The translations under genes were made by a program, and so were the position numbers. Of a stretch of 64,000 nucleotides of DNA, positions 1 to 64,000 are shown one piece after another. The stretch lies in the IMG/VR virus record IMGVR_UViG_3300010370_000027; one strand, written 5' to 3'. A model generated the notes under the pieces. The model did not search any database. It was not told the DNA's origin and saw only the letters and a program-made list of their open reading frames with translations. Position 1 is the stretch's first letter, and every line of letters starts with the position of its first letter. Origin of the DNA: a virus.

Positions 1-237
1 CACCGGAATCTTGGAGGACTTGATGTTGGCCACCATAGAGAGGAGGGAGTACACCTGCCCACCGTAGGAATCGATAACCACGGGAACGATGGGCTGACCT
101 GTGTTCTGTGCCTCGCTCATCGCATCAGAGAACTTCTTGGCTGATTCCTCATCGAACTTATTAACCCTGATGACAATTGGTGGCTTGCGTAATTCAACCT
201 CACCAATAAGCTTAGAAATATCTCTCAATACGTTCAT
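1..237 (-). CDS. clpP: ClpP-family protease, N-terminal part (runs off the window edge)
   Basis: Manual translation MNVLRDISKLIGEVELRKPPIVIRVNKFDEESAKKFSDAMSEAQNTGQPIVPVVIDSYGGQVYSLLSMVANIKSSKIPV; IDSYGGxV matches the ClpP INSPGGxV motif; ATGA overlap with the upstream gene. Confidence 0.8.
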   Translation of the reverse strand, partial: MNVLRDISKLIGEVELRKPPIVIRVNKFDEESAKKFSDAMSEAQNTGQPIVPVVIDSYGGQVYSLLSMVANIKSSKIPV

Positions 238-647
238 GTGTGTTTCTTTCTCCAGTTATAGTATTTTACGAGCGAATGATCTTTTGGACAATTTGAAGGT
301 AACATTCCCTTCACGAAGATCTCCCAGGCTGCTGCAGCATACTCACCGATACCCGGAAGGTCACGCGCGTGCTCCCAGTTTGACGCCAGATAATGTTGTG
401 ACATTTTTATTAGATTACTGGCACGTCTATTTCCAAAGCCTAATCTGGATATAACCTGGGACAACTCTCTGTGTTCTGCAGTCGCCATTGAAGCTGCATT
501 CGGGTACTTGAAAAAGAGGTGTGGAATCACCTTTTCCATTGCCTTTCTTGTAGTGCAATTAAGGAGCATGCATGCGACTAAAATCTTCCATTCATCCGGC
601 CAAAGGTCTTCTTGAATGAGAGAATAAGGCGAGCGCGGAGGGATCAT
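234..647 (-). CDS. MBD4-like HhH-GPD DNA glycosylase domain (catalytic Asp position is Ala)
   Basis: PPRSPYSLIQEDLW..WKILVACMLLN, KYP, LPGIGEYA, DHSLVKYYNW are colinear with the MBD4 glycosylase domain. Confidence 0.85.
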   Translation of the reverse strand: MIPPRSPYSLIQEDLWPDEWKILVACMLLNCTTRKAMEKVIPHLFFKYPNAASMATAEHRELSQVISRLGFGNRRASNLIKMSQHYLASNWEHARDLPGIGEYAAAAWEIFVKGMLPSNCPKDHSLVKYYNWRKKHT

Positions 648-1648
648 TTAAGATATTTTCGAGGAGTGTAGATAAATTGTGTCTGAAAATTCGAAGTTAG
701 ATCACAAAGAGTTCTCTCAAATTGAACGGCCACCTTTTTGTCATAGACAAATTTTCTTCTGTGCCACTTCCACTTTATAGAATCAAAATCTAAATTTGCA
801 TTGAAGACTAGCGTTCCTGCATCTTCGTAAGAAAATTCCTCATACTGCTCTTTTGTTGCAAATCTAAATGACTCAACAAGCTGATTAAATCCTGCGTATT
901 CACATAGGATTGGCTGTTGCTTTTGTCCTGCGCTTCTCTTTGTTATTTCAGCGGTCACGGGCTTCTGTGACAATGCATGAGAACCAATTACTGAAGGCCG
1001 TGCGCCCAGAAAATTTTCACCACTGTTTGCTGCAATATATTTTCCACCACCTTGAATGAATCTGTCATAGACACCAGAGAATCTCATTGAATTTATGAGA
1101 TCTCCACTTCCGCAAGACTTCAAGACGGGACTTTCATTTTTCATGTCTAGAAGATTGTCCGGTCTCAGACAAAACGTTTCGTAATTTAGAATAATAGATG
1201 CTTTGCTGCCAACGGAGTCACAAATTCTTTTGACTTCTTTTTCAAGTGGTGCTTTCGTTAAAACCCATACCTCTTTAACCCAGGAAAGTCTCATTAACTG
1301 CAGCTCCAGACGACAACTAGACTCACCTTGGTCTCTCACGAGTGAAGATTCATCACAGATGATGCAATGAGCAGCTTCTCCGCTAGTGAGAATTTCTTTG
1401 CCTCTCCAGAAAGCTTCTGAAGATATTTCTTCAATATTTACAATAACGCCGGGGTCTGCTTCTTCAGAAATAAAAACTGTAAGATCTCTTGGATTTGTTA
1501 TCAAATCCACCATGTCTCCTACTTCAAGACCACCCTCTCTGTTAACTCTCTCAAGAGTCTCTAGGGAGAGTCTTTCAAGTTGCTGATACAGCTCAGAGAG
1601 AAATCCAGGAGATGATTTCATGTCATTTATCTTAAACCACAAAGTCAA
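644..1648 (-). CDS. Divergent UDPGP-family (UDP-sugar pyrophosphorylase-like) protein
   Basis: GSGDLINSMRFSGVYDRFIQGGGKYI..N..EN and FERTLCD resemble UAP/UGPase motifs; the GGxGTRLG loop is not recognisable. Confidence 0.5.
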   Translation of the reverse strand: MTLWFKINDMKSSPGFLSELYQQLERLSLETLERVNREGGLEVGDMVDLITNPRDLTVFISEEADPGVIVNIEEISSEAFWRGKEILTSGEAAHCIICDESSLVRDQGESSCRLELQLMRLSWVKEVWVLTKAPLEKEVKRICDSVGSKASIILNYETFCLRPDNLLDMKNESPVLKSCGSGDLINSMRFSGVYDRFIQGGGKYIAANSGENFLGARPSVIGSHALSQKPVTAEITKRSAGQKQQPILCEYAGFNQLVESFRFATKEQYEEFSYEDAGTLVFNANLDFDSIKWKWHRRKFVYDKKVAVQFERTLCDLTSNFQTQFIYTPRKYLK

Positions 1649-1652
1649 GAAT

Positions 1653-2492
1653 TTATAATGTTAAAATGTCTCCCGGTATGCAGTCAAGAACCTTCTTGAA
1701 GGATTCACCATACTGGGACCTCAGAATAACTTTTGGATCTTCCCATTTTGCTATTCCTTCCTCTGAAGATCTTAGACTGCCCGAAAACTTTGTCACCCTA
1801 TAGAAATAAACGGTTTTGTTACCAGAAGTATCTTTGCAAAGAGGTATCAAGTTATGAGCAACTAAGCCCGTCTCTTCTTTGAGTTCTCTTACGGCTGCTT
1901 CGTCTGGTTTTTCGCCTGGTTCGATTCCGCCGCCCGGCATATTCATGTTCTGTTGATCTTTTCCCCGAGAAACAGCAAGTACTTTTCCTCCCTGCGTAAC
2001 AAGAACTATGGCGGCGCCAGGTGTTGCAAGCGCTTCCTCTTCTTCTACATCTTTCCGCAAAGATCCCCCGACTCTCTTTACAAGAAAGCCGGACCTGGTA
2101 TTTCCAGGAGCATCAAACCTTCGGAGGCCAGACATTTTGTAGTCTCCGGCTACTTCTTCCAGATTATTCTGTGAATTCTTTATGGATTCGAAGAATTTCT
2201 TCTTAAGAAGTCTTGACAATCCTTTTCTTGCAAGTTTTTTATCGTAATTAACTCTGCTTAAGACGGAAGGATAAATTTCACTTGAATATTCTGCTATCTT
2301 CTTCTTGATGTGGGGGTCAACTTTCCAGTCGTTCATGTCCTCCACATGAGAAATCCAAGCATCGACAAGAAATTCTATCTCCTCGGAATCATCGTTAAAA
2401 AATTTCTGAACAAAGCTTTTGAAGCCCGAACCCTTTTCCGGGTTCTTGAAGTAAAGAAACTCTTTAAGGTATTCTCTTAAGAGACTTTTCAT
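1653..2492 (-). CDS. NUDIX hydrolase with long N-terminal extension carrying the shared leader
   Basis: Nudix box GGGIEPGEKPDEAAVRELKEETGL; starts MKSLLREYLKEFL. Confidence 0.85.
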   Translation of the reverse strand: MKSLLREYLKEFLYFKNPEKGSGFKSFVQKFFNDDSEEIEFLVDAWISHVEDMNDWKVDPHIKKKIAEYSSEIYPSVLSRVNYDKKLARKGLSRLLKKKFFESIKNSQNNLEEVAGDYKMSGLRRFDAPGNTRSGFLVKRVGGSLRKDVEEEEALATPGAAIVLVTQGGKVLAVSRGKDQQNMNMPGGGIEPGEKPDEAAVRELKEETGLVAHNLIPLCKDTSGNKTVYFYRVTKFSGSLRSSEEGIAKWEDPKVILRSQYGESFKKVLDCIPGDILTL

Positions 2493-2968
2493 ATCGATTC
2501 ATTCTTCTTTGAATCTACGAGCTTTTTTGTCATACCAACGATGTCGATTATCTGACCCGCTGCTCTTCTTGCATCAATCTCGAAAGGATTGTCGTAGTAT
2601 GTGTGGCTTTCTGAACAACCCAATTTAATACCTATCTGAATCCCATAATAAAACAAAGGCCAGAATATACCGAGGCACATGGTCTGCGAAACATGCTGTT
2701 GTTCATGCCTTAGAGTAACTGCTTTTGAATCTGGTGGGTTCTTAAGCACCACGACTTGACCTGAAGCGTGTCCCGAAAGTTTCTTCCAATAGTTGGTGAG
2801 CCACTCTGGGATTTTGTCGTTGTTAACTGTCCAGACGAGCGCGTCGCCCTCTTTCCCGTACCATTTATACCATCCCATGCATGTGTACAAGCTTACGTAT
2901 ATGAGGCCAAAAGCAGTTACAGGTGATGCCCATGCATATCCTAAATACTTCTTTACGTTATCCCACAT
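2489..2968 (-). CDS. Membrane-associated zincin-like protein
   Basis: HExxH (LRHEQQH), NPFEIDA, hydrophobic segments. Confidence 0.55.
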   Translation of the reverse strand: MWDNVKKYLGYAWASPVTAFGLIYVSLYTCMGWYKWYGKEGDALVWTVNNDKIPEWLTNYWKKLSGHASGQVVVLKNPPDSKAVTLRHEQQHVSQTMCLGIFWPLFYYGIQIGIKLGCSESHTYYDNPFEIDARRAAGQIIDIVGMTKKLVDSKKNESI

Positions 2969-3045
2969 GAGTCACCTCCAAATTTGTCGTAAATATGAGG
3001 TGAAGTGAAAAAAACTAAGCTACGGAATCGCTGAAAAAGCTTCTT

Positions 3046-4326
3046 TTATTTTCCGCCGACGATCTTCGACACTGGCTTCGTCGACCACATTCTACAAGAC
3101 CAATAAGCTGCCTTCGTCCTGTCAGAAGCTCTGGATGTACCACATCCATGACGTGCCCTGAAGTTCTTACGAGCCTTTGGATTGTCGCGGCGAATCTCCA
3201 TTCCTTTGGCGCCGAAGTTGACCTTCTTGACGTTGCCCGTCTTCTTGTCCTTCACGTACACCTTGAACTTCGCTGTGTCGCCCTTCATAGGCTTGCCGAG
3301 GGGAACTTCACGTCCCTTGTACTCTGCCTCTAGCTGAAGACCTTCGCCAATTAGGTTAGAGTGAATGAGATCTGCGACTTGTGACTTCATGTCAGCCCTG
3401 GAAATGCCAAGCGCTTTGGACCACATCTTCCACTCAGGATTGAGGACAAAGAAGCTTTCGGCAGCGTCTGTCGCAGCGCCTTCGGGATCATCAAAATTCT
3501 CACCAGCGAAATCTGCCGCATACATCTCTATTGCTGTCTGATATTGATTCTGAACGTTTCCCTCTGGTTCTACGCCTTCATAGTCAGGTTCATCATCCAT
3601 GTATCTGCTTGGACGTTTGACGTGCTTGTAATCGGGATGCACGTATGAGGAGCCTGCCTTTTGTCCACGAGCTAGGAGGACTTCACCCGTGTCCTCGTCC
3701 ACGTACTCACCGCCAGCGACCTCTTCCGGATCCATCGCCGCGATCAAATCGAGGAGTTCCCGACGTGGAAGCATCACGTCATCTCCAAGACCTTCGCTGA
3801 GCGCTTCTTCATAGATCGCCTCTTCGATTGCATCGTAGTTCAGTTCGAATTGCTCGAGGAGACCTGCTGTCTTGAGAGCTGCTCCCTCTGCGACAATGAT
3901 CTTGAGAACTGACTCAGGGAAATCAACGCCTTCGCTCTGAAGGTCTTCCTCTAGCGAAAGTTCTTTGATTGCATCACGAAGCTCGTCGTCAGACCACTTG
4001 CTTTGGTCGAGGTGTGGTCGGGTTCCGTTCTTCTCCTTGTAGATGTCAGAGAATTGAGAGAGAAGTTGCTCCCTGTCCATCTTGTCGACATTTCTGAAAA
4101 ATTCTTCATGCTCACCGACATGCGACACAGCATCATCTATAGACCCTCGAGCAGAACTCTTGGCAAATTCCAGCTCTTGCTCTAGTTCCGCGTCGGTAAA
4201 GCTTTCGAGTTCTTCCGCTGTAGGGCCGATGAAACTTATACCAACATTATCGGCATAATCCTCGTTGTAGAGGAGGATGCTGTCGATAAGATCTTGCCGC
4301 TTGGATTCTGATAATACACTTCTCAT
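3046..4326 (-). CDS. Acidic multi-segment protein with a C-terminal basic domain (putative internal head protein)
   Basis: Very acidic body followed, after LQLE, by a basic domain (KFKVYVKD..KKVNFG..RKNFRARHGC..YWSCRMW) of a type common in T4-like phages and large DNA viruses; ATATTTA motif 5 nt upstream. Confidence 0.6.
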   Translation of the reverse strand: MRSVLSESKRQDLIDSILLYNEDYADNVGISFIGPTAEELESFTDAELEQELEFAKSSARGSIDDAVSHVGEHEEFFRNVDKMDREQLLSQFSDIYKEKNGTRPHLDQSKWSDDELRDAIKELSLEEDLQSEGVDFPESVLKIIVAEGAALKTAGLLEQFELNYDAIEEAIYEEALSEGLGDDVMLPRRELLDLIAAMDPEEVAGGEYVDEDTGEVLLARGQKAGSSYVHPDYKHVKRPSRYMDDEPDYEGVEPEGNVQNQYQTAIEMYAADFAGENFDDPEGAATDAAESFFVLNPEWKMWSKALGISRADMKSQVADLIHSNLIGEGLQLEAEYKGREVPLGKPMKGDTAKFKVYVKDKKTGNVKKVNFGAKGMEIRRDNPKARKNFRARHGCGTSRASDRTKAAYWSCRMWSTKPVSKIVGGK

Positions 4327-4331
4327 GTCAT

Positions 4332-4338
4332 TAAATAT
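4332..4338 (-). promoter_or_regulatory. Putative late promoter ATATTTA
   Basis: 5 nt upstream of ATG 4326; recurring motif. Confidence 0.6.
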
Positions 4339-4356
4339 TGTATCATCAAGAAGTTA

Positions 4357-4746
4357 TCAGTCTAAAGATCGAAGTGATTTCATCTGATTGTGCTTCCACT
4401 CGTCTCCGAGCTTGATCTTCTCTGGCGCCTGGTTGACGAGAGTTTCAAGCTCATCTAGTGCTCCCCTGACTATTGCACCAGCCATCTCCACATGGGCAGC
4501 TGTAAGGGTGTCGAAAGGCCTATTGTAGACGCCGGACATCAACTCATATGCTCCCGAACGATCACCTTTGAATTCTTCAAGAGTGACTCCAAGCGCATCG
4601 ACTCTGCTCATGAAATCAGCGAAGTCCTTGGGGCCCGAATAGATGTTGGGAGACCCAGGCTTGAAAGCGATGTTTCTACCCTGTGACATGGCGCGGGAAA
4701 CTTCTTCTTTGATGATGGTACGGAGTTGCTTGACTGTGATCTTCAT
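4357..4746 (-). CDS. Hypothetical protein with shared leader (MKITVKQLRTIIKEE)
   Basis: Start moved to ATG 4746, 5 nt after ATATTTA. Confidence 0.7.
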   Translation of the reverse strand: MKITVKQLRTIIKEEVSRAMSQGRNIAFKPGSPNIYSGPKDFADFMSRVDALGVTLEEFKGDRSGAYELMSGVYNRPFDTLTAAHVEMAGAIVRGALDELETLVNQAPEKIKLGDEWKHNQMKSLRSLD

Positions 4747-4751
4747 GGTCC

Positions 4752-4758
4752 TAAATAT
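4752..4758 (-). promoter_or_regulatory. Putative late promoter ATATTTA
   Basis: 5 nt upstream of ATG 4746. Confidence 0.6.
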
Positions 4759-5585
4759 CACTCTCCCCACAGATTGTCAAAGGAACACGTGAACTTCTCC
4801 CATGCACCTTCTTTTAACATGGAATTGAAACCGTAGCCAGCGAACACCTCCTTGACGGTGTCCCAGTTCTTGGTGGGCGCCGAGGAAGTCATCTGTGCAA
4901 CTTCCTCCTCAGTCCACTCCTTGAACTTGATGAGATCGTAGTTGCGATTGAAGATCGGTTCCACCTCAGACTTGGCCACGTATTCCTTGAGGAGAACAGG
5001 GTCGAGGGCGATCTTCTCGGCGGTCTTGTCACCAATGCCAGGAACGCCTGGGATGTTGTCGGTGGCATCGCCGCGGAGAGCCTTCCAGACCACATAGTCG
5101 TATTCGGGTGCTTCCACAAACTTCTTCTGGACTGGATTGTAGAGCTTGAGGTTAGGATGGTCCTGCAGGAGTTGGATGAAGTCTGTGTCGGACGAGACGA
5201 GCACCCAGTCCACAGCGGAGGAGGATCGCATGACCAGATTGGCCAGGGTGTCGTCACACTCGCAGGTTGGGTGGCGGACCACGGAGACCGGAAAGTGCTT
5301 CTGAAGGAGGTCCACGATCACGTCCTTCTGCTTGAAGAACTTCTCCAGCTCCTTTGCACGGGGATCGTCGGGCTCCACCTTGCGGTTGGCCTTGTACTCG
5401 CCCATTGCCTCGTAGCGGTGGACAGGTCGACCTTCGAGTGCCACGTAGATCCGAGTAGGCCTGAACTGATCGACCAGCGCCTTGAACTGACGGAAGAAGT
5501 TGAACACAACAGGGGCAGGACCCATCTGGAAGCCGCTGCGTGCACGATGGGCCTGGTTCATGAAGTCGATTGCGAGGATGGTCAT
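4758..5585 (-). CDS. 5'-3' exonuclease / flap endonuclease (PolI N-terminal or T4 RNase H family)
   Basis: ILAIDFMN, YKANR, ECDDTLA, SSDTDFIQL, GDATDNIPGVPGIGDKTA; start set at MTILAID. Confidence 0.92.
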   Translation of the reverse strand: MTILAIDFMNQAHRARSGFQMGPAPVVFNFFRQFKALVDQFRPTRIYVALEGRPVHRYEAMGEYKANRKVEPDDPRAKELEKFFKQKDVIVDLLQKHFPVSVVRHPTCECDDTLANLVMRSSSAVDWVLVSSDTDFIQLLQDHPNLKLYNPVQKKFVEAPEYDYVVWKALRGDATDNIPGVPGIGDKTAEKIALDPVLLKEYVAKSEVEPIFNRNYDLIKFKEWTEEEVAQMTSSAPTKNWDTVKEVFAGYGFNSMLKEGAWEKFTCSFDNLWGE

Positions 5586-5592
5586 GTTGTTC

Positions 5593-5623
5593 AGTATAAC
5601 ACTTGCTTTGGGTGATTTTGCAC
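5593..5623 (-). promoter_or_regulatory. Sigma70-like promoter, leaderless, for the 5'-3' exonuclease
   Basis: GTGCAA-N19-TATACT-N7-ATG. Confidence 0.65.
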
Positions 5624-5814
5624 TATTCGCTGATGCCAAGTTCATCGTCGTCGAAGTGGAACACCTCGTCGATTGCATTACCGATCTCGCGGAGGACATT
5701 CTCTTGGATCATTTGCTTCGTAGGAGTGTCTGTGTGCTTGTGGGCACGCTGCCAGCCCCACTCGAAACCCTCCTCGAGGGCACGCTGTAGAACTCTGTAC
5801 GACTTCACTTTCAT
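5623..5814 (-). CDS. Small hypothetical protein (MKVKSYRVLQRALEEGFEWG...)
   Basis: ATGA overlap with the polX stop; the longer N-terminal extension in the ORF track overlaps polX. Confidence 0.6.
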   Translation of the reverse strand: MKVKSYRVLQRALEEGFEWGWQRAHKHTDTPTKQMIQENVLREIGNAIDEVFHFDDDELGISE

Positions 5815-6395
5815 TGTTGCCTCACGTATTTCTTGATGACATTGCGTCCGGTCCGCTCGACAGGAGGGACGAAGTCCATCTCGAGGAGATCGAAGAAGTC
5901 TTGCTCCTCGTATACAGGAAGCTGAGTGCCATCGGGCATGGTAGGCATCACCTCCGTCATGCGACCACCACCAGACAGCTTCTTCCATCGAGCGAAGCAC
6001 CCAGGAGTGAAGCCGTTGAATGCATTGCCGTCAGCGCCTGCGGCGCTACCGGTACGCATGAGAAACAGACCGCCCCAGTTCTCCGGCTTGGCAATGAAGA
6101 GGTCGAGGTTCATGCCTTCGGAAAGCCGCACACGAATGTAACGAGAGTCGGGCTTTGGGCTCCACGGAATGACACCAGGAACACTTGGTTTAATAGTTTG
6201 ACCAACATCACTGATCAATTTAAGAAGTTTTTCTCGGTCAGCCACAAGGGCCACGAGCTCGATGTCACCTACCACCGGTTTTTCACGTCGGACGGATCCA
6301 GCGATCTCGATGCGATCCATTGCAGGTGAAATGTGCTCGCGGACCTTGTTGGCGATGATTCGTGCCTCGGATAGTTCGATCTTGCCGATTCCCAT
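5811..6395 (-). CDS. polX: Minimal family X DNA polymerase (palm plus C-terminal domain)
   Basis: AGSVRREKPVVGDIELV, LDLF, RTGSA, EEQDFFDLL..FVPPVER; no lyase or PHP domain. Confidence 0.88.
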   Translation of the reverse strand: MGIGKIELSEARIIANKVREHISPAMDRIEIAGSVRREKPVVGDIELVALVADREKLLKLISDVGQTIKPSVPGVIPWSPKPDSRYIRVRLSEGMNLDLFIAKPENWGGLFLMRTGSAAGADGNAFNGFTPGCFARWKKLSGGGRMTEVMPTMPDGTQLPVYEEQDFFDLLEMDFVPPVERTGRNVIKKYVRQQ

Positions 6396-6401
6396 ACCCT
6401 T

Positions 6402-6431
6402 AGGATATCATCCTTTTAGCCAAGATTGCAC
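6402..6431 (-). promoter_or_regulatory. Sigma70-like promoter, leaderless, for polX
   Basis: GTGCAA-N18-TATCCT-N6-ATG. Confidence 0.65.
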
Positions 6432-6434
6432 TGA

Positions 6435-6905
6435 CTATCTCATAATCGATGGCAATTTTACTCTCATCACAGATCCGTCAGGCATAGTGACCATAGAGTC
6501 ATCATCATCATCGATGATTTTTTGTTGAATTTGTTGATCATTCTTCGTAATGAACTCAGGCAAATTTTGAATAGTCTGTGGCAGCTGGATTGAGGTATTA
6601 GATACGTTCGATTTTGATTGTACGTACCAAGTATCAGACTTTGACACAGCATTGTCTATGAGCTTATTTACTTGCAAAGTTGCACGCTGTATTAAAGTTT
6701 GTCTGAGAACATCAGGAGAATCAAAAACCTCACCGTCAACTTGGTCAAACGTTAACTTAGTTTCTTTCTCAGGGCCTGCCTGTAAAATATAGCTAACTTC
6801 TTCTCCGGTAAGCGTCCTCTTTGTAATCATTTCGACTACTTGCATCGGATATACTTGATTCTTTTTAGCGAGAATAAAGTAAAGAATTTGACCAACTGCG
6901 TACAT
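6435..6905 (-). CDS. Hypothetical protein
   Basis: Start MYAVGQILY directly after the upstream stop. Confidence 0.65.
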   Translation of the reverse strand: MYAVGQILYFILAKKNQVYPMQVVEMITKRTLTGEEVSYILQAGPEKETKLTFDQVDGEVFDSPDVLRQTLIQRATLQVNKLIDNAVSKSDTWYVQSKSNVSNTSIQLPQTIQNLPEFITKNDQQIQQKIIDDDDDSMVTMPDGSVMRVKLPSIMR

Positions 6906-6906
6906 A

Positions 6907-7242
6907 TCAACCCTCGGAATCTTCTTGGGAATTATCTTCTTCTTCAAACGAATCAGAAGAAAGATGAAAAACTCCCATAGGGGGAGGACCTGATGGCGCA
7001 ACAATGTAGTCAGGAGCTTCTTCGTCAAGAGGAACTTCGGCTACATTGCAAAGGTCTGAGATCTTGTCCCACAGCTTTTCTTCAATGAAAGATCGATCCT
7101 CAAGTTCTGCAAGATGCTGACTAAGAGTCTTCTTTATGTCTGGTGGTAGTACGACGCTAAACAGATCCCTAAGGTGTGCGATTTCAGTCCTTGTGAGCCT
7201 CAAATCATACGTCTTGCGCTTCTTGATCTTTTCCTTCTTCAT
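6907..7242 (-). CDS. Hypothetical protein
   Basis: Tightly packed ORF, AGGAG Shine-Dalgarno. Confidence 0.65.
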   Translation of the reverse strand: MKKEKIKKRKTYDLRLTRTEIAHLRDLFSVVLPPDIKKTLSQHLAELEDRSFIEEKLWDKISDLCNVAEVPLDEEAPDYIVAPSGPPPMGVFHLSSDSFEEEDNSQEDSEG

Positions 7243-7250
7243 GGATTCTC

Positions 7251-7442
7251 CTAGTACCTGCTGCCAGGTTGATTTGGTTCATTTGAATTCGTGCACTCGA
7301 ACTTATGGCTGGTGGAGTGAGGACACCTCTTGTTACCGCATTTAGAGCACAGAACCATTCTGTACAACACAGGGTTGTCTAGACCTAGCTCTGGTCTATT
7401 GAGACATTCATAACAGTCGGTGCACCTCTCGTCCTCCATCAC
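7251..7442 (-). CDS. Small Cys-rich (zinc-binding) protein
   Basis: CxxCxxC and CSKCGNKRCPH..C. Confidence 0.6.
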   Translation of the reverse strand: MMEDERCTDCYECLNRPELGLDNPVLYRMVLCSKCGNKRCPHSTSHKFECTNSNEPNQPGSRY

Positions 7443-7732
7443 GCCTCCGCCGGATCTACGAGTGCCTCCATAAAGAGGTCAAAAGTATCCCTGTGATCGA
7501 CGCTCGACTGAATCTTGATCACCTTGAGAGCTGCCTGAAGAGTCTTCATATCAAGCTTCTCAGAATATTCTTCTATAACGCTCTTGCGATCATCCTTGAG
7601 AAGTTCGATCTCGTTATCGATGTTCTCGATACGTCCAACGAATTCTTTGACGAGGTCACGAAGAGCGTTAATCTCATCGGGCTGAAGATGTGCTATGTTA
7701 TATTGCTCAGGGGATTGCTTCTTCTTTGGCAT
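7439..7732 (-). CDS. GapR/DUF2312-like (DsbA-like) dsDNA-binding protein
   Basis: LVKEFVGRIENIDNEIELLKDDRKSVIEEYSEKLDMKTL pattern; start MPKKK 6 nt after a -10 box. Confidence 0.7.
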   Translation of the reverse strand: MPKKKQSPEQYNIAHLQPDEINALRDLVKEFVGRIENIDNEIELLKDDRKSVIEEYSEKLDMKTLQAALKVIKIQSSVDHRDTFDLFMEALVDPAEA

Positions 7733-7738
7733 ACCCCT

Positions 7739-7768
7739 ATGATACACATAAAAGAGAAATTTGTTCAG
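7739..7768 (-). promoter_or_regulatory. Sigma70-like promoter, leaderless, for the GapR-like gene
   Basis: CTGAAC-N18-TATCAT-N6-ATG. Confidence 0.6.
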
Positions 7769-8844
7769 AGAGACTTGATTTTTTGGATGGTCTCTTTAAA
7801 GTCCTGAACGTATGGAGCTTCTTCCGGTATTCCCGCCTTGGCAACAGCGTCTATCTGACTCTGAAGATTTTTTATGTAAAACTCTTTCATTGTCTTTCTT
7901 GCTGCATCTATTAGCATCTTTTCAGCTTTTTCTTTTTCCTGCGGCGGGAGATTCTTGAGGTCTTCAGCCTCTGGTATCTTTTTACCCGTGAGCTTCTCTA
8001 GATCTTCTAAAGTCTTTGCTTCTTTTAGAACCGCAACAGCCTGCTTGTATATCTCAGAAAGAGATCTCCTGTACGATTCTGTTGCAACTTTTTGAATCTC
8101 TCCGAGACTTCGTGAATTAGAAAGTGACTTTCTTAAAAACTTTCTGTTCGAGAGTATCTTCTTGGTAACTTCTTCTTCAGAAATTTCTTTCAAAAGAGAT
8201 TCTCCGAATACATTGCCGTCTTTGTCTCGTTTCTTCTTTTTCTTAGAAGAATCGCTACCGCTATTGTCTAAGAGGTCTCCGAAGTTTTTATCCTTCACTT
8301 TGTTAAACAAATCGTCGGAAAACCCACCAGTAAAAACCGAGAGAATATCCTTGACTACTTCGGGAGATTTACTAAGCGCAAGTGCTGAAAGCGTAAGATC
8401 AGGCGCAGTTACGAAAGCAACAAACGCAGCGTCTGTAGAGCTAAGCGCCTTGTTAGTTCTTTCATAGACATCCTTGTACTGGTTTCTAATCTTCTGAATG
8501 TCAGACTTTTCTTTTTCAAATACCTTTGCGTACTTAGCTCCAAGACCAGGAATAAGTGTTGTTAAAATTACACCAAAACTAACAGTAAGTAATGTCCTGG
8601 CTTTTCTCGTAATTTCTTTTGACTTACCAACAGCTGTCTTAAACACGTCCGTAAAGGGAGTTATAAAAGTGTTTTTAAGGTCTTCTCTGCTTCCGAAAGC
8701 CATGCCATACGGTCCTGCTGCGGCAGAGATATCACCTGCTGTTATTCCCGCATCTGATAGAGTTGAAGCTCCAAAAGAGTCTTCTGTCAGCACTTCTTTT
8801 ACATACTCTTTCAGAAGGTGTGAGCTCGAACTATTTTTTGACAT
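7765..8844 (-). CDS. Hypothetical protein with shared leader (LLKEYVKEVLTE)
   Basis: Long ORF, start set at MSKNSSS. Confidence 0.7.
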   Translation of the reverse strand: MSKNSSSSHLLKEYVKEVLTEDSFGASTLSDAGITAGDISAAAGPYGMAFGSREDLKNTFITPFTDVFKTAVGKSKEITRKARTLLTVSFGVILTTLIPGLGAKYAKVFEKEKSDIQKIRNQYKDVYERTNKALSSTDAAFVAFVTAPDLTLSALALSKSPEVVKDILSVFTGGFSDDLFNKVKDKNFGDLLDNSGSDSSKKKKKRDKDGNVFGESLLKEISEEEVTKKILSNRKFLRKSLSNSRSLGEIQKVATESYRRSLSEIYKQAVAVLKEAKTLEDLEKLTGKKIPEAEDLKNLPPQEKEKAEKMLIDAARKTMKEFYIKNLQSQIDAVAKAGIPEEAPYVQDFKETIQKIKSL

Positions 8845-10024
8845 TCGAATCCTTCTTTCTGGGGGCTGCAATCTGCTTACCGCCGACGTGAGAAAGTACT
8901 TGAGCCTCAGCGTCGGCTGAGAGGCCAATTCTTCCGCCCTGCGTGAAGAACTTTACGCCTAGGTCGCTTTTTGGAGTGAATGTAAGAATTCCGTTATGAT
9001 ACCAAATTATACCTGCTGCTTCACCCATAGAGGCATTCACTGCTTGTTCACTTATCAATCGGTATAACTCAGCAACAGAAATTGAACCATAAGTTGATGG
9101 GTATGTATTGGAGAGAGCTCCTGCTATTTGAGGCAAAAGATTTGCGAAATCCTTCATGCCGAGTTCTGAAAATCTAGCGACATCTATGATTCCTGTTTTT
9201 GCAATCTGCTTCAATATAGGAGTATTGGTAATTAACTTTTCAGACGTAGACCCCATTTTACTTCCGACGCGAGGCTTTTCTTCTTTCACATGCCAGTTTT
9301 CTCCCATGACGTTCACGTCGTACGGACTGTTAGATCCGCCGAGCCTCGTTTCAGAGAACAACAGCGGCAAGACAAGCTCTCCCCTGCCAATCTGTGTTCC
9401 TGCAGAAACGGAAGTTCTTGTGTCTGCAAGCTCAAGAAGGGCATCAGGAACTGTAATTGTTCCTGTGGGCTTTCTTTCACTTTTATCTGAAAGAATCGCA
9501 GCTATCTCTGCGGGATAATTCTTAGAAAAGAACTTCTTCAGAAGAATTTGAATGGAAGCATTTTGAGGATAGCTTTCTTTCAGAAGATGCTCAATCTCAA
9601 TTGCAGTCTCGGGATAATCTGAGTAACCTTCGAGGTAGCTATCTGGTTCAAATTTCTTGACTCCGAGCTCTTTGCTAATGAAAGATCTCAGCAGCTCTAT
9701 CTTTTCATCCGGTATATCGTAATCTTCGTTGCCAATTTTTACTGCAGCCTCAGAAATATCCTCTGTTGCTTTTGCTTCCTTTTGGGCTTGACGTTTAGCA
9801 GATGCAAGCTCAGACTTTAATCTTGAGATTAAACGAGAATAGTTTGCACGAGCTTCAGAGCCTCTGCGCTGTTTGTCTCGCCAGCGTGCGAGATCAACAA
9901 TTCTCATCTCTAGATCACTTATATGCTCTTGTGAACCCCAAGGAGCTTTTCCATCGGTTGTGTCAGCCTCTCGAATTCTTGTCTCAACTAACAATTCTAT
10001 ATAATTTCTCAAATCTTCAGACAT
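8831..10024 (-). CDS. Leader-bearing protein with possible PD-(D/E)xK nuclease-like C-terminal domain
   Basis: MSEDLRNYIELLVE leader; GRGE...YDVNVMGENWHVKE. Confidence 0.5.
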   Translation of the reverse strand: MSEDLRNYIELLVETRIREADTTDGKAPWGSQEHISDLEMRIVDLARWRDKQRRGSEARANYSRLISRLKSELASAKRQAQKEAKATEDISEAAVKIGNEDYDIPDEKIELLRSFISKELGVKKFEPDSYLEGYSDYPETAIEIEHLLKESYPQNASIQILLKKFFSKNYPAEIAAILSDKSERKPTGTITVPDALLELADTRTSVSAGTQIGRGELVLPLLFSETRLGGSNSPYDVNVMGENWHVKEEKPRVGSKMGSTSEKLITNTPILKQIAKTGIIDVARFSELGMKDFANLLPQIAGALSNTYPSTYGSISVAELYRLISEQAVNASMGEAAGIIWYHNGILTFTPKSDLGVKFFTQGGRIGLSADAEAQVLSHVGGKQIAAPRKKDSNVKK

Positions 10025-10208
10025 CTGAGTCTCCGACGGCGTTTTTCATGGCAGCAATCAAGAAGTGCTTGATGTGAACGTCAGTAACGCTTTCTGCCTT
10101 TTCGAGATTAAAAGCTTCTCTGACTTTTTCTACGAGCTGTGTAGAAATTTCAACAGACGCGACCTGACCGCTCTTCATGGATAGTTCAACTTTTCTCGCT
10201 GGTATCAT
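10017..10208 (-). CDS. Small hypothetical protein
   Basis: Packed between neighbouring genes. Confidence 0.55.
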   Translation of the reverse strand: MIPARKVELSMKSGQVASVEISTQLVEKVREAFNLEKAESVTDVHIKHFLIAAMKNAVGDSDV

Positions 10209-10210
10209 CG

Positions 10211-10804
10211 TTACTTTTTCTTTGGAGAAATTGGTACAGGACCCGAAGTATCTTCTGAAGAAGGCTTCTTCTCAATCTTCTCTTTCTCCGGAGCCTTAAT
10301 GACGTTTGGCTTGATGGTTCTTTTTTCACCACTCACCTCTGACTTTTTCATCTCAACATTTGCTGGTTTGTCGCTTGGATCCGAGGCTTGTTCAGGTTCT
10401 ATCTCTCCTGTAACAATCTGAGACAATCCTTTTAGAAAAGCAAATAATGCTGTCCTTTCAGCAGCGCTGAGGCTGTTGACATATTCGTCCATCTTGCCAG
10501 ATATCGCAGAATCTTTAAAGGACTTTCCCGACCGAATGGTGTTAAGCTTGTCAACTATGTCTTTTGTTGTAATTTCAGCCTTCTTGAGTTTTTCTTTCTC
10601 TGCATCGACCGTCTTTGATGCTGTGGGAGGCTCAGAAGCTGATTTTTGGTCTGTAGCTTCTTCGTCTTTTTCGCCAAGCATTGCCTGATGCTGCTTTTCT
10701 TCAGCAGCATTTCGGTAAAGTGAAGATTTTATACTCTCGTTTACTATCTCTTCGATAGCTTTTGATAGAGATTTACCCGTTTGAATCTTTAAGTGCTTTT
10801 CCAT
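10211..10804 (-). CDS. Hypothetical protein (putative internal head protein)
   Basis: ATACTTA upstream; LSKAIEEIVNES; IVDKLNTIRSGKS segment. Confidence 0.65.
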   Translation of the reverse strand: MEKHLKIQTGKSLSKAIEEIVNESIKSSLYRNAAEEKQHQAMLGEKDEEATDQKSASEPPTASKTVDAEKEKLKKAEITTKDIVDKLNTIRSGKSFKDSAISGKMDEYVNSLSAAERTALFAFLKGLSQIVTGEIEPEQASDPSDKPANVEMKKSEVSGEKRTIKPNVIKAPEKEKIEKKPSSEDTSGPVPISPKKK

Positions 10805-10827
10805 GAATCACCACTTGATAAGTATGA

Positions 10828-11220
10828 TCAGACTTTAATTAGATCAACGCCAAGGACGCACATCTTATTTTGTCGATCAAGTTCCATTATTTTTGAAGAA
10901 ATAACTTGAAAAGGACCCTCCATACAAAATTCATCGTTGCCAAAACGCAAGTAAAGCACCCTGCAGGAAAGTCCGGAAGTCGAGAAGTTTTTAACAACGC
11001 TGTACGCTTCATTTAGGCTGACTTGTATATCAATTTTAGTGCTTGCTGTATTTTCAATAGAAATGCCCGAAAGACTTCCTACAATTAAATCAAAGTCAAA
11101 ATCAAGTGCCGCAACTACAAAAGATTCTTCGGCTGCAGAGATTGTTTCTTGGTCCAAGGATGGTAACATCCCAACCAAAGAATCGCTCATTATGAGTCTA
11201 TCAGTGTCATCTTGAATCAT
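10828..11220 (-). CDS. Hypothetical protein
   Basis: Overlapping ORF within the operon. Confidence 0.55.
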   Translation of the reverse strand: MIQDDTDRLIMSDSLVGMLPSLDQETISAAEESFVVAALDFDFDLIVGSLSGISIENTASTKIDIQVSLNEAYSVVKNFSTSGLSCRVLYLRFGNDEFCMEGPFQVISSKIMELDRQNKMCVLGVDLIKV

Positions 11221-11587
11221 GCGAAAGACTATACACTACGTCTTTGTATAGTTCATCTGCGTGCTTAGCATATTCTTTGTCAAGCTCTGTTATCTGGTTG
11301 AGATCGTGTGTCTGTAAAGTCAAGGTTACAGATTCGTACTGTATCGTCAAAGTAGCGTGATGACCAGTTTTTTCTTCATGAATTAAAAGCTGCCTTACGA
11401 AGTCGTTCCTTAATTCGTTAGAAATAAACTTAAAGGTCTTAATCAAAGAATTGTCTGATTTTTTCCATTTGTCAGTCGCTATAACAGGAACGTCTCTGCC
11501 TCGAGGCATCACGGGAAGACGCCCGAAGTCCATGGGACGACGGGCTCTGTCAAGAAACTCTTCGTGAAGCTGACGCAATTGTTTCAT
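11207..11587 (-). CDS. phhB: Pterin-4-alpha-carbinolamine dehydratase
   Basis: W....LIKTFKF...F....E..GHH...I.Y..V.L.LQTHD...ITELD. Confidence 0.85.
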   Translation of the reverse strand: MKQLRQLHEEFLDRARRPMDFGRLPVMPRGRDVPVIATDKWKKSDNSLIKTFKFISNELRNDFVRQLLIHEEKTGHHATLTIQYESVTLTLQTHDLNQITELDKEYAKHADELYKDVVYSLSHDSR

Positions 11588-12339
11588 AAGATGACACAGC
11601 CCCCAACAACTGCAGACTCTGTGAAGGAAGAACCGTGAGTCCAGACTTTTTTATTGCGGTCGACAACACACGAACCGCCTTTAAAATTAAGATCTCTCTC
11701 TTTTCCAACTCGATTGGACACGACTACGTTAGCAGCAGTTTCTTCAGCGAGCTCGACCCATGTTGAGTCCGGATAGCCGTAATCAGACCCCCAATTTGTA
11801 AGTAGTGCGATTGTGTCCACAGAGCCCTTCTTATAGAAGCGTTGTTCGTTCTTGTAGAACTTATATGTGTCTCTGTAATTGTTCATAACGTCACGGCAAA
11901 TAAGAACGCCTGTTCGTCCGGCTCTTGTGACAATAACTGGGTGTAACTGCTCTGAAGACTCAGCCCATAAGTTATCTGAGCCCCACAAATTATGCTTCTG
12001 ACAATTTCCTACAAGGCCTGTGGGACCAACGATTGCTGCTGAATTATAGAATTTACCTTCGCACGCCTCGACATACCCAAACACAATGTGCGTATTGAAA
12101 CGTCGTGCAATTGGAAGAAATGATTCCGTCTGATAGCCGTCTCTGTTCTGCGAGCAATCAGCAGCTTCACGCTTGTCGTTAAGAACATAACCACTGAGGC
12201 ACAACTCTGGGAGGACAACCAGAGATGCACCTTTTGCAGCTGCCTCAAATGCAAGCTGAGTCGCAATCTGTAAGTTTGCATAAACATCGTGCAATTCTGG
12301 CTTGAATTGCACAGCGGCTACGATCGGTGTTTGCATCAT
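11584..12339 (-). CDS. Carbon-nitrogen hydrolase (nitrilase superfamily)
   Basis: Glu-Lys-Cys triad: LPELCLSGY, QKHNL, LICRD; YNSA. Confidence 0.92.
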   Translation of the reverse strand: MMQTPIVAAVQFKPELHDVYANLQIATQLAFEAAAKGASLVVLPELCLSGYVLNDKREAADCSQNRDGYQTESFLPIARRFNTHIVFGYVEACEGKFYNSAAIVGPTGLVGNCQKHNLWGSDNLWAESSEQLHPVIVTRAGRTGVLICRDVMNNYRDTYKFYKNEQRFYKKGSVDTIALLTNWGSDYGYPDSTWVELAEETAANVVVSNRVGKERDLNFKGGSCVVDRNKKVWTHGSSFTESAVVGGCVIL

Positions 12340-13343
12340 TCCTCTTCAGCACATCTTGTGCAGATTCTTGGGAAGCCTTTGCCGCCGTTAGCCTCGTATT
12401 CCTTCTTGTCAGAAGATTTCATGTTCTTGCCGCAACTTGGGCACTTTGGACCAGCTTCTGTGGGCTTTGCGGGACCGGCAGCTTCTGAAACATCTGCCTT
12501 CATCTCTTTCTTAAGCTGCTTGTCAAGAAACTCTTTGAAACCATCGAGTTCAGACACAATATCGGGGTGATCGAGCATGAGCTGAACGTCAGCTGCAGTG
12601 AGTTCTCCCGAACCCTTTAGGAAATCGACATAGTCCTTCATCGCCATCAAGATTGTAATTTCGAGCTCCTCTGGTTCCATTGCTCCCAAGTACTTTGCCT
12701 TTGAAAGAGCTTTTTCAACAGCCTGCTTGGCACCCGACTCAGAAGCATATCCGAGATCCTGAGCTATCTGCTTGAAAGATGCACCGCCGATATCTGTCTG
12801 CATGACATTCTTGCGTTCGCGGCCAGCTGCGGGTGCGTCTGCCCTGACCATGGGGGCTGCATCCTCGTCGTCGCGCCACTTCGACATTGTTCCCTGTAGA
12901 TTTTTCTTACGCTTTTCAAGATTACGCATGTATTCACCGCCGTGAACACCCATTGGAATCTTCTTGACCGGTGGCAACTCTGCTTCTTTCAATATCTTTC
13001 TGATGGCAAGTCTGATAGTCTCTTCGACCTTCTTGTTGTCTTTCATTTCTTTGTCCTCTTCTGTGTCTTTAATAGCATCTTTCATCGCGTCAAAAACGTC
13101 TTCGACACAATTGTCAGAAATATCGTCAATCATGCCCGACAAGGCAACTTTAAGTTCTTTTCTATTCGCTGGTTTGAAATTTGGATTGCCCGGGTCTGTC
13201 GCGGCAGCAGAAGGATCAACTACAGCAGAAACAGAAGCAGGAGAATCTGAAAGATCGGTAGTAGACTGCCAACCGACGTTCGGATTCATCATCGTCTCTC
13301 TTATGAGTTCTCTAATTGCCTTTTCAGTCACGACGATTTTCAT
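12336..13343 (-). CDS. Leader-bearing protein with HTH-like segment and C-terminal Zn ribbon
   Basis: MKIVVTEKAIRELIRE; SFKQIAQDLGYASESGAKQAVEKAL; CPSC...CTRC. Confidence 0.6.
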   Translation of the reverse strand: MKIVVTEKAIRELIRETMMNPNVGWQSTTDLSDSPASVSAVVDPSAAATDPGNPNFKPANRKELKVALSGMIDDISDNCVEDVFDAMKDAIKDTEEDKEMKDNKKVEETIRLAIRKILKEAELPPVKKIPMGVHGGEYMRNLEKRKKNLQGTMSKWRDDEDAAPMVRADAPAAGRERKNVMQTDIGGASFKQIAQDLGYASESGAKQAVEKALSKAKYLGAMEPEELEITILMAMKDYVDFLKGSGELTAADVQLMLDHPDIVSELDGFKEFLDKQLKKEMKADVSEAAGPAKPTEAGPKCPSCGKNMKSSDKKEYEANGGKGFPRICTRCAEEE

Positions 13344-13624
13344 TTAGCGCTCGATTCAGTGGTCCAACGTCTTCCAAAATAGAGACCAAGTGTAGGTATT
13401 AGATATGCGCTTGCTGCGCCTGCATCAAAGGGTCTAATTGTAATAGGTCCAATCTTTTCAAAGACTGAAGCGATGTAAACCGCAGTGGTTACAAAAAAAG
13501 AAATTGTCGCAAATGTTGCTGACATGGACGGATTTCCGGTCGTGTCATTAATCCAAAATTTTGAAACATTTGATTGCTTGTCAGGTGAAGCAACAGGCTC
13601 CCTTAATGTAGCGTCGTCTGTCAT
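13340..13624 (-). CDS. Small two-TM membrane protein (holin candidate)
   Basis: Two hydrophobic helices and a basic C-terminal YFGRR. Confidence 0.5.
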   Translation of the reverse strand: MTDDATLREPVASPDKQSNVSKFWINDTTGNPSMSATFATISFFVTTAVYIASVFEKIGPITIRPFDAGAASAYLIPTLGLYFGRRWTTESSAK

Positions 13625-13659
13625 GTTAGGACCTCTGTATGTTAAGTATTATCTAGAGG

Positions 13660-14160
13660 TCAATTAACGACCTGACCCACTGCATAGGCTGTTGCAATTG
13701 TAAAAATCATTGCACTTGCAAATCCCAGCCCAAACCAAGTCGCTCTATTGGGCGTAGATTCTTTTAGCGTGTTTACTTCTTCCTGCTTTTCTTTTATCTC
13801 TTTTTCAAGAACTTGAATTCTCTCATCTCTTGATTCGATTTGTGCATGTTGCACACTCTTTGCAGAATCACATCTCGTTTCTTGCTCTTTAAGATCAAAG
13901 AGCATCTTTGCCTGAGAGATCCTTACAGCAGTATCAACTTCAAGTCGAATACGATCTTCAAAAGTCATATATTCAGTAGCTATTTTTACGGCGGCGCTGG
14001 GAGTAAGTAGTACTCCTGGGAAGGGTGCCGCTTGTCCTTTTGACATGGGATAAATTAGGGCAAGATCAGAGCCTAGTTGAATTTCAGGTTTTACCTCTTG
14101 TGCAGAAGACAAAGAAGAAAATAGAAAAAATAACAACACGTATCTACTAAGGTTTTTCAT
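13660..14160 (-). CDS. Secreted coiled-coil protein with C-terminal TM (spanin-like candidate)
   Basis: Signal peptide ending SSA-Q, coiled coil, C-terminal hydrophobic helix. Confidence 0.45.
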   Translation of the reverse strand: MKNLSRYVLLFFLFSSLSSAQEVKPEIQLGSDLALIYPMSKGQAAPFPGVLLTPSAAVKIATEYMTFEDRIRLEVDTAVRISQAKMLFDLKEQETRCDSAKSVQHAQIESRDERIQVLEKEIKEKQEEVNTLKESTPNRATWFGLGFASAMIFTIATAYAVGQVVN

Positions 14161-14161
14161 A

Positions 14162-14575
14162 TTACTTTTTCTCAGATGGAATTAGAACAGGTATTCCCGT
14201 TATTCTCCCAAGCTCACTCGAAAGACCCGTGGGATCACCCTTGTATTTTTCCAAGAGCTTCTTGCTTGTCTCTTCTTTTACTCTCTCCAGCTCCTTGAGC
14301 TTCTCTTCATGTCTGATCAGGGAAGCATCAAGGTCTTCTTGCAGCTTTTTTAAGTTTTTCTCGTGCTGCTTTCTTTCTTGATCTTGAGCTTCAAGTATCT
14401 TTTTCATCTCAGCATCATGAATCACTTGAATTTCTTTTATCTTCGTTGAAAAATCTTCTCTCTCGTTCTTGAATTGAGAAAATACATGATTGAAGAAAGA
14501 AACTACAATCAAAACTACCGCAATGGGTAGCAGAGCCGGCTTCAGAAATTCATAGAGGCTTTTCAAGATTAACAT
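14162..14575 (-). CDS. N-terminally anchored coiled-coil protein (i-spanin-like candidate)
   Basis: One N-terminal TM then a long charged coiled coil. Confidence 0.45.
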   Translation of the reverse strand: MLILKSLYEFLKPALLPIAVVLIVVSFFNHVFSQFKNEREDFSTKIKEIQVIHDAEMKKILEAQDQERKQHEKNLKKLQEDLDASLIRHEEKLKELERVKEETSKKLLEKYKGDPTGLSSELGRITGIPVLIPSEKK

Positions 14576-14582
14576 TTGCGGA

Positions 14583-14897
14583 TCAATTTGGCTTTTCTGT
14601 TTTCGGCTTGCCTACTGCAGGAAGAGAAGATTCAAGATCTGAATCAGCCTTTAGCTTCTTTAAAAGGTATTCTTGAACTGTGTACAGATCGCTTATTGCT
14701 TTGTTTTGGTTGTCTATGGCGCTTATAATAGACTCCAGCGACTTCATAACTTGCGCAATTTGCTGTGCCAAAATGGAAACAGCCTTAGAAAGCATGTCAA
14801 CGTCTTGCGGTAGTTCTGCACTCTTTTTCAAGAGAGTCGTTAGAAACGTCAGCAAGCCGTCGTTTTTTTCATTCGGGGGAGGATTGTTTGTTGTCAT
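14583..14897 (-). CDS. Coiled-coil hypothetical protein
   Basis: Start set at MTTNN; heptad pattern. Confidence 0.55.
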   Translation of the reverse strand: MTTNNPPPNEKNDGLLTFLTTLLKKSAELPQDVDMLSKAVSILAQQIAQVMKSLESIISAIDNQNKAISDLYTVQEYLLKKLKADSDLESSLPAVGKPKTEKPN

Positions 14898-15177
14898 CTG
14901 AATCTTCAAGAAGATTGTACAATATCTCGCTGTTAATATCGACAATCTTTTGATTTTTATCTAGCTTTTCAAGGCTAGATAGCAGTTTTTTCTTTGCAAT
15001 CTTTTCAAGAAACTTTTCAGACTTGACACTGTCAGAAATTGCTAGCTCAGCTGCTTCTTGAAACAAATCCTGCATTGTGATTCCGTGCTTAAAGAGCTTT
15101 TCTCTGAGAAAAGTATGTGTTTCTCTAGAGAGTTTAACATGAACACTTTTTCTATTGAAAAAAATGTCAGTTCTCAA
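14869..15177 (-). CDS. Possible ribbon-helix-helix DNA-binding protein
   Basis: KSVHVKLSRETHTFLREKLFKHGITMQDLF. Confidence 0.5.
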   Translation of the reverse strand: MRTDIFFNRKSVHVKLSRETHTFLREKLFKHGITMQDLFQEAAELAISDSVKSEKFLEKIAKKKLLSSLEKLDKNQKIVDINSEILYNLLEDSDDNKQSSPE

Positions 15178-15695
15178 GCAGCTCCCCCACCAGACATGGG
15201 ACCAGCAGCACCTGCTTTTGGAGATTGAATTTCATCTTCTTTTTCAGATTCAGACTGGCCTATCTCTATTCCATAGGATTCGAGTAATTCATCTTTGAAA
15301 GACTGCAGTGCATCGCCCTCGTAATTGCCAGAAAGATAATTCGCAGCCCTACGAAGAATGGTGTTCTTAATTTCAAGAAGTGACTCGTAGTTATCAACAA
15401 GACGCATCACATCAGAAACAAAAGAACCCATGTTTATGTCTTCAAGCTTTGCTTTCTCAGGCACTTTTGCCTCGTCCTTGCCTTCGTCGTCAGCCTCTAT
15501 AAGCTTCCGCCAGTCCCAAGTCATCCGCTCATAAGAGGCGGATTCAAATTTTGTCTGGCTTTCTTCCTTTGCTTGAGATTCATACTGCGAAAGATATTTG
15601 TCGATCTGAGAATCGACAGAATCTTCTCCCGCTTCTTTCTTTGGCGTTTCTTCTGCTTCTCGAAGAAGACGTGCAAGTTCTTTTAGAGAACTCAT
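15174..15695 (-). CDS. Acidic hypothetical protein with shared leader
   Basis: MSSLKELARLLREAEE; DSVDSQIDKYL. Confidence 0.65.
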   Translation of the reverse strand: MSSLKELARLLREAEETPKKEAGEDSVDSQIDKYLSQYESQAKEESQTKFESASYERMTWDWRKLIEADDEGKDEAKVPEKAKLEDINMGSFVSDVMRLVDNYESLLEIKNTILRRAANYLSGNYEGDALQSFKDELLESYGIEIGQSESEKEDEIQSPKAGAAGPMSGGGAA

Positions 15696-16420
15696 TACTT
15701 CACCACCGTTGCAATGGCCTCTGCCTTCTTAAATCTATCTTCAATGACAGTCCAGTTGAATTCACGCATCTGTGCTATGAGGTAGCTCTTCTTGTCAGTA
15801 AGATAGTCCTTGTAGTAAGCATGCTCCCACATGTCGACGACGATGAGGGGATAGAATCCAACTGGAACATCTCCGCTGTGGTGTGAGACCATAAAGTTCA
15901 CGTACTTCTTCAGAAACATGTGGTAACCGAGAACTGCCCAGCCGCTGCCCGCTGACAATGCACATGCCATGAAATCACGCTGCCAGTCATCAAACGTTCC
16001 AAAGTCTCTCTCAAGTTTTAGGTAAGAAAGAGAATCCATCACAACTTCGCTGTGGGGATCAAAGCAGTTTGCGAAGTAGAGTTCGTGTAGCCACGTTGCA
16101 TTGAGGTTGTAGGTCTCGTCGAGCTTAAGAGAACGATAGTCTGAGTGACGTGAGTTGACTTCAGTTCTGTTTGCTGTGTCTAACTTCGCAGAAACTTTAT
16201 TCAGAGAATCAACATAGCCCTTATAGAGATCAACATGTGAATCTTTTGTTTTTTGAGAAACGAACTCCGAGACTTGCTTGAAAGGTTTTGGCTCCGCCAC
16301 GTACGATTCATCAAGCGGCTCTGGTAGAACTTTCTCTTTCTTAAAGTGATCTTTGATGCTCTTTTTGATGATGCCGTCGACGTCGACGCCTGTCAACAAG
16401 TTTTTCTTATCATATGACAT
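15695..16420 (-). CDS. sod: Fe/Mn superoxide dismutase with N-terminal extension
   Basis: HVDLYKGYV, LHELYF, GSGWA, DMWEHAYY; start at MSYDKK after GGAGA. Confidence 0.92.
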   Translation of the reverse strand: MSYDKKNLLTGVDVDGIIKKSIKDHFKKEKVLPEPLDESYVAEPKPFKQVSEFVSQKTKDSHVDLYKGYVDSLNKVSAKLDTANRTEVNSRHSDYRSLKLDETYNLNATWLHELYFANCFDPHSEVVMDSLSYLKLERDFGTFDDWQRDFMACALSAGSGWAVLGYHMFLKKYVNFMVSHHSGDVPVGFYPLIVVDMWEHAYYKDYLTDKKSYLIAQMREFNWTVIEDRFKKAEAIATVVK

Positions 16421-16688
16421 ATTCATTCTCCAATGTGTCTTTGTCGACAATAAAGTTTTTACCTTCGGGTGACTTCAGAATGGCATCCTTGGGGCCGACT
16501 GAAACGAGTGTATAAAGCAAGCCTGATTTTTTATGTGTTAGCTTTAGCTCGGGAGAAAGAAGCGGCTTTTCTTTTCCGTCTACTTTGCCTTTAAAGACTG
16601 CATCTACTTCTTCGGCAAGTGTAGCTAGCTTTGCTTCCCACTCTTCTCTCATAATCTTAACAATATCTGATTCTTCAAGCTTCTTCAT
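16410..16688 (-). CDS. Hypothetical protein with shared leader (IVKIMREE)
   Basis: ATATTTA upstream. Confidence 0.65.
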   Translation of the reverse strand: MKKLEESDIVKIMREEWEAKLATLAEEVDAVFKGKVDGKEKPLLSPELKLTHKKSGLLYTLVSVGPKDAILKSPEGKNFIVDKDTLENEYVI

Positions 16689-17115
16689 GACTACCACTAA
16701 ATATAACGTCAGAAAATCTATTTACGATAATGCCGCATGTTCGCAATATAGTGAGACCAGAAGAATCTCTGTATTCTTGATCGTAAACAACTTCTGATAT
16801 ATTTGCATTGACTATTAGTTTGGCACACTGTTGACACGGAGAGTGCGTTAAGTACATTATCTTCTTGCGATTGAAGTTATAATCACACTTGACTATAGCA
16901 TTTACTTCAGCGTGAATGAAACCCGACTGTCCTGGGTCAACTGAGTCAGGTTCATGTGGTCCGCCTCTATAGTTACCGTTATACCCGAGTGCTAGTAATC
17001 GAGTATTATCATCAGAAACTACTATTGCGCCAACTTTGAGACGTGTATCATAAGATCTCTCAGCTACGGTTTTTGCAATATTCATCCAAGTCTGGTGCCA
17101 TGTAGGTCTACTCAT
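16675..17115 (-). CDS. dCMP deaminase
   Basis: RPTW, KVGA, GYNG, HAEVNA, SPCQQC. Confidence 0.92.
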   Translation of the reverse strand: MSRPTWHQTWMNIAKTVAERSYDTRLKVGAIVVSDDNTRLLALGYNGNYRGGPHEPDSVDPGQSGFIHAEVNAIVKCDYNFNRKKIMYLTHSPCQQCAKLIVNANISEVVYDQEYRDSSGLTILRTCGIIVNRFSDVIFSGSHEEA

Positions 17116-17690
17116 TTTGGAGCCTTGACAATGTGTTGAAATAGTTCTGGGAAGTGCTGGGCGCAACGGGGCTCATATAGCTCTGAGCCGCCAACTTCGA
17201 TCTCTTCTCCACCCATTTGCTTCTTGTGGGTGAAATGAGCGTCTCTTCCGCATATCGTGCAAACAGCGGTGCATTTATGAACCTGTGTAGCCCAGGGAAG
17301 CATCTTCTCTATTTCGTGAAATGTTTTACCAGACGAAGACATCTCAAGAGATGAAACAACGATTGTAAAGCCATATGTGTAAAGCCATATTAGCGTTTCT
17401 GCTGCGCCGGGTATCATGAAGGCTTCGTCTACTGCAACGACTTGTGGTTCGTTTTCTAGACTTGTCAAGTACTCAAGGATTTCTGCGCCAGTTTTTACAC
17501 AAACAGCAGGTATACTACGCCCTCCGTGAGTAACGACATCACTCACGCTGTATCTGTCGTCAATATTAGGCTTGAAAATTTCAATCTTTTTGTGCTGATA
17601 CTTATATTTTTCAAGCGTAGTAAGAAGGCTGCTGGTCTTCGAAGAGAACATCGGGCCGCAGTAGACTATGAATTCTGGATTTGCTAGCAT
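17112..17690 (-). CDS. tdk: Thymidine kinase
   Basis: GPMFSSKT, VDEAF, CTIC, IEVGG.ELYEPRC. Confidence 0.93.
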   Translation of the reverse strand: MLANPEFIVYCGPMFSSKTSSLLTTLEKYKYQHKKIEIFKPNIDDRYSVSDVVTHGGRSIPAVCVKTGAEILEYLTSLENEPQVVAVDEAFMIPGAAETLIWLYTYGFTIVVSSLEMSSSGKTFHEIEKMLPWATQVHKCTAVCTICGRDAHFTHKKQMGGEEIEVGGSELYEPRCAQHFPELFQHIVKAPK

Positions 17691-18655
17691 TTCTTGACCT
17701 CATAGTCCTTGACTGTGTTCCAATTTTTCTCATACCACTCAATTGTTCTATCAAGACCTTCCCAAAATTTAACTACAGGTACGTATCCCAGCTTTTCTTT
17801 TATGTCATCAAGTGCCGCCTGAGTGTGCATAACATCGCCTGCTCGCCAAGGTGCAGAATGATGTTTTGCGTCTGGGTATTTCTTTTTAAGATATTCTAGT
17901 ATGTCCTTGTTGGAAGTTCTCTCTCCGCATGCAACATTAAAGCAGCTTGCTTCAGTCTTTTCAGTTGAAATTGCTGCTCTATAGCATGCATCGACTACGT
18001 TATCTACGTAACATAAGTCTCTTGTCTGCGTTCCATCACCGTCAGACCTCATGGAATTTCCTCGCATTATCGCTGTCATCCAGGCTGACACTGCTGTAGA
18101 ATACGGAGAATTACCAAGCTGTCTGGGACCGAAGACATTAAAAAACCGCAGACTAATGGAATCTAGTTCGTAATGCATCCAATATTGCTTTAGATAGTCT
18201 TCTATGATTGACTTTTGCAAAGCATAGGGTGACTTTGGATTCTTTTGGTAGGTGGTTGGCGTGGGTAGAACATCAGCTCCTCCATAAACGGAAGAAGAAG
18301 ATGCAAATACAAATCTTGTTATATTGCCTCTGCAAGCTTCTATCAGTTCAAGCGTCTTCGTTACATTTGTCTCGTGAGTAAAAACGGGATGATCGACAGA
18401 AAAAGACACACGAGGAATTGCAGCAAGGTGAAAAACATAATCATAGATGCCTGATCGAACTCTATCAAGCACTGTCTTTGATGCAAAATCATCAATCATA
18501 ACCGCGTCAGGCTTTAGAGAAGAGTTAATATTCTCTTTGTGACCAGACACGAGATTGTCAACAATATGAACTTCCCAGCCTTCTCTTACGAGCCTATCAG
18601 TCAGATGACTACCTATAAATCCAGCTGCCCCAGTTATTAACGCTCTTTTCGACAT
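17684..18655 (-). CDS. NAD-dependent NDP-sugar epimerase/dehydratase (GalE/WbpP-like)
   Basis: TGAAGFIGSHL, ASSSSVYG, YALQK, RFFNVFGPRQ, GDGTQTRD. Confidence 0.93.
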   Translation of the reverse strand: MSKRALITGAAGFIGSHLTDRLVREGWEVHIVDNLVSGHKENINSSLKPDAVMIDDFASKTVLDRVRSGIYDYVFHLAAIPRVSFSVDHPVFTHETNVTKTLELIEACRGNITRFVFASSSSVYGGADVLPTPTTYQKNPKSPYALQKSIIEDYLKQYWMHYELDSISLRFFNVFGPRQLGNSPYSTAVSAWMTAIMRGNSMRSDGDGTQTRDLCYVDNVVDACYRAAISTEKTEASCFNVACGERTSNKDILEYLKKKYPDAKHHSAPWRAGDVMHTQAALDDIKEKLGYVPVVKFWEGLDRTIEWYEKNWNTVKDYEVKKC

Positions 18656-18665
18656 GTTGTCCTCA

Positions 18666-18695
18666 ATTATAATACATGAACAATTTAATGGACAC
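18666..18695 (-). promoter_or_regulatory. Sigma70-like promoter for the epimerase-tdk-dCMP deaminase genes
   Basis: GTGTCC-N18-TATAAT. Confidence 0.6.
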
Positions 18696-18730
18696 TAAGA
18701 AAGAAGCCATTCTTTCTGAGAAATTAATTG

Positions 18731-19117
18731 CTAGAGCATCATTCTTGATACAACTTTACCAGAAATTTCTTCTGAAGAATCTTTGTGCGGTGTGTTTGAG
18801 AGAACTTCAACTATAGCATTGCTTAAGTAATAAGCTAGAGCCTCGTTCCAAGCAGCGGGACGCGCCTTCTCTGAAACAAGCTGTAGTTCGAATTCTATGT
18901 TCTCCCAGGCCTCATAAACGGATTCAAACATGATGCTTTCATCATTTGTTAGAATTTCGTCTACGATGAACTGAGAAACTCCTTCCCTCTCAAGAGAGAG
19001 AGCAATACCTTCTCTAAAATCTGAAAAATTATCAATGAAAGACTTTTTCGTAATCATCTCCTTGATTTTCAATCTAAGAGAAGATCTGATCAACTTTCTA
19101 ATCTCGTCAAAGTCCAT
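18731..19117 (-). CDS. Hypothetical protein with shared leader
   Basis: MDFDEIRKLIRSSLRLKIKE; ATAATTA 5 nt upstream. Confidence 0.65.
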   Translation of the reverse strand: MDFDEIRKLIRSSLRLKIKEMITKKSFIDNFSDFREGIALSLEREGVSQFIVDEILTNDESIMFESVYEAWENIEFELQLVSEKARPAAWNEALAYYLSNAIVEVLSNTPHKDSSEEISGKVVSRMML

Positions 19118-19125
19118 TGCTTTAA

Positions 19126-20127
19126 TTATGCTTCCTTCTTCCAGAAGCTATACATTTTCTTTTCGATCTCATAATTCATCATCTTGACAGTTCGATTTGG
19201 TTGCGATGTAGCCCATACGAACATCTTCTCTATGAGATCATTAAAGTCTGTCTCATCTTTGAACCCAAGATCTTTCTTGGCTTTGCTGTGATCGCAATAA
19301 GCAAGTTTTACTTCATCTCTGGCTTCAAGATGAACTAGGCTCGTATTATAGCCAAGCTTGTTTGCAACGCTGCAAAATCGATTGGCAGCTTCGAGAATTG
19401 TCATTTCTGTGTCTGCGCCTATGTTATAGGTTTGACAATCACCTACCATCATAAGCTTTTCAAAAGGCTCCATGTAATACTTGATATCAGAGAACGATCT
19501 AACCTGAGAACCATCTCCATAGACTGTAAGTGGCTGTCCAGACAATGTCTGTCTAATCCAAATGCCAAGTACATTCCGATATTTGTCCCAAATATTCTGA
19601 TATATCCCGAAGACGTTATGGGGTCTAACTATAGAATAGTTCAAGCCGAAAAATCGAGAAGCTTGTTGTAAATCCATCTCTATCGCATACTTTGCTATTC
19701 CGTATGGATCTTCTGGATTTGGTGTCATTTCCTCTGTGTAGGGCGGCTGGTATGCACTCCCATACACATCCATCGAAGAAGTAAAAATTACCTTCTTTAC
19801 ATCGTTATTGATGCAGCTATTGATTAAGTTGACAGAAGCAACAACGTTGTTCGTGTAGTTAAAATTTCTGATAAATGGACTTAAACCAACAGCAGCGTAA
19901 GCTGCAAAATGATAAGCATAATCGGGCTTTGTATCCTTGAAAACTCTGTCTATTTTCTCAGCATCAACAAGATTTCTTTCATAGAAATCAACTCTTGGAT
20001 CAATATTTTCTATATAACCGCCACTAAGATCGTCAACTCCTACAACTTCATGCCCTTTTTCAAGGAGATGACGTGTAAAATGCGATCCCAAGAGACCAGC
20101 ACACCCAGTTACAAGTATCTTTGACAT
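19126..20127 (-). CDS. Second NAD-dependent NDP-sugar epimerase/dehydratase
   Basis: TGCAGLLGSH, TSSMDVYG, YGIAK, RPHNVFG, GDGSQVRSF. Confidence 0.93.
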   Translation of the reverse strand: MSKILVTGCAGLLGSHFTRHLLEKGHEVVGVDDLSGGYIENIDPRVDFYERNLVDAEKIDRVFKDTKPDYAYHFAAYAAVGLSPFIRNFNYTNNVVASVNLINSCINNDVKKVIFTSSMDVYGSAYQPPYTEEMTPNPEDPYGIAKYAIEMDLQQASRFFGLNYSIVRPHNVFGIYQNIWDKYRNVLGIWIRQTLSGQPLTVYGDGSQVRSFSDIKYYMEPFEKLMMVGDCQTYNIGADTEMTILEAANRFCSVANKLGYNTSLVHLEARDEVKLAYCDHSKAKKDLGFKDETDFNDLIEKMFVWATSQPNRTVKMMNYEIEKKMYSFWKKEA

Positions 20128-20135
20128 GAAATCAA

Positions 20136-21053
20136 TTATACCTTGTCGTGGCGAACGTGAAGACTATTATAGTTTACATCGAGAAAAATTTGCTTGGGAT
20201 TCCAAGAGAAGATTCTTGCAATTTCTGCTGAAAGATGAGAGAGAAATCTAAGATCTGCCGATCCGTTTTTGATGGAGTCAGTACTTCTAAGACCACACAA
20301 TACTCTTAAGCTGCCTGATCTGTTCAGAAAGTGGATCGAAGATATGCAGGTATCACTTGAATAGAAGAATCTTCTCGTATCCAACCCTTGCGGAGAATTG
20401 TAAGGATTTTCTCCAGCAGTTTCCTTCTGAATAACTTCTTTACACTTGTCAAAAATGCCTTTAAAGTATTCAGCTTCATGTTCAACAAACATGACGTCTG
20501 GGTCTTTGTACTCTGGTGAGAGATTTAGCCGGAGACCAAACTGAATCTCAGCGTCTGAATCTAATTTGGTCCACATTCTACTGAGGGAACCAAGCATTGC
20601 AGGTGTGAGCTGCTCATACTGATTCAATGCTCGTAAGGCAAGTTGAGTTACTTCTCGCTTGCTACAATTGCTCCTAATCACAAAAACATTGGGTAGCGAT
20701 TCAATCTTCTCTGTCTCTTCTAGAAAAATATCATAAAGACGACTGAGAGAGATTTCATTCTGAAATTCGTCGCCTCGTTCACGAAGCCTATTCAAAATCA
20801 CATCTTTTTCTGGGAGAAGAATTACAAAAAAGTTATTTGCATTACAAAGCTCTTCTCTAAGAGAGAATCTTAGTTCCTCAACGACGGGTCTGTCATACAG
20901 ACGAGCATAGCACAGAGTAGAAAGATAGGACCTGTCTCTAATATTTCTAATAAATGCTGTTGCCTTATTGAGGTCTGAATAAAGAGAAGTTTTTCCGCTG
21001 CAATCAGGACCCTCTAGAATGACATATCTTACAGGTAGGCTGCTCAAATTCAT
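20136..21053 (-). CDS. Fusion of a dNMP kinase with a truncated thymidylate-synthase/dCMP-hydroxymethylase-like domain
   Basis: N-terminal ILEGPDCSGKT and DRSYLS; C-terminal DTRR, TCISSIHF, RSTD.......D, SLHV. Confidence 0.75.
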   Translation of the reverse strand: MNLSSLPVRYVILEGPDCSGKTSLYSDLNKATAFIRNIRDRSYLSTLCYARLYDRPVVEELRFSLREELCNANNFFVILLPEKDVILNRLRERGDEFQNEISLSRLYDIFLEETEKIESLPNVFVIRSNCSKREVTQLALRALNQYEQLTPAMLGSLSRMWTKLDSDAEIQFGLRLNLSPEYKDPDVMFVEHEAEYFKGIFDKCKEVIQKETAGENPYNSPQGLDTRRFFYSSDTCISSIHFLNRSGSLRVLCGLRSTDSIKNGSADLRFLSHLSAEIARIFSWNPKQIFLDVNYNSLHVRHDKV

Positions 21054-24000
21054 ACCATTTGCCTCATCTTAAAAATTGAAGTAGAAAATCCCCATTGAGC
21101 GTCGTGCTGAGCCTTGCACACCCAGAGAGTGTAAGGCTTGATGTCTTCTTGGGGTGTGCCCCATACCCTAATCCTTGACGTCCTGAATGTATTGTCAAGG
21201 GTCTTAATTGCATAAAAAACCTTTCCGTTCTTCGTCTTTTTCATCTCGACCGAGGACGCGCAAAACCATCCAATTCCCTCAGATCCTGCAGGTATTTCAT
21301 GTAGACTTGGAACCTCTTTTTCTTCAACCTTCTTCATAACATCTGGTGGGAACAGTAGGTCTGAATCGATTGTAGAGGTAAGCTCATATCTGACCCCAAT
21401 CTTCTCTTCTCTGTCCCAGTCTTGCGTGGAAGAAAGCTCCTCTAAGAGAAAATCTAGGATGGGCATTACAGGTTCTCCAAGTTTCTCCTTCTTTTTCATC
21501 TGGGAAGGTGTCAAACCATAATAACCTTTTCTCAGCGTTTCATAGTTATCGCCCTCAGTAAGAGCCATTAAAAGCTGTCTATGATTTGCAACACGACCAT
21601 ACTGAAAATCCTCTAAAGATTCAAGTGCCTCTATTCTGCAAAGCGCTGTAAGAACGGTCTTGTTAATCTTGCTAGGTCTCCATGTGCCCGCTTCATCAAA
21701 GAGCATGCTGCTAAGGTTCTTATAGGGTCTACTTGCTAGAATCTCGTCGACTGCGGATGAACCAATTCCCTTCACAGAAGTCAAAGGAGGAACGAAAGCC
21801 TGCGCAGCATCAGAATATTGCCATTCTTTTCCCGAGTAATTAACATCTATCTTCGAGAAAGAATAGCCGATCGTCTTGATCTCAGAAATAGCCTTGGCAA
21901 GAGCGTCTGGATTGGAGTTCTCTGACTGTAGAATAGTTGCAAGCCATTCCTTCTCGTAGTGAGTGTGGAGCCATGCTGCATAGTAAGAATCAAGTGCATA
22001 TGCGACCGAGTGTGACTTATTAAAGCCGTAAAGAGAGAAGAATTCAATCTTGTCAAAAAGCTCATGCATCATCTTCTCGTCAAGGTCGTGAAGGCGCTTT
22101 GCTCCACTAACAAACCGCTCTCTAAGAACAGCTCTTTCGCCGCCTTTTTTGTCAGCAGTGTCAAGAGACTTCTTTACGAGAGTCTTTCGCATCTGATCAG
22201 CTTCGCCTTCAGAGAATCCAGAGAGCTCCATTGCAAGCAACATGAACTGCTCCTGGAAAGTGATGAAGCCCCTGGTCGCTCCGAGAACTTTCTCGATGAG
22301 AGGATGGTCGTACTTAATTTTAGAAAGGTCTTTCCCGGCATCGACGTACATGTTATGAACGTTCGCCTTGAGCGGTCCAGGACGATAGATTGCTGTAACT
22401 GCAGCTAGCTCGTCGATATTATTGGGCTTTGCCTGCATACAGAACTTTCGTGCACCACTCGCAGTAAATTGGAACACACCTACAAAGTTTCCCTTATGAT
22501 ACACGTGATCCCATACTTTGGGGTCGTCCTGTTTGACATATCGACAGTTAAGATGCTTGTCGAAAAAAGTCTTAATGTCTGTAAAAGAAGGATCTGGGTT
22601 GCCTTCCTTAACGAGAATGCGTCTAATGCAGTTCTCAACATCCTTGAGAAGTGTGAGTCCCAAGAAGTCGAACTTAAGGAACCCGTTCTCCTCTAGATTT
22701 CTGAAGTTCATACCTTCAGACCAAGGAGTCTGTAGTTCACCTCTGACACCGATGATAGGCATGGTAGCTGCGAGATCATCAGGATCGGCGACAAGAACAC
22801 CGCCCGCGTGGCGACCGACAGAACGATTCTGCATGAAGAGCGTTTCGACGTGCGCCGCTACGTCGGGGTATTTCTCCATGAAGTCTTTGTACTTTGGAGA
22901 ATATTTCATGCAGTCCTCGTGTTTCAAAACAAAGACCGACTTTTCAGTATCGTCATCTCGCGCCTGATTCATTACCTCGTCTTGTAGCGGTCCTGTCATC
23001 TCATTGACTTCTTCGAAGGGAACTCCGTAGATCTTAGAGATGTCTTTTACCAATGATTTAAGCTTCAAGGTGTTGAAGTTAGATACTGGGATTACTGCGT
23101 CGTCGCCAAATAGTTCGCGCGCAGAATCGATGAGTACATCACGGTCACCGGCGTCAGAGTCAATGTCGGGCCATGCAACCTTTTGACGATTGAGGAATCG
23201 ACCCCACAGTAGATTATATGGAATTGGATCAATCTGAGTGATACCGAGAAGAAAGTTGACGAGAGATCCGGCTCCGCTTCCTCTTCCTGGTCCGAGAAGA
23301 GTCCGCTCTTCAGACTTCTTGAAGATCTTATACATCGTGACGAAGTAAGAAGAGTGTCCCAAGAATTTGATGTCAGACAGCTCCATCTTTGCTCGCTCGA
23401 TATATTCAGCCTTGTCCGAAAGACCTTCGCGCTCGAGGCCTTCTTTTACGAGCTTCGTTAGCTGTTGGAACGTGGAGTTACCAGGTTCGTCGAGGTGCGG
23501 AAGTTTTGCCTTGACAGGAATCCAGGTGTCTTCGCATTCTTGCCACGCAAGATCGTGAGTTCTCTCAATCGAATCGCGAACAAGCTCTTCGGTACCCTGA
23601 TAGAATTCATATTGTTCATATGACTTTAGAAATTCATCCCACATCTGGGTGGCATTCTTCGGATATAGTTCGCACTTAAGATCCTCAAATCTTGGAAGTG
23701 CGCCTTGATCGAGTTTCGCACCCATCCAGCCGAGCTTCTTGTAAAGTTCGCGTGCTTGCCACTTAGACGGGTCTGGGTAGTGAGAATCGCATGTGGAGAT
23801 AAGCGGGATACCCGTTTTCTTATGCAAATCAATTAGATACTTGTTGACTGTATGTTGCTTCTCAAGCTTATTGAACTGCAACTCCAAGAAGAAGTTATTG
23901 CGTCCAACAGCATCTACAAAACGATCTGCAACGTTCTCGATGTCACTGAGAATCTCTTGCCCAGTCTTGCCATGCGCTTCTCCAAGAAGAATCTTGGAGG

Positions 24001-24646
24001 AGAAGTATCCGCCAAGGCAAGCGGTCGACCAGATGATATCTGATCCGTACCTAGACAAGAGATCGAAATCGATTCGAGGATATCGATAGAAACCGTCCTT
24101 GTACGACAGCTTCACGAGTCTGTAGAGATTGGCCAGGCCGTTCTTATTTTTTGCAACTGCGACCAAGTGGTAACGCCTTTGCCAATCTTTCGATTTAACG
24201 TCGACAGTCTTTGTTTCATTCTCGTCCTCTACGACGAGACCACCCTGTTCCTCTTCGTCTGCATCGACGTCCGTAGGTGTCTTGGCACGCTTTTCAGCCT
24301 CGGCTGCACTCTTGGCGTCCTTGATAGATTGCTTGTGAGCTTCGTAGTCGAGCGACCATTGAGTCAGCGAGGGAACGAAGTAGAACTCAACACCGTACAG
24401 CTGGCGATACTTGATGCCCTTCTTCTGGATCTTGGCGGCTGCATTCTTGGCGTGTGCGTGACCGTTGCCGTTGCCGTGGTCGGTCAAGGCCCAGGCATCC
24501 ATTCCCTGAGATTCAGACGTCACAAATGAAATGTGATCTCCTGGATAGCCGAGACCGTCAAATGTTGAAAATCCTGAGTGCGAGTGTAAACCGACGAACC
24601 GATTCGGAGGCCTGATTTCATCCAGCGACTTAATGAGACTTGACAT
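21050..24646 (-). CDS. dnaE: DNA polymerase III alpha subunit (family C)
   Basis: PHP domain (LHSHS, TDHG, DSHY), GRGSGAGSL, PDIDSD, HAGGV, KFDFLGL, YGFNKSH, C-terminal OB fold. Confidence 0.97.
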   Translation of the reverse strand: MSSLIKSLDEIRPPNRFVGLHSHSGFSTFDGLGYPGDHISFVTSESQGMDAWALTDHGNGNGHAHAKNAAAKIQKKGIKYRQLYGVEFYFVPSLTQWSLDYEAHKQSIKDAKSAAEAEKRAKTPTDVDADEEEQGGLVVEDENETKTVDVKSKDWQRRYHLVAVAKNKNGLANLYRLVKLSYKDGFYRYPRIDFDLLSRYGSDIIWSTACLGGYFSSKILLGEAHGKTGQEILSDIENVADRFVDAVGRNNFFLELQFNKLEKQHTVNKYLIDLHKKTGIPLISTCDSHYPDPSKWQARELYKKLGWMGAKLDQGALPRFEDLKCELYPKNATQMWDEFLKSYEQYEFYQGTEELVRDSIERTHDLAWQECEDTWIPVKAKLPHLDEPGNSTFQQLTKLVKEGLEREGLSDKAEYIERAKMELSDIKFLGHSSYFVTMYKIFKKSEERTLLGPGRGSGAGSLVNFLLGITQIDPIPYNLLWGRFLNRQKVAWPDIDSDAGDRDVLIDSARELFGDDAVIPVSNFNTLKLKSLVKDISKIYGVPFEEVNEMTGPLQDEVMNQARDDDTEKSVFVLKHEDCMKYSPKYKDFMEKYPDVAAHVETLFMQNRSVGRHAGGVLVADPDDLAATMPIIGVRGELQTPWSEGMNFRNLEENGFLKFDFLGLTLLKDVENCIRRILVKEGNPDPSFTDIKTFFDKHLNCRYVKQDDPKVWDHVYHKGNFVGVFQFTASGARKFCMQAKPNNIDELAAVTAIYRPGPLKANVHNMYVDAGKDLSKIKYDHPLIEKVLGATRGFITFQEQFMLLAMELSGFSEGEADQMRKTLVKKSLDTADKKGGERAVLRERFVSGAKRLHDLDEKMMHELFDKIEFFSLYGFNKSHSVAYALDSYYAAWLHTHYEKEWLATILQSENSNPDALAKAISEIKTIGYSFSKIDVNYSGKEWQYSDAAQAFVPPLTSVKGIGSSAVDEILASRPYKNLSSMLFDEAGTWRPSKINKTVLTALCRIEALESLEDFQYGRVANHRQLLMALTEGDNYETLRKGYYGLTPSQMKKKEKLGEPVMPILDFLLEELSSTQDWDREEKIGVRYELTSTIDSDLLFPPDVMKKVEEKEVPSLHEIPAGSEGIGWFCASSVEMKKTKNGKVFYAIKTLDNTFRTSRIRVWGTPQEDIKPYTLWVCKAQHDAQWGFSTSIFKMRQMV

Positions 24647-24652
24647 GTTTGT

Positions 24653-24682
24653 ATCTTAAATTTCTTTCAGATTCTTTTACAC
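24653..24682 (-). promoter_or_regulatory. Sigma70-like promoter, leaderless, for dnaE
   Basis: GTGTAA-N18-TAAGAT-N6-ATG. Confidence 0.65.
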
Positions 24683-24963
24683 TACTTGCGCTTCTTAGAC
24701 TTGACCTTCGAAGCGTTGACTTTCTCTGCCTCGTCGAGAAATCCTTTAACTGCATCTACGATGTACTTGTCAAGATAGTGACCAAGCTCTTGCTTCAAGT
24801 CGTAGACAATAAAGTCTTCCCACTTCTTTCGATCATAGTCAGATCTTTGAACATCGAATGTCGTGATCTCAGGAAGATTGGATTGAAGATCGATCGACTT
24901 ACCTCGAAAGTAACCATCGTCAGTTTCTAAATCAATATGGAACTTAAACGTACTACGTGACAT
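24682..24963 (-). CDS. Hypothetical protein
   Basis: Own promoter and GGAG Shine-Dalgarno; start MSRSTF. Confidence 0.6.
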   Translation of the reverse strand: MSRSTFKFHIDLETDDGYFRGKSIDLQSNLPEITTFDVQRSDYDRKKWEDFIVYDLKQELGHYLDKYIVDAVKGFLDEAEKVNASKVKSKKRK

Positions 24964-24979
24964 TGTGAACTCCAATCAC

Positions 24980-25020
24980 ATCGTAAACAATTCAGGCAGC
25001 CATTTGCACAGCTGCCTGAA
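24980..25020 (-). promoter_or_regulatory. Sigma70-like promoter overlapping a 10-bp inverted repeat
   Basis: GTGCAA-N18-TACGAT; ttcaggcagc/gctgcctgaa. Confidence 0.6.
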
Positions 25021-25023
25021 ACA

Positions 25024-25485
25024 TCACTCGATTTCCTTATCGTAAGGTTCGTAGAGCATCTTACCTGCATCCCTGCAGCGATTAAGATAGTCCTCAAGCT
25101 GATCGAACGTGGTACAAACCTTAATACCAGATCGACTGAGCATTAGGTTGAACTTGGCTCCTGGTGGGAGGTTCTCACAGAAATAGACGATCTTGCGGTC
25201 AAGGGCGAATGCAGCTCCTGCCTCCCAGATTGTGCCGATGTCACGATAGGTGGTGTTAACAAGAGTGAAGTCGCATTCGCGGATGTGCTTCATGTTACCC
25301 TTGAAGACGTTGTCCTGAACCTCGAGAGAGGCATCTGGTGGGCAAACGAAGATGCGACGAGGAGATGCAAGCTCGATCCAGTCCTCACGGCTGTCAAAGA
25401 CAGCTTCAAGCTTCGTGAGTTGCTTGTCCTGGTCTGGCGAAAACCACCCTGATGCCAAATAGACATGTTGTTTACGATCGAACAT
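25024..25485 (-). CDS. Nucleoside 2-deoxyribosyltransferase / dNMP N-glycosidase family protein
   Basis: VYLASGWF, SPR, DIGTIWEAGAAFAL.RKIV, FNLML. Confidence 0.88.
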   Translation of the reverse strand: MFDRKQHVYLASGWFSPDQDKQLTKLEAVFDSREDWIELASPRRIFVCPPDASLEVQDNVFKGNMKHIRECDFTLVNTTYRDIGTIWEAGAAFALDRKIVYFCENLPPGAKFNLMLSRSGIKVCTTFDQLEDYLNRCRDAGKMLYEPYDKEIE

Positions 25486-25712
25486 TATTGACTCCTCCGC
25501 TTGTATTCCTGTCGACGTGCTTCCATCTCACTCCACACGTCGTCGTGTGTGAGAACAATGCTAAGACATTGTGTCACAGCATCTGTGATCTGATCGTTGA
25601 TGCCCTTCGGCATGTTCATGTTCTGCATAACGTGTGCAATGAGTTCTAGATCATCCATCTTCTTCATGTTACTTACCAGCTTTCCAGGCATCATGTTGCG
25701 CCTTGAGTCCAT
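25485..25712 (-). CDS. Small hypothetical protein
   Basis: Fills the gap between the ThyX-like gene and the NDT gene; true start may be a later Met. Confidence 0.55.
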   Translation of the reverse strand: MDSRRNMMPGKLVSNMKKMDDLELIAHVMQNMNMPKGINDQITDAVTQCLSIVLTHDDVWSEMEARRQEYKRRSQ

Positions 25713-26652
25713 CCCAGTCCTTCATATCTGCGTTCCACAGTTCGGTGAACCTCTTCTGTGGACCATCGCCGTGGGTACCATTGATCTCCTCCCTCGTGCA
25801 CTGGTAGATCGTGTCGTTCGGGTGGAACTCGAACTTGTCGTTCTTTGGAATAGGCCAGTAGAGGTTAGTGCCACGGGACACGAACTTGTCACCTTCCTTC
25901 ACGCGGAAGGTCTTGATGTAGTGCATATCGGGCTTGTTGAAGTCGATCACCGACGTGAACTCAGGAATCACCTTGGCGACTTCTACGGCCATTCTCGAGG
26001 CGAGGAGGTTGTCAGCAGCAGGCTGGATCTGCGTGTCCATGCGCTGGTAAATGAAACCGATGAGGTCCTTGAGCGACAGTCGCATGTAGTAGAACGAGGT
26101 CATGCACTTCGGGAGGATGAGTCGGGCATCCATCATGGAGACCGCCTTGGAGTCGACCATCTCAGCGTAAAGTTCCTTGGAGTCGTTTACGATCTTCTCC
26201 CAGCGGCGAAGGAAGTCGGGCGAGTTCTGCACGGGTTCCGGAACGACCACGTCGTCATCACGGAGGTCGCGATCACCCGTGCACTGTGCAGCGAAAGTAC
26301 CTGCACGGTGGCGAATGATGTGAGTCACCTCCTGGAAGGACAGGCCGCTGAGACGGAACGTGAAGCCGAGGCACTCCATTGGAGCAGGAAGAGTGCGCCC
26401 ACCAAATACGTCCTCGAGGTTCTTGGAGAGTTCCTGCTGCGACACTCCTTCAGTCGGGTCGATGTCTGGGCGATCTGCCCAGGTGGCCTTGACGTAGTGC
26501 CATGCCACGTTCCATGCCTGTTGGCGGGTCGGGTGATCGACTAGCTCCACTTTGAGAGCGTCGAGGTTGTTAAGGAAAGTGGTCTTCGGTTCTTGACCGA
26601 ACTTGAGGACCATTGGGAGTTCGATTGGTTCTAGATCTTTATTGATGGGCAT
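25669..26652 (-). CDS. Divergent ThyX-fold flavoprotein with C-terminal extension
   Basis: KVELVD, FTFRLSGLS, IIRHR, DARLILP, QR; the motif after RHR is AGTFAAQCTGD instead of xxSxxQxSxRY. Confidence 0.8.
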   Translation of the reverse strand: MPINKDLEPIELPMVLKFGQEPKTTFLNNLDALKVELVDHPTRQQAWNVAWHYVKATWADRPDIDPTEGVSQQELSKNLEDVFGGRTLPAPMECLGFTFRLSGLSFQEVTHIIRHRAGTFAAQCTGDRDLRDDDVVVPEPVQNSPDFLRRWEKIVNDSKELYAEMVDSKAVSMMDARLILPKCMTSFYYMRLSLKDLIGFIYQRMDTQIQPAADNLLASRMAVEVAKVIPEFTSVIDFNKPDMHYIKTFRVKEGDKFVSRGTNLYWPIPKNDKFEFHPNDTIYQCTREEINGTHGDGPQKRFTELWNADMKDWDGLKAQHDAWKAGK

Positions 26653-26684
26653 GGTTTCTCCAAAAAGAGTTGCGGCTTAGCGTC

Positions 26685-26714
26685 ATTATAGACTGCAAGA
26701 GGACGATATTACAA
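26685..26714 (-). promoter_or_regulatory. Sigma70-like promoter for the divergent ThyX-NDT genes
   Basis: TTGTAA-N18-TATAAT; GGAGA Shine-Dalgarno downstream. Confidence 0.72.
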
Positions 26715-27266
26715 TAAACAAGAAACAGCGTCAATGAACTGTGTTTGAAGATGATCAGGTATTGCTTTTCTATAGTCGACAGGGAAGAAATCATTTCTGT
26801 CAACGGCAACATTAAAGTGATTCTCGTGATTGGGAGTGCTAGCGTGATGTGTGTGACCGTGAACGACGTGCTCTATTTCACCAATCTCGTCAAGATTAAC
26901 GCCGAAATCTTGAGCTGTCATGAGTGGGTAATGAATTACCAAAACACCACCCAGCTCAAGTCGTTCAAAAACTTTTTCGAATCCTGACGCTTCATACCAA
27001 TCATCAGTCTGATGATCGTGGTTGCCTCTCACGAGGAATTTTCTTCCATTAAGAGATCGGATAACTTCCCTCAAATTTTCTTCCCTTTTTCCAAGACCAG
27101 CAGACAAATCGCCACAATATATGACTGAGTCATCTTTACCGACCGTGGTGTTCCATCGACAAATCATGTCAGCATTCATGCAATCGACGTCTGAAAAAGG
27201 TCGATTGCAATACTTGATTATGTTAGAGTGAAAGAAATGATGGTCAGATGAGAAGAAAATACTCAT
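26709..27266 (-). CDS. Calcineurin-like metallophosphoesterase
   Basis: SDHHF.H, GD, GNHD, HYP, HGHTH, NVAVD. Confidence 0.92.
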   Translation of the reverse strand: MSIFFSSDHHFFHSNIIKYCNRPFSDVDCMNADMICRWNTTVGKDDSVIYCGDLSAGLGKREENLREVIRSLNGRKFLVRGNHDHQTDDWYEASGFEKVFERLELGGVLVIHYPLMTAQDFGVNLDEIGEIEHVVHGHTHHASTPNHENHFNVAVDRNDFFPVDYRKAIPDHLQTQFIDAVSCLL

Positions 27267-28933
27267 GAAGTCAATGTTGATCTTACATAAGTCCTAATCA
27301 AGTTTTCAACAGCGAGTCTCGAAGAAGCTATTTTTGACATAGTTTTCCACACACCTAGCTTCCCTTCTTTTCCAAGCCAATCTGGAAGATTCTTGATGAA
27401 TGACTTGGAGTCTCCCGAAGACAGATACTGGCGCATAGCTGTTCCGCTTACGCCTCCTGTTCCCGATCTCTTTACACCGGCAGCAAGTATTCTATCTTTT
27501 AGTTCAGGATTTTTCTGGGTTATGGTGTCTACTCGCTGCTGTGCCTCGTTTTCTCCTGCCGAGTCTATTCCTCCATAAAGCCTGACAATCGTCTTCTTTC
27601 CCCTGTTGACAAGATCACGAGCTACTAAAACTGCCTCTCTCATTGGAGAATCAGAGAATCTAATTACAACTTTATCTCCATATTCTTCTGATATGCCAGG
27701 AATATAATAGTCGCGCCAGAGAGGTATCATGTCCTCAGCAGTTATTTCCTCTCTGCCGCCAGTTGAAACAAAAATTATGATGGAGTCATTTCCGTCAGCA
27801 ATGGCTTGCTTAATGAGAGAGTCATGTCCAGAATGAAATGGCTTTGCAGCCATCGGAATGACAGCAACTTTATTCGCTCGATGCGTACCCGTGCTTAGAA
27901 GGCGCAATTTTGCTGTGAGAAGAATGTCTTCCTGTACATTTATCTTTGATTTTACTGGGTGTTCAGGCAAGTCTTCTAGGCTATAAGCAATACTAGAAAG
28001 TTTATCAAGCATCTCTTCTGGTTTGCCGCGGGGAAGATTGTCTAAAATTCCATCAACCAATTCATTAACAGCGCGCCAGTACAACGTCTCTTCGTCTGCG
28101 GTTCCTTTTGATCTGGCAGCCTTTGCCGCCCTGACATCTTTGCTATGCTGATCCGAAGCAAGAACTTTAATTAGTTGCTTTTCAGATACTTCATCGTCTC
28201 CTATTTGTATGACAACTCCCTCGGCAGCTCCGCCGAGGGAGGATTCTAACTGTGAAAAAGAATTTGCAGTTAGATTAACGATAGACATCGGATCAGAGAA
28301 GTCAGTACTATCAAAGCCCTGCTGAAATAAGCTCTTCAGCCCAGCATCAATGCATCCGTCAAGAATCGATTTGCGAGAAGACAGATTTCCGTCAAACACA
28401 ACAGGGAATGAACCAAGCTTTAACATCTTCCTGTAGGATTCAAGCTCTTCAGGTGAATCCACGAAGTTAGAAGAAGAAAATAGTTGACCTCTAGAAACAG
28501 CATATTTTGTAGGACCGAATCCTACCAAATACATGCCATGCTTTTTCGCATAGTCACGTGTAACTGTAGGCTTGTTCTGTACAAACTCTATAAAAAACTC
28601 AGTGTTAACCGGTATCTGCGATGTCCCTGGGTGAACTTTTTTCAGATGGTCATGAACAAATTTGTACTGTGACGTGCCAAGCGCTGTTGCCTTTATGTCC
28701 TTTTCTCTTTTTTCTAACCCCTTGAATTCCGTTGAATATATTACATTTCCCTTGTAGGAAACTATCCAGTTCTTGGAGTAATCTTTGGGATCAAAAGGAC
28801 TGTCGTTCCTTATAAGTGTCAGCTTAGTTCCGTCGATCTTTTCTACAGCGACTATGTGTTTTCTTATAAAGTCAGAAGCTTTTTTCGGGTTAGTAATTGC
28901 CTTTTGAAGGGCTTTGATCGATATGTCAAGCAT
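27263..28933 (-). CDS. Fusion of an ATP-dependent ligase-like nucleotidyltransferase with a HIGH-motif (cytidylyltransferase/NMNAT-like) domain
   Basis: EKIDGT (motif I), FIEF, EGVVI, IKV; then KPFHSGH and SGTAMR. Confidence 0.7.
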   Translation of the reverse strand: MLDISIKALQKAITNPKKASDFIRKHIVAVEKIDGTKLTLIRNDSPFDPKDYSKNWIVSYKGNVIYSTEFKGLEKREKDIKATALGTSQYKFVHDHLKKVHPGTSQIPVNTEFFIEFVQNKPTVTRDYAKKHGMYLVGFGPTKYAVSRGQLFSSSNFVDSPEELESYRKMLKLGSFPVVFDGNLSSRKSILDGCIDAGLKSLFQQGFDSTDFSDPMSIVNLTANSFSQLESSLGGAAEGVVIQIGDDEVSEKQLIKVLASDQHSKDVRAAKAARSKGTADEETLYWRAVNELVDGILDNLPRGKPEEMLDKLSSIAYSLEDLPEHPVKSKINVQEDILLTAKLRLLSTGTHRANKVAVIPMAAKPFHSGHDSLIKQAIADGNDSIIIFVSTGGREEITAEDMIPLWRDYYIPGISEEYGDKVVIRFSDSPMREAVLVARDLVNRGKKTIVRLYGGIDSAGENEAQQRVDTITQKNPELKDRILAAGVKRSGTGGVSGTAMRQYLSSGDSKSFIKNLPDWLGKEGKLGVWKTMSKIASSRLAVENLIRTYVRSTLTS

Positions 28934-30122
28934 CTAGCAAGTTTCTCCATATTCTCAAAGATTCTGATCTGACCTTGTAGGACTTATAATAGTCTTCTTG
29001 CAAGTCTTCGAGATGTCTGTCATGCTTTTGAAGAAAGGGAAATTTATTTCTAAATGCAGCTATTGCAGGCATCTTGGCTGACATGTCACCTTCAGAGCTT
29101 GTTGCGTCGAGGGCCTGGCCTTCTTTTCCATATAATTTAAATCCTATAAAGTCAAGGTATACTTCTTCAATCTGATTGTCGTCGAAGTGATCCTGCATTA
29201 ATTGCAGAAGGCCAAGGTAGGAATCTAGAAGATTCAGCTCATTTCCGACAGGATTGTCTCCAAAGAGCAGTCTAAAAATTTCTTTTTTCGATCTAACGTC
29301 ATCACCAGCAGGAATCTCCTTGTACGCCTCCATTCCGTTTACAATCACAGGTGTTCCGTCCTTGTGAAATTGCTGGGTAAACTTTGTTCTTAGGCCTTTG
29401 TCGACTGAAAATGAAAGAAGCCTTACAGGATTTGTGGTCTTCGACACCTTGACCTTTTCAGGTGGGTCGAGCGGACTCGTTCTTGTGAGAAGAACTACAT
29501 CTCGTTTCAGTGAAACAACTGTAGCAAGACATCTCAGAATATATTTGTGAAATACTCCTTTAATGCTGCTTTTTGTATCTTCCCAAGAAGAAGAGTGACC
29601 AAACTTTGCAAACTCGTTCGGAGATCCTGATTCATAGTCTACGGACTCAAAATCAATCTGAACATAAAGCTGAGGATTATTTCCGTCTGAATACGTGAAG
29701 AGACAATTGATCTGCTCTCCGCCAATACCTGCTTTTTTATCGACGTATGAAACCGAAGAATTTAGCTTCTTCCCTGTAATTTCATCAAGAAGCTCAAAAA
29801 GAGTCTTAAAGTTCTCCTTCGGAACTGTCAAGTCTATGTCGCCGAATGTTGGCTTGTATTCATTTATCTCTTCGTCAGAAAGTCTATTTCCGAATAAATG
29901 CTCAGAAGAACCATTGAATGCCTCTCCTGTGTTTAGTAGGGTATCACGAGTCTTTGCGGGCCAGATTGGTGTTCCAAACTTCTTCGCATGTAACTTGTCA
30001 AGAACTTTAAAAGCATCAACAAAAGACTTCTTAAACTGAGTCCTATCGATCTTTCTAAAGTCTGGTTTATCCACTCTGTAAGACTTGCCTGAAGGTCCCA
30101 CAATATTTACATTTCCGCCCAT
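28926..30122 (-). CDS. Pol-beta superfamily nucleotidyltransferase
   Basis: NGSS...GDIDL...VQIDF; KGVFHK; FSVDKGLR. Confidence 0.7.
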   Translation of the reverse strand: MGGNVNIVGPSGKSYRVDKPDFRKIDRTQFKKSFVDAFKVLDKLHAKKFGTPIWPAKTRDTLLNTGEAFNGSSEHLFGNRLSDEEINEYKPTFGDIDLTVPKENFKTLFELLDEITGKKLNSSVSYVDKKAGIGGEQINCLFTYSDGNNPQLYVQIDFESVDYESGSPNEFAKFGHSSSWEDTKSSIKGVFHKYILRCLATVVSLKRDVVLLTRTSPLDPPEKVKVSKTTNPVRLLSFSVDKGLRTKFTQQFHKDGTPVIVNGMEAYKEIPAGDDVRSKKEIFRLLFGDNPVGNELNLLDSYLGLLQLMQDHFDDNQIEEVYLDFIGFKLYGKEGQALDATSSEGDMSAKMPAIAAFRNKFPFLQKHDRHLEDLQEDYYKSYKVRSESLRIWRNLLDA

Positions 30123-30141
30123 GACCGTCCTTTATAGCGGA

Positions 30142-30148
30142 TAACTAT
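30142..30148 (-). promoter_or_regulatory. Putative late promoter ATAGTTA for the nucleotidyltransferase operon
   Basis: Upstream of AAGGA Shine-Dalgarno and ATG 30122. Confidence 0.55.
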
Positions 30149-30160
30149 ACAATCGACCTG

Positions 30161-31102
30161 TCAGACAACTGGGATAAAATCAATGGGATTGCATCCTTTT
30201 GGAACATACGATATGTTATTAATTCCTTTGACTTCCTGATTGTATGATTTTTCCGGAACCATGACTTTTACATCATGCTTGGCATATTCTGCAGCGTGCT
30301 TCGCAGAGTCATCGATTGCAAAGTACTTGCCTTTGCTGTAATACGGCTGCTTGGTGAGCCAAACAAACTTCTCTGGTGCGAAGGCAACTCCGTCTGCATC
30401 TATCTTGTTCATAGAGAGCCAGGCGTACGTATCATAAAAACAATTGAGCTCATTCTCAGGACGAGAAGTTATGATCTGAATCCAGTATCCTTGCGACTTG
30501 AGATGATTCAGCAGAGCGATATATGCTTCGTCCCTCTCTAGCAAAGCAAGACCGTGACAGTCTATGAACTCTTTGAAATATCCTTCGCTGTTAATGTCAA
30601 GCTTCTTAAACTCGCGAACGTTATAGTATTCATCACTTTCTGGGTCGATGAAATGACCGCATTTTCTCGATGACCAATCGCAGAAAGACTTTCTAAAATT
30701 TGCTAATACATCATCCATGTCGAAAAGAGCGACAGGCTGTTCACCATCCCAGCATCTTCCAGCCATCTTGTGTCTGTAGTGAAGAAAGCTGTTCTTTTGG
30801 TCCAGGGCAGCTGCAAAATTATTCGAGTCAATTCCCCACAGGTTAAGGATGGCTAGAATATATCGATAAGCATCGACTGTCTTGAAGAGGATCTTTGCTA
30901 TGTCTACGGGACCTTCTGAAGTTCTATGATCCTTATAGTTAACAGCTTCTACGATTCCTGTTGCCTCTGAGTGCAATGCAAGAACAAGCGTCTTTAAGTG
31001 TTCTTCTCTCTGTTTTTCAGTTAGCTTTGAAGAATCAAAGAAAAGATCAGAGAAGTCTTTTTGAGCTGCTAGAGATTCATCGAGATTATTCCAGTTAGGC
31101 AT
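30161..31102 (-). CDS. Fusion of a degenerate all-alpha NTP-pyrophosphatase domain with a HAD 5'-nucleotidase (NT5C-like)
   Basis: N-terminal HSEATGIVEAVNYKDH..VD; C-terminal FDMDDVL, ITSR, K, IDD. Confidence 0.78.
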   Translation of the reverse strand: MPNWNNLDESLAAQKDFSDLFFDSSKLTEKQREEHLKTLVLALHSEATGIVEAVNYKDHRTSEGPVDIAKILFKTVDAYRYILAILNLWGIDSNNFAAALDQKNSFLHYRHKMAGRCWDGEQPVALFDMDDVLANFRKSFCDWSSRKCGHFIDPESDEYYNVREFKKLDINSEGYFKEFIDCHGLALLERDEAYIALLNHLKSQGYWIQIITSRPENELNCFYDTYAWLSMNKIDADGVAFAPEKFVWLTKQPYYSKGKYFAIDDSAKHAAEYAKHDVKVMVPEKSYNQEVKGINNISYVPKGCNPIDFIPVV

Positions 31103-31479
31103 TAGTAGTCTTTCTTCAGCCTGTCATGAATGATACTGTCTTTTCTAGTATAAGCTTCAAACAACTCTTCTGCATCGATGCCTAGCATGACGAGGACAGA
31201 AAGAAAGTAATTGAACGCGTCTACATACTCTTCAAGAAAAGCTTCGTGATCAAAATCTGCAATCTCTGTCGTTCTATGTGGCTTCCAGTTCTTTAGATGC
31301 GCAAGAGACTCAAACATCTCCTCGACTCCCTTCAAAACTGTATCTCGAACAACTTGCTGAGACTCTTTCCTAGAAATGTCAACAGGCCACGATTGCAGAA
31401 CAGCAGGCCTCTTTGCAGCCAAGTCTCTCATAAACTTCTCTCGAAGCTCTAGCATCTTAGTAAGTTTGCAACTATCCAT
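31102..31479 (-). CDS. All-alpha NTP pyrophosphatase (dimeric dUTPase/dCTPase/MazG-like)
   Basis: EEMFESLAHLKNWKPH, EEYVDAFNYF, YTRKD..IHDR; start set at MDSCK. Confidence 0.8.
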   Translation of the reverse strand: MDSCKLTKMLELREKFMRDLAAKRPAVLQSWPVDISRKESQQVVRDTVLKGVEEMFESLAHLKNWKPHRTTEIADFDHEAFLEEYVDAFNYFLSVLVMLGIDAEELFEAYTRKDSIIHDRLKKDY

Positions 31480-31488
31480 ATCTGTTAG

Positions 31489-31528
31489 ATCATATAAACG
31501 TCCAAACAGTAAGTACAATGCATATTTA
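31489..31528. promoter_or_regulatory. Back-to-back promoters: sigma70-like on minus, ATATTTA on plus
   Basis: Minus TTGTAC-N18-TATGAT; plus ATATTTA at 31522-31528, 5 nt before ATG 31534. Confidence 0.62.
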
Positions 31529-31533
31529 GAAGT

Positions 31534-31872
31534 ATGAAGAGAAGCATCGTTGAAATAATACAGGAAAGATTCGGTGATCCTATTGGAAGTTACGCTGGTG
31601 ATGCGCCAGCAGGTGTTCGAAGCATTGATGAGAGCATCTGTCCCGAATGCGGCATGAAAGACTGCGAATGCGAACACACAAACGAAGCTGAGGCTTGCAC
31701 GCAATGTGGCTACATGAAAATCGAAGGATCTTGTGGTTGCACTCACCTCGACGAAGCAAAGAAGAAAAAGAGAGGTCTCTGGGCGAACATTCATGCCAGA
31801 CGCAAGGCAGGTAAACGTCCTAAGCGACCAGGAGAGAAGGGCTATCCTGAAACGTTAGACGTAACCAAATAA
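31534..31872 (+). CDS. Small Cys-rich/basic protein with shared leader
   Basis: ATATTTA 5 nt upstream; MKRSIVEIIQE; CPECG, CTQCG; GLWANIHARRK..PGEKGYP; followed by a terminator. Confidence 0.75.
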   Translation: MKRSIVEIIQERFGDPIGSYAGDAPAGVRSIDESICPECGMKDCECEHTNEAEACTQCGYMKIEGSCGCTHLDEAKKKKRGLWANIHARRKAGKRPKRPGEKGYPETLDVTK

Positions 31873-31873
31873 G

Positions 31874-31899
31874 AAACGGCCTCTTTCGAGGCCGTTTTT
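31874..31899. terminator. Bidirectional intrinsic terminator between convergent genes
   Basis: aaacggcctc-tttc-gaggccgttttt. Confidence 0.85.
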
Positions 31900-31909
31900 C
31901 GTTTTTAAT

Positions 31910-32476
31910 TTACTTCTTTTTCTTTGATTTTGACTTCTTTACAACCGCCCAAGATTTGGACGGATTGGCTGAGTTGACTCTTGCCATTGCCCACTGGTGC
32001 TGTGACATTCCCTTGCGTGAACCTGAAGTAGCCCAAGCAGCAAGCCCCTTTTTGTACTCTGCCTCTACAGAACCAGGAGTGAGACCTCGTTTCTCAGCTT
32101 TCTTCCTAAGGGTTTCTTTGGTCTTAGCAGAAAGAGCCTCATTTAAAACTTCAGATATGAGATCTTGAAGAAGCGCTATACCTTCTTTTGCAGACTCAGA
32201 ATCATCGCGTGGCTTACTCTTGAAGCCGGGTTTCTCACGCTCTTTCTCTTCCATGTCAGCCCGTAGTTTATAAGCTCGCTTCCTGTCTTCGGGATCATCG
32301 CTCTTTGCAAGCTCTTTCGCTCTGTCGAGGTCACGATCACGCTTTGTCCCCTGTTTTGCACCGTATTGTCTTGGGTGGGGCTTGTCTGAAGCATCTTTCT
32401 TCTTAGCTTCTTCTAGGGCATCTTTGATAAGGTTGCGAAGATCTTCCTCTGTCAATGATAGCTCTTCGTTCGACAT
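31910..32476 (-). CDS. Basic putative internal head protein (DUF5824-like C-terminal domain)
   Basis: Leader LTEEDLRNLIKDALEE; LRKKAEK..YKKGLAAW..QWAMARVNS. Confidence 0.65.
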   Translation of the reverse strand: MSNEELSLTEEDLRNLIKDALEEAKKKDASDKPHPRQYGAKQGTKRDRDLDRAKELAKSDDPEDRKRAYKLRADMEEKEREKPGFKSKPRDDSESAKEGIALLQDLISEVLNEALSAKTKETLRKKAEKRGLTPGSVEAEYKKGLAAWATSGSRKGMSQHQWAMARVNSANPSKSWAVVKKSKSKKKK

Positions 32477-32477
32477 T

Positions 32478-33092
32478 TCACTTCTCGCTTGGCCACTTTC
32501 CTGTGGCCTTGTGCATCATCCAAGCTGCTGCCGCCTCTGGTTCATCAGCCCACTTCTCAACCTTCTTAACCTTGTCTTTGAAGGTCTTTGTTCCCTTTAG
32601 TATCTTCTGTGCAGTCTTCTTGGAAGGTCCCTTAGATTTCGCTTCAGCGTGCACCTCGTGCTCGTGCTCGTCTTCCTCGCCGTATGCTTCGAGATTCGCA
32701 TCGCCAGTAAGATAACCGTGAACCTGCTGAAGATTCTCGTGAGCAACTGCTATGTGGCTTTGTACCCATCCGGGAAGCTGATCATCATAATCGAGAAGCT
32801 CGCAGATGTCATGCGCCATCTCCTTCATTGAAGAGAGCTGTGACTTTGCCATGTATCCTTCGTCATCTTGAGCAGCACCATGCTCAGAACCGTGTAGAAA
32901 TCGATCATCATCATCAAAATCAACAGCAGGTTCATGATCGTCCCCGGCGACGTAACCCCAGTTTCCGTTCTTCCAGGCTGCCATCTCATCTTCTGTGATG
33001 CGAGTCATTGCTTCTGTAAGATTCTTCTTTGGCTTTATCTTAGAAATCTCCTCTGAGATAATCTTTCTAAGCATCGATGCTGTAAGCTTCAT
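32478..33092 (-). CDS. Putative internal head protein with shared leader
   Basis: MKLTASMLRKIISEE; EGYMAKSQL..LPGWVQSHI. Confidence 0.65.
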   Translation of the reverse strand: MKLTASMLRKIISEEISKIKPKKNLTEAMTRITEDEMAAWKNGNWGYVAGDDHEPAVDFDDDDRFLHGSEHGAAQDDEGYMAKSQLSSMKEMAHDICELLDYDDQLPGWVQSHIAVAHENLQQVHGYLTGDANLEAYGEEDEHEHEVHAEAKSKGPSKKTAQKILKGTKTFKDKVKKVEKWADEPEAAAAWMMHKATGKWPSEK

Positions 33093-33640
33093 TGTGGCAT
33101 AATCCTTTGTTTGAGGAGATAGATGTGTCCTTCATGCTTGTCCTCGATTCCAGCGAGAAGGTTGTCGAGTCCACGGGACATAGTGCCGTTCGCCTTGAGA
33201 TGCTCCGCTAGATGAGCAGCAGCCTTAAGGAAGTTCATCTCAGCGAGGTAGGAACGCTTAGCAAGTTCGGTGGGCTGTGGAATCGTGGCAGTCATTCCAT
33301 ATCCCTGAAGTAGCTGGCATAGCTGCTTGTGCTGAAGGACGACGTCCACGTTCGAAGTGCAACCGAGACCGATGGCTTTTTCTGCAAGAGAGTCAATGTC
33401 TGCTGCAGTAGCCTCATAGATTCGAGAGAAGAGGAGATGATCTCCGTAGAAAGGATCGCCCTTCGTGATCCAGTGATGATTCTGGTGGACTGCAGCGAGG
33501 AACTTGAGGTGGACGAGGAGGACAGAGAGCTCTGGGTACGGAACTCCTCCCCACTCTGAAACCATGTTCTCTGTGATGATGTCGAGGTTGGGTTCCACGA
33601 CAAGAGCCATCTCAAGGGTTTCTACGAGTCTTTTCTTCAT
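33089..33640 (-). CDS. dps: Dps/ferritin-like protein
   Basis: HQNHHW..KG..FYGDHLLF..IY....D.LAEK; HEGHIYLL. Confidence 0.8.
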   Translation of the reverse strand: MKKRLVETLEMALVVEPNLDIITENMVSEWGGVPYPELSVLLVHLKFLAAVHQNHHWITKGDPFYGDHLLFSRIYEATAADIDSLAEKAIGLGCTSNVDVVLQHKQLCQLLQGYGMTATIPQPTELAKRSYLAEMNFLKAAAHLAEHLKANGTMSRGLDNLLAGIEDKHEGHIYLLKQRIMPQ

Positions 33641-34794
33641 TACTTAAGCTCCAGGTTGAATCCGACCATATTGATGCCAGATCCGTGGGGTCCCCACGAA
33701 AGTCTATAAGGTTCTCCTGCAAGTGCCTGTCTCTTATTCCATGAATCTACATATCGATCAAGAGCCTGCTCAACCACGGAGGTCATCGAACCACCAGGTA
33801 TCTTGCCATTAACTGGGACGAGAGTTTCAACGTGACTCCCTTCACCAAGCCTGTACTTCTTTATTCCGCTTGGAACACTCGACTTCTTTACGGAAAATAA
33901 TCTTTCAGCTTCGTCGACGTACTGCGCCGTAGAATAGTTCGATTCCAGTAGATCGACAACGGGGTCTCTCACGTCTTCTTCTACGATAGGCATAACTGAA
34001 GAATCAAGATACGACTCTTTCATGAGACGGCGAGCAATTGCTCTGAGAGATCCCTCACCGAGGACCTCGTCTTCTCTTTCCTTTATGCAGTCATAGATAG
34101 AATTGAGAAGCTTGTCTCTGTCGAGCTTGACGCCGGTCGTAGAGTAGTGACTCGCGACTATTCGTGTTGCGATGGTCTCTTCCCAGTTTCCTTCAAGGTT
34201 TCCACCGTAGTCACTACAAATCTTGTGTGCAAGACGCTTATACCAAGTATCTGGTAGGTCCTTGTCGCTCTTGTGTGTTTTAACTGAATCTCCGAGCGGC
34301 TCTTCACCGTACATGTCAAAAGGCTCGTCTACTTCTTCTGGATCTGGGAGACCGGCTTCTTGCAGCTTCTTCTGCCTGGCTATCGTGAGAAGCTGATCGT
34401 CATTTGGAAACTTTTTGATTGACTCCCTTATTGCCTCGTAAGGCAAGCGCTTGGCAGCTGCGCATCTAACAGAAGAAGAAGGATCTTCGAGGAGTCTAAC
34501 AACCATTTTTTCAGGAAGAAGACGAGCAGCAACTTTTCTCAGTGCTGCAGAATTGCTTATAGAAGCCTCTATAAGGACAGACGTCTTGACGCTGCCTCGC
34601 TGAACCTCTCTTCTAAAGGCTTCAGAAAGATCGAGTTGTTCATTAACTGCCTCTGCAACTCTATCACAATTTTTTGATACCATCACTGGTGGACCGAAAA
34701 CGCGGAAAAACTCTTCGCGAATTGTCGCATACTTCTGTTCTTCTTTTATCGTTTTCTTTGCTACTTGCTGCAGCTCTTTAAGCTTCAGATGCAT
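33640..34794 (-). CDS. Leader-bearing protein with short HEAT-like repeats
   Basis: MHLKLKELQQVAKKTIKEE; LRKVAARLLP and VRCAAAKRLP. Confidence 0.65.
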   Translation of the reverse strand: MHLKLKELQQVAKKTIKEEQKYATIREEFFRVFGPPVMVSKNCDRVAEAVNEQLDLSEAFRREVQRGSVKTSVLIEASISNSAALRKVAARLLPEKMVVRLLEDPSSSVRCAAAKRLPYEAIRESIKKFPNDDQLLTIARQKKLQEAGLPDPEEVDEPFDMYGEEPLGDSVKTHKSDKDLPDTWYKRLAHKICSDYGGNLEGNWEETIATRIVASHYSTTGVKLDRDKLLNSIYDCIKEREDEVLGEGSLRAIARRLMKESYLDSSVMPIVEEDVRDPVVDLLESNYSTAQYVDEAERLFSVKKSSVPSGIKKYRLGEGSHVETLVPVNGKIPGGSMTSVVEQALDRYVDSWNKRQALAGEPYRLSWGPHGSGINMVGFNLELK

Positions 34795-34844
34795 ATTGAA
34801 AAGACTCCTAGCTCCTAAGTATTAAGCGTCCATAAAATCATACG

Positions 34845-35039
34845 CTATTTAGTGGACAACTTCATGTCTTTGGCCCAAGATAATATCTTTTTCTTTGCAG
34901 AATCTCTAACAAAGACGCTTTTTTCCTTAAATTTGGGATCACTTAAAAGCTCTTCAGTATACCCTTCTTCGGGTTGAGATCCTGCCATCTCAATTTCTTC
35001 TCTGATTATCTTTCTTAGATCACTCAATTTTATTTTCAT
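34845..35039 (-). CDS. Small protein with shared leader
   Basis: MKIKLSDLRKIIREE; ATAGTTA 5 nt upstream. Confidence 0.7.
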   Translation of the reverse strand: MKIKLSDLRKIIREEIEMAGSQPEEGYTEELLSDPKFKEKSVFVRDSAKKKILSWAKDMKLSTK

Positions 35040-35043
35040 GTAG

Positions 35044-35574
35044 CTAACTATCTAACGAAAAGAAAGAAGTCCAGTCAGGATGCCAAGTTCCTGTCGGGCT
35101 AACGTCCCAGAAGTGATTCATTAGAGGAATAGTAGGAGCCTTTCTAAGATGCATTCCAGACTCAGCAAGAAGCCTAGAGCCTTTCTTTAGATTGCACCTC
35201 TTGCAAGCAGAGACACAGTTTTTCCAGTCAGTTCCACCGCCTTTGGAGCGAGGCAATACGTGGTCAATTGTGATCGTCTTGTAATCAAGATTTATTCCGC
35301 AATATTGGCACTGCCAGTTATCACGATTAAATAGAACTCTTTTTCTAAACCTTGGTGTAGAGTATTTTCGTGTTACGCGGTCCAAAAGTCTAACAGTTGC
35401 AGGAACCCTATAGGCTTTGCCTGGTGATGTGTATATTTCGTCCCAAGAGCTTGACTGCTCTCCCATTATTATGACTTCTGCTCTTCCCTTGAAGAGGAGA
35501 TTAAGGGCCCGGATTGAGGACACAAAATTTAGCGGAGTCCAGTCGGCGTTAAGAAGTAATACATTTCTTTTCAT
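35044..35574 (-). CDS. HNH endonuclease (McrA-like)
   Basis: VLLLNAD, RD..CQYCG, TIDHVLPRSKGG..W.NCV.AC..CN..K. Confidence 0.92.
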   Translation of the reverse strand: MKRNVLLLNADWTPLNFVSSIRALNLLFKGRAEVIIMGEQSSSWDEIYTSPGKAYRVPATVRLLDRVTRKYSTPRFRKRVLFNRDNWQCQYCGINLDYKTITIDHVLPRSKGGGTDWKNCVSACKRCNLKKGSRLLAESGMHLRKAPTIPLMNHFWDVSPTGTWHPDWTSFFSLDS

Positions 35575-36527
35575 GACGACATCTTGAAGTCAAATGATAC
35601 TTCGCCCGTGTCCGCATCAACGCAAGTATTTGCGCCGATAGGTATCGGGCTCGTGAGGGGGCCGTGGGAGAAACTGTAGCCGTAAGCACAAGGTGGACCA
35701 TGACCGCAATATTCGAGAAGAACGTCTTCTACTGATGGAACCTTCCCTTCGAGATCTTTCGGTACGTCCTCAAATTGTCCAACGACAATTCCTGAAACAC
35801 TACCAAGAAAACCAGAGAGTCGCAGGTGAAGAAACTCTCGAGAAAGCTCAACGCCTTCCTTGTGAACATCCTCTACGAATAGAATCATATTCTCAGGGAT
35901 GGGCATATAGGGGGTTCCAACTAGATGGACAAAAGTGTCAAGATTTCCTCCAATAGAAATTCCCGAGACTTTTCCGGGAGATACTGTTCTTGGAAAGAAA
36001 GGATTAAAGTAGAAGGGACGAGAACCCCACAGTTGGTCGGACTTAAGCAATTCAAGAGTAAGTTTGAAAGATTCTGAGTCCGCCTCTTGAATTTTTCTTC
36101 CCTTGTCCAGACGAATAGAGGGCGTCTGGCCATTTATAGAAATGAGACCAGACTTGGTAAACAGTGCTGTGTTGATCGCAGTGAGATCAGACATTCCCAA
36201 AAATGGCTTTTGGGAAGCACGTATCTTGTCGTAATCAAGATAGGGAAGAACTGCTGCAGATCCTTCACCTCCAACAGCACCTATGACTCCTGCAATGCCA
36301 GGCTGTGAAAATGCCCAGTTGAGCTCATCAACTCTATCTCTAACAGAGCCTGCATGATCTCCTGTAGTCTTAAGATTCTTAACACAAGGTCCCAAGACAG
36401 GCTCAAGGCCGCACTCTCTGATGATATCAATTCCTGCCTGGACTTCGTCCGAGACGATAGGGCCAGAAGGAGCCACAATAGCTACGCGAGAGTTATTACG
36501 TAATCGTCTTGGAGGAAGAATTAGCAT
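35571..36527 (-). CDS. LD-carboxypeptidase (peptidase S66, LdcA/MccF family)
   Basis: IVAPS, GGEGS, GMSDLT (Ser), GGNL, LFVED (Glu), FSHG (His). Confidence 0.92.
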   Translation of the reverse strand: MLILPPRRLRNNSRVAIVAPSGPIVSDEVQAGIDIIRECGLEPVLGPCVKNLKTTGDHAGSVRDRVDELNWAFSQPGIAGVIGAVGGEGSAAVLPYLDYDKIRASQKPFLGMSDLTAINTALFTKSGLISINGQTPSIRLDKGRKIQEADSESFKLTLELLKSDQLWGSRPFYFNPFFPRTVSPGKVSGISIGGNLDTFVHLVGTPYMPIPENMILFVEDVHKEGVELSREFLHLRLSGFLGSVSGIVVGQFEDVPKDLEGKVPSVEDVLLEYCGHGPPCAYGYSFSHGPLTSPIPIGANTCVDADTGEVSFDFKMSS

Positions 36528-36542
36528 GATGTAATTATTATG

Positions 36543-37331
36543 TCAACGCTTTCTTGGGTGACCAGATCGCATAGATGAAACAGCATCATCAAAAATCTTT
36601 TCATCTCGTTCAACGCAAATCCAATTTCTATTCAACTTTCTTGCAGAAATTGCAGCTGTCATGGACCCGCCGAAGGGATCAAGAATCCAGTCGCCTTCAT
36701 TGGTGTTTGCGAGAATGGGTATCTCAAAGACCTGTAGTGGCTTCTGAGTAGGATGTACCTTACCAGAGAAGATCTCTGTGATGTCCGTCCAAACGTTGGT
36801 CCTCCGGTAGAACTCGCTCTTGGCAGGATACTTCGCATCATAACCTGCATATCCACGCTTCGTGTCGAGGTAAGGAACATTGAAGGTGGCAGGCTTCTTG
36901 ATGTTGCCCTTCACCATGTAGAGGATCTCTTCGCGAGTGGAGAGATAGTTGTGCTGAACGCCGTACGCACGCTTCTTATGCCATGTGACGAGATTGGCAA
37001 TTCTCATGGGAGTCTCATACTCCACACGATGTGCATACTCAAAGAAAGGACGGAAGCCCGGAATTCCGTATCCACCCCACACGTACATGGCACCACCGTC
37101 TACCAATAAATCAGAGAATGTGTTTGTCCAACCCACCATCCAATTAACGAAGTTTTTTTGTCCTTCGTGCCACTTATCCCACTCCTCATCGATGATGTTA
37201 CCGTAAGGAGGATCTGTGATGACTGCCTTCAGCTTAGAAGCTCCGAGAGTATTCTTGATCTCGTCGATTACCTCTTGAGAAGTGCAGTCACCACAGATCG
37301 CCAGGCCGTCTTCGAATTTCTCAATCTTCAT
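36543..37331 (-). CDS. DNA amino-methyltransferase (N6-A/N4-C, beta class)
   Basis: TDPPY, then HPTQKP and DPFGGS. Confidence 0.92.
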   Translation of the reverse strand: MKIEKFEDGLAICGDCTSQEVIDEIKNTLGASKLKAVITDPPYGNIIDEEWDKWHEGQKNFVNWMVGWTNTFSDLLVDGGAMYVWGGYGIPGFRPFFEYAHRVEYETPMRIANLVTWHKKRAYGVQHNYLSTREEILYMVKGNIKKPATFNVPYLDTKRGYAGYDAKYPAKSEFYRRTNVWTDITEIFSGKVHPTQKPLQVFEIPILANTNEGDWILDPFGGSMTAAISARKLNRNWICVERDEKIFDDAVSSMRSGHPRKR

Positions 37332-37756
37332 GTTGATCTAATCTTATCAATTAGCTCGTCAGTGTTCAACTTACGTGTAAGACGCTTCTCCTGACAAGGA
37401 TCACAGAGGGTGCGGATCCAACCACCAGGCTGCTTGTGTCCAGGAACACCGCAGTCCTCACAGATTTTGAAAGACATTGCCTCTGCCATTCGAATGGCGC
37501 CTCGGATTTCATCGTTTCCACCATAGATGTAGAAGCGAAGTCCACCGAACTTCTCCTTCACTTGTACAGCGAGAGGTTGAAGCGCTTCCTTCTCTTCATC
37601 ACTTAGTCTATAGCCAGCGTTGTCAGCTTCATTCTGAATGACTGCACAGAGACGTTCTACGAGGTCGTACCAGCCATCTCCGCACTCGGTGTACTTGAGA
37701 TTGCTGAAGATCTTTGGATACTTTTTGAATAGTTCTTCTTGCTTTTCGGGACTCAT
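37328..37756 (-). CDS. Conserved phage hypothetical protein with Zn ribbon
   Basis: GDGW, QVKEKFGGLRFY, CEDCG.PG, WIRTLC. Confidence 0.75.
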   Translation of the reverse strand: MSPEKQEELFKKYPKIFSNLKYTECGDGWYDLVERLCAVIQNEADNAGYRLSDEEKEALQPLAVQVKEKFGGLRFYIYGGNDEIRGAIRMAEAMSFKICEDCGVPGHKQPGGWIRTLCDPCQEKRLTRKLNTDELIDKIRST

Positions 37757-37762
37757 ACCAAG

Positions 37763-37799
37763 ATACTAAATTGGTCGATGCAAAGATTACATCGACCAA
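37763..37799 (-). promoter_or_regulatory. Sigma70-like leaderless promoter overlapping a 10-bp inverted repeat
   Basis: ATGTAA-N18-TAGTAT-N6-ATG; ttggtcgatg/catcgaccaa. Confidence 0.6.
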
Positions 37800-37811
37800 A
37801 TCAGAATTTAG

Positions 37812-38717
37812 CTACTTTACTTCGATAACGTCCAAGTCATCGAGAGCAATTAAAATGTCCATGATCTCTGTAGACATCTCTTCGTCGTTTTCTGCGCCTA
37901 GAGCCTTTTGAAGATCGTCTAAGAAATCACCGAATTGTTTCTTTGCTGCTTCCTTCTTCTTGTCATCAGCTTCGACGATAAGACCAGCAATCTTGCCCCA
38001 CTTCTCTACTGAAATTGACTCTGTGATCGTTCTGGACTTTTTTGCCGCGTTCAAGATAACAGTCTCGCTAATTCGACGACCTCCTTCGGCAAGTAGGTGA
38101 TTGTTCTTGATGAGCCAATTGATCACCTTTTCAGCAACCTCTGGATTTGTCTTGGTTTGCTGAGAAATCGCCTTTGCGAGTGCCTTAGAGGCCTTGGGTG
38201 AATCGATTTTCTTCTCTTGGGCTTGTGCAGCGACCTTCTCTGGGTCTTGTCCGGATGCAGCCGCTGCTGCTCTCACTATTGTCGAGATCGAAGAATCCCC
38301 AGCTGTGATGGGACTTCCCGACTTTGGAGCAGCAGTCTCAGCAGGTGCTGATCCTGATCCGCCTGTGCTGGGGGATTCTGCTGCTTTTTCTATCTTTGTA
38401 GGCTCAGCACCCGCGCCTGTAAGTATTGAATTAAGTAATTCAAGGGCTACTTCGGGAGAGACACCTGCATCCTTTGCAATAGACTTAAGATCTTGAATCT
38501 CTTTCGTGATGTTGTCTGCAGCAACCTTCACTCTTCTATTAAATTTGTTATTGGCGAAGATTTTACCTATGTCGGTAGCGCCTGTGTCCTTCACGGCTCC
38601 AAGCCAAGACTTGAGATTGTCAAACCAACCCTCAAGAATAACTTCTCGTTGGGCATCAGACAAGTTTGCTTCCAAAAGAGTCTGATATATCTTGTAGCGC
38701 AAAGCAGAATTTTCCAT
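37812..38717 (-). CDS. Leader-bearing hypothetical protein
   Basis: MENSALRYKIYQTLLE; ATAATTA upstream. Confidence 0.7.
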   Translation of the reverse strand: MENSALRYKIYQTLLEANLSDAQREVILEGWFDNLKSWLGAVKDTGATDIGKIFANNKFNRRVKVAADNITKEIQDLKSIAKDAGVSPEVALELLNSILTGAGAEPTKIEKAAESPSTGGSGSAPAETAAPKSGSPITAGDSSISTIVRAAAAASGQDPEKVAAQAQEKKIDSPKASKALAKAISQQTKTNPEVAEKVINWLIKNNHLLAEGGRRISETVILNAAKKSRTITESISVEKWGKIAGLIVEADDKKKEAAKKQFGDFLDDLQKALGAENDEEMSTEIMDILIALDDLDVIEVK

Positions 38718-38762
38718 ATTTCCTCTTCAATAAACGAATTAATTATAATCAACAGACAAATA

Positions 38763-38796
38763 AAAAACGGCAGGACTTTAAAGTCCTGCCGTTTTT
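38763..38796 (-). terminator. Intrinsic terminator after hsp20
   Basis: Perfect palindrome aaaaacggcaggacttt/aaagtcctgccgttttt. Confidence 0.85.
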
Positions 38797-38811
38797 CTAC
38801 AGTTCAATAGC

Positions 38812-39201
38812 TTACTTTACCTTGATCTCAACCGTCTTTGTTTTTGCGCTCGACGTCTTCCCGAAAGTGAGAGTGAGGACTCCGTCTTCGTGGGTAGCCA
38901 CAACAGTTTCTGGATCGTGGTCTCTGGAGAGAACGTAGGAGTACTTGAAGTCTTCTCCCCTAAGTTTTCCGGTAACTTTGATCTCACGCCCCGTGACCTG
39001 CACGGAGATGTCCTTGCTCTTTACTCCCGGTAGATCGATGGAGAGATGGAGTTCGTTGTCTTTCTCTTCCGTCCTGTACACTGAGGTGTTGGTGTACACC
39101 CTCGTACGAGACGTGGGGGTCGAGTAAAGGTCCTCTAGCGTACGAAGGGTGTCGAAGAGAGTCGGTGTCTTCAGCATCGAGTCGTATCTAATGTTCATCA
39201 T
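38812..39201 (-). CDS. Small heat-shock protein (Hsp20/alpha-crystallin)
   Basis: IDLPGVKSKDISVQV....IKVTG, ATHEDGVLTLT. Confidence 0.9.
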   Translation of the reverse strand: MMNIRYDSMLKTPTLFDTLRTLEDLYSTPTSRTRVYTNTSVYRTEEKDNELHLSIDLPGVKSKDISVQVTGREIKVTGKLRGEDFKYSYVLSRDHDPETVVATHEDGVLTLTFGKTSSAKTKTVEIKVK

Positions 39202-39209
39202 CTATTATT

Positions 39210-39275
39210 CTCCTGTGATCTTGAGGCTCATTGCCTCGTGGTCACAGGATAATCATCAGCATCGGGAAGGTAACC
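39210..39275 (-). promoter_or_regulatory. hsp20 promoter candidate and Shine-Dalgarno-occluding hairpin
   Basis: GGTTAC-N18-TATCCT; CCTGTGA..GAGGC/GCCTC..TCACAGG stem overlaps AGGAG. Confidence 0.5.
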
Positions 39276-39291
39276 CCCCACGAGAAACTTT

Positions 39292-39540
39292 TTAGACCAA
39301 AATATCTCGAGTGATTTCTGTATCTGCCTGCTTCTTTGCAGCTTCAGCGAGGTACTGTTCATGCATCTTCTCTACTGAAAAGACATACTCGGGATCAAGC
39401 GTCAACGTCCCAGGTTCACTGACATCTTCTACAAGTCTGACCTGTCTAAGAAGATCTGCACCGTCGAGGCCAAAAATAACTGCCTCCTGAAATATCTGAA
39501 TCATTCTCATTGCAACACTATCTGAAATCTTGTAGCTCAT
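39292..39540 (-). CDS. Hypothetical protein
   Basis: Start MSYKISD after GGAGA. Confidence 0.65.
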   Translation of the reverse strand: MSYKISDSVAMRMIQIFQEAVIFGLDGADLLRQVRLVEDVSEPGTLTLDPEYVFSVEKMHEQYLAEAAKKQADTEITRDILV

Positions 39541-39551
39541 TGTTTCTCCGT

Positions 39552-40142
39552 TCAAGATGGTATGTTCCTTGTAGTCTTTAACACCACGATTATTTCTGTA
39601 AATACTGATTCTTTAGATCTATCTGAAGCTACTATGTGAGCTTCTTTTGGGTTCTTGTTGACCCAGTCAGCATAAAGCTTTCTCACTTTTTCCTGAAGCT
39701 CGTTATCTTTCTCATAGACGTCTTCAGCGACGTGTGCGTGGGGCTTGCCAAGAAGCACAAGCGTGTAATCTGGTTTTCTTAGCTTTCTATAGAAATAGTT
39801 GACAAATCCGTCATCGACTCCGGCAGCCTTGCCATACACTGTCGTAGAGAGACTCCACCTGTCAAAGATGAGATAGTCATATTCGTGATCGAGATCTGAA
39901 AGTTCTTTCGTTTGAAAGAGCCAGCGATTGAGGAACTGAGTGAGCTGAAAGATTCTTGGGAATTTTTTAGCGTGTCCCTTCTCAAGCATCCAGTAAATTG
40001 CGTCGTATGTAACTTTATCGTGTATGGGAACTTCCACCACTTTAGCTTTCTTTCCGCATTGCCAAAGATATTCACAGAGTAGCGCACTCTGTGTGGCCTT
40101 GCCGCATCTATCAGGTCCTTCAATCACTATGATCTTGCTCAT
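39552..40142 (-). CDS. tmk: Thymidylate kinase
   Basis: IEGPDRCGKATQ, FDRWSLS, KPD, D.YE. Confidence 0.9.
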   Translation of the reverse strand: MSKIIVIEGPDRCGKATQSALLCEYLWQCGKKAKVVEVPIHDKVTYDAIYWMLEKGHAKKFPRIFQLTQFLNRWLFQTKELSDLDHEYDYLIFDRWSLSTTVYGKAAGVDDGFVNYFYRKLRKPDYTLVLLGKPHAHVAEDVYEKDNELQEKVRKLYADWVNKNPKEAHIVASDRSKESVFTEIIVVLKTTRNIPS

Positions 40143-40798
40143 TCGAAAGGTCCTCTTAGCTGTCCATCAACAAGCAAACCGAAAGCTTCGAGTGTGGCAT
40201 CAAACTGTCCAGTTTCCTTGACGAGTCTCAGCATCTCACCTGCCAAGTCGCGAATCTCCAGCTGGGCGTGTGTGGAGTATCGCAGTCTGAGGAAGTGAAC
40301 GAAGCTCCTGAAGTTGAACATCACGTCAGCCGTGAGCTGATTCCCGTAAGGAACATACATCCTGGCAGATTCCTTGGCTCTCTTCCGAGGAACGCCCTTC
40401 TTCTCGAGACGTGTGAGAACCTCGTGGTATCTCTTCAGGGAAGCCTCCATGTGCTCGACGTACTTCGTCTTCTCCTCTGTGTCCCAGTCTGTAGGAACGT
40501 AATACTTGTCGTCCTTCAACTCCTTGTATCGAGCTGACTCTCCGTTCACGGAGACTCCGATGCGATGCTTAATCAAATGGATATGTGAAGCAATCTCGGT
40601 CGTGCACAGGAAGTGGAGCGAACTCTTCTCGAAGGGAGTTTCGTGTCCATTCTCTGCGAGCATTTTCAGAAGCTTGGGACTTCTCTCCCTCTTCTCGTCC
40701 GTCAAATCACGAGAGGTGGAGGTCCACGCCGAAAGGGCGTGGGATTCATCTCCACCATAAAAACCGATTAATTCTACTCTGTTGAGTTGTTCGGGCAT
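40139..40798 (-). CDS. thyX: Flavin-dependent thymidylate synthase (canonical)
   Basis: GHETPFE, KHRIGVSVNGESARY, ESAR, FLRLR...HAQLEIR. Confidence 0.93.
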   Translation of the reverse strand: MPEQLNRVELIGFYGGDESHALSAWTSTSRDLTDEKRERSPKLLKMLAENGHETPFEKSSLHFLCTTEIASHIHLIKHRIGVSVNGESARYKELKDDKYYVPTDWDTEEKTKYVEHMEASLKRYHEVLTRLEKKGVPRKRAKESARMYVPYGNQLTADVMFNFRSFVHFLRLRYSTHAQLEIRDLAGEMLRLVKETGQFDATLEAFGLLVDGQLRGPFE

Positions 40799-40804
40799 GT
40801 AGTC

Positions 40805-40834
40805 ATATTACTACACACTACGTACGAATTTCAA
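40805..40834 (-). promoter_or_regulatory. Sigma70-like promoter, leaderless, for thyX-tmk
   Basis: TTGAAA-N18-TAATAT-N6-ATG. Confidence 0.68.
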
Positions 40835-41098
40835 CAACTTTTCCTCAAGAAGTTCCTTCATTTCACCCTCGAGTTCACGGAGAACGGCGTTTGCAGAAGC
40901 AAGCATTGCACGCTGCTTTGCAGGATTGTTAGCCATTTGGCTAATGTGTCTCCTGAGATGACGCTTGAGACCTTCAGTTGCGTCTGCAGCAACTTGAGAG
41001 AGTGCGAAATCAGGAATGCCTCGGGCGTAATCCTCCTTGAGGAGAGACTTCACTTCCGAGGCAATTACCTGTTTGAGAGCTTGTTGCTTCTTCATCAT
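40811..41098 (-). CDS. Hypothetical protein with shared leader
   Basis: LKQVIASEVKSLLKE. Confidence 0.65.
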   Translation of the reverse strand: MMKKQQALKQVIASEVKSLLKEDYARGIPDFALSQVAADATEGLKRHLRRHISQMANNPAKQRAMLASANAVLRELEGEMKELLEEKLLKFVRSV

Positions 41099-41529
41099 TC
41101 CTCAGGGACAGAGGCGACTTGAACAGCTGCCTCCATCATGCGCTTTGCATAGGCCTGAATGGCGTTTGAGATATCAGTCGCGAGCTCCATCTGAGCCTCA
41201 TAGATGTCGTGCATCTCGAGCTCATCTTCCCAGGCGCTTGGAGTCATGTTAACTACACCTGAAAGTCTCATGTAAGAAGCAAGGCTCCTATACAAGACTC
41301 TGTTGATCTGAGGAATGAAGTCACGTGAATAATTCGTGACATCATCTTCAATATCTTTGACAAACTTTTCGGGAGCTCCCTCAAGGCCGCTCTCCTCAAA
41401 CATGAGAGCTTCAGACATCAAAGACTTCTTCCTGTTCTCGTACATGCTCTCGTGCAAGTTCTTTCTGACTTCTGCTTCCTCGCTGATAAGGCCGTTGATC
41501 TTGTCAAGTTGTCTCTGGGTAAGTTTCAT
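41095..41529 (-). CDS. Hypothetical protein with shared leader
   Basis: MKLTQRQLDKINGLISEE; ATAGTTA upstream. Confidence 0.65.
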   Translation of the reverse strand: MKLTQRQLDKINGLISEEAEVRKNLHESMYENRKKSLMSEALMFEESGLEGAPEKFVKDIEDDVTNYSRDFIPQINRVLYRSLASYMRLSGVVNMTPSAWEDELEMHDIYEAQMELATDISNAIQAYAKRMMEAAVQVASVPEE

Positions 41530-41551
41530 TTTCGACTCCGAACTTAACTAT

Positions 41552-44065
41552 TCACCCGCACTTGGAATTTCCGCAAGATTTACAGGTGAGACAACCTTCC
41601 TGATAGACGAGTCCGTCTGTAGCGCCACAAGATTGACAATTCTTATCAGAAGTTGACTTTGTTCCGTCAGGAATATACCCCTTAAGAACTCGAGAAATAA
41701 CTCTCGAGAAGCTCTGCATGTCGCTGTGCTTATCCTTCTGAAGCTGTTCAACAACGTATTGAACTGGGATACCGTGACGCAGAGCAAGAGAGAGCGAGCG
41801 TGTGAAAGCACCATGAAGAGGATTAGCGAAGAGCTCGACAACATCCTTAAAGACAACTACATCGTCGTCTCCGACGGGAATAGAGAGATTGTAAGTTGCA
41901 ACACCGTCCTTCTTGCCGTTCTTGATAAGAGTTCCATGCTTTGCCTTCTTTGGCACTTCGACGTGTGAAGAGAGTCCACAGAATACTTCGTAAGGCTTTC
42001 CTTCCATCATTCCGACAAGAACAAGATAGCTTTCCGTACCGGCAGAACCCTTTACGTTAATTCTATGAATATCGCAGGGTAATTCCTTAAGACGCTTTGG
42101 TGCGTGATTCTCTGTGATTGCAACAGGCTGACCGTCAGTTTGCACTTCTTCTTTCTTTGGTTCATCAGAAACGAGAACACCTGTCCTGCATCCATCGCGA
42201 TAGACAGTGAACCCCTTGCATCCGGACTCCCACGCTGCCATGTAGACCTGAGCGACGGTTTCCTTGGACGTTGCATTGGGAAGGTTACATGTCTTCGAGA
42301 GAGAGTGACACACCCACTTCTGAGCAGCAGCTTGAAGCTTCACAGACATCTCCCAGTCAACGTCATTCGACGTGGCCTTCCAATACGGAGACTCCTCAAC
42401 ATTGTCTCCCTTTCCTGTCACTTCCATCCACTTCTTATAACCGTGGTGATAAACCTTATACTCCTGCCACTTGTCACCGAGCTGATCTACAAAGTCCACG
42501 CGGGCGTCTACGTCTGTCGATGTAATCTTCTTCCTGCGTGTATAGGAGACCAAAAACGCCGGCTCAATGCCACTTGTTGTTTGCGTTAAACAAGAAACAG
42601 AGCCTGCCGGTGCTGTAGTGGTAAGGGCTATGTTCCTACGACCATACTTTAGGTAATCTGATCGAAGCTCTGGATCTGCAGAAATCACCTTCTGGATAAA
42701 CTGATGATCTGCTTCGAGCTTGTGGGAGAAGATCGGAAATGCACCGCGCTCTGCTGCCATTCGAACAGAAGATCGATAGGCGTTCACTTCGAGAACCTTG
42801 TAGATCTCTTCTGTCTTGTCAACCGATTCCTGAGATCCATAGCGGATGTTAAGTGCTGCGAGAGCATCTCCCATGGCGGTAATACCCAGGCCTGTTCGAC
42901 GTCCCTTCGAAGCAGCGTCCTTAATCTTTCTCCACAATGCTAGCTCAGAGTGCTTTACGGCCTCAGATTCAGGATCTGATTCGATCTTGGCTATAATTGT
43001 ATCAACTGCTTCGAGCTCTAGATCGACAAGATCGTCCATGAGACGCTGAGCAACCTTAGCCGCACGGCCGAAGGCGACATAATCGAATGTTGCACCTGCA
43101 TCATACGGATTCTTCACGAACTTAGCGAGGTTGAGCAGAAGGAGTCGACAAGAGTCGTACGGAGAAAGAACAATCTCGCCACATGGATTGGTAGAGACAG
43201 ATCCGTACCCAAGAGAGGCATATGCCTCTGTAGGGGTTGCCTTCTTAACAGTGTCCCAGAAAAGAAGACCTGGTTCTGCAGACGTCCAAGCAGCATCGAT
43301 GATCTGATCCCAGACTTCCTTGGCCTTGACAGTCTTGGTGACCTTTGCATCATTCACAGAAGCGTCAACAGGCCAGCGAAGCGTGTATTCAGATTCATCC
43401 TTTACGGCTTGCATGAAGTCGTCAGTGAGGCGAATTGAGATGTTGGCACCAGTAACCTTCTTGAGATCACGCTTGATATTGATGAATGTTTCAATCTCAG
43501 GATGGTTAACCGAGACGGTCAACATGAGAGCACCTCTACGGCCACCCTGTGCAACCTCACGGCAAGTGTTGGAGAAGCGCTCCATGAATACGCCGATGCC
43601 GTCAGTTGTGCCTGCGGCGTTGGCTGTGTGCATTCCCTTGGGACGAATTGTGGAGATATCGAATCCAACACCACCTCTACGCTTCATGATCTGCGCCTGC
43701 TCCTGGTCGGCGAAGAGGATACCACCGTATGAATCTTCAGGCGCCGCAATGACAAAACAGTTAGACAGAGACTGAATCTTGTAGGGATTTCCCATTGCAG
43801 ACATAGGAGAGCCCTGTGGAACAATCTCCCACTTAGACAAGTATTCGAAGATCTCCTCTTCGCCTAGAGGATTTGGATACTTCGCCTCGATTCGTGCGAA
43901 CTCCTTTGCGAGTCGACGATGCATGTCTGCAGGTGTCTTCTCGAGGAGCGATCCTGACGAATCGCGTAGTGCGTACTTCGATAGAAACACTGAGGCTGCT
44001 AACTCATCTCCCCCAAAGTATTCCAACGAACTTGCGTAAGCTTCTTCCTGCGTATACCTTGTCAT
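41552..44065 (-). CDS. nrdJ: Class II (B12-dependent) ribonucleotide reductase
   Basis: SNCFV, GGVG, GGRRGALM, TNPCGE..L...DSC, RRTGLG, TTAPAG, C-terminal TSCPD-like region and Zn ribbon; alternative TTG start at 44083. Confidence 0.93.
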   Translation of the reverse strand: MTRYTQEEAYASSLEYFGGDELAASVFLSKYALRDSSGSLLEKTPADMHRRLAKEFARIEAKYPNPLGEEEIFEYLSKWEIVPQGSPMSAMGNPYKIQSLSNCFVIAAPEDSYGGILFADQEQAQIMKRRGGVGFDISTIRPKGMHTANAAGTTDGIGVFMERFSNTCREVAQGGRRGALMLTVSVNHPEIETFINIKRDLKKVTGANISIRLTDDFMQAVKDESEYTLRWPVDASVNDAKVTKTVKAKEVWDQIIDAAWTSAEPGLLFWDTVKKATPTEAYASLGYGSVSTNPCGEIVLSPYDSCRLLLLNLAKFVKNPYDAGATFDYVAFGRAAKVAQRLMDDLVDLELEAVDTIIAKIESDPESEAVKHSELALWRKIKDAASKGRRTGLGITAMGDALAALNIRYGSQESVDKTEEIYKVLEVNAYRSSVRMAAERGAFPIFSHKLEADHQFIQKVISADPELRSDYLKYGRRNIALTTTAPAGSVSCLTQTTSGIEPAFLVSYTRRKKITSTDVDARVDFVDQLGDKWQEYKVYHHGYKKWMEVTGKGDNVEESPYWKATSNDVDWEMSVKLQAAAQKWVCHSLSKTCNLPNATSKETVAQVYMAAWESGCKGFTVYRDGCRTGVLVSDEPKKEEVQTDGQPVAITENHAPKRLKELPCDIHRINVKGSAGTESYLVLVGMMEGKPYEVFCGLSSHVEVPKKAKHGTLIKNGKKDGVATYNLSIPVGDDDVVVFKDVVELFANPLHGAFTRSLSLALRHGIPVQYVVEQLQKDKHSDMQSFSRVISRVLKGYIPDGTKSTSDKNCQSCGATDGLVYQEGCLTCKSCGNSKCG

Positions 44066-44147
44066 GTTTAAAGTTGTCTCCAAGTTGGGTCTAATAACTA
44101 TACAGATCTCTTATGTCGAGTGATTTCGAGATTCGAAAACCATTATA

Positions 44148-45560
44148 TCACACCTCGACAGGAGGTTTTCCAAAATCTTTCTTTAGCTCTCTCCACTTTG
44201 AGAGAATTGCCTTCTTTTGTTCATCTTCGGCTGCCACGTTGTGAACATCAGGAGAGTCTGATTCACCCGTGATTTCAAACTTACTTCTTGCCGTATTGAT
44301 CTTAATAGGGTAAACAAGACCGTCTCTACCAGCTCTGTTCTTGGCAATATAAAGACGTCCCCAGCCACCAGCTTTTTCGTGAGGTCTACGAGAAACCGAT
44401 ACGATCACGTCACAAATCATTGCTTTTCCGTAAGCTTCTGACATGTTCGTCATGTCAATAACTTCGCTGTTTGCACCATCCTTATTAGACTGCGATGCGG
44501 TCCAAATAGGAACTCCGAGCTCCATCGCCATTCCTCTTAGCTCTTCGTAGACAAGCTTGAGTTCGTGTCGAAGAGAATCAAATTGTCTCGAAGAACGCAT
44601 GATGTCTGCGTAGTCAATGATGACCATGTCAGGCTTAAATCCCTTTAGATCAAGTCTTTCGATGTGTGACCGCAGCGTATAGACTGAAGCTGTGTTTGTC
44701 GGATACTCCTTGATGAAGAGGCGACCGAGTTTATTTTCTTCGTAGAACTTCACAACCTCTTCCTTGCGATCCATCACCTCATTGGAATCTATGTCGCAGA
44801 GGTTAGAATCGTATCGGATACCCACAGCTGTTTCTGAGAGCTCAAAGGTGTAGTGAAGCACGTTCTTGCCTTCGCGAAGAGCGTTAGCACCGATCATTGT
44901 GAGCCAGTGAGACTTACCTGAACCAGAGGCACCGACAACACAGAGCAATTCACCTTTACCGCTACCGCCGTTGAGAATCTCTTTCTTGTCGAGCTCTGGA
45001 AGACGGGTTGGAATGGTGTCACGCTTCAGCTTAGTGAATCGCGCATCCATCTCGTTGAAGAAGTCGTGGCCTACAGAAGGTGCTGTTCCAACCTGGACTG
45101 CCTTCTTGATCGTCTCGACAATAGACTCGTACTTGTTGGCCTGCATCTGATCGACGGCAGATTCCAGTGCCTTCTTGAGAGCTTGCTTACGACAGAATTC
45201 TAAGGATTTTTCCTTAACGTACTGAAGGTCTCCTAGGTCTGGATTAGACTTCATCCGTTGAAGATAATCAATTATCTGATCTCTAAGGATGACGTCAGTA
45301 CCAGACTTTAGGTCGTCTTTGATAATAGTAACAAGCAGCTGAAGAGACGGATAGACTTTGTACTTCTTTGAATAAGAAAAGTAACGATCTGCGAGGAACT
45401 TTAGATAATTGACCTCAAAGTATGAGATGTCAATGACTTCCATCATCTGTTCAGCGAACTTGTTGTCAACTAAAAGAGCTTGACACAGCTTCTCCTGAAA
45501 TGACTTGCCGAACTGACCGAATGATACGCTGTTTAGTTTGCTTTCGTTATCTTGCATCAT
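44148..45560 (-). CDS. Replicative DnaB/gp41-like helicase
   Basis: GASGSGKS, FELSE, IKEYPT, IIDYAD, TASQ, KNRAG. Confidence 0.93.
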   Translation of the reverse strand: MMQDNESKLNSVSFGQFGKSFQEKLCQALLVDNKFAEQMMEVIDISYFEVNYLKFLADRYFSYSKKYKVYPSLQLLVTIIKDDLKSGTDVILRDQIIDYLQRMKSNPDLGDLQYVKEKSLEFCRKQALKKALESAVDQMQANKYESIVETIKKAVQVGTAPSVGHDFFNEMDARFTKLKRDTIPTRLPELDKKEILNGGSGKGELLCVVGASGSGKSHWLTMIGANALREGKNVLHYTFELSETAVGIRYDSNLCDIDSNEVMDRKEEVVKFYEENKLGRLFIKEYPTNTASVYTLRSHIERLDLKGFKPDMVIIDYADIMRSSRQFDSLRHELKLVYEELRGMAMELGVPIWTASQSNKDGANSEVIDMTNMSEAYGKAMICDVIVSVSRRPHEKAGGWGRLYIAKNRAGRDGLVYPIKINTARSKFEITGESDSPDVHNVAAEDEQKKAILSKWRELKKDFGKPPVEV

Positions 45561-46525
45561 TTATTCTCCGAAGCGAATCTCAATCCGTCGACACACGACA
45601 AATCATAAAAGAATCCTTCGTAATCAAAATCACTGATTCCTTCTTTAATTAGCAATTTGATAAGACCCATCTTATTTACTGAGGGTTCAAATGTATCTAC
45701 AACGTGTTCTACGCGCTTCATCTGATCACCCGACAACATACTGCCGTCTAAGTGGACAAGCTGCCAGTTTCTGTTGACAATGGCGGTCTCATCAACAACG
45801 CGCTTGTAGAGAACGCCCCGCTGTGTATGTGCGTAATTTATTAAGTCTTGCAACACGATTGTCTCTTCGCTTCCAAGCATTGGAAACTTCTTTGCTACGC
45901 TCTTAAAACCAAGACCTTGAATACCAGGTATGTTATCTGAATCATCACCACAAAGACACTTTGCGAGAGCAAAGTTGTGGGATCTTATCCTGAACTCTTC
46001 AAACAAGTCTTCATCTGTAATGAATTTCTTCTTATAGAGAGAATAGATCTTAGTCTTCGGTCCAAGAAGTTGATACATGTCTTTGTCTGCAGAAACTATG
46101 ACAATTTCTTTGTCTCTAAGTGGACCATTTGTCAAAAATGCTACGATGTCATCACCTTCACAATCAGACACATAGACTTGACAAACAGGTACGTTTTTCA
46201 GAGCATTGAGCAGTGTAATCAACTGATGCTGCTTGTTCTCTTCGGTGTCAGGAATGTCATCTCCGTAAAATCGGTTTAATTTTCCAGGTTTCCTATTGGC
46301 TTTATATTCTGGATATAATTTTCGTCTTCTCTGAGATCCTCCGCCCTCCCAAGTAATGTACACGCTTGTAGGATGAAACTCTCTACATAAGCGCTGCAAA
46401 GACTTAAGAAATCCTATGCATCCCCCCATCTGATAACCGTGAGATGACATCTGAGGGAATGCACTGTAAGAGCGAAGAAACATATTAAGTCCATCGATTA
46501 CAAAGACTGGACGTTCGTCTGACAT
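45557..46525 (-). CDS. Second 5'-3' exonuclease / flap endonuclease
   Basis: IDGLNMF, YKANR, EGDD, SADKD..QL, GDDSDNIPGIQGLG. Confidence 0.92.
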   Translation of the reverse strand: MSDERPVFVIDGLNMFLRSYSAFPQMSSHGYQMGGCIGFLKSLQRLCREFHPTSVYITWEGGGSQRRRKLYPEYKANRKPGKLNRFYGDDIPDTEENKQHQLITLLNALKNVPVCQVYVSDCEGDDIVAFLTNGPLRDKEIVIVSADKDMYQLLGPKTKIYSLYKKKFITDEDLFEEFRIRSHNFALAKCLCGDDSDNIPGIQGLGFKSVAKKFPMLGSEETIVLQDLINYAHTQRGVLYKRVVDETAIVNRNWQLVHLDGSMLSGDQMKRVEHVVDTFEPSVNKMGLIKLLIKEGISDFDYEGFFYDLSCVDGLRFASENK

Positions 46526-46531
46526 GCTGGA

Positions 46532-46561
46532 AATCTACTTTATGATTGCTTCACTTGTCAA
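46532..46561 (-). promoter_or_regulatory. Sigma70-like promoter, leaderless, for the exonuclease-helicase genes
   Basis: TTGACA-N18-TAGATT-N6-ATG. Confidence 0.72.
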
Positions 46562-46917
46562 ATCAAAGTAATACTAGCGTACCAGTATTTTCCCATGCCT
46601 TCGCCGATGTCAAAGCATGCTTCGATTCTCATCACTGAATCTCCGAACATTTTCGTCTTGAAGAGCTTGAAGTTATCAAAGCTTGCCACTGCTTTGTGAC
46701 ACGCAGAGTCAAATTCTTTGCTCTTAATGGGAGTATGGCCTTCGGAAAGAAGTAAGAGTTCGCACACTTTTTGAGATGCACTAACTCTATAGTCTTGTAT
46801 CTTTGCAGAACCAAACTTTGAAAAACAATTCTTAGTCAGTTCTTTTTTGCACGTCATTATAACCTCCAAGAGTCCTTCCGGACTCTCGGAGATATTCCAC
46901 GTTGTATCAAAGTCCAT
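46558..46917 (-). CDS. Hypothetical protein
   Basis: 1-nt overlap with the actin-like gene. Confidence 0.6.
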   Translation of the reverse strand: MDFDTTWNISESPEGLLEVIMTCKKELTKNCFSKFGSAKIQDYRVSASQKVCELLLLSEGHTPIKSKEFDSACHKAVASFDNFKLFKTKMFGDSVMRIEACFDIGEGMGKYWYASITLI

Positions 46918-47921
46918 TAGAGAATCTGAGATGCGATTAGGCAGCCGCGAGCGACTGCGTGAAGCGGATCAGAGGCATGCTTTACCTCTCTGACAGGGAG
47001 CGGGAAACCGTTCTCATTGAGCTTCTTCTCAAAGTGATTAACAAAACCCTTGGCTTTCGTGGTGCCACCAGCTACTACGACTGGGAGGGGGTCCTTAAAC
47101 TTTGGAAGAGATTTGTGACCATCCATTGCCGCTGCAAGCTGCTTCGTAGTGTAGTCAATAAGTCTATCGTAATACGACGAAACTGCAGCTAGGACTTGAT
47201 TGTCACACGGCTTTCCGATCGTGAAATCTCCTTGCTCCTTCTCAGATTGTACTACTGAGTCTGTCTCTCCAGTGGCAACAGCAGCCATGCGATCTACCCA
47301 GTCACCGGACTTGGTGGTGGAGAACTTGACGACAGGTTCACCGTTCAGCATGACACAAACGTTAACCATACCCGCGCCCCAAGACAGGGCAACACCGGTA
47401 TAGTCATCGTCCGCAAGCTCCGAGTAACATAGCGCTTCTGCTTCATTGATTGCCCGAGCTTCATAACCACATTCTTCGAGGACCTTCTTGACGACGTCCT
47501 CATGGTAGCCAACATCAAAATCATCGTCTTCCTGATCCACTGGTTGTGCAGGAACGCAGAAGACAAGTTTTTCGCCTCTCTTTGTTGCCTTTCCAGCGAC
47601 TTCCTTAAGTATATACGAGAGAACTCTTCTGGCGTCTTTCTCCTTTGTGGAGACTACTCCTCGATACATCGGACGCTTGGCAGAGTCATTTCGCTCTACA
47701 GCTTTTTCAATTGCGTCCTTGCCGAGAATGATGTATGACCCGTCTGTATCTTTTACGAAAACTTTTCCAGCGAGTCCCTTTTCAATCATCTTCGATGCGA
47801 TCGGAGTTGTGGGCTTGATCACATAGAAAGCATCTCTGAAATCCTTGTACTCAACAGTTCCTCCGTCACCCTCGGATGAGAGGACGATAAATGAGGTTCC
47901 AACGTCTAATCCTTTAGCCAT
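46917..47921 (-). CDS. Actin-like ATPase (MreB/MamK/ParM superfamily)
   Basis: Phosphate-1 GLDVGTS, RPM.RG, connect-1 INEAEA, phosphate-2 SWGAG, adenosine VAGGT, connect-2 DPLHAVARG. Confidence 0.88.
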   Translation of the reverse strand: MAKGLDVGTSFIVLSSEGDGGTVEYKDFRDAFYVIKPTTPIASKMIEKGLAGKVFVKDTDGSYIILGKDAIEKAVERNDSAKRPMYRGVVSTKEKDARRVLSYILKEVAGKATKRGEKLVFCVPAQPVDQEDDDFDVGYHEDVVKKVLEECGYEARAINEAEALCYSELADDDYTGVALSWGAGMVNVCVMLNGEPVVKFSTTKSGDWVDRMAAVATGETDSVVQSEKEQGDFTIGKPCDNQVLAAVSSYYDRLIDYTTKQLAAAMDGHKSLPKFKDPLPVVVAGGTTKAKGFVNHFEKKLNENGFPLPVREVKHASDPLHAVARGCLIASQIL

Positions 47922-47926
47922 GCTTA

Positions 47927-47933
47927 TAACTAT
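47927..47933 (-). promoter_or_regulatory. Putative late promoter ATAGTTA for the actin-like gene
   Basis: 5 nt upstream of ATG 47921. Confidence 0.55.
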
Positions 47934-48241
47934 CCTTTCATCTTCTTAAGCTGAGCAAGTTTATTCGCAGCTGACGATATGTCGTCTTTTGACTGCGATA
48001 CCGTCCCAAGCGGAGAACCTTTTGATTCTATGCCGTCTGTAGAAATATCAGTAACATACGTTGAATTATCTATGGAGATTTTCGCCTTTGCTTGACGCTT
48101 CTGGTCTCTGTTCACCTCAGTGACAAAAGAGGAAACAGAAGACTCAGTGTGTCCGGAAACTCTAAGCGAACGTCGAAGACTGTCCAAAGATCCGGCAATG
48201 TAGCCAAGGGAAAAAACAACAATGAGATAAAAGCTTTCCAT
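47930..48241 (-). CDS. Small N-terminally membrane-anchored protein
   Basis: FYLIVVFSLGYIAG; C-terminal amphipathic NKLAQLKK. Confidence 0.6.
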   Translation of the reverse strand: MESFYLIVVFSLGYIAGSLDSLRRSLRVSGHTESSVSSFVTEVNRDQKRQAKAKISIDNSTYVTDISTDGIESKGSPLGTVSQSKDDISSAANKLAQLKKMKG

Positions 48242-48666
48242 TATCGTCCCGTGCTTCCAAATCCGCCTTCTCCTCTTTCTGTAGGAGAGAAATGTTCTAC
48301 ATGCCGCATCTCTGCCTGAGCAAAAGGTAAAAAGACTAGTTGAGCAATTCTGTCACCCTTCTTTACTGTATAACGTAAAGAATTATGATTTATAAGAAGA
48401 ACTTTGATTTCTCCTCTATAGTCAGAATCAATTATGCCAGGGGAGTTGAGTACTGTCACTCCGTGCTTAAAAGCCAGACCTGATCGAGGGCAAACTTGGG
48501 CAACGTATCCATTTGGAATTTCTAGATGGAGGCCTGTGCTTACTGCGCTCCACTTTCCTGGTGGGATTGTAATTTCTTCACTTGCAATTAAGTCACACCC
48601 AGCAGACCCAGGGGTTGCGTACTGAGGTGGAGCTTGGTTCTTGTATCCTACTACGACATCACTCAT
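48241..48666 (-). CDS. dut: Trimeric dUTPase
   Basis: AGCDL, PRSGLA, GIIDSDYRGE, RIAQLV, RGEGGFGSTG. Confidence 0.97.
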   Translation of the reverse strand: MSDVVVGYKNQAPPQYATPGSAGCDLIASEEITIPPGKWSAVSTGLHLEIPNGYVAQVCPRSGLAFKHGVTVLNSPGIIDSDYRGEIKVLLINHNSLRYTVKKGDRIAQLVFLPFAQAEMRHVEHFSPTERGEGGFGSTGR

Positions 48667-49840
48667 CTGAAGTTATCTCCTCTTCAATGATCTGCTCAAT
48701 CTCACTTGGATTTATTGTCAAAGCAGCTTCAATCACAGCATTGACGTACTTCCTGTACTTCTCATCTCTCATTACGTCTCCGAAGTCTGCCTTGTAGAAC
48801 TTCTTGGTAATGAGAACTTCACCAGTCTTTTCAGAAGATACGACAAGTTCCTTCCAGGCTCCGTCTCCGGTAATGATTATCTTGTTGTCTTCGAAGACAA
48901 CACCGCCGTTCTCCTTGCAGTAAGTTCGAACTTCGTCGAAGATGTACTCGTGCTCCACGATGCCCTTACCGAAGATGATGTCGAACTCGCACTTCTTGAA
49001 AGGAGGAGCGACCTTGTTCTTCTTGATCGTGCAAATGACGTGAATACCGATGATGTTTCCGTCCTTGTCCTTCACAGGGTTGCCGCTGGATAGCGAGATT
49101 CTGACAGAAGCATGGAACGGAATGGCCTTACCGCCAGGTGTAGTGGTTGGATCACCATACATGACACCGATCTTGTCGCGGATCTGATTGATGCAAAGCA
49201 ACGTCACGTTGTTCTGACCGATCACGCCTGTAATCTTTCGCATACCCTTAGAGATGACACGAGCTTGCAGACCAATCGTGTTGTCCTCATACTCACCGTC
49301 GAGTTCAGCCTTGGGTGAAGTCGCTGCAACGGAGTCCCAGATGACAACGATTGGTACGTTCTTCTCGATTATTTGCTTTGCCTTGGTAATGGTCGATTCA
49401 ATAATCGAGAATACTTCTTCGGTCATGTGGGAGTCGCAGTAGACAAACCGCTTCTTAACGTCGATTCCCATGTCAGCGAGCTTCTGAACGGGCGTGGCAT
49501 TCTCAGTATCCACATAGACGACAAGGCCGCCCATCTTCTGGGCAACTGCAGCAGCATGATAGGCCAGGTGAGACTTTCCACTTGATGGTGGACCGCTAAT
49601 CTCAATGATTCGTCCCTCAGGATATCCGCCATCGACGGCATTTCTAATGGCGTAGTTCAGTTGAATGGAGCCTGTATCGATCCATCGCTTGACAATGGTT
49701 GGTGCATCCATTTCCGAGAGATTGTAAGCAACCCTCGTTCCGAACTCCTTGTTGATGGACGTGATGAGATCCTTCATCATGTCATCTACGTCGCTCTTCT
49801 TTGAAGAGGTTGTTTCTAATTCCTTGTCTTTCTTAGCCAT
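48659..49840 (-). CDS. recA: RecA/UvsX recombinase
   Basis: GRIIEISGPPSSGKS, DTENA, DSVAA, INQIR, GGKA..FHAS.R, KNKVAPPF. Confidence 0.95.
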   Translation of the reverse strand: MAKKDKELETTSSKKSDVDDMMKDLITSINKEFGTRVAYNLSEMDAPTIVKRWIDTGSIQLNYAIRNAVDGGYPEGRIIEISGPPSSGKSHLAYHAAAVAQKMGGLVVYVDTENATPVQKLADMGIDVKKRFVYCDSHMTEEVFSIIESTITKAKQIIEKNVPIVVIWDSVAATSPKAELDGEYEDNTIGLQARVISKGMRKITGVIGQNNVTLLCINQIRDKIGVMYGDPTTTPGGKAIPFHASVRISLSSGNPVKDKDGNIIGIHVICTIKKNKVAPPFKKCEFDIIFGKGIVEHEYIFDEVRTYCKENGGVVFEDNKIIITGDGAWKELVVSSEKTGEVLITKKFYKADFGDVMRDEKYRKYVNAVIEAALTINPSEIEQIIEEEITSDE

Positions 49841-49854
49841 TAATTTGTCTCCGT

Positions 49855-49890
49855 AAGAAGAAAGGGCACACACGACTGTGTGTGCCCTTC
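49855..49890 (-). terminator. Hairpin with U-rich tail between ssb and recA
   Basis: Minus strand aagggcacacac-agtc-gtgtgtgccctt-tcttctt. Confidence 0.7.
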
Positions 49891-49897
49891 ATAGTAA

Positions 49898-50731
49898 TCA
49901 CTCTTCACCGATTAGATCTGCGAATGCATCATCAAGAGACTGCTTCTTAGCTTCTGTCTTCTCCACCTTCTTTACAGGTTTCTTGTCGGATTGCTTCACT
50001 TCCGCGACGAGACTTTCAAGTTCATCAACAGGCTCGGAGCCGCGAGAGGATCCGCCGTCGGCCGAAGAATCTGCAGATCCTCCGCTCAGCCAATTGTTGA
50101 GGATGGTCTCAATTTCTTGGGTAGACTTGAGCCTGTACATGTCGTCGATGCTCGGAATGTTATCAAGCCACTTCTGGGATACAGACTGGTCAGAGTGGAG
50201 AGAAGTAGACTTGCGTGCAGGATCTACGGTAGTGTCATTAAACTGCTTGCCAGGCTGCTTCGAAATAGTGACCTTGAGATCGAAACCTTCGGTCGGAGAG
50301 AGGATATCACCAACCTCCTCGTCGAGGAAGAAGCCAAGCATGCGCTGGTAGACGAGCTTACCAAAGCTCCAGATTTGGACCCCCTTGTCTTCCTCGCCTC
50401 TAACAATAACGGGAGCATAGCATCGCATCTTCGGTGCTAACTTCTTGGCAAGAACCCTGTCCTCTGGCTTTCCACTGCTGTAAAGCTTGCGGATGAGATC
50501 GTCGATGGGATCGGGCTTGCCAAATTGCTTTGGTGTCAAAATTCCTGCATTTTCACCGATGTAGTAGAACCAGCGTTCTGCGAATGGCTGACCGTCCGGT
50601 GAGTTCTTCCAAGGGAGGCACCTTACCTTGTATTCGCCTACAGTCGGCTTCCACATCTGAACCGAAGATGTCTTCTTGACACCGCTGAGTTCTGCGACAC
50701 GACGCTTAATTGCCTCTAGATCAATAGCCAT
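49898..50731 (-). CDS. gp32-like single-stranded DNA-binding protein
   Basis: VRCLP, PF.ERWFYY, DPI, VRGEEDKGVQIWSFGK, acidic C-terminal LDDAFADL; next to recA. Confidence 0.82.
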   Translation of the reverse strand: MAIDLEAIKRRVAELSGVKKTSSVQMWKPTVGEYKVRCLPWKNSPDGQPFAERWFYYIGENAGILTPKQFGKPDPIDDLIRKLYSSGKPEDRVLAKKLAPKMRCYAPVIVRGEEDKGVQIWSFGKLVYQRMLGFFLDEEVGDILSPTEGFDLKVTISKQPGKQFNDTTVDPARKSTSLHSDQSVSQKWLDNIPSIDDMYRLKSTQEIETILNNWLSGGSADSSADGGSSRGSEPVDELESLVAEVKQSDKKPVKKVEKTEAKKQSLDDAFADLIGEE

Positions 50732-50819
50732 TTTTACCTACTTTCCTTTTCCGTTTCCTATTGTTATTTGTAGACGGTATACCGCACCGCGCGGGAGTAC
50801 CGTCGTTGTTTGAGTCCTT

Positions 50820-50849
50820 AACTTAACACATGGAGTCAAGACTGTTCAA
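50820..50849 (-). promoter_or_regulatory. Sigma70-like promoter for ssb
   Basis: TTGAAC-N18-TAAGTT. Confidence 0.55.
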
Positions 50850-50869
50850 TTGTTGTGTCCCGACAGAGA

Positions 50870-51163
50870 TCACTTCCAACGCACGTAATTCTTTTTCGTT
50901 TTCTTGAGCTTCTGACCAGGCCTGGTGGGATTTGAGCCCACGTCAGCTGAAGAAGCACCTAACGGCGCTGTATAACCTGCAATGTTGGCGACAACACTCA
51001 TTTCGTCCATCTCTTCCGTCTCCTCTTCCGAATCCTTGTTCGCATCGTCTTTTTTGTCTTTTTGCTTCTTTGGTGATCCTTTAGATACCAACTGATTGGG
51101 TACACGATAATCGACAACCTCGGAGAGGACTGCCTCTATGTACTGTCTCAGTAAAGCGCTCAT
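50870..51163 (-). CDS. Small protein with shared leader
   Basis: MSALLRQYIEAVLSE; MDEMSVVANIAGY; ATACTTA 5 nt upstream. Confidence 0.7.
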   Translation of the reverse strand: MSALLRQYIEAVLSEVVDYRVPNQLVSKGSPKKQKDKKDDANKDSEEETEEMDEMSVVANIAGYTAPLGASSADVGSNPTRPGQKLKKTKKNYVRWK

Positions 51164-51168
51164 GCGAA

Positions 51169-51175
51169 TAAGTAT
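51169..51175 (-). promoter_or_regulatory. Putative late promoter ATACTTA
   Basis: 5 nt upstream of ATG 51163. Confidence 0.6.
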
Positions 51176-51182
51176 TCAGAAG

Positions 51183-51770
51183 CTACAGATTCTTTTCCTG
51201 CTTGCAGGAAATATAGTCAGCAAGATGAACAATGTCAGCAAGCAGAGGTTCTTTCATCTTATAGGGAGCGTTCTCCTCGGCATACTGCCCATCATTAAGC
51301 TTGATAGCAAGCCATTCATCCTGTGTAAGTCTAAGACCAAACTGCTGACACAACCACACACCTCTATCTGGTACCGTCATGTAGAGAATTTCTTTGTTGT
51401 GCTTATACATCTCACCAAGCTTTTCTCTGTGCCAGTCTGAATCTTGTGGAACGTAATAGTCTTTTTCGTGATCGCCTACCTTGCCCAAATCATGAAGCAG
51501 ACAGCCAATAATGAGTGAATCCTTAGGAACTTCCCAGTTAAAAGTCTTGCAAAGCTTCAGCGCATTACTAAGAAGTCTGAGAGAGTGATCGACCAAACCG
51601 CCTGGGAATGCAGCATGGTATTCCTTTCTAGAGGAGGCGGGACACATTGCAAGTCGTTCTCCTAGATGATCTACTAATGCAAGCGCAGGCTCAGACCTAT
51701 CACCAAGCTTCTCCATAAAGCTTCGAAACTTTTCAAAATTTTCTGCAATTTGTTCTGGGGTGAGTTCCAT
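51183..51770 (-). CDS. HD-domain phosphohydrolase (YhaM-like)
   Basis: PAS...YH.A.PGGLVDHS, LLHDLGK, HLAD; start MELTPEQ. Confidence 0.85.
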   Translation of the reverse strand: MELTPEQIAENFEKFRSFMEKLGDRSEPALALVDHLGERLAMCPASSRKEYHAAFPGGLVDHSLRLLSNALKLCKTFNWEVPKDSLIIGCLLHDLGKVGDHEKDYYVPQDSDWHREKLGEMYKHNKEILYMTVPDRGVWLCQQFGLRLTQDEWLAIKLNDGQYAEENAPYKMKEPLLADIVHLADYISCKQEKNL

Positions 51771-51777
51771 GCTGGTA

Positions 51778-51807
51778 ATGATAATCAAGTAGAAGAAAGT
51801 TGTTCAA
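51778..51807 (-). promoter_or_regulatory. Sigma70-like promoter, leaderless, for the HD gene
   Basis: TTGAAC-N18-TATCAT-N7-ATG. Confidence 0.62.
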
Positions 51808-52993
51808 ACTTTACTGGGAAGGGAGATTCATAGGTCGGAATGTTAACGTTGCAAATCTTCTCGATCTCGCCTATCCTGTCTCCCCTGACATCTATGATAA
51901 TAGCGTCGTGAAGGACGAACAGCGGTCTGATTCCCTCAGACCCAAGGATACGAAGGATGTAATCGAATCCAAGGAGTGACACATCAACTCCCGTGGACTG
52001 AGCGTACGTGTTGACCAATAGATTGTCTTGACCGGTCGGGATGGTAAGCGGCCGTCCAAATCTATTGATCATCTTACCGCTATTTCCCACCTGATCTTTT
52101 AAGCGGCTACGCAATTCATTGACCTTAAAGTAGTCTCGAATGACTCCGATAAAAGAGTCAAGCTTTTGGTCTGAAACTCCGAGTCGAGACTTGAGAGATG
52201 AACGAGATATTCCGTAAAGCTCAGAAAGAACTGCGACTTTAACTATGTCGCGCGGGAGAACACCCTTGAACTGACTGTTTGCTACATCCTCATAGAGATC
52301 TTCTGAGGTAGAGTATCTGCCTGCCTCTCCGAGGACGATTCTCGCCTCTAACGCCCTGAAGTCGACATAGGCGATTATTCCGTCTTCAAACGAAGACTTG
52401 ATGATTCTCCTATTCTCTTTTTTGAGAATCAAAATGTTGGGTCCGTCTATGACGGTAAGCCTACCAGTGCGCGTAGCAAATCTATCGTAGATAACAGGCC
52501 TAGAGAAGCCGCTGCGCTTCGGTCTAAAGCTTTCAAGACCGGGTGATGCAGGATTCTGAGAGAGGGCATCGTTAAAGGCGTCCAAGTCTATGGCGCATGG
52601 ACGGAGAGAGTTGAGAACACGTGTCCCTGCGACCCAGGCTGTCTCGTAATAGTCAAAAGGTAAATTAGGAAAAACAGTAGTTGTTTCCCTTACGACATTT
52701 TTAAAGAATTGCTTAAAGACGCCCTGGGGTAGAACCATTTGCCACGGTATTGAGTTCGAACCTGTGACCAACGTCTTCATAGAAAGAAGGTATCTCTCGG
52801 GGACTTCGGTCACTTTGTGGCCAGACATCTTGAAGAGAGTGTCGAGGCACCGGGCAGTTGAAGAAGTCTTTAGATCGCCTGTCATGTGCCATGCATCACG
52901 TGGAACAGAATCGGACCAAAGAAATCCTTCCTCGTCGCCGACGAGGTGTTTTTCCGTCCCAAGCACGGATGAGTCTATGGCAAATCGATGCAC
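51785..52993 (-). CDS. Truncated family A DNA polymerase (polymerase domain only)
   Basis: TRTGRL, motif A DFRALEAR, motif B KVAVLSELYG, N...QSTGVD, motif C LHDA. Confidence 0.82.
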   Translation of the reverse strand: MHRFAIDSSVLGTEKHLVGDEEGFLWSDSVPRDAWHMTGDLKTSSTARCLDTLFKMSGHKVTEVPERYLLSMKTLVTGSNSIPWQMVLPQGVFKQFFKNVVRETTTVFPNLPFDYYETAWVAGTRVLNSLRPCAIDLDAFNDALSQNPASPGLESFRPKRSGFSRPVIYDRFATRTGRLTVIDGPNILILKKENRRIIKSSFEDGIIAYVDFRALEARIVLGEAGRYSTSEDLYEDVANSQFKGVLPRDIVKVAVLSELYGISRSSLKSRLGVSDQKLDSFIGVIRDYFKVNELRSRLKDQVGNSGKMINRFGRPLTIPTGQDNLLVNTYAQSTGVDVSLLGFDYILRILGSEGIRPLFVLHDAIIIDVRGDRIGEIEKICNVNIPTYESPFPVKFEQLSST

Positions 52994-52999
52994 CTCACA

Positions 53000-53029
53000 A
53001 GTGTACAGCTTGGGAAGTCATGTTTACAC
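53000..53029 (-). promoter_or_regulatory. Sigma70-like promoter, leaderless, for the PolA-like gene
   Basis: GTGTAA-N18-TACACT-N6-GTG. Confidence 0.65.
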
Positions 53030-53031
53030 AA

Positions 53032-55974
53032 CTATTTCTTTGAAGGCTTTGGAGCTAAAGCTGCAACTGCTTCATTTATGACAATCCTAGCTCTCTGATC
53101 CATTAAGCCTGTAATTGTCGGGGGAGCCGTAAACTTTCCGTAGCCGCTGGCGTACATGAAAGTCCAGTTAGTAGTGAACTTACCTGGTGTTATGGAGTGT
53201 TGAAGCTGAGTGCAGTTATAGATGTTGTCTAAAGACGTTCCTGTCTCGAAGTCTACGAAGTACGTCTGATAAAGCTGTGCGATGGGCACTCCCATCGTCG
53301 TCATTGTCAATTGAATTGGAACAGTTCTGAGAGGCAATCCTCCGACTTCCTCGAGAGGATTGCCCGAGACAGTAGCCTGACCTTTTGCTGCAGACTTAGA
53401 GGCATTCATTATGTTTATTGCACCTTGGAGACCAGACGTGGAAGATGCAGCGTTACTGCTAAGAACCATAGTTCCGTTAGTTCCCACAAATATGCAAGGA
53501 ACTTGAGACATCAAGTACTCTTTCAACTTCTTTCTGTCCTTCGGTATTACAATCTTGTCAGCGCCAGCGCCGGGTTGTCGAATCTTTACGATGCTGTTAA
53601 CAGTCTCTTGACCTACTCCTGCATTGTTGAGCGCCGTCTTATAATCTACGCCGCTGTTAAGATCTGTCTGAAGCTTCTTTAGCTTTGCAGAGTCCATTCC
53701 CTTTATGGCCTCTCTTAGATTTGCGTCAGCAGGTCCAGTGAGAACTTCTGCAACTTCAAAACTCGAACCAGTATCTATTATTTGCTGCGCCAATCTATAA
53801 GGATTGTTGGCACGATCATAGATGTGAATACGCTTTATGATCCGCTTGGATCCTCCTCTGGAAGCAGGTACGGCATTGTTCTCCTCGTAATTGAGACGTG
53901 TCGCACTTCTCTTTAATTGTTCTACAGTGTACTTTATCTTGTCGCTTTCTTCACCGTTCTCTACGAACATCTCTATGATTGGCATTGTGAGAGAACCGTA
54001 CCGAGAAATCCACTTGCTCATGCCAGCTTCTACGTCTTTGCTGTTTTCGATCCTGTGTATCTCATTGGGCTTCGTGGGATCAATTTGGTCAAAGTAGGAA
54101 TTCATACCGTAGCCTATTGCACGCTGATCAGAAAACTGTGTCTCTATGATCAACCTAAGGAAAGCCTGTACCGATAGAGATTCGAGGCCCGTGGTTTTGA
54201 TGGCATTGTTATAGGCGTATTTTAGGGCTGTAAGATTGACAGGAAACTCTGCGATGCTCTGGTTGCTGAGGGGACCGCACTGATCGTTGAGTCCGTAGAA
54301 AAATATTTGCAATTCATCGCAAGATTCAGACGAAGCGACTCGAGGAGCAACAAAAGAGGTGAAAAGCTTTCCAAAAGAAACGACCTCAATGCCAACGTTC
54401 AAGTCCGGGTTGTTTTCCGCGGATTTTCTGATGACTTCCATTCTCTTTTCGTGCTTTTCTTTAAAATCGCTGATGGATTTTGCAAGCCACGAATCGACAA
54501 AATACTCAGGATTTTTATCTTTAGAAGCAAGAAACGGATCCTTGTTGTTTGACAAGTCCTTAAATTTCTTTGCGACAGACGCCCCGATAGACTTCTTTAT
54601 TTTATCGTAGCTGTACTTGCCTTCGTTCAAGGAGTCGAGCTTGTCTTTCAATTCATTTGACTGTGCTTCAGGTAAGTTGCTGTACTCAAGATTCGCTTTG
54701 AGCGAAGCTATGGTTCTCTTTACGTCTTTTAGCTCGTTTAGGAAGCCGCTAGTGGATGCTGCGTTAAGTAGCTGGTCAGCAGAAACGCTGATGGCGAACT
54801 TATTCTCACCGACAAGTTTTGTCTTTATCTCAGCGATTGACTTTATCACGTTGTGAAAGTCTTTTATCTCGTCGCTGACTTCATCGACAGTTAGATTCTC
54901 GAGAGCTTTTGCAGCTCTACTGACAAGCTCAAGGTTCATCGAGACCTGACCCGATCCGTCAAAAGAGAATTGAGAATTCACGACGGACCAACACTCGCGA
55001 ATGATCATGGACTCGTTTATGAATTTCGCGTAGTCGTCGTCCTGCATCCTGTTCATGGGAGCAATCCAGCCGTAAGTCGTCCAAATTATGGCCTTGTTGA
55101 ATCCAGAGCTTCCCTTAATAAATTCTGCAATCTCAGAGATCCTTGCCTTATCGTGTATTACGAATTTTAATGTGCCCTTCTTGTGCGCGAACGCTCCCGC
55201 ACCAGCATTGGAAATTGTAACGTCGAATCCCTGGAGAGTTGCAAATGGTAGAAAGGGTTTCGCGCGGACGAGGCGCCCCTTGTGCGGAAGGAGGTCGTCC
55301 ATGTTTGTGAGAGTCTGAGGCATTAGAAACATTTCCATCCCAGACAAACCAAAGCTTTCCTCCCCATTTTGAGGCTTAAATAAGTCAGAGTCTCTGATGA
55401 CCTTGTCCTGTGGAGTCAGCTCGCTATCGGCTTTTGCACCTATCAAAAATCTTAAAGCACTGGGGGTATTGAGCGAATCGAGGGAAGCGCCCTGCATTTG
55501 AAATTCAACGTCAAGGTAGGGCACCATAGAAGAGGCGACTACGGGAGGTGTATAATTCAAGAAAAAATCAACGTTGTCTGTCCCGCGAGCTGCCGGTGTT
55601 ATGTAGGGACTTTTTGTTACAAAGACCGAGGCCACGAAATTCTTCTCTTTTATGGCTCCGATAATTCCGGACAAATTTTCTACACCTTTCCCCCAGTAAT
55701 CCTCATCAGCGAGATTAAGACGTTCTGAGCTTGTTATCGCATGAAATTGAGTACCGGTATTTTTTCTTGTGGTTTCTTCGGAAGTTTTGCTAAAATGTTT
55801 TTTTACTTCTTCAAATATAACTTTGCTTGAATACAGTTCGCCGCGGGGAGCCAAGATCATCTTAGAGAGAATGTCGACGATGCTCTCTTTTTTAGTCGTA
55901 GACTCTTGAAAGCTTCCTTGTAAGTCGGAAGGCTTTAGATACTTGTAGATGTCTTCAAGATTCTTGAAATCCAT
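53032..55974 (-). CDS. Large tail/baseplate structural protein (hub-like)
   Basis: Position after the LysM/tail-X gene; C-terminal LTMTTMG.P...Q.YFVDF.TGT.LDNIY....HSI.PGKFTT. Confidence 0.55.
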   Translation of the reverse strand: MDFKNLEDIYKYLKPSDLQGSFQESTTKKESIVDILSKMILAPRGELYSSKVIFEEVKKHFSKTSEETTRKNTGTQFHAITSSERLNLADEDYWGKGVENLSGIIGAIKEKNFVASVFVTKSPYITPAARGTDNVDFFLNYTPPVVASSMVPYLDVEFQMQGASLDSLNTPSALRFLIGAKADSELTPQDKVIRDSDLFKPQNGEESFGLSGMEMFLMPQTLTNMDDLLPHKGRLVRAKPFLPFATLQGFDVTISNAGAGAFAHKKGTLKFVIHDKARISEIAEFIKGSSGFNKAIIWTTYGWIAPMNRMQDDDYAKFINESMIIRECWSVVNSQFSFDGSGQVSMNLELVSRAAKALENLTVDEVSDEIKDFHNVIKSIAEIKTKLVGENKFAISVSADQLLNAASTSGFLNELKDVKRTIASLKANLEYSNLPEAQSNELKDKLDSLNEGKYSYDKIKKSIGASVAKKFKDLSNNKDPFLASKDKNPEYFVDSWLAKSISDFKEKHEKRMEVIRKSAENNPDLNVGIEVVSFGKLFTSFVAPRVASSESCDELQIFFYGLNDQCGPLSNQSIAEFPVNLTALKYAYNNAIKTTGLESLSVQAFLRLIIETQFSDQRAIGYGMNSYFDQIDPTKPNEIHRIENSKDVEAGMSKWISRYGSLTMPIIEMFVENGEESDKIKYTVEQLKRSATRLNYEENNAVPASRGGSKRIIKRIHIYDRANNPYRLAQQIIDTGSSFEVAEVLTGPADANLREAIKGMDSAKLKKLQTDLNSGVDYKTALNNAGVGQETVNSIVKIRQPGAGADKIVIPKDRKKLKEYLMSQVPCIFVGTNGTMVLSSNAASSTSGLQGAINIMNASKSAAKGQATVSGNPLEEVGGLPLRTVPIQLTMTTMGVPIAQLYQTYFVDFETGTSLDNIYNCTQLQHSITPGKFTTNWTFMYASGYGKFTAPPTITGLMDQRARIVINEAVAALAPKPSKK

Positions 55975-55975
55975 G

Positions 55976-56272
55976 TTATCTCACATATAGAAGCGCATCA
56001 GAGAGGCTAACAACGTTAATGACAGTCCCAGGTGGAACCTGAAGTCCCCATCCAATTCCACTAGCAATTGCCAGTACCCACCAATACTTGGCGTCGCCGT
56101 AGACTGTACCCGCTAAAGAGTCGAGTCTGTCGTTGCCCGTGAGAGTGAATGAAGAGACGATTGGAACTCGTCCTTCTTTTATGGCGCGCTTCAGGAGAAG
56201 AGAAGCGTCTGGTGTTCCAAGCTGTTGTCCAAGATTTATTCGAGAGTCTGTGCCGTATCTGCTTGTTGCCAT
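55976..56272 (-). CDS. LysM/tail-X-like baseplate protein
   Basis: DRLDSLAGTVYGDAKYWWVLAIASGI...VPPGTVI. Confidence 0.8.
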   Translation of the reverse strand: MATSRYGTDSRINLGQQLGTPDASLLLKRAIKEGRVPIVSSFTLTGNDRLDSLAGTVYGDAKYWWVLAIASGIGWGLQVPPGTVINVVSLSDALLYVR

Positions 56273-56287
56273 GCTACACCTCCTGCT

Positions 56288-59200
56288 TTACTTCCTAAAG
56301 AACCCACCAACTGAATAAACTGGTGCTCTGTTGCCACCTTCGTGATCAAGACCAGGGGATATGTCGTGGATGGGTGAGAATGATATGGTGACCTTGCACA
56401 TCTTGGGAGCCTTTCCAGAATTTCCTGCAACTTCCCAGGTGACCCTGTCGTACCAATCGAAGCTCATTGACTCGATAAACCCAGCGAGTCCTTTGCCGCC
56501 AGAAGACTTGAAAGACTTAGTGATAGAGTTTTTCTCTTCAGACATGAATTCAACTACGCTGGCAGAGTATGAGCTTTCTTTGTCGTTCAATCTCAATAAC
56601 TCTTGTTTGTAAAATTCTTCTGTATCTTCTGAAAACTCTATTAGTTCCTCGCTAAAAGAAACCTTGGCACCCAAAAGATTACTTGCATCCATATCTGCAG
56701 CGAGAGCATAGCTATCTTCGGTCGAATTATTAGGATCTGCTATAACTTCAAACTCATATAATTCGTCCTTTTTTACTACTTTAGTGAGCTTTAATAGTAA
56801 GTAATCTAACGAAGTAGACTTCAGATTAATGGAAACATTATCAGATGAAGCGCTCGTGACTTGAGCGCCCGTTATTTTACCACTCTTAGTCATAAAAGTC
56901 TTGCCTATAGAATAAGCCCTGCTTCTAGCTTTTTCTACGGCCACCTTTTCATCGATTTTCTTTTCATTCTCTGTAGTTGGCACATCAATGTCGTTAAATT
57001 TAGTACCTCTATATGTGTAGCCAAACAGTCTTGCAAGATTAAACTTGCTATAGTTGGATCTGATAAGATCACCAATTCTTATTCGAACAAGCGGCGAAGC
57101 CTGTATTGTCTGACTGAAAGGCATGTGTATGTTGTACTGCTTGTCAGGTGTCGCAAGCAGTCTTCCCTCTGTGTATTGAGGATAGACTAGTGTGACAAGT
57201 TTATTTATTTTCTCCCACATAGCATTGAAATCGTCCTGGCTAGTTGATGCTACGTAGAAAGAAAATCCTATCCTTCGCTGTGTTCCCTTGTAGGTCTTGA
57301 TGGGTTCTACTCTTCCAAATCCCTCAGAAGAATCGTAAGTGGCAGAATAGTCATCGCTAAGTGATGCAAGAAAAGCGTGGAAACTCAATATTTCATTTGT
57401 TCTAACATCGTGAAAATAGAAAGGAACGTACTCAGCATCGAGAGATGCTTCCATTTTTTCTCTATCTGTTGTACTAATTCTATCTTTACCGGCTTCTCCT
57501 TCTTTGCCGCTTATGATTGCTGGTGCGCCTAGAGCTTTTAGAGAATTGACATCAACATGCTTTAGTCCCTTTGGATACAGTAGAAGATTTTCAGCAGTCG
57601 AAGCAGACCATGTAAGTTTAGTAAAAATTGTATCTTTTAGGCTAAGTCTTCCTTTGAGAACATTCGTATTTGGTTGTCTATCTATTTCAGATAAGTGTCG
57701 TCCATCTGTTGTGATCTTTGGGTCTTTTGCATCATAAAGGTATGCATCTCCAAGACGAGAAAAAACCTTAAGAGAGCCCATGAATTTTGACTCTCTAAAA
57801 ACATTTACAAATTCTAGCGTCTGCTGCATTCCTGTGACAAAGTTGCCGCTTGCAAAAGACTTTCCTAGAGAAAGAAGAGAATCACTGATCAGCAAAAAAG
57901 ATCTGTTGATGCTGCGTGCCATTATCGTGTAATAGCCGGGATTCTTCATTGCAGACTTAGGACCTTCCGCAGCGGCAATTCCTGAAAGATTTCCAATACC
58001 AAAACTAGCATTATCAGGTGGCGCAATTCCGAAGAATAGAAGGACTCCCGCGCCAAGACACTTACTCAATGGGTGCATCGTGGGAGGAAATCCTAGCAGA
58101 CCCCAGAAATCAAAATCGCTGCCCTGAGAAACAATAGATGCCAAACTGCTGTAGTCCAATCGATTGCTCTTCTTGCCGTAAGATCTTCCAAGCGGTCTTA
58201 TGCCACTGTTGTCCATTGGAGAAACATTTGGAGACAAGTCTATGCCTGGCAGGATCTGTGAAATAAGCGTGACAACGAGACTCAATGCAACAATGAGCGC
58301 GACGGCTAGAAGCTGCATTCCAAAATTGGATATTCCGGCATATTGATCAAGAACGTTGTTTAGTGTACCCCAAGACTGCTTCGCAGGATTGATCAACAGG
58401 TTGTCGTCAATTCCTTCCATCGTCAAGGACTCAAGTACGCTTGCCGCCTCGAGTTGCTCTCTCTCGAGTCTATAGACGCCAAGCTGAGTAGAGCCGGGCA
58501 ATATCGCGCCTGCTTGACTTGCGTTGTCTGTCGGGTTGTTTCCTGGGTCGAGAGACTTGAGCTCGAGGCCCGCTCTTATGGAAAGAGCATTTCCTATCTG
58601 TGCCAACCTCGCGTAAGAAATGTTTCTCTCGGGTGCTTCCTTTGGAAGACTCTTGCCCATGGGATACTTGTAGGCGTATTGGGCGTCTCTTATTTGAGAC
58701 GTCTCGGGCTTTGTGGGATAAGAATTGTCTGAGGTGAATCTGTTGTTGAGCAGTGATCTACTGTAGATTCCCACGGGATCGAGGTCAGAAAGCTTCTTGT
58801 ATGGTTTTTCGGGATCCGCCTCGAGCTCCAAGTTTTTCAAGAGTGCGTTGCCGTCGGGCGGGACAAGGACTCCAATCTCAACGGGTTGACGTCCGCGGAG
58901 CATTCTCAAATTTGCAGCGGCAGAAGACCGACTGTCTCCGGGCTGAACGTCAACAAAGTGTGGCTGTTCTTTGGATGACGGAGAGAGAGGTTGAGGAAAG
59001 CCCCTCTCGTCATTCAACGTGGATGAATTTGGATCCTCGTTCTCATTGTGAGCAATTGGATACTTGTTGCTCACAGATGTGGGCGAAGAAGGAGTCTGAC
59101 CGAGTGTGGTCTTGCTCAAATACGACGCGAGAGTGCGCTTCGTCCCGTTAGATATGTCCTTGTTCTCATGATCGACATTAATGTCTCCGGGACTCCAAGG

Positions 59201-59314
59201 AATCGGAGGCTCGTCGCCTACGGTCGAACCCGTGTCAAATGTGTACCTGTTGGTAGAATTTTTGACAGTAACGGAGAAACCACCTGTTCCTGTATCTAAT
59301 TTATCCCTAGACAT
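56288..59314 (-). CDS. Large baseplate/tail-tube-initiator-like protein
   Basis: FHAFLASLSDDY......GFGRVEPIKTYKGTQRRIGFSF, PLVRIRIGD, P.MCKVTISFSPIHD; lies between the tape measure and LysM genes. Confidence 0.6.
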   Translation of the reverse strand: MSRDKLDTGTGGFSVTVKNSTNRYTFDTGSTVGDEPPIPWSPGDINVDHENKDISNGTKRTLASYLSKTTLGQTPSSPTSVSNKYPIAHNENEDPNSSTLNDERGFPQPLSPSSKEQPHFVDVQPGDSRSSAAANLRMLRGRQPVEIGVLVPPDGNALLKNLELEADPEKPYKKLSDLDPVGIYSRSLLNNRFTSDNSYPTKPETSQIRDAQYAYKYPMGKSLPKEAPERNISYARLAQIGNALSIRAGLELKSLDPGNNPTDNASQAGAILPGSTQLGVYRLEREQLEAASVLESLTMEGIDDNLLINPAKQSWGTLNNVLDQYAGISNFGMQLLAVALIVALSLVVTLISQILPGIDLSPNVSPMDNSGIRPLGRSYGKKSNRLDYSSLASIVSQGSDFDFWGLLGFPPTMHPLSKCLGAGVLLFFGIAPPDNASFGIGNLSGIAAAEGPKSAMKNPGYYTIMARSINRSFLLISDSLLSLGKSFASGNFVTGMQQTLEFVNVFRESKFMGSLKVFSRLGDAYLYDAKDPKITTDGRHLSEIDRQPNTNVLKGRLSLKDTIFTKLTWSASTAENLLLYPKGLKHVDVNSLKALGAPAIISGKEGEAGKDRISTTDREKMEASLDAEYVPFYFHDVRTNEILSFHAFLASLSDDYSATYDSSEGFGRVEPIKTYKGTQRRIGFSFYVASTSQDDFNAMWEKINKLVTLVYPQYTEGRLLATPDKQYNIHMPFSQTIQASPLVRIRIGDLIRSNYSKFNLARLFGYTYRGTKFNDIDVPTTENEKKIDEKVAVEKARSRAYSIGKTFMTKSGKITGAQVTSASSDNVSINLKSTSLDYLLLKLTKVVKKDELYEFEVIADPNNSTEDSYALAADMDASNLLGAKVSFSEELIEFSEDTEEFYKQELLRLNDKESSYSASVVEFMSEEKNSITKSFKSSGGKGLAGFIESMSFDWYDRVTWEVAGNSGKAPKMCKVTISFSPIHDISPGLDHEGGNRAPVYSVGGFFRK

Positions 59315-59325
59315 TTGTAGACGAC

Positions 59326-59571
59326 CTAACCTTCGGCACTGCCACTAGTAATTAATTCCTTGCCGATTTCTAGGTATGCGTTCTTCACAGCTTCGGGATC
59401 CTTTTCTATCGCTTGTGCCACCGGCTCGTATACCTGAGTGAAGAACTTGTCCATGAAGTCTTCAGTGTATGCCTTTATGGCGCGGCGCTCGGCGTCGCTC
59501 GTGGCTCGAGAGAGAACTGTCTTAAACACGTCGTTCTCTCTAAGCAGCTTGAGATAATCTTCCTTTTTCAT
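59326..59571 (-). CDS. Small hypothetical protein
   Basis: GGGAG Shine-Dalgarno; within the tail module. Confidence 0.6.
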   Translation of the reverse strand: MKKEDYLKLLRENDVFKTVLSRATSDAERRAIKAYTEDFMDKFFTQVYEPVAQAIEKDPEAVKNAYLEIGKELITSGSAEG

Positions 59572-59606
59572 TGATTAAAAACTCCCATGAATATTAAATT
59601 ACAATA

Positions 59607-62600
59607 TTAGAGGGAGCCTGGAATGTCTGATCCGTAGTATCCTGTTATGGATGCAGGGGTCGACTTGAGGAGAGCATTCTTCGTGTTGGTGTCAGACTTT
59701 GCACCTCTATCGAGAGCAAAGTTGATTCTGTCTCTGATGACTGACTTCTTGTTGCCGATCATCACCTTCTCGAGCTCTTGGGCGTCCATGGTGACGTTGA
59801 ATGTCACGTTAAGAACGACTTCCTTGCTCTGTACTGTGTAGGTTTTCGAAGCAGATCCACCTAGACCCATAGCTCCAGCCACCTGCGTTAAACGAGCGCC
59901 AATGTCGATCTTGTCAATACTTGCGAGGGCGGCGTCCATCTTTTTAGTTGCTGCCACCATGTCTTCGACAGCCTTTAAAGTCCTCGCGATGCCCTGCCTT
60001 GCTACACCTTCAGAAGAGGAAATAGAGTTTGAGAATTCTGTCATCGAAGAAGAAAGACCAGCAGCGTCTTGGAACATTTTTCTTGCATTCTCGAGACCTA
60101 TCGAAGCCGTCTGAATCGCTGAGACATCAATTTTGTTTTCACCAGCAAACATGTCTTTTGTGGCGTTTATTGCCTTAGAAAGGTTGCCGTCTTTGCTAAC
60201 GGCTTTCATTGCAGCAGAGTCAGGGCTGAAAGCGTTTCCGAGAGCTGCCAGCTTGTCGGCTGCAACCTTCGTGGTTCCTCCAATGTCAGCGATGTTGGCC
60301 ATTATCTGCTGAACAGTCTGTAGACGAGCGAGAGCCGTGTTCATCTGCAGTTGCTGCGGTTCGTCCATTATGAACCAATTGATTCCGGACAATTTTGCGC
60401 GAATTGCGTCGAGCTTGCCTTGAATGTCGAAGTCTTTACTCATGACTTTCTTCGACATTTCTTCGATCTTTTTGAACCGCTCTGTTGCGTTTTCTATCGT
60501 GACGGGCCCAAGCTCTTTCAGTGCCTTCTCGCTATTCTTCGCGATCCACTCTTTTGTTCCCTGAGTATTTTCAGCTATAAGCTTTTGAACTCTCTCATTA
60601 GATCTACCTGCCTCTGCTCTTAATTCAGACCAGAGATTTTGTTGCGCTGCTTCAAATCTTCTAACGTGGCCAGCGTGTTCGTCACCACTGCCAAAGATAC
60701 TATCCACAGTTCTGTCAAACCAGCTGCCAGTTTTTCCAGCTTGTTTGCTGGCATCTTCCATTTCTTTTTGCAGCTTTTGCATCCTAGACTTAGGATCTAT
60801 GTCTTTTCCAAGGTCTTCATAGAATGATTCAGTTTCTTTTTGAGACTCTTCACGAGCTTTTGCATAAGAGTCCTTGAGCCATTGTGTGCCAAAGACTATG
60901 CCCGCCAATGCGGCAGCTACGGCGGCGGCGAGGACCGCAGGCGCTGCACCGATTCCTGCAACAAATGATGATACCCAAGCAGCGGCAGTTTTCAAACCAG
61001 CCGTACCGCCAATTGCGACGAAGCCGTTGACCAATGCTGGGCCGAACTTAACAAAAAGAATTGTTAATTTTTGTTCCCAGGGCATGGCATCCCAAACAGA
61101 CTGAACTGCTTGCCACAGCTTATCAACAATTACTGCGCCAAGTCTTGCAAGAGGACCAGAAAGTTTCTCGCCTGCATCCATGAGAGCTCGTCCAAGAGGC
61201 TTAAATGCCTCCATGACTGTTGACACCACCTTTGATGCAGGAGGTAAATTCCTTCTTAATTCGTTCGGTTTAAGCCAGTTAGTAAATGACTCAACTGCAT
61301 TGACAACAAAAGGCACAGCGGCGCTAGTTATCCACACGGACAAGTCAGAAATTGCTTTTGTCATATGTTGCATTACAGCTCGAGTCGTAGGGCCTGGGTC
61401 TTCAAACTCGTGTACTATTTTTTTGTACGTATCTTTCAGGGCGTTGAATGCCCACTCACCTGTTGCAATCAATATTCCAAGAACAGCTTTGCCAAACTTC
61501 TTAAATCCTTCTTTGACCTTCTCTCCCGCGCCGCCGCTCGTAAAATCTGCAAAGACCGCTTTTATCCTCTCGACAAAGTCTTCTATCTTTCCGCTACCGC
61601 TGACCCTAAAGACGTCAAGAGCCTTGAAGACTCCATCGAACATTTTTCTAAACCGTGCAGGATCAAACACTTCTTTGATACCGGTGAATATCTCCTTCAC
61701 GCCTGGAAACAAGTTGACAAATTCCCTTCCGAACTTGACGCCTTCCTGCGTGGCAATCCTCAGAACTTGTCTGATGTTCATCATCATGCCGATAAATTCC
61801 TTCGAGGTTTGTATGCCTCTAAAGAATCCGTCAAGGAAGTGATCCATGATACCGCCGTGACCGCCGCTTCCTGACGGGAAGGTCCTCTTGATCGAGTCAC
61901 CAAGAGCCTTTATAGCTTCTGTCTGGCTCATCGTGGCCTTCTCGGCCTTCTCGGCCTCTGTCTTCATCCTGTCGAGAGAGACGCCTGCGTTCTTCGCTGC
62001 AAATGCAGAGTTCATCAACTCGTCGGACATGCCGGTCTGCTGCTTGATGAACATTCTGTCCTGATATGTCAGTTTCGACATATCCTTGCCGGTTGCAGCG
62101 AAGGCCTTCCTGAGAAGCTCCACCTTTTCCGCAGGGTTCTGAGCCATCATCACCTCTGTGGCGTCGAGGTTCGTGCCGTACTGCTCGTTCAACTTCGACA
62201 TGCCTTCTGCAGCCTGGTCGTACGTGGCAGTCTGATCCATTATGGCTGTGAGCTTGTCAACGGATACACCGAGCTTATTGGCAAATGTGGCAGCGACAGC
62301 CATCTCTTTTGTCGACAGATGACCGAAGTGTGCGAGGTCAGACATCGCCTTTGCCATGTCCTTAGAGATGACTTTTGCATTTACGCCGAATGCCTTGCTC
62401 ATTCCGAGAGCCTGCTTCGTCATCTCGTTCTGGACTTTTGCGATACTCGTTCCCATCCTCATTGCATTTGATGCAATGGTGGACATCTGCTCGTTCGTAA
62501 TGCCGAGACCCCTCTGATACAGCATCATCGCTGTACCGTTCTCTTCGACCTCCCCTTGGAAGACTTGGAATGCTGCACCCATTCCCTGGGCCATCTCTGT

Positions 62601-63263
62601 GACAGCCTTTATTCTTCCTGCGAGATTTCCGAAGATTAGATAGGAGGGGACGCCCGACTCGTTCATCTTCTCGATGTTCTTGGCGGTGTCCACGATGGCG
62701 CGTGAGGACTCTGACTTCAAGTCACCAAATGCATCTCTAACGTTCTCAAGCGCCTCGAGAAGCTCGTTTGAGCCGCCTGTTGAGGCCATCTTGAAGAGTC
62801 CAGCCATCATCTTGAAGGGTATGGCAAGTATTGACTTTCCTACTTCAAATATACCGTCAGCAACGCTGAAGAAGAAGCCGAGAACTCCTCGGCCAAGCGC
62901 GACCACGTTCTTAAATCCTTGAGCGAGGCCCGTGAGAGCTCCTCCTACAAGCGATAGACCCTTTATTAGCTTGGAACCGGATCCGGAGACTTCTTTGAAA
63001 GCTTTAGACGCATCGCGTGATGCCTTCTCGTTCTTCAGTACTTCCTTTGTGACCTTCTTCCAGGCGTCTGGATTTAGAGCCTTGTTGTCTTGCTGAGAAA
63101 GACCGGACATGATCTTGGAGACTTCTTCCATTGCGTCACGCATTTGCGTGATGACTTTGAGCTGCTTCTGGAAAGAGTCGAGGGCTTCCTCTGCATACTT
63201 TCCGGCCATTTTGACGTTTTCAGCAAGCTCACCAGCCGCTTTAGGATCGATCTCACCAGCCAT
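59607..63263 (-). CDS. Tail tape measure protein
   Basis: 1218 aa, Ala/Gly/Met-rich and helical, hydrophobic segments, downstream of the chaperone genes. Confidence 0.8.
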   Translation of the reverse strand: MAGEIDPKAAGELAENVKMAGKYAEEALDSFQKQLKVITQMRDAMEEVSKIMSGLSQQDNKALNPDAWKKVTKEVLKNEKASRDASKAFKEVSGSGSKLIKGLSLVGGALTGLAQGFKNVVALGRGVLGFFFSVADGIFEVGKSILAIPFKMMAGLFKMASTGGSNELLEALENVRDAFGDLKSESSRAIVDTAKNIEKMNESGVPSYLIFGNLAGRIKAVTEMAQGMGAAFQVFQGEVEENGTAMMLYQRGLGITNEQMSTIASNAMRMGTSIAKVQNEMTKQALGMSKAFGVNAKVISKDMAKAMSDLAHFGHLSTKEMAVAATFANKLGVSVDKLTAIMDQTATYDQAAEGMSKLNEQYGTNLDATEVMMAQNPAEKVELLRKAFAATGKDMSKLTYQDRMFIKQQTGMSDELMNSAFAAKNAGVSLDRMKTEAEKAEKATMSQTEAIKALGDSIKRTFPSGSGGHGGIMDHFLDGFFRGIQTSKEFIGMMMNIRQVLRIATQEGVKFGREFVNLFPGVKEIFTGIKEVFDPARFRKMFDGVFKALDVFRVSGSGKIEDFVERIKAVFADFTSGGAGEKVKEGFKKFGKAVLGILIATGEWAFNALKDTYKKIVHEFEDPGPTTRAVMQHMTKAISDLSVWITSAAVPFVVNAVESFTNWLKPNELRRNLPPASKVVSTVMEAFKPLGRALMDAGEKLSGPLARLGAVIVDKLWQAVQSVWDAMPWEQKLTILFVKFGPALVNGFVAIGGTAGLKTAAAWVSSFVAGIGAAPAVLAAAVAAALAGIVFGTQWLKDSYAKAREESQKETESFYEDLGKDIDPKSRMQKLQKEMEDASKQAGKTGSWFDRTVDSIFGSGDEHAGHVRRFEAAQQNLWSELRAEAGRSNERVQKLIAENTQGTKEWIAKNSEKALKELGPVTIENATERFKKIEEMSKKVMSKDFDIQGKLDAIRAKLSGINWFIMDEPQQLQMNTALARLQTVQQIMANIADIGGTTKVAADKLAALGNAFSPDSAAMKAVSKDGNLSKAINATKDMFAGENKIDVSAIQTASIGLENARKMFQDAAGLSSSMTEFSNSISSSEGVARQGIARTLKAVEDMVAATKKMDAALASIDKIDIGARLTQVAGAMGLGGSASKTYTVQSKEVVLNVTFNVTMDAQELEKVMIGNKKSVIRDRINFALDRGAKSDTNTKNALLKSTPASITGYYGSDIPGSL

Positions 63264-63277
63264 GTCTTACACCCGGC

Positions 63278-63574
63278 TCAGAGTGGCCAACGGACTCCTA
63301 GCGTCCTCTCAAACTCGACAGCTGTAATATGCTTGAGCTTAAGCTTCTGAGAGATCGACTCGACGGTTGCTCCAGGTCTACGAAGCTCCTCTTGGAATCT
63401 CTTTGAGGCCATAAGGGCATTTGCAATCGCTCGTATCTCTTGCTGTGTGCCCCTTATCTTAGTGTTGACAGACTTACCGACGAGCCAAGCACCAATAGAA
63501 GCCAAGAGAAGCTTTCCAGTCAAACTACTGTAAACTTCTTCCTTCAGTATCTCCGGGTTTTGAGTAGACTCCAT
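63278..63574 (-). CDS. Hypothetical protein
   Basis: GAGGTG Shine-Dalgarno before MESTQ. Confidence 0.65.
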   Translation of the reverse strand: MESTQNPEILKEEVYSSLTGKLLLASIGAWLVGKSVNTKIRGTQQEIRAIANALMASKRFQEELRRPGATVESISQKLKLKHITAVEFERTLGVRWPL

Positions 63575-63629
63575 GCAACGCACCTCTTAACAGTGTAAAT
63601 AAGAAGTAGCAAAAAAATATGACGACAAA

Positions 63630-63902
63630 TTAAGTAAAACGACGAAGTCTGGACGGTGACTGCTCTCGGGTTCGTCCCTGCATCGACCGTGTCTCAGGAG
63701 AGTTCTGGTGAAGCGCTCTTGATTGTGTCTGACCAGACTCTGATGTTCTACTTAATTCTTTGTTAATTCTCTCTATGAACCACCGCTTGTAGAATACAGG
63801 CATTTTCTGTATCTCTCCCCACGTGAAGCCGCCGTAGTATATCAGGAGAAACGCCGGCTCCATTATGAGGAGTTCTCTATCTTCCGGACGAAGGCCAAAG
63901 AA
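63630..63902 (-). CDS. Tail assembly chaperone, second reading frame (probably reached by frameshift)
   Basis: Frame reads FFGLRPEDRELLIMEPAFLLIYYGGFTWGEIQKMPVFYKRWFIER; first ATG at 63863. Confidence 0.65.
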   Translation of the reverse strand, partial: FFGLRPEDRELLIMEPAFLLIYYGGFTWGEIQKMPVFYKRWFIERINKELSRTSESGQTQSRALHQNSPETRSMQGRTREQSPSRLRRFT

Positions 63903-64000
63903 ACGTGACGCCGAGGGGCATGCTGACCTCCTCTTCGTGACCGCAGGACGAACATGTTGTCTCCTGCTTCATAACGATGCCAGGCTCTTGATCTCTCATG
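63877..64000 (-). CDS. Tail/baseplate assembly chaperone (T4 gp26/gp51-like), C-terminal part
   Basis: Manual translation MRDQEPGIVMKQETTCSSCGHEEEVSMPLGVTFLWPSSGR*; CxxC followed by FxWP. Confidence 0.7.
   Translation of the reverse strand, partial: MRDQEPGIVMKQETTCSSCGHEEEVSMPLGVTFLWPSSGR

Follow-up and report, generated by a model that had tools for sequence, protein, structure and literature searches.

Introduction

Phage T4 uses a capsid-targeting sequence (CTS) to send a few proteins, with anti-restriction and host-modifying roles, along with its DNA, and foreign proteins have been packaged by means of it as well. The CTS is found on the internal proteins IPI, IPII, IPIII and Alt, and is removed by the prohead protease gp21 (PMC9026906, PMC3012670, PMC9958956). 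In the giant phages phiKZ, 201phi2-1 and SPN3US, a diverged homologue of gp21 (gp175 or gp245) cuts many head-internal proteins on the C-terminal side of Glu, and their propeptides carry redundant sites (PMC9026906, PMC5694885).

Here, we analyse a 64,000-nt stretch of the IMG/VR virus record IMGVR_UViG_3300010370_000027, an uncultured T4-like water phage; the whole of this stretch is referred to as the window. We propose, by analogy with T4, that a short N-terminal helix shared by unrelated proteins of this phage is probably a prohead-targeting propeptide that corresponds in function to the T4 CTS, MKTYQEFIAE. No published description of this tag was found in the literature.

Results

A common N-terminal helix opens unrelated proteins

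The tag is a 14-15-residue N-terminal amphipathic helix with the consensus M-K-(I/L)-T-x-x-Q-L-R-x-I-I-(K/R)-E-E. Its form MK(I/L)xxxxLRxIIxEE opens three ORFs of the window, with starts at 4746, 33092 and 35039. In a six-frame translation of the window the strict motif [LIVM][RK]x[LIV][ILV]x[ED]E has these three matches only, each at residue 8 of an MK(I/L)-starting ORF, and the equivalent degenerate DNA pattern gives three matches against 0.00 expected from 100 shuffles. The bodies of the window carriers are mutually unrelated in all-vs-all BLASTP, which bears out the preliminary description of a shared helix on otherwise unrelated ORFs.

When scored in fixed register with a position-specific scoring matrix (PSSM) built from relatives alone, the same ORFs reach 29-31 bits and ORF 41529 reaches 10.9 bits, while internal windows all remain at or below 13.7. 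The register-free core QLRKIIKEE scores at least 6 bits in 11 of 79 window N-termini versus 1.65% of internal 26-aa segments (Fisher p=2.6e-6). With the reversed PSSM none of the 79 N-termini reaches this score, so composition or amphipathicity alone does not account for the motif. A Sec/Tat signal or membrane anchor was rejected because the leader is too charged, with K, R, E and Q alternating with I and L; read from the sequence, it contains no hydrophobic core of 10 or more residues, and the AF2 model is an amphipathic helix.

The ORFs accepted or plausible as carriers, together with a related gene on the opposite strand, are as follows.

4357..4746, minus strand: 129-aa ORF with canonical leader MKITVKQLRTIIKEE; 29.5 bits (fixed-register PSSM), exact pattern match; no Pfam or PHROG match in the body
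32478..33092, minus strand: 204-aa ORF with canonical leader MKLTASMLRKIISEE, followed by a linker, by NLTE|AMTRIT and by a helical-hairpin core; 31.1 bits
34845..35039, minus strand: 64-aa ORF with canonical leader MKIKLSDLRKIIREE; 30.7 bits, exact pattern match
41095..41529, minus strand: 144-aa ORF whose leader has a 3-residue insertion, MKLTQRQLDKINGLISEE; 10.9 bits in fixed register
40811..41098, minus strand: 95-aa ORF with diverged leader ALKQVIASEVKSLLKE; orthologues in G1, L119 and L158 open with canonical MKLTKTQLKQLIKEE or MKLKAKDLRRIIKEE
15174..15695, minus strand: 173-aa ORF with leader-like MSSLKELARLLREAEE; core 12.2 bits, above every internal control; the G1 orthologue starts MKKQITKSQLKTLIKE
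7765..8844, minus strand: 359-aa ORF with a 9-residue extension, then type-2 helix HLLKEYVKEVLTE; at this position the canonical core, IRQIIKEE, is found in the G1 orthologue
12336..13343, minus strand: 335-aa ORF with variant leader MKIVVTEKAIRELIRE; core 6.5 bits; orthologues MKIITTEKAIRELIRE (L002) and STLRQIVKVLLED (G1)
50870..51163, minus strand: 97-aa ORF with type-2 helix MSALLRQYIEAVLSE; regex match at the N-terminus; member of a conserved ~95-aa family
8831..10024, minus strand: 397-aa ORF with type-2-like helix MSEDLRNYIELLVE; G1 orthologue MKNSTLVEFVKLLVE; a weak case
31910..32476, minus strand: 188-aa ORF with C-terminal DUF5824 (PF19141 match) and N-terminal helix LTEEDLRNLIKDALEE; core 10.0 bits
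31534..31872, plus strand: 112-aa gene, MKRSIVEIIQE..., Cys-rich with a basic tail; body module in common with the 204-aa leader family

ORFs 4746, 33092, 35039 and 41529 were graded as canonical, 41098, 15695, 8844 and 13343 were accepted through orthologues with canonical leaders, and 51163, 10024 and 32476 are plausible variants. The helix of the 97-aa ORF is kept in at least 13 IMG/VR orthologues, and it could simply be the family's own N-terminus; orthologues of the 188-aa ORF have (D/E)LxLLExFIxEALxDEA. The carriers in the window supported by motif score or canonical-leader orthologues number 8-11, about half of the roughly 20 originally counted, and six or seven of the listed cases fail. 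The NUDIX hydrolase (PF00293; 1653..2492, minus strand) was rejected, its N-terminus being conserved as part of the protein without an E-terminated leader: EYLKEFLYF is kept in the G3 orthologue, and the G1 orthologue has no leader. The listed N-terminus of ORF 11587 is part of a conserved domain, ORFs 38717, 19117, 34794 and 16688 are unsupported as carriers, and position 31534 is not a minus-strand start but that of the real plus-strand gene listed above, which converges on a shared terminator hairpin at ~31870-31895.

In the 204-aa family the leader is present in 107 of 120 homologues. The first residue of the conserved body invariably follows an (L/I)xE, and the junction reads IKE|AITRIT in the short forms and NLSE|AMTRIT in the long ones. 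AF2 models the window protein with a detached leader helix at residues 5-19 and a core at 77-140 that is predicted with confidence, the linker between them being of low confidence. The body module of this family is also that of the 31534..31872 gene.

Spread of the tag and constraint on the peptide

The tag was found in at least 120 IMG/VR stretches, on 7-19 genes per large genome and on at least 6,516 protein clusters (50% identity). No cultured close relative came to light, tblastn against 50,697 phage records giving no match. A set of 265 leader proteins falls into 215 unrelated body clusters, with bodies of 60 to ~380 aa. In other genomes carriers also form tightly coupled arrays of 13 or more genes away from the head genes, and multi-unit ORFs exist, polyprotein-like and made up of two to four tag-body units.

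Within one genome, the leader DNA of tandem arrays is very similar. Such near-alike copies suggest duplication, and MK starts are common, as would be expected if the helix had no common function and reflected descent from one ancestral small gene, or a constraint that translation initiation or recombination places on the 5' end. We consider this explanation highly unlikely. The codons of the window leaders differ synonymously, so conservation acts on the peptide, that is, at the protein level. Orthologous families retain the helix while swapping type 1 and type 2 sequences, one body module exists with and without it, and the body lengths and clusters are as diverse as stated above; neutral descent would not keep 15 residues over 6,516 clusters.

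Upstream motif and genomic surroundings

The motif ATANTTA is itself real, with 20 sense versus 7 antisense matches in the window and ~15 of them at 7-29 nt from a start. Copies near leader ORFs or candidates include the following.

4752..4758, minus strand: ATATTTA, 5 nt before the ATG of ORF 4746
34816-34822: ATANTTA copy, one of the 20 sense-strand copies
35045-35051, minus strand: ATAGTTA, 5 nt before the ATG of ORF 35039
41545-41551, minus strand: ATAGTTA, 22 nt upstream of ORF 41529
51169-51175, minus strand: ATACTTA, 5 nt before the ATG of ORF 51163

The earlier claim that most carriers lie behind this motif lacks statistical support, as the association is not significant in the window (3/7 vs 13/72, p=0.14) or in a 200-kb relative (p=0.11). 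The window's ribonucleotide reductase (RNR) gene, actin-like gene and nucleotidyltransferase operon are also preceded by ATANTTA, and in the relative G1 it stands ahead of tail sheath, adaptor and scaffold-like genes, but also of a primase.

The window carriers are surrounded by replication and nucleotide-metabolism genes. As first described, the replication enzymes themselves lack the leader: in the window it is absent from RecA, the DnaB-type helicase, the 5'-3' exonuclease, RNR, ThyX, Tmk, TK, dUTPase and DnaE.

Sequence signs of possible cleavage after (L/I)xE

Among leaders in which position 14 was left unconstrained by the search pattern, this residue is Glu in 92 of 124 and Asp in 4 of 124; processing in T4 is blocked by an Asp at the corresponding site (PMC9026906). 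Some 54% of carriers have a second (L/I)xE that ends at positions 18-22, versus ~1% per position in bodies. Helices naturally favour Glu and heptad spacing, which weakens the evidence from both position 14 and the second site. Within the bodies of 167 leader proteins, the observed/expected value for (L/I)xE is 1.00, versus 1.30 in 642 size-matched neighbours, and the ratios for leader bodies and neighbours are 0.79 (CI 0.66-0.93) vs 1.14 (CI 1.07-1.22; permutation p≤2e-4); (L/I)x(D/K/Q) is not depleted in the leader-protein bodies. T4 gp23 is cleaved after E65 (PMC9958956), and the corresponding column does not vary among this lineage's capsid proteins (LKE, LRE, LRE, VSE). The N-terminus of the capsid protein is leader-like but lacks the Glu. 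For this distant protease, (L/I)xE is the putative specificity.

These signatures bear on a different reading, in which the helix docks to a partner outside the head (a protein of the host, a chaperone or the actin-like filament of the phage, the nucleoid or a membrane surface) and marks host-takeover or regulatory proteins. Phages offer other examples of short N-terminal docking peptides, the window carriers do sit among replication and metabolism genes, and the long coupled arrays far from head genes resemble hyperplastic regions of small accessory genes. Docking nevertheless leaves unexplained the preference for Glu over Asp at position 14, the body starts after (L/I)xE, the avoidance of (L/I)xE in bodies and the carriers that adjoin the protease gene, and we regard it as unlikely.

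Protease and head genes in relatives

We infer the head genes of the window's own genome from syntenic relatives. All five large relatives carry PF03420, the gp21-type prohead protease. The G1 protease is 31% identical to T4 gp21 and retains the His and Ser motifs, and the G1 head genes include a T4-type portal (phrog_213), a capsid protein (phrog_138) and, in the scaffold position, a 635-aa acidic helical protein with 23 (L/I)xE sites. The replication module of the leader-bearing lineage is DnaE-based, not T4-like.

PF03420 is also present in 26 of 45 contigs found only through the leader DNA pattern, most of them 10-60% complete, and in both of the leader-pattern contigs that are at least 90% complete; the 19 of 45 in which it was not seen are fragments. 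In ~8 of the 26 PF03420-bearing leader contigs the protease gene has a leader ORF within 1 kb. One leader-pattern contig (L105) is labelled as a giant-virus bin.

Around the genes for protease, scaffold and capsid, the G1 head module contains leader ORFs 113, 154, 81 and 72 aa long. In many genomes two conserved leader ORFs (81 aa and ~150 aa) stand between the protease gene and the scaffold gene. The latter two occupy the position of T4 gp67/gp68, and the 81-aa protein is small and acidic like gp67, which favours a reading in which the helix is indeed a prohead-targeting signal, with carriers that serve in assembly or in the core as T4 gp22, gp67 and gp68 do and are degraded and expelled in maturation. 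As an account of the carriers in general this seems to us quite unlikely: leader bodies are poor in (L/I)xE (1.00 vs 1.30 in neighbours), whereas the scaffold-like protein has its 23 sites in 635 aa, and conserved assembly parts would not be expected to fall into 215 unrelated body clusters or to form arrays of up to 13 genes. It may apply to the two head-module members only.

Discussion

If the helix is a prohead-targeting propeptide, it would bind the scaffolding core during prohead assembly, and any protein bearing it would be enclosed. The gp21-family prohead protease would then cut after the Glu of I-x-E, often with a further cut at the second (L/I)xE one or two helical turns on, or at the end of the linker, freeing the mature body in the head. 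The bodies, being small, diverse and poor in further (L/I)xE, would survive, and would probably be ejected with the DNA.

More tentatively, and as a possibility that we hold with less than even confidence, this one previously undescribed address helix may define a very large packaged and injected proteome of abundant aquatic T4-like phages, with thousands of unrelated effector families, up to ~19 per genome, including polyprotein-like ORFs cut apart in the head by the prohead protease. On this wider reading the tag would serve as a metagenome marker for injected anti-defence and takeover proteins and as a portable packaging handle. If the tag works as the T4 CTS does, an uncultured and very abundant group of phages would rely on protein injection as a major strategy, which would no longer be peculiar to T-even phages. 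The injected proteins could then be recognised from sequence by a 15-residue motif, making its at least 6,516 clusters first-line counter-defence candidates, and the co-evolution of tag, scaffold and protease would be open to study across a deep lineage. A cultured carrier exists in Flavobacterium phage immuto, in which the idea is directly testable.

Several known systems resemble this one in part. The giant phages phiKZ, 201phi2-1 and SPN3US belong to another lineage, and their propeptides share only the cleavage motif S/A/G-x-E, with no common 15-residue helix. The T4 prohead core proteins gp67 and gp68 and the vertex protein gp24 are likewise small, encoded beside gene 21, and have N-terminal helices ending in (L/I)xE (gp24 MAKINELLRE, gp67 MEGLIE), but they are conserved parts of the assembly machinery, which undergo degradation or trimming, not variable cargo. 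In encapsulins, too, one short terminal peptide sends diverse cargo into an HK97-fold shell; cargo-loading peptides are, however, usually C-terminal and not removed by a protease, and there is no portal or DNA, so the likeness is only in the mode of action.

The T4 CTS, with which the leader had been compared from the outset, is the closest parallel. Both are short N-terminal amphipathic peptides with an MK start and an I-x-E end, carried by unrelated, fast-evolving small proteins, and the gp21-family protease, gp20-type portal, gp23-type capsid protein and (L/I)xE-rich scaffold of T4 have counterparts here, read in relatives. The comparison stands, on indirect evidence, for the peptide at residue 1 of unrelated proteins, the protease and head genes of the relatives, the leader ORFs within the head module, the Glu-specific (L/I)xE end, the body starts after such a site in one family and the (L/I)xE-poor bodies, but not for sequence homology, there being no recognisable relation between MKTYQEFIAE (10 aa) and MK(I/L)TxxQLRxIIKEE (14-15 aa). 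Unlike in T4, a second site often follows, multi-unit ORFs occur, and the scale is much greater, with 7-19 carriers per genome, arrays of 13 or more and at least 6,516 clusters. Since the tag shares with the T4 CTS only the MK start and the I-x-E end, it would be an analogue of that sequence or a very distant variant of it.

A core set of leaders in the window

The preliminary description reported an amphipathic helical leader, here M-K-(I/L)-T-x-x-Q-L-R-x-I-I-(K/R)-E-E (14-15 residues), at the start of about 20 window proteins, absent from the replication enzymes and tied to the motif ATANTTA. This is borne out in part: a core set of leaders is real, the count was too high, and the association with ATANTTA is not statistically significant. 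A strict motif matched three times in six-frame translation, always at residue 8 of ORFs beginning MK(I/L) (starts 4746, 33092 and 35039), and a degenerate leader DNA pattern gave three matches in the window against 0 expected. With a PSSM built solely from leaders of relatives and used in fixed register, these three scored 29-31 bits and ORF 41529 scored 10.9, the top internal window reaching 13.7. Register-free scoring placed 11 of 79 window N-termini at ≥6 bits, a score reached by 1.65% of internal segments (p=2.6e-6), and 13 of 238 N-termini of G1, a 200-kb relative, at ≥10 bits as against 4 of 2,117 internal segments; the reversed matrix showed no enrichment in either (0/79 and 1/238).

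Orthologue comparison rescued ORFs 41098, 15695, 8844 and 13343, which are weak themselves and have orthologues with a canonical leader, and discarded 2492 (NUDIX) and 11587, where the N-terminus belongs to a conserved domain. It gave no support to 38717 or 19117, and start 31534 proved to be that of a plus-strand gene. Motif scores and these rescues and losses thus bring the carriers in the window to 8-11. The replication enzymes of the window's replication block do lack the leader.

Paralogy of the bodies behind the leader was rejected, given the absence of BLASTP similarity among the bodies of window carriers and the 215 body clusters into which 265 distinct carriers fall. An element acting as DNA or RNA was likewise dropped, because leader codons vary synonymously among window carriers. 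Neither Pfam nor PHROGs holds a model of the leader, and an ESM Atlas search with a 129-aa carrier returned viral hypotheticals alone, with scores under 0.9.

ATANTTA itself is strand-biased and lies close to starts in the window. It was rejected as a late promoter tied to the leader, the association being non-significant; the leader arrays of the record G048 are translationally coupled, and separate promoters for comparison are absent from them. In seven window cases the motif ends 4-5 nt before an ATG, with no Shine-Dalgarno sequence, which would imply leaderless or near-leaderless mRNAs if it is a -10-like promoter element.

ATANTTA copies close to an ATG in the window
4752-4758, ATANTTA
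35045-35051, ATANTTA
47927-47933, ATANTTA
51169-51175, ATANTTA
36532-36538, ATANTTA
19123-19129, ATANTTA
4332-4338, ATANTTA

Spread of the leader

Scanning IMG/VR with the leader DNA pattern returned at least 120 stretches with at least 164 ORFs; among the matches listed, the leader ORFs have a median length of 106 aa and nearly all begin with MKITKRQLRRIIKEE or similar. Whole records carry 7-19 copies, versus 0 with the reversed pattern, and some contain 11-13 successive, tightly coupled small genes, each opening with a leader. A profile built from 121 leader N-termini and searched against 1.84 billion proteins had 6,516 representatives matching it at E≤0.001; among the best 150 of these, the leader stands at residue 1 in 122, and 76 have two to four leader-body units per ORF. 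In the multi-unit ORFs (P0242-P0266) the two to four units are complete, and the internal leaders begin with Met and follow E-(G/N/S)-K, which is Shine-Dalgarno-like as DNA; such ORFs may have arisen from tandem genes by fusion, or may be polyproteins for cutting at I-x-E.

A tblastn search of 50,697 phage records, with two leader proteins as queries, gave no useful match among cultured phages, and blastn with a leader array gave none at all. Of the cultured phages compared, only Flavobacterium phage immuto showed a short form, MKKSQLRQIIKEA; it also has an ORF of 73 aa that lies between its portal and protease genes. In the same phage, two adjoining genes upstream of the terminase (L086:10730-12030) share another N-terminus, MADNFNLRSFLTENKLT and MENFDLKKFLVENKLT, and structural genes there have a T4-like late promoter, CTATTTATAAATA. 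Full-text search of the literature did not find the leader strings, and the literature on capsid-targeting sequences (CTS) concerned T4 and phiKZ-like phages only. Canonical leader genes also occur on L105 (IMGVR GVMAG-S-1030632-100_000001), a contig that binning placed in a giant-virus MAG, and on L087, a 75.5-kb contig with a CheckV completeness of 3%, judged a tiny part of a very large genome; either phage DNA was mis-binned or the tag has a wider host range.

A type-2 motif, LLRxYIxxxLxE, can substitute for the first type within one orthologous family. As a second general tag it was rejected: it proved much less general, since an IMG/VR scan traced it mostly to one ~95-aa family and two or three others. 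A type-2-like helix (NESLLRNYVKAILKS, LLRSYIKYLL) also forms the very C-terminal end of some proteins in relatives: one ligase-like, of 377 aa, and others of 531-638 aa, encoded next to DnaE.

Proteins of relatives with a C-terminal type-2-like helix
L020:7659-8792, plus strand, C-terminal type-2-like helix
L016:13861-15456, minus strand, C-terminal type-2-like helix
L045:16385-18301, minus strand, C-terminal type-2-like helix

Lineage, head genes and prohead protease

Every long ORF of the window is on the minus strand, with tail genes at the high end followed by a block for replication and nucleotide metabolism (RecA, DnaB-type helicase, 5'-3' exonuclease, RNR, ThyX, Tmk, TK, dUTPase and DnaE). 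A protein identical to one of the window's was found on a 168-kb contig, and 57 related loci in IMG/VR have DnaE identities of 53-92% and lie on contigs that reach 240 kb in length. G1 (76% DnaE identity), collinear with the window, and the complete 239.6-kb relative G3 served as stand-ins for the rest of its genome, whose head genes we infer through this synteny. The closest cultured capsid proteins, those of immuto (45%), Microcystis phage Mel-JY01, Rhodothermus phage RM378 and cyanomyoviruses (about 31%), place the lineage as a distant T4-like one.

Each of the five large relatives has a gene for a Peptidase_S77 (gp21) protease, and that of G1 retains the catalytic motifs at 31% identity to T4 gp21. 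The head module of G1 comprises, in order, TerL, a 113-aa ORF, portal, a 289-aa ORF, protease, ORFs of 135, 154, 81 and 162 aa, a 635-aa protein (acidic, helical, with 23 (L/I)xE sites), capsid protein, HNH endonuclease and a 72-aa ORF; the leader or a close variant is present on the 113-, 154-, 81- and 72-aa ORFs. Of 45 contigs found through the leader alone, 26 encode the protease even though these contigs are fragments, and in about eight of the 26 a leader ORF lies <1 kb from its gene; no protease was detected on the other 19, and one of the leader contigs is labelled a giant-virus bin. Conservation of the lineage's protease is extreme and its abundance high: 7,995 database clusters match at E≤1e-20, the best 120 being 88-100% identical to that of G1.

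The capsid-protein N-terminus is a weak candidate for a leader copy because its Glu is not conserved, and scaffold and portal contain no outstanding internal leader-like segment. In G048 (record L210), adjoining capsid-protein paralogues at 16270-18168 and 18262-20001 have identical N-termini, MSKKFTLNQLTEGIRQRNVG; they probably represent major and vertex proteins of the gp23/gp24 type, paired through recent duplication or conversion.

Putative cleavage site and its avoidance

Of 124 leaders left unconstrained at position 14 by the search, 92 have Glu there and 4 have Asp; a second (L/I)xE lies at positions 18-22 in 54% of carriers. These frequencies are to be read with the caveat that helices generally favour Glu and heptad spacing. 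T4 gp21 cleaves after (L/I)-x-E, and Asp at the CTS site prevents processing (PMC9026906). From T4 gp23, 65 residues are cut off after Glu (PMC9958956); the corresponding Glu, set in (L/V)xE, does not vary among the lineage's capsid proteins, which suggests conserved protease specificity, and for the lineage protease we infer a preference for (L/I)xE.

We compared bodies from residue 31 onwards in 167 carriers with those of 642 non-carriers matched for size, taken from the same loci and the same strand. In carriers (L/I)xE occurs at 1.00x the shuffled expectation versus 1.30x in non-carriers. Depletion does not extend to (L/I)xD, (L/I)xK or (L/I)xQ, and the ratio is 0.79 (CI 0.66-0.93) versus 1.14 (CI 1.07-1.22; permutation p≤2e-4). 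Such avoidance is the pattern expected where proteins must survive an (L/I)xE-specific protease, and argues that carriers would be retained cargo and not degradable scaffold.

The 204-aa family (ORF 33092) retains the leader in 107 of 120 homologues; its conserved body begins at IKE/AITRIT when the leader abuts it and at NLSE/AMTRIT when a linker lies between. In the AF2 model of the 204-aa protein the leader is a helix of its own, with a linker of low confidence behind it. Alignment of the family (window 32478-33092) reveals an internal repeat, LxE-A-x-x-R-I-T-x-E-E-x-x-A-W-x-x-G-x-W-G-(Y/F)-V, with an LxE site ahead of every copy, so that the protein may be cut into several pieces. Nearby, the lone plus-strand gene at 31534-31872 encodes a 112-aa protein that contains Cys-rich CxxC clusters and has a basic tail (GLWANIHARRKAGKRP), and converges with the minus-strand operon on a single hairpin terminator at about 31870-31895; its body module recurs in the 204-aa family, there fused C-terminally to the leader. 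The gene at 33089-33640 lies between two leader-type genes and is coupled to them in translation; it lacks a canonical leader, and Pfam gave no match to it at E≤0.001.

Comparison with the T4 capsid-targeting sequence

The sequence evidence on the leader converges on head assembly, and its best explanation, which we consider reasonably probable, is a CTS-like prohead-targeting propeptide. The analogy with T4 internal proteins drawn in the preliminary description is partly supported, in likeness and not in recognisable homology. In T4 the first 10 residues, which gp21 removes, are enough to bring about packaging (PMC9026906, PMC9958956, PMC3012670), the N-terminus of IPII and IPIII being MKTYQEFIAE/A. 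The leader resembles this signal in all features open to a sequence test; it is longer, often bipartite, and borne by a far bigger and more varied set of proteins. The biochemical hallmarks of the T4 system are packaging, cleavage and ejection, which the leader's carriers may share under this reading.

Follow-up and report, generated by a model that had tools for sequence, protein, structure and literature searches.

A large-phage protein predicted to join a thymidylate-kinase-type domain to a minimal thymidylate-synthase-fold domain, encoded in overlap with dnaE

The window, by which we mean the whole 64-kb stretch of viral DNA that was analysed, encodes on its minus strand a two-domain protein (P0001) whose gene lies between a replicative DNA polymerase gene and an epimerase gene, with further genes of nucleotide metabolism beyond the polymerase:

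19126..20127, minus strand: NAD-dependent epimerase/dehydratase, downstream of the fusion (Pfam Epimerase 159 bits; GalE 156 bits, below cut-off)
20136..21053, minus strand: kinase/mini-TS fusion P0001, 305 aa plus stop (ORF list and translation)
20139..20606, minus strand: minimal thymidylate-synthase (TS)-fold domain (mini-TS), residues 150-305, 156 aa (model, structure search, profiles)
20253..20255, minus strand: Asp267, GAT codon, base-specificity site corresponding to ThyA N177 and D179 of T4 dCMP hydroxymethylase (dCH)
20346..20348, minus strand: Cys236, TGC codon, nucleophile corresponding to ThyA C146 and T4 dCH C148
20370..20375, minus strand: Arg227-Arg228, AGA AGA codons, corresponding to the phosphate-binding ThyA R126/R127 (function putative here)
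20607..21053, minus strand: P-loop nucleotide-kinase domain, residues ~1-149 (structure and profile matches)
20988..21011, minus strand: P-loop G15-P-D17-C-S-G20-K21-T22 (homologue conservation)
21050..21053, minus strand: ATGA, in which the fusion ATG overlaps the dnaE stop (sequence and ORF ends)
21050..24646, minus strand: DnaE-type DNA polymerase III alpha, directly upstream of the fusion (Pfam PHP, DNA_pol3_alpha, finger, HHH_6)
25024..25485, minus strand: nucleoside 2-deoxyribosyltransferase (NDT)-family protein P0236 (PF05014 50 bits; PDB 6evs E 6e-11)
25669..26652, minus strand: divergent ThyX paralogue, ThyX' (P0234, 327 aa; Pfam Thy1 64 bits)
39552-40142, minus strand: canonical Tmk (Pfam PF02223 47 bits, model positions 1-185)
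40139-40798, minus strand: canonical ThyX, overlapping Tmk (Thy1 126 bits)

The frame on the opposite (plus) strand across 20136-21053 is riddled with stops and the coding strand is the minus strand; the coordinates that an earlier sequence-only reading of this DNA had given for the fusion were correct. The same reading had described an ATGA overlap between the fusion start and the dnaE stop, which can be read directly in the sequence, and an epimerase directly after the fusion, the ATG of which indeed lies 8 nt past the fusion stop. A GAGG sits 8 nt 5' of the fusion ATG, and, judged from the sequence, the ATGA overlap is a translational coupling of the fusion to dnaE. A DnaE homologue is present inside the flank in all 53 related viral loci and immediately upstream in most of them. 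The epimerase follows the fusion in 37 of the 53 but is missing from the other 16 and from other mini-TS lineages; we therefore rejected it as a core partner, and its distribution suggests a clade-specific neighbour that is a candidate link only. An Rfam search of the 64-kb window gave no match. Homologues of P0001 (87 close; 157 full-length, ~300 aa each) are of similar size, and in an AF2 model of the whole protein (pLDDT 94.9, pTM 0.90) the full-length chain is predicted to be a single rigid unit.

Model and sequence comparison assign to the N-terminal domain the fold and catalytic motifs of a nucleotide kinase of the YorR/thymidylate-kinase type. The best structural match (VIA-align) was YorR (2axp/3kb2, Z 14.2, over model residues 9..158), with M. 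mycoides dAK (Z 13.7) and S. aureus TMK (Z 13.4) as further matches, and YorR was also the top match by profile (E 1.9e-12). PHROG 761 (thymidylate kinase) matched at E 4e-11, under its curated cut-off, and Pfam PF02223 (22.9 vs 27 bits, model positions 84-181 only) and TIGR00041 (24 vs 83 bits, E 2e-5) likewise failed at cut-off. Conservation of the P-loop among the 157 homologues is high (D17 in 154, G20 in 155, K21 in 155, T/S22 in 147), and besides GPDxxGKT the motifs D40-R41-S42, R89 and R93-G-D95 are also conserved. The structural matches span YorR, TMKs and dNKs (Z 13-14) and are compatible with either a dNMP or a nucleoside as acceptor. YorR of the B. subtilis SPbeta prophage has the EGPDxxxK P-loop and a DRxxxS motif in common with P0001, but it is a stand-alone protein of 173 aa, has no TS-like domain and its substrate is unproven.

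Predicted structure and sequence profiles agree that the C-terminal domain is a member of the thymidylate-synthase/dCMP-hydroxymethylase superfamily. Modelled alone (pLDDT 95.2) and searched against 48,161 chains, the mini-TS returned seven top matches that all belong to the TS family (Z 8.4-10.3, with alignments covering 134-144 of the 156 residues); the first non-TS fold followed at Z 5.6. Foldseek similarly gave a top 50 composed entirely of TS-family chains, with AfhB (9iqu/9iqc) at ranks 1-2. The Z scores by family were 9.2-10.3 for ThyA, 10.2 for AfhB (144 residues), 9.3 for MilA and 8.4 for T4 dCH, so that ThyA, AfhB and MilA are tied as structural matches. With the mini-TS family profile, E was 2.4e-6 for T4 dCH and 0.005 for AfhB, a flavin dCMP hydroxylase; the HMMER alignment to T4 dCH pairs C236 with C148, D267 with D179, H299 with H216 and RSTD with RSND. 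By hhalign the mini-TS matched RB69 gp48 at E 1.5e-5, and a standalone mini-TS relative matched annotated phage dCMP hydroxymethylases by tblastn. The Pfam TS model PF00303 did not match the fusion even at E 1, and NCBIfam likewise gave no TS. The comparison of structures and profiles that had been proposed as a check of the TS fold thus puts TS-family chains alone on top, and the description of the protein as a kinase fused to a minimal TS domain is upheld in both parts, by the YorR/TMK fold of one half and the TS-only structure matches of the other. A two-copy prediction of a mini-TS homodimer yielded scores of 0.15, 0.53 and 0.12, which speak neither for nor against a dimer.

All of the motifs picked out in the sequence-only reading are present, namely DTRR (R227, R228), DTC (C236), RSTD (R256-D259) and NSLHV (H299), together with RSTDSIKNGSAD, the last residue of which, D267, occupies the ThyA Asn177 site; the likeness to T4 gp42 that had been claimed at this site follows from the alignment of D267 with dCH D179. 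R227-R228 align with SRR of RB69 gp48 (hhalign). Among the 157 full-length homologues, which reach down to 28% identity, D267 is found in 157, C236 in 153, R227 in 154, R228 in 145, R256 in 153, S257 in 154, H299 in 152 and E193 in 151. Since homologues almost always keep the Cys (153/157) and invariably the Asp (157/157), the assignment put forward earlier stands. Short homologues (n = 46) also retain the equivalents of Cys236 (45/46) and Asp267 (44/46), the nucleophile and other catalytic residues persist in standalone forms of 160-230 aa that have no kinase, and the Asp267 equivalent occurs in 52/52 viral loci where the position is present. Glu193 opens the helix after strand 1 and can be equated with ThyA Glu58 on topology alone. 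No counterpart of the ThyA R21 phosphate loop is visible, there being no Arg-containing loop between helix A and strand 1 (DSDAE in the fused family); another residue may take its place.

For the comparison of spacings we took R126, R127, R166 and H207 to be the phosphate and His sites of ThyA. The distance from Cys to Arg is 20 in the mini-TS and in E. coli ThyA alike, that from Arg to Asp267/Asn177 is 11 in both, and that from Asp267 to His299 is 32, against 30 from Asn177 to His207 (E. coli numbering from PMC13326640). The mini-TS thus resembles E. coli ThyA in its fold and in the spacing Cys-20-Arg-Ser-x-Asp-7-Asn/Asp-~30-His, but has Asp in place of Asn177 and ~100 residues fewer, and goes undetected by PF00303. 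The RR-to-Cys loop, which had been called unusually short, measures 8 residues in the mini-TS versus 19 in E. coli ThyA and 24 in RB69 gp48 (16 extra, hhalign). The agreement of these putative active-site motifs and spacings with TS is far beyond chance. An Asp at the ThyA N177 position marks cytosine-specific enzymes, whereas uracil-specific ones carry Asn (PMC13326640). Because motif residues stay conserved in kinase and mini-TS, both halves look active.

At 156 aa, compared with 246-264 aa for TS-type enzymes, the mini-TS has shed ~100 TS residues, leaving 49 residues between strand 1 and RR and 6 after His299. Folate-binding elements (the W80/W83 region and the C-terminal tail) appear to be absent from the domain; the missing ThyA parts are presumably residues ~40-125 and 133-145 and everything past 210, where we take most folate contacts to lie. 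The view that the kinase substitutes for the N-terminal region of TS did not survive the structural alignments, in which the TS chains are matched from their very beginning (model 1..156 with 9iqc 14..230 and 3ix6 -1..215), so that the TS N-terminus is retained; the loss in size must therefore come from two internal deletions and a missing C-terminal third. The suggestion of a donor other than folate, on the other hand, fits the apparent absence of the parts that contact folate, and the existence of a flavin-dependent relative. Because no cofactor pocket is evident in the domain, we infer catalysis by the mini-TS solely from residue conservation.

Among solved structures, the best sequence-level relative of the mini-TS is T4 gp42 dCH (1b49/1b5d/6a9a), which shares the TS fold and modifies dCMP before replication, the product then being phosphorylated. 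However, gp42 has 246 aa, binds methylene-tetrahydrofolate and relies on a separate dNMP kinase, gp1, whereas the mini-TS has 156 aa and is fused to a kinase of the YorR/Tmk rather than the gp1 type; three parts of gp42 are presumably missing from the mini-TS, namely the helices that bind folate, the loop preceding the Cys and the last third of the chain. MilA, the mildiomycin CMP hydroxymethylase, is a TS-fold match and also carries Asp at the N177 site (PMC13326640), but exceeds 300 aa, depends on folate, uses CMP and belongs to a bacterial antibiotic pathway. A third group comprises the flavin/O2-dependent 5-hydroxy-dCMP synthases AfhB (phage HY126), RB69 gp48 (experimentally verified), DLP3 gp80 and RL38JI gp216, and in 5-hydroxycytosine clusters the TS homologue has a YorR/Tmk-like kinase gene as its neighbour (DLP3 gp78, RB69 gp45, RL38JI gp214; PMC13326640 and its Table 1). 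These enzymes resemble the mini-TS in the Asp at the N177 site, in needing no folate and in the adjacent kinase gene, but are single-domain proteins of 217-238 aa with Asn at the ThyA D169 site, where P0001, with its fused kinase and a TS domain 60-80 residues shorter, has Asp259.

The fusion appears dispensable for ordinary dTTP synthesis, since the window encodes canonical ThyX and Tmk as well as dUTPase, TK and dCMP deaminase; a zinc dCMP deaminase is encoded in 47/53 related loci. UDP-sugar-type genes are present in the 64-kb window, and no DNA glycosyltransferase was found in it. A candidate dCTPase ORF (31102-31794) was left unconfirmed, with a weak C-terminal dUTPase_2 match and weak alpha/beta-hydrolase matches. 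Five relatives of 200-284 kb all encode two ThyX proteins, one canonical and one divergent (5/5), and have no PF00303 TS (0/5). Canonical Tmk is missing in four of the five, one of them rated 100% complete, and is encoded separately in this window and in the close relative G001; because four of the five lack Tmk, the fused kinase could, in most of the clade, simply be the thymidylate/dNMP kinase of the phage. ThyX' has the motif RHRAGTFAAQCTGDR, compared with KHRIGVSVNGESARY in canonical ThyX, its Cys presumably standing where the canonical enzyme has a non-essential Ser.

Unfused mini-TS genes occur in other phage lineages, where they adjoin small kinases and a replicative polymerase (UDG-PolB or DnaE). 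In loci L055 and L058 the adjoining small kinase can be aligned to the N-domain of P0001, as can the small kinase of L061 (hhalign 90.7%, E 1.2e-6). Other neighbours of standalone mini-TS genes are ThyX', an NDT orthologue and a 5'-nucleotidase. The ThyX' paralogue is present in 3/4 standalone contexts, and in a PolB phage its orthologue, with 38% identity (E 4e-70), extends over the start of the standalone mini-TS. A 317-aa gene overlapping the mini-TS of L063 showed no relationship to ThyX' and was rejected as its relative.

On the basis that the nucleotide-gripping and nucleophile residues of the mini-TS are kept, the domain probably makes an altered cytosine for phage DNA, by a chemistry not previously described. 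We hypothesize, and give about an even chance to, a bifunctional large-phage enzyme in which a dCMP-modifying mini-TS and a kinase together supply product for DnaE. The mini-TS would bind the cytosine deoxynucleotide dCMP, Cys236 would attack C6 and Asp267 would protonate N3, and the activated C5 would then receive a group from a donor that the mini-TS could not hold alone; the fused kinase would convert the product to the diphosphate, one step towards the triphosphate that the co-translated DnaE would use. For the cofactor role missing from the mini-TS (flavin, one-carbon or both), ThyX' would be the best candidate: the two occur together in several phage lineages, in one of them with translational coupling; that ThyX' is a companion of the mini-TS is something that we infer from gene neighbourhood only. 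A bolder version, which we regard as speculative and doubtful, is a two-part enzyme in which an open-faced mini-TS holds dCMP as the Cys236 adduct, ThyX' delivers a flavin-bound one-carbon or oxygen group and the kinase commits the product to DNA; large aquatic phages of a widespread clade would then have a new enzymatic route and probably also a new derivative of cytosine.

It is unlikely, if worth keeping in view, that P0001 is essentially a thymidylate/dNMP kinase whose mini-TS is a non-catalytic nucleotide-binding module for regulation or docking, for instance one that senses dCMP or tethers the kinase to a ThyX/DnaE nucleotide-supply complex. Such a role would suit a mini-TS that appears without the cofactor-binding parts of TS, a full-length model that is one rigid unit and the lack of any other Tmk-family gene in 4/5 large relatives, although this window and G001 do have a separate canonical Tmk. 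Pseudoenzymes normally lose their nucleophile, whereas each of Cys236, Glu193, His299 and Asp267 has been preserved in 151-157 of the 157 homologues, and the kinase-free standalone forms retain them as well.

We consider it decidedly unlikely that the protein is a flavin/O2-dependent 5-hydroxy-dCMP synthase of the AfhB/RB69 gp48 type fused to a kinase, with free reduced flavin loosely bound and the 5-hydroxycytosine later glycosylated via epimerase-made sugars. AfhB is among the best structural matches, but its Z is tied with those of ThyA and MilA and the mini-TS is much the shorter domain; AfhB-type enzymes do hold flavin only loosely, and Asn at the ThyA D169 position is diagnostic of 5-hydroxy-dCMP synthases (PMC13326640). 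This Asn is found in 44 of 157 homologues (Asp in 103, His in 4, Glu in 3) and in 26/53 viral loci, yet P0001 itself has the Asp of RSTD. Similarly, the epimerase that follows the fusion in most loci and the UDP-sugar-type genes would fit glycosylation, but the window holds no recognisable DNA glycosyltransferase and other mini-TS lineages have no epimerase. Improbable, and to our minds the least probable of these readings, is a cofactor-independent chemistry through addition of the Cys at C6, such as deamination of the adduct, exchange of the C5 proton, or the loss or rearrangement of a substituent that another enzyme, e.g. ThyX', had put on C5. TS and C5-methyltransferases show such side reactions without a donor, and only the nucleotide site and the nucleophile are retained in the mini-TS; however, a second deaminase would be redundant beside the zinc dCMP deaminase of 47/53 loci, and the kinase fusion and polymerase coupling suggest a product bound for DNA.

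Modified bases help phages to escape restriction and CRISPR, and to our knowledge the known pre-replicative modifications of pyrimidines all begin with a full-size TS homologue and a folate or flavin co-substrate. In the present case the TS fold appears to have been cut to its nucleotide-activating core, which has its own kinase either fused to it or next to it and is linked with the replicative polymerase; what is new is the occurrence of unfused mini-TS genes beside a kinase and a polymerase, with ThyX' recurring. If the mini-TS is active, it would donate a group to cytosine C5 in an undescribed manner, perhaps via a ThyX-type partner, it would represent an unrecognised DNA chemistry in abundant environmental viruses, and it would define the minimal catalytic core of a much-studied enzyme fold. 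We found no description of a dCMP-hydroxymethylase/kinase fusion in the published literature, and Tmk, ThyX and DnaE go unmentioned in the MetaGPA paper (PMC8670742). A tblastn search of 50,697 phage records with the whole protein turned up nothing beyond weak kinase similarity in Pelagibacter phage HTVC200P, one with the mini-TS alone drew a blank, and no cultured phage proved to have a homologue; among GTDB species genomes a pattern scan was likewise negative, and 185,579 cellular genomes yielded none. The mini-TS does recur in 310 sequence clusters (50% identity), from metagenomic and viral contigs only, and an ESM Atlas feature search similarly returned viral clusters only.

The neighbourhood offers one further parallel to mildiomycin biosynthesis, in which MilB is an NDT-family N-glycosidase. 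As with the MilA/MilB pair, an NDT-family gene accompanies the mini-TS both in this window (P0236) and in the standalone module L058, where the P0236 orthologue has 38% identity (E 2e-26), and P0236 may thus be a member of the mini-TS module.

The fusion gene is an unbroken open reading frame of 305 codons (window 20136-21053, minus strand), opposite a plus strand with many stops. Its ATG shares an ATGA with the TGA of the upstream DnaE gene (1198 aa), a GAGG lies 8 nt 5' of this ATG and the ATG of an NAD-dependent epimerase starts 8 nt after the fusion stop; the dnaE overlap and the directly following epimerase of the sequence-only reading can thus both be read in the sequence. Every gene of the window lies on the minus strand, closely spaced, and the content (DnaE, ribonucleotide reductase, DnaB, UvsX, a gp32-like protein and dUTPase, along with many ORFs without any match in the libraries searched) is that of a portion of a large uncultured phage.

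AlphaFold2 on an alignment of 87 close homologues (~300 aa, every one metagenomic) yielded a confident single-unit model (pLDDT 94.9, pTM 0.90), and the C-terminal thymidylate-synthase (TS)-like domain (mini-TS, residues 150-305) reached pLDDT 95.2 when modelled separately. We aligned the mini-TS model to 48,161 representative chains and found that the top 7 all belong to the TS family (134-144 of 156 residues covered; next fold Z 5.6), an assignment with which Foldseek against PDB and viral models agrees. The Z scores (ThyA 10.3, flavin dCMP monooxygenase 9iqc 10.2, MilA 9.3, T4 dCMP hydroxymethylase 8.4) bear out the TS fold that had been proposed for this half. A profile of the domain retrieved 310 cluster representatives, mostly 300-aa fusions and some stand-alone forms of 160-230 aa, the latter carrying RSSDxxxLLPxD, which is the ThyA RSxDxxLGLPFN motif but with Asn177 changed to Asp. 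With the stand-alone forms included, the profile matched T4 dCMP hydroxymethylase (E 2.4e-6) and AfhB (E 0.005), and the family Cys, Asp and His fall on C148, D179 and H216 of the T4 enzyme in the profile alignment. By hhalign, the mini-TS also matched RB69 gp48 (E 1.5e-5; SRR, C, RSxN/D, D and H aligned), a 5-hydroxy-dCMP synthase proven by experiment (PMC13326640).

Residues of the mini-TS kept among 157 full-length homologues
Asp267, 157/157
Cys236, 153/157
Arg227, 154/157
Arg228, 145/157
Arg256, 153/157
Ser257, 154/157
His299, 152/157
Glu193, 151/157
Tyr196, 146/157

In these homologues the P-loop, DRS and LID residues of the kinase are kept to an equal degree, and the conservation of kinase and mini-TS residues was likewise seen across 53 viral loci, at identities as low as 28%. 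Since the catalytic Cys and the Asp singled out earlier (Cys236 and Asp267) are conserved in both the homologues and the viral loci, that observation stands. The site equivalent to ThyA Asp169 is variable: the homologues have D 103, N 44, H 4 and E 3, the viral loci D 12, N 26 and E 14.

About 100 TS residues are absent from the mini-TS, spread over three places: strand 1 is separated from the RR pair by 49 residues versus ~88 in E. coli ThyA, the RR pair from the Cys by 8 versus 19 in ThyA and 24 in RB69 gp48 (the loop already noticed as unusually short), and 6 residues follow His299 versus 57 in ThyA. In ThyA, most of the folate site is built from W80, W83, Y94, L143 and the C-terminal lid, all of which presumably fall within the missing segments. 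The claim that the kinase replaces the N-terminal TS region did not hold, because the structural matches in the model alignment start at the very N-terminus of the TS chains, so that helix A and strand 1 are retained. The invariant Glu193, which would open the helix after strand 1, is probably the topological counterpart of ThyA Glu58.

The N-terminus of the fusion gave only weak, thymidylate-kinase-like matches to library profiles (Pfam 22.9 bits; PHROG 761, E 4e-11; TIGR00041, E 2e-5), and in the model residues 9-150 align structurally with SPbeta YorR (Z 14.2), a mycoplasma deoxyadenosine kinase (Z 13.7) and thymidylate kinases (Z 13.4). From sequence and model, one protein joins an apparently active kinase domain to an apparently active, cytosine-type TS-superfamily domain that lacks a folate pocket. 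We found no such gene in cultured phages (tblastn, 50,697 phage records), no relative in GTDB species genomes (pattern scan) and no description of a kinase/mini-TS fusion in the literature searched.

The window encodes a canonical dTTP route (ThyX overlapping Tmk at 39552-40798, dUTPase, TK and dCMP deaminase) and a second, atypical set around DnaE, comprising the fusion, an NDT-family protein, an NT5C-like nucleotidase and a divergent ThyX paralogue (ThyX').

Window 25669-26652, minus strand, ThyX', 327 aa; motif RHRAGTFAAQCTGDR versus canonical KHRIGVSVNGESARY

ThyX' has a Cys at what we take to be the position of the second motif Ser of canonical ThyX. A scan returned 113 viral relatives, the best 80 of which share 57-98% identity, far better conservation than that of the fusion (28-69%). 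At least 34 of 53 fusion contigs, matched via contig name, carry ThyX', and of 35 loci whose flanks are complete, 18 have the mini-TS 4-9 kb downstream of ThyX' on the same strand. Each of the five relatives of 200-284 kb encodes a canonical ThyX as well as a divergent one, and PF00303 TS is absent from all five. As only one of these five has a canonical Tmk, the fused kinase may additionally serve dTMP in most of the clade.

Besides its link to the replicative polymerase, the fusion is part of a gene module found repeatedly in different phage lineages. The order DnaE (53), fusion (53), an epimerase when present (37), TK (46), dCMP deaminase (47) and SOD-like protein (39) is conserved in 53 related viral loci. 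In several relatives (L003, L011, L015, L018, L020, L023) the DnaE match ends 2-6 kb before the fusion or is partial, a sign that dnaE may be interrupted or followed by inserted genes, inteins or homing endonucleases. The window's Fe/Mn superoxide-dismutase-like protein (Sod_Fe_C 73 bits; 15695-16450, minus strand) sits within the nucleotide-metabolism block, odd for a phage; a connection to flavin/O2 chemistry is only a guess.

The main new result is that the module recurs without the fusion. A phage of a different type (locus L058) encodes, in order, a Tmk-like kinase (172 aa), NDT, an HD/YfbR-type 5'-nucleotidase, ThyX (290 aa), a stand-alone mini-TS (166 aa) whose start overlaps the end of the ThyX gene, and a family-B polymerase fused to uracil-DNA glycosylase (UDG). 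This ThyX is an orthologue of ThyX' (38% identity, E 4e-70), not of canonical ThyX, and the NDT of L058 is orthologous to that of the window (38%, E 2e-26). In L061, a 145-aa kinase matching the fusion N-domain (hhalign 90.7%, E 1.2e-6), an aldo-keto reductase, a radical-SAM protein and a 377-aa ThyX' relative all precede a stand-alone mini-TS directly before DnaE, which there carries an intein; the reductase and radical-SAM/SPASM protein (L061:4844-6990), located between kinase and mini-TS, could be additional tailoring enzymes in the mini-TS pathway. Only a homing-endonuclease-like gene separates small kinase from mini-TS in L055. The 218-aa mini-TS of L063/L064 has dCMP deaminase on one side and a dUTPase_2 protein plus DnaE on the other, after which come two ThyX genes, one canonical and one long. 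UDG domains occur alongside stand-alone mini-TS genes in three contexts.

L058:6488-9364, UDG domain fused to family-B polymerase
L060:764-1357, free-standing UDG domain
L061:3860-4429, free-standing UDG domain

On the paradigm of T4 and RB69, whose published clusters also place a YorR/Tmk-like kinase beside a TS homologue (PMC13326640), the module would make a C5-modified deoxycytidine nucleotide before replication. The leading candidate to supply the cofactor half that the mini-TS lacks is the conserved ThyX paralogue. A rival reading is that the mini-TS does no catalysis and is attached to the phage's Tmk just to bind nucleotides. Alternatively, the mini-TS could be an AfhB-like flavin hydroxylase, or perform cofactor-free chemistry. 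Asn at the ThyA Asp169 site is the published marker of 5-hydroxy-dCMP synthases (PMC13326640), whereas the fusion protein has Asp there.

Elsewhere in the window, a UTP-glucose-1-phosphate uridylyltransferase-like protein adjoins a NUDIX-domain protein (644-2492, minus strand), which together with two epimerases shows NDP-sugar metabolism in this phage. A search of the window for a glycosyltransferase gave none.

Window 17684-18655, epimerase
Window 19126-20127, epimerase

Consecutive genes at 35044-37331 (minus strand) encode an HNH endonuclease, LD-carboxypeptidase (Peptidase_S66) and N6/N4 DNA methyltransferase, the methylase showing that phage DNA is also modified after replication. Besides DnaE, there are weak matches to family-A polymerase (51785-52993, minus strand; 31.6 bits, below cut-off) and to a Pol-beta thumb (5811-6395, minus strand). 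Two FEN/5'-3' exonuclease genes (4758-5699 and 45557-46525) are present, and a volactin-family actin homologue (Pfam PF25216, 226 bits; 46917-47921, minus strand) lies amid the replication genes.

Follow-up and report, generated by a model that had tools for sequence, protein, structure and literature searches.

Why would a large uncultured phage that already encodes a canonical flavin-dependent thymidylate synthase (ThyX) carry a second, remodelled ThyX-like gene, and what reaction does the second protein carry out? We addressed this question in a stretch of 64,000 nucleotides from a virus (IMG/VR record IMGVR_UViG_3300010370_000027), hereafter referred to as the window. The ordinary dTTP route of the window consists of a canonical ThyX and a thymidylate kinase (Table 1). 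An earlier note on this DNA, made from the letters alone, had placed a canonical ThyX at 40139, and the TIGR02170 equivalog model agrees, with a score of 105.2 bits that is above the cut-off of 87.9. The paralog scores only 35.8 bits with the same model, which is below the curated threshold, and it matches Pfam Thy1 (PF02511) over residues 49-231 (E 1.9e-17), a core that is flanked by N- and C-terminal extensions. Our tentative answer is that the paralog is a neofunctionalised enzyme of the ThyX fold that does not make dTMP, and that it may instead place a one-carbon group, likely hydroxymethyl, on C5 of a pyrimidine dNMP, for which dCMP is the favoured candidate.

The paralog keeps part of the active site of the flavin-dependent thymidylate synthases (FDTS, EC 2.1.1.148; T. 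maritima TM0449 and M. tuberculosis ThyX; PF02511, TIGR02170), with which it shares the fold. Its translation has intact RHR (residues 114-116) and ARxxLP motifs, the latter as A-R-L-I-L-P (176-181). The remainder of the ThyX motif RHR-x7-S-x-R-Y is altered. Residue equivalences were taken from sequence alignments, and those to T. maritima ThyX and to the canonical copy of the window both put Cys124 at the serine position (T. maritima Ser88) and T125-G126-D127 at x-R-Y, where Arg90 becomes Gly and Tyr91 becomes Asp. In the GHxxPFE segment the paralog has G-R-T-L-P-A-P-M-E, where Leu88 occupies the position of His53 and Glu93, the Glu58 equivalent, is retained. The earlier note had described the two kept motifs and all of these replacements correctly. 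In the folate complex of T. maritima ThyX, His53 of GHxxPxE stacks on the folate, and the paralog thus has Leu at the folate-stacking position. The phosphate and base arginines, equivalent to T. maritima R78, R80, R147 and R174, are all present. Of the FAD contacts, RHR and the Glu58 equivalent are retained, while Arg165, a FAD-phosphate contact outside RHR in T. maritima (PMC6514825), corresponds to Lys195, at a position that is variable in the family. In ThyX, Ser88, Arg90 and Tyr91 are conserved and assist methylene transfer, and their mutants are slower, by >100-fold for Y91A (PMC8316439). Furthermore, the Arg90 equivalent bonds C4=O of uracil, and the Arg174 equivalent bonds C2=O and N3 (PMC9571937). 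The contact that discriminates uracil from cytosine is therefore gone from the paralog, whereas the contact common to both bases is retained.

The altered signature is conserved over a clade found only in viruses, which comprises about 140 clusters (50% identity, E under 1e-10). Residues were counted in 94 representatives with mutual identities <50%. The His53 position is Leu in 83 of the 94 and His in none; the Ser88 position is Cys in 64, the Arg90 position is Gly in 65, and the Tyr91 position is Asp or Glu in 73. The four arginines are nearly invariant (R114 in 94/94, R116 in 89/94, R177 in 91/94 and R204 in 92/94, in the order of their equivalents R78, R80, R147 and R174). Cys is accompanied by Asp or Glu in 61 of 64 rows, as against 12 of the 30 rows that lack Cys, and never by Arg at position 126, in counts that ignore phylogeny. 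In a tree that also holds canonical ThyX, the comparison proposed by the earlier note, the paralog falls inside a separate clade of 45 rows (SH-aLRT 100) with the canonical copies outside, and basal members of the long clade retain S-x-R. Decay to a pseudogene, which the note had named as an outcome that would undo its reading, is ruled out by the conservation of the altered residues over the ~140 clusters and by the very high AF2 confidence. A search of 185,579 species genomes gave three cellular matches, all on MAG contigs that bear the phage module described below. Geobacillus phage GR1 (47.6% identity) is the sole close relative among cultured phages; a relaxed search of these brought in nothing beyond remote ThyX genes of canonical type from phages of Pseudomonas, Escherichia and Bacillus. 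A nucleotide-level search with 12 kb around the paralog gave no match among phage records, and full-text literature searches found no paper characterising the family.

In every source the family is annotated as thymidylate synthase, and it could be just that: a divergent yet genuine flavin-dependent enzyme that gives the phage a second source of dTMP, adapted to phage conditions, to timing or to resistance against inhibitors. We consider this improbable. In its favour, the ThyX-like gene is the only annotated gene of thymidylate-synthase type in GR1, the sole cultured carrier, where it could simply make dTMP, and the basal S-x-R members speak for the same function. The S88C mutant of T. maritima ThyX reportedly stays active. 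This mutant has been made and crystallised (PDB 3g4c). However, all three residues that assist methylene transfer are replaced in the paralog, the folate-stacking His is gone, and the score lies far under the equivalog cut-off. Moreover, canonical ThyX is present in all four large related records that were searched and lies within 10 kb of the ThyX-like gene at 12 loci, and the dedicated kinase, glycosyltransferase fusions and nucleotide-clearing enzymes found with the family would have no role in plain dTMP synthesis.

The AF2 model of the paralog has a pLDDT of 95.9. It includes, with high confidence, the 96 residues that follow the end of Pfam Thy1, close to the 90 or so extra residues of the earlier note; there are also ~25-48 extra residues at the N-terminus relative to ThyX. 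The top Foldseek matches of the model are PolB (4p5b) and ThyX, with probability 1.00 and 15-20% identity. PolB, the UMP/dUMP C5-methylase of polyoxin biosynthesis (4p5a/4p5b), is the best of them (E 2.5e-10, TM 0.72 on target), which makes it a well-chosen precedent in the note. Like the ThyX-like protein as we read it, PolB is a neofunctionalised ThyX paralog beside a housekeeping ThyX. It differs from the paralog in its low identity (18%), in being a bacterial methylase of uracil nucleotides from a secondary-metabolite cluster, and in having no NDT, kinase or pyrophosphatase module. A homodimer model supports binding, with a score of 0.68 compared with 0.00 for the best of three controls; of proteins solved as pairs of one chain, 20 of 30 attained the mark for support, as did 1 of 23 proteins solved as single chains. 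The homodimer runs agreed in at least 92% of contacts, with a partner pLDDT of at least 88. As in ThyX, the predicted oligomer puts the catalytic loops at the subunit interface, which takes in residues 113-118, 124-127 and 168-183. In contrast to ThyX, the terminal extensions join this interface. The homodimer result may reflect mere likeness to the solved ThyX tetramers.

Table 1 Positions of the ThyX-like paralog, its neighbours and related features in the window.
Feature	Position	Strand	Description
dCMP deaminase (16675-17166) and thymidine kinase (17112-17690)	16675..17690	-	Pool enzymes adjoining the module
Module kinase (YorR-like P-loop) fused to mini ThyA-type domain	20136..21053	-	R227-R228, C236, R256-S257, D267
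DnaE-type replicative polymerase	21050..24646	-	Flanked by the module
Terminator-like hairpin after NDT-like gene	24991..25020	-	13-bp stem, weak T tail
NDT-like protein	25024..25485	-	153 aa; Pfam Nuc_deoxyrib_tr, E 3.6e-13; downstream of paralog
Small ORF between paralog and NDT-like gene	25485..25667	-	Stop overlaps NDT start (TAATG)
ThyX-like paralog	25669..26652	-	327 aa; Thy1 core, residues 49-231; signature RHR-x7-C-T-G-D-R-D
Sigma-70-like promoter match TTGTAA-N18-TATAAT	26685..26714	-	Consensus match, 33 nt upstream of paralog start codon
Three-gene insert: metallophosphoesterase, ligase-like/cytidylyltransferase-like protein, 398-aa protein	26709..30122	-	
NT5C/HAD-type 5'-deoxynucleotidase domain protein	30161..31102	-	313 aa
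All-alpha NTP pyrophosphatase (dUTPase_2/MazG-like)	31102..31794	-	dUTPase_2 match; first gene of the lineage's core cassette
Canonical ThyX (40139-40798) and thymidylate kinase (39552-40142)	39552..40798	-	Ordinary dTTP route

The gene downstream of the paralog encodes an NDT-like protein, taken by the earlier note for a hydrolase that is co-transcribed with the paralog. The first point is doubtful. The protein has the catalytic Glu motif D-I-G-T-I-W-E (D-x-G-T-x-x-E) and F-N-L-M, with the asparagine of N-L-M. These catalytic motifs align with 6evs (E 6e-11), a true N-deoxyribosyltransferase and the closest relative with a solved structure; as read from its motifs, it would fit a transferase or nucleoside enzyme better than a hydrolase. 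Co-transcription is plausible: along the coding strand, the first predicted terminator-like site after the paralog is the hairpin at 25020-24991. Between the two genes there is a small ORF, for which phmmer finds relatives only in three close kin (L002, L003 and L010). Upstream of the paralog, the promoter-like site of the note is indeed present and matches 10 of 12 consensus positions. The region has 5 such sites compared with 2.8 +/- 1.9 in shuffles, so that the site by itself would be weak evidence for a promoter. The three-gene insert that splits the cassette is found only in this phage and its closest relatives (3-4 of 89 loci) and lies outside the module.

The search for related loci was seeded with 16 closer sequences, and the neighbourhoods that it returned hold a recurrent module of an all-alpha NTP pyrophosphatase, a 5'-nucleotidase of HAD or HD type, the ThyX-like protein, the NDT-like protein and a small YorR-like kinase, adjoining DnaE, PolA or PolB polymerases. 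Among the first 89 loci, NDT is adjacent to the ThyX-like gene in 85, the pyrophosphatase is present in 76 and the NT5C-type nucleotidase, which is directly upstream of the ThyX-like gene in relatives, in 72. Nine divergent contexts have NDT (8/9), the kinase (8/9), the pyrophosphatase (6/9) and an HD nucleotidase (6/9); in these other lineages the HD (YfbR-like) enzyme replaces the NT5C type. The same gene order and NDT adjacency recur in L092-L094 and L101, and in L008 and L009 the kinase gene is next to the ThyX-like gene or overlaps it.

The kinase of the window is fused to a mini ThyA-type domain, in which the spacings are 20 from Cys to Arg and 11 from Arg to Asp. We take these to equal the spacings of C146-R166-N177 in E. 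coli ThyA, with Asp where the cytosine-specific T4 gp42 has Asp. For the favoured reading, this fusion is a pointer to cytosine. The domain occurs only in some lineages, where it is fused to the kinase; the lineage of the window and L092 bear a separate TS-type domain. A stand-alone kinase without mini-TS accompanies the ThyX-like gene in GR1, L004, L009, L093 and L094.

These two arrangements bear on a further possibility, to which we give a slim chance, namely that the chemistry is not folate one-carbon transfer. The paralog might, for example, use flavin for the oxidation or reduction of a substituent that the mini-TS has put on C5 (hydroxymethyl to formyl), or it might catalyse a flavin-free reaction. 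No member of the clade has the folate-stacking His, and one of the FAD contacts is variable, both of which suit such a reaction. In ThyX, C5 of the nucleotide lies within 3.5 A of flavin N5 (PMC6514825), a geometry that also suits hydride transfer from a C5 substituent. Furthermore, the separate TS-type domain of the window lineage and of L092 could make the first intermediate, and GR1 has a nitroreductase-type flavin reductase directly upstream. However, the carriers without mini-TS imply that the ThyX-like enzyme must be able to act first in the pathway, and the Leu that replaces His53 could pack against a pterin all the same.

Glycosyltransferases are linked to the family by three independent routes. 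There is one within the GR1 cluster, and two adjoin NDT in L101. In addition, the ThyX-like proteins P0149 and P0272-P0274 carry a fused GT-A domain, which in P0275 and P0276 is joined to the kinase instead. The GT-A identity of the fused N-domain comes from a fold search only, in which all listed PDB matches of its model were GT-A glycosyltransferases or GT-A domains; a sequence search against the PDB gave no match. The three links involve unrelated glycosyltransferases, which rules out one shared family across the contexts, and a search of the window itself yielded none. Taken with the wider module, these links, which like that module are absent from the earlier note, point to modification of DNA precursors.

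Starting from the fold, the conserved rewiring, the module, the co-occurrence with canonical ThyX and these links, we infer a route for the favoured reading in which each chemical step is conditional. The modification would probably be pre-replicative, with hydroxymethyl as the probable group and dUMP as the main rival substrate. The all-alpha NTP pyrophosphatase would convert the canonical dNTP to dNMP, which the ThyX-like enzyme would bind by its retained phosphate arginines and the O2/N3 arginine. Cys124, at the position of T. maritima Ser88, a residue once proposed as nucleophile, would add to C6, while Asp127 would handle the N3/N4 side or activate water. The methylene of methylene-tetrahydrofolate, presumably via a flavin, would then go to C5 and be hydrated rather than reduced. 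The small kinase of the module would give the diphosphate, the neighbouring polymerase would incorporate the modified base, and in several lineages a linked glycosyltransferase would decorate it. The 5'-nucleotidase and the NDT-like enzyme would remove the canonical nucleotide and put its deoxyribose back to use on other bases. Several observations speak against this route: the folate-stacking His is missing; Lys195 stands in place of the FAD-phosphate arginine, at a variable position (PMC6514825); the cytosine-type mini-TS would leave the window lineage with two enzymes for C5 of dCMP; and the window has no glycosyltransferase of its own that we could find.

The same type of enzyme and module could instead act on dUMP, giving 5-hydroxymethyl-dUMP or another C5-substituted dUMP that partly replaces thymidine, an explanation that we judge rather unlikely. 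Here the pyrophosphatase, 5'-nucleotidase, NDT and thymidine kinase would feed dUMP (dTTP to dTMP to dT, to dU by base exchange, and to dUMP). Apart from NDT with the nucleotidase, no route from dT to dU is obvious; the module nearly always has both, and this recycling explains their presence more economically than the dCMP route does. A thymidine kinase is encoded in the window and in GR1, which also has amidoligase and gamma-glutamylcyclotransferase genes, and the arginine that activates N3 (R204; role in PMC8316439) is retained in 98% of representatives. According to a published report (PMC13697223), phages whose DNA is T-modified encode dCTP deaminase, dUTPase and a TS homolog; the window, for comparison, has genes for dCMP deaminase and a trimeric dUTPase. 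Bacillus phage SP-15, in which about half of T is replaced and the T modification is known from experiment, likewise combines a canonical Thy1 (gp9), a divergent Thy1 (gp130), NDT (gp127) and an HD 5'-nucleotidase; the role of gp130 as hydroxymethyluridylate synthase is a published hypothesis. However, gp130 and the paralog share only the fold (Foldseek E 2.8e-6, 11% identity); profile comparison detects no homology to the ThyX-like family (hhalign probability 1.5%), and we treat gp130 as an analogue only. Moreover, the uracil O4 contact Arg90 is lost, the replacement by Gly-Asp would be needless for a uracil substrate, and Cys with an acidic residue is the classic pair for C5 chemistry on cytosine. 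The fusion of the module kinase to a cytosine-type mini-TS also argues against dUMP, and a pathway that destroys dTTP would oppose the co-resident canonical ThyX and Tmk.

The favoured route follows the same logic as the hm-dC pathway of T4 (gp56 dCTPase, gp42 dCMP hydroxymethylase, gp1 dNMP kinase and glucosyltransferases), in that an NTP pyrophosphatase, a C5 enzyme, a dedicated kinase and glycosyltransferases, here predicted from genes, lie beside replication genes. Unlike T4, the conserved C5-type enzyme is of ThyX rather than ThyA fold, and a 5'-nucleotidase and NDT are added. In mildiomycin and bacimethrin biosynthesis, MilA/MilB and BcmA/BcmB also pair a C5-modifying TS-type enzyme, a TS-like CMP hydroxymethylase, with an enzyme of the NDT superfamily, an NDT-fold N-glycosidase. 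Those systems differ from the module in their ThyA fold, their ribonucleotide substrates and the release of free base for an antibiotic, while the NDT-like protein of the module has nucleoside-transferase motifs and a setting of phage DNA replication.

With more reserve than the favoured reading itself, we suggest that the ThyX scaffold may have been turned into a Cys-assisted, flavin-linked hydroxymethylase of dCMP (or dUMP), in which case T4 gp42-type chemistry would have arisen a second time, independently. The enzyme would anchor a widespread module of five genes (pyrophosphatase, nucleotidase, NDT, ThyX-like and kinase) by which a canonical pyrimidine is replaced in the DNA of many uncultured phages from water, gut and soil, with base exchange by NDT recycling the deoxyribose of the excluded nucleoside. 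If this is true, hundreds of phage genes named thymidylate synthase are mis-annotated and signal a base modification of DNA that is widespread yet undescribed; modifications of this kind stop restriction and CRISPR defences from working, and they bias the sequencing of environmental viruses. It would also mean that a Cys-Asp pair can serve to rebuild the flavin-dependent mechanism of ThyX, in which no enzyme nucleophile is required, and that the conserved NDT partner is the first example of a phage base-replacement pathway with deoxyribosyl transfer built in. The cultured carrier, Geobacillus phage GR1, makes the question directly testable. The paralog gene has GC-rich third codon positions, as the earlier note had remarked, with a GC3 of 0.72 compared with 0.30-0.61 in 19 other genes of the window.

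The second Thy1-type gene of the window encodes a protein in which several active-site motifs of ThyX are changed. The substitutions listed in the earlier note were all borne out when the protein was aligned to T. maritima ThyX and to the canonical ThyX of the window. RHR (114-116) and A-R-x-x-L-P (176-181) are retained, Cys124 replaces the signature Ser, the subsequent x-R-Y is T-G-D and, within GHxxPFE, the His position is Leu88 while the Glu is kept as Glu93. The Thy1 core is followed by 96 C-terminal residues. The ORF also matches the PHROG thymidylate-synthase family. Its TIGR02170 score of 35.8 bits lies below the cut-off of 87.9, and it is scarcely alignable with the canonical copy, which at 105 bits is the bona fide ThyX that it had been called. 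The GC-rich third codon positions were likewise found: at 0.72, its GC3 is well clear of that of the other 19 genes measured (0.30-0.61, led by canonical ThyX, RecA and NDT at 0.61, 0.58 and 0.57), which suggests expression-linked codon bias or a separate origin. The strong promoter proposed upstream fared less well; the promoter-like TTGTAA-N18-TATAAT is present, but 3 kb of sequence contains five such matches, where shuffled sequences gave 2.8 ± 1.9.

Coordinates of the features discussed, by record.
Record	Feature	Coordinates	Strand	Remarks
Window	UDPGP-like gene	644-1648	-	
Window	Carbon-nitrogen hydrolase	11584-12339	-	
Window	Fe/Mn superoxide dismutase	15695-16450	-	
Window	NAD-dependent epimerase/dehydratases	17684-18655, 19126-20127	-	
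Window	YorR-like kinase fused to ~150-aa domain	20136-21053	-	window lineage and L092
Window	DnaE	21050-24646	-	one intact 1198-aa ORF
Window	ThyX-like ORF	25669-26652	-	327 aa; Pfam Thy1 residues 49-231, E 1.9e-17
Window	Promoter-like motif	26714-26685	-	
Window	Three-gene insert	26709-30122	-	metallophosphoesterase; 556-aa ligase-like + cytidylyltransferase-like; 398-aa PHROG 19290 protein
Window	S66 LD-carboxypeptidase	35571-36527	-	
Window	Hsp20	38812-39201	-	
Window	Canonical ThyX	40139-40798	-	
Window	Volactin-family actin	46917-47921	-	
Window	HD-domain protein and 402-aa protein	51183-52993	-	
Window	Three very large ORFs	53032-63263	-	980, 1008, 1218 aa
L001 (GR1)	Flavin reductase	11286-11885		
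L002	Split DnaE	12644-18729		
L004	Split DnaE	12186-17260		
L009	GT-A-fusion site	7726-9381		
L105 (SP-15)	gp127-gp130 cluster	33730-36911		

A word-indexed search returned 989 relatives of the ThyX-like protein, the best 120 of which have 77-100% identity, and when 1.84 billion cluster representatives were searched exhaustively with HMMER, 422 clusters matched at E ≤0.001 and 138 at E ≤1e-10. Among 185,579 species-representative prokaryote genomes only three relatives turned up, each on a MAG contig that also has the phage module. Conservation was counted in 94 full-length representatives with mutual identity below 50%. The position of T. maritima His53 is Leu in 83 and His in none, Ser88 is Cys in 64, Arg90 is Gly in 65 and Tyr91 is Asp/Glu in 73, while R78, R80, R147 and R174 are retained in 94, 89, 91 and 92. 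In raw counts that ignore kinship, Asp/Glu accompanies Cys in 61 of 64 rows, versus 12 of the 30 non-Cys rows, and Cys never occurs together with Arg at the Arg90 position. In a maximum-likelihood tree, the query lies inside a 45-row clade with SH-aLRT 100. Below this clade are long ThyX-like proteins that retain S-x-R (actinophage 'ThyX-like thymidylate synthases', P0268, P0270, P0224), and canonical copies, also those from the same phages, fall outside it. The rewiring of the active site is thus derived and under selection; decay as its cause was rejected. Every source labels the family thymidylate synthase, and a full-text literature search found no paper characterising it. The family combines the ThyX fold and a remodelled active site with an undescribed module.

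The AF2 model of the protein (pLDDT 95.9, pTM 0.92) includes confidently modelled extensions, and its top solved matches, at 15-20% identity, are ThyX of several species and PolB (4p5b), a UMP/dUMP methylase. A two-copy model with FAD scored 0.68, versus 0.00 for the best of three controls, with at least 92% contact agreement between runs and a partner pLDDT of at least 88. Of 30 proteins solved as one-chain pairs, 20 reach the mark for self-association, as does 1 of 23 single-chain structures. The predicted interface includes the RHR loop (113-118), the C-T-G-D loop (124-127), the ARxxLP region (168-183) and parts of both extensions. The modelling supports self-association, although the pass may reflect mere likeness to solved ThyX, since ThyX tetramers are already among the solved structures.

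In ThyX, the conserved Ser88, Arg90 and Tyr91 are within hydrogen-bond distance of the flavin carbinolamine, methylene transfer is slower in the S88A, R90A and Y91A mutants (more than 100-fold in Y91A), and Arg174 deprotonates N3, thereby activating dUMP (PMC8316439). In the M. tuberculosis enzyme, the Arg90 equivalent contacts the uracil C4=O and the phosphate, and the Arg174 equivalent contacts C2=O and N3 (PMC9571937). Tyr108 forms a lid above C5 and N5, and the RHR motif, Ser71 and Arg190 hold FAD in place (PMC6514825). The equivalent of Arg190/Arg165 in the ThyX-like protein is Lys195, at a position that varies across the family. As read from the alignment, the family has lost the contact to the atom that tells uracil from cytosine and gained an acidic residue beside it, and it retains the O2/N3 contact common to both bases. 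Deprotonation of N3 cannot activate cytosine. The Cys sits where the ThyX serine was once proposed as nucleophile, and the known cytosine-C5-modifying enzymes use a Cys nucleophile and an acidic residue.

Gene context was compared in 80 IMG/VR loci with 57-98% identity and in further loci, 89 in all. About 1 kb upstream of the ThyX-like gene, 72 of the 89 have an NT5C/HAD nucleotidase gene, before which comes an all-alpha NTP pyrophosphatase (present in 76 of the 89). In 85, an NDT-like gene directly follows the ThyX-like gene, starting about 1 kb downstream, the NDT-less loci being mostly short or cut near the NDT end. The three-gene insert, which splits the otherwise contiguous cassette, was found in only 3-4 loci, those of the window phage and its closest relatives. 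When nine divergent contexts (the window, GR1, L004, L006, L008, L009, L092-L094) were compared all against all, five shared families emerged: the ThyX-like gene in 9, NDT and a small P-loop kinase of YorR-like type in 8 each, and the pyrophosphatase and an HD (YfbR-like) 5'-nucleotidase in 6 each. The HD nucleotidase fills the role of the HAD enzyme of the window lineage and is a non-orthologous replacement. The polymerases that adjoin the module are DnaE, PolB (L009) and PolA (L008, L101). Canonical ThyX lies within 10 kb of the ThyX-like gene in 12 loci, and all four large related records searched have it, each with a strong and a weak match to Thy1. Geobacillus phage GR1 has no other annotated thymidylate synthase, which speaks for a plain thymidylate synthase, a reading that we consider unlikely. 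Directly upstream of its ThyX-like gene, GR1 has a nitroreductase-type flavin reductase (NAD(P)H nitroreductase/dihydropteridine-reductase-type). This phage further encodes two NDT genes, an amidoligase, a gamma-glutamylcyclotransferase and a thymidine kinase.

The module kinase stands alone (140-170 aa) in GR1, L004, L009, L093 and L094. The domain fused to it in the window lineage and L092 has invariant R227-R228, C236, R256-S257 and D267. Its Cys-to-Arg and Arg-to-Asp spacings, 20 and 11, are those of C146-R166-N177 in E. coli ThyA, and Asp occupies the base-specificity position, as in the cytosine-specific T4 gp42. Three links to glycosyltransferases, independent of each other, were found: a 460-aa glycosyltransferase within the GR1 cluster; two GT7C-like genes that adjoin NDT in L101; and a domain with I-P-C-Y-K-R-E, H-D-N-D and E-D-S-E motifs, alone in P0271, which is fused N-terminally to the ThyX-like protein in P0149 and P0272-P0274 and to the kinase in P0275 and P0276. 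The AF2 model of this domain has a pLDDT of 66 overall and above 77 across most of the core, and the PDB matches listed for it are all GT-A glycosyltransferases or GT-A domains. The GT-A fusions place ThyX-like protein, kinase and glycosyltransferase in one pathway, and suggest that its product bears a hydroxyl group. No glycosyltransferase was found within the window. Its epimerase/dehydratases, within the nucleotide-metabolism block, and its UDPGP-like gene could possibly supply sugar nucleotides for DNA glycosylation.

The reading that needs the fewest assumptions is that of a module for pre-replicative pyrimidine modification, which by analogy would follow the pathway logic of the T4 hmC route but build on the ThyX fold. 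Tentatively, we favour dCMP as the substrate, because the O4 contact is lost and a Cys-Asp pair gained, the module kinase has a cytosine-type TS domain as its fusion partner, the dTTP route is kept in full, and a trimeric dUTPase is present, so that the all-alpha pyrophosphatase need not target dUTP. A strong rival, which we hold to be somewhat less probable, is dUMP. The near-universal NDT and 5'-nucleotidase are best read as dT-to-dU recycling, and the T-hypermodified Bacillus phage SP-15, in which about half of the DNA T is replaced, has canonical and divergent Thy1, NDT and an HD nucleotidase, the divergent Thy1 having been hypothesised in print to be a hydroxymethyluridylate synthase (PMC5977210). 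This divergent Thy1 has no detectable homology to the ThyX-like family. In SP-15 it is gp130, clustered with a 316-aa NDT and an SDR-type reductase, and the HD 5'-nucleotidase (gp090) lies 27 kb upstream of this cluster. Some other chemistry on the ThyX scaffold is about as unlikely as plain thymidylate synthesis.

The window comes from a large uncultured phage; the exact-match protein, P0001, is recorded on a 168-kb contig, and a nucleotide search with 12 kb around the gene gave no match among deposited phages. With few exceptions its genes lie on the minus strand. Among them are those for a DnaE-type polymerase, DnaB, a class-II-like RNR, RecA and a gp32-like protein, and for trimeric dUTPase, thymidine kinase, dCMP deaminase and Tmk. 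DnaE, intact here, is split by intein and HNH insertions in relatives near and far. An HD-domain protein adjoins the 402-aa protein, which has a weak family-A DNA polymerase match, the main polymerase being DnaE-type. The three very large ORFs have no Pfam match. Cargo uncommon in phages comprises the superoxide dismutase, the carbon-nitrogen hydrolase, the LD-carboxypeptidase, Hsp20 and the volactin-family actin.
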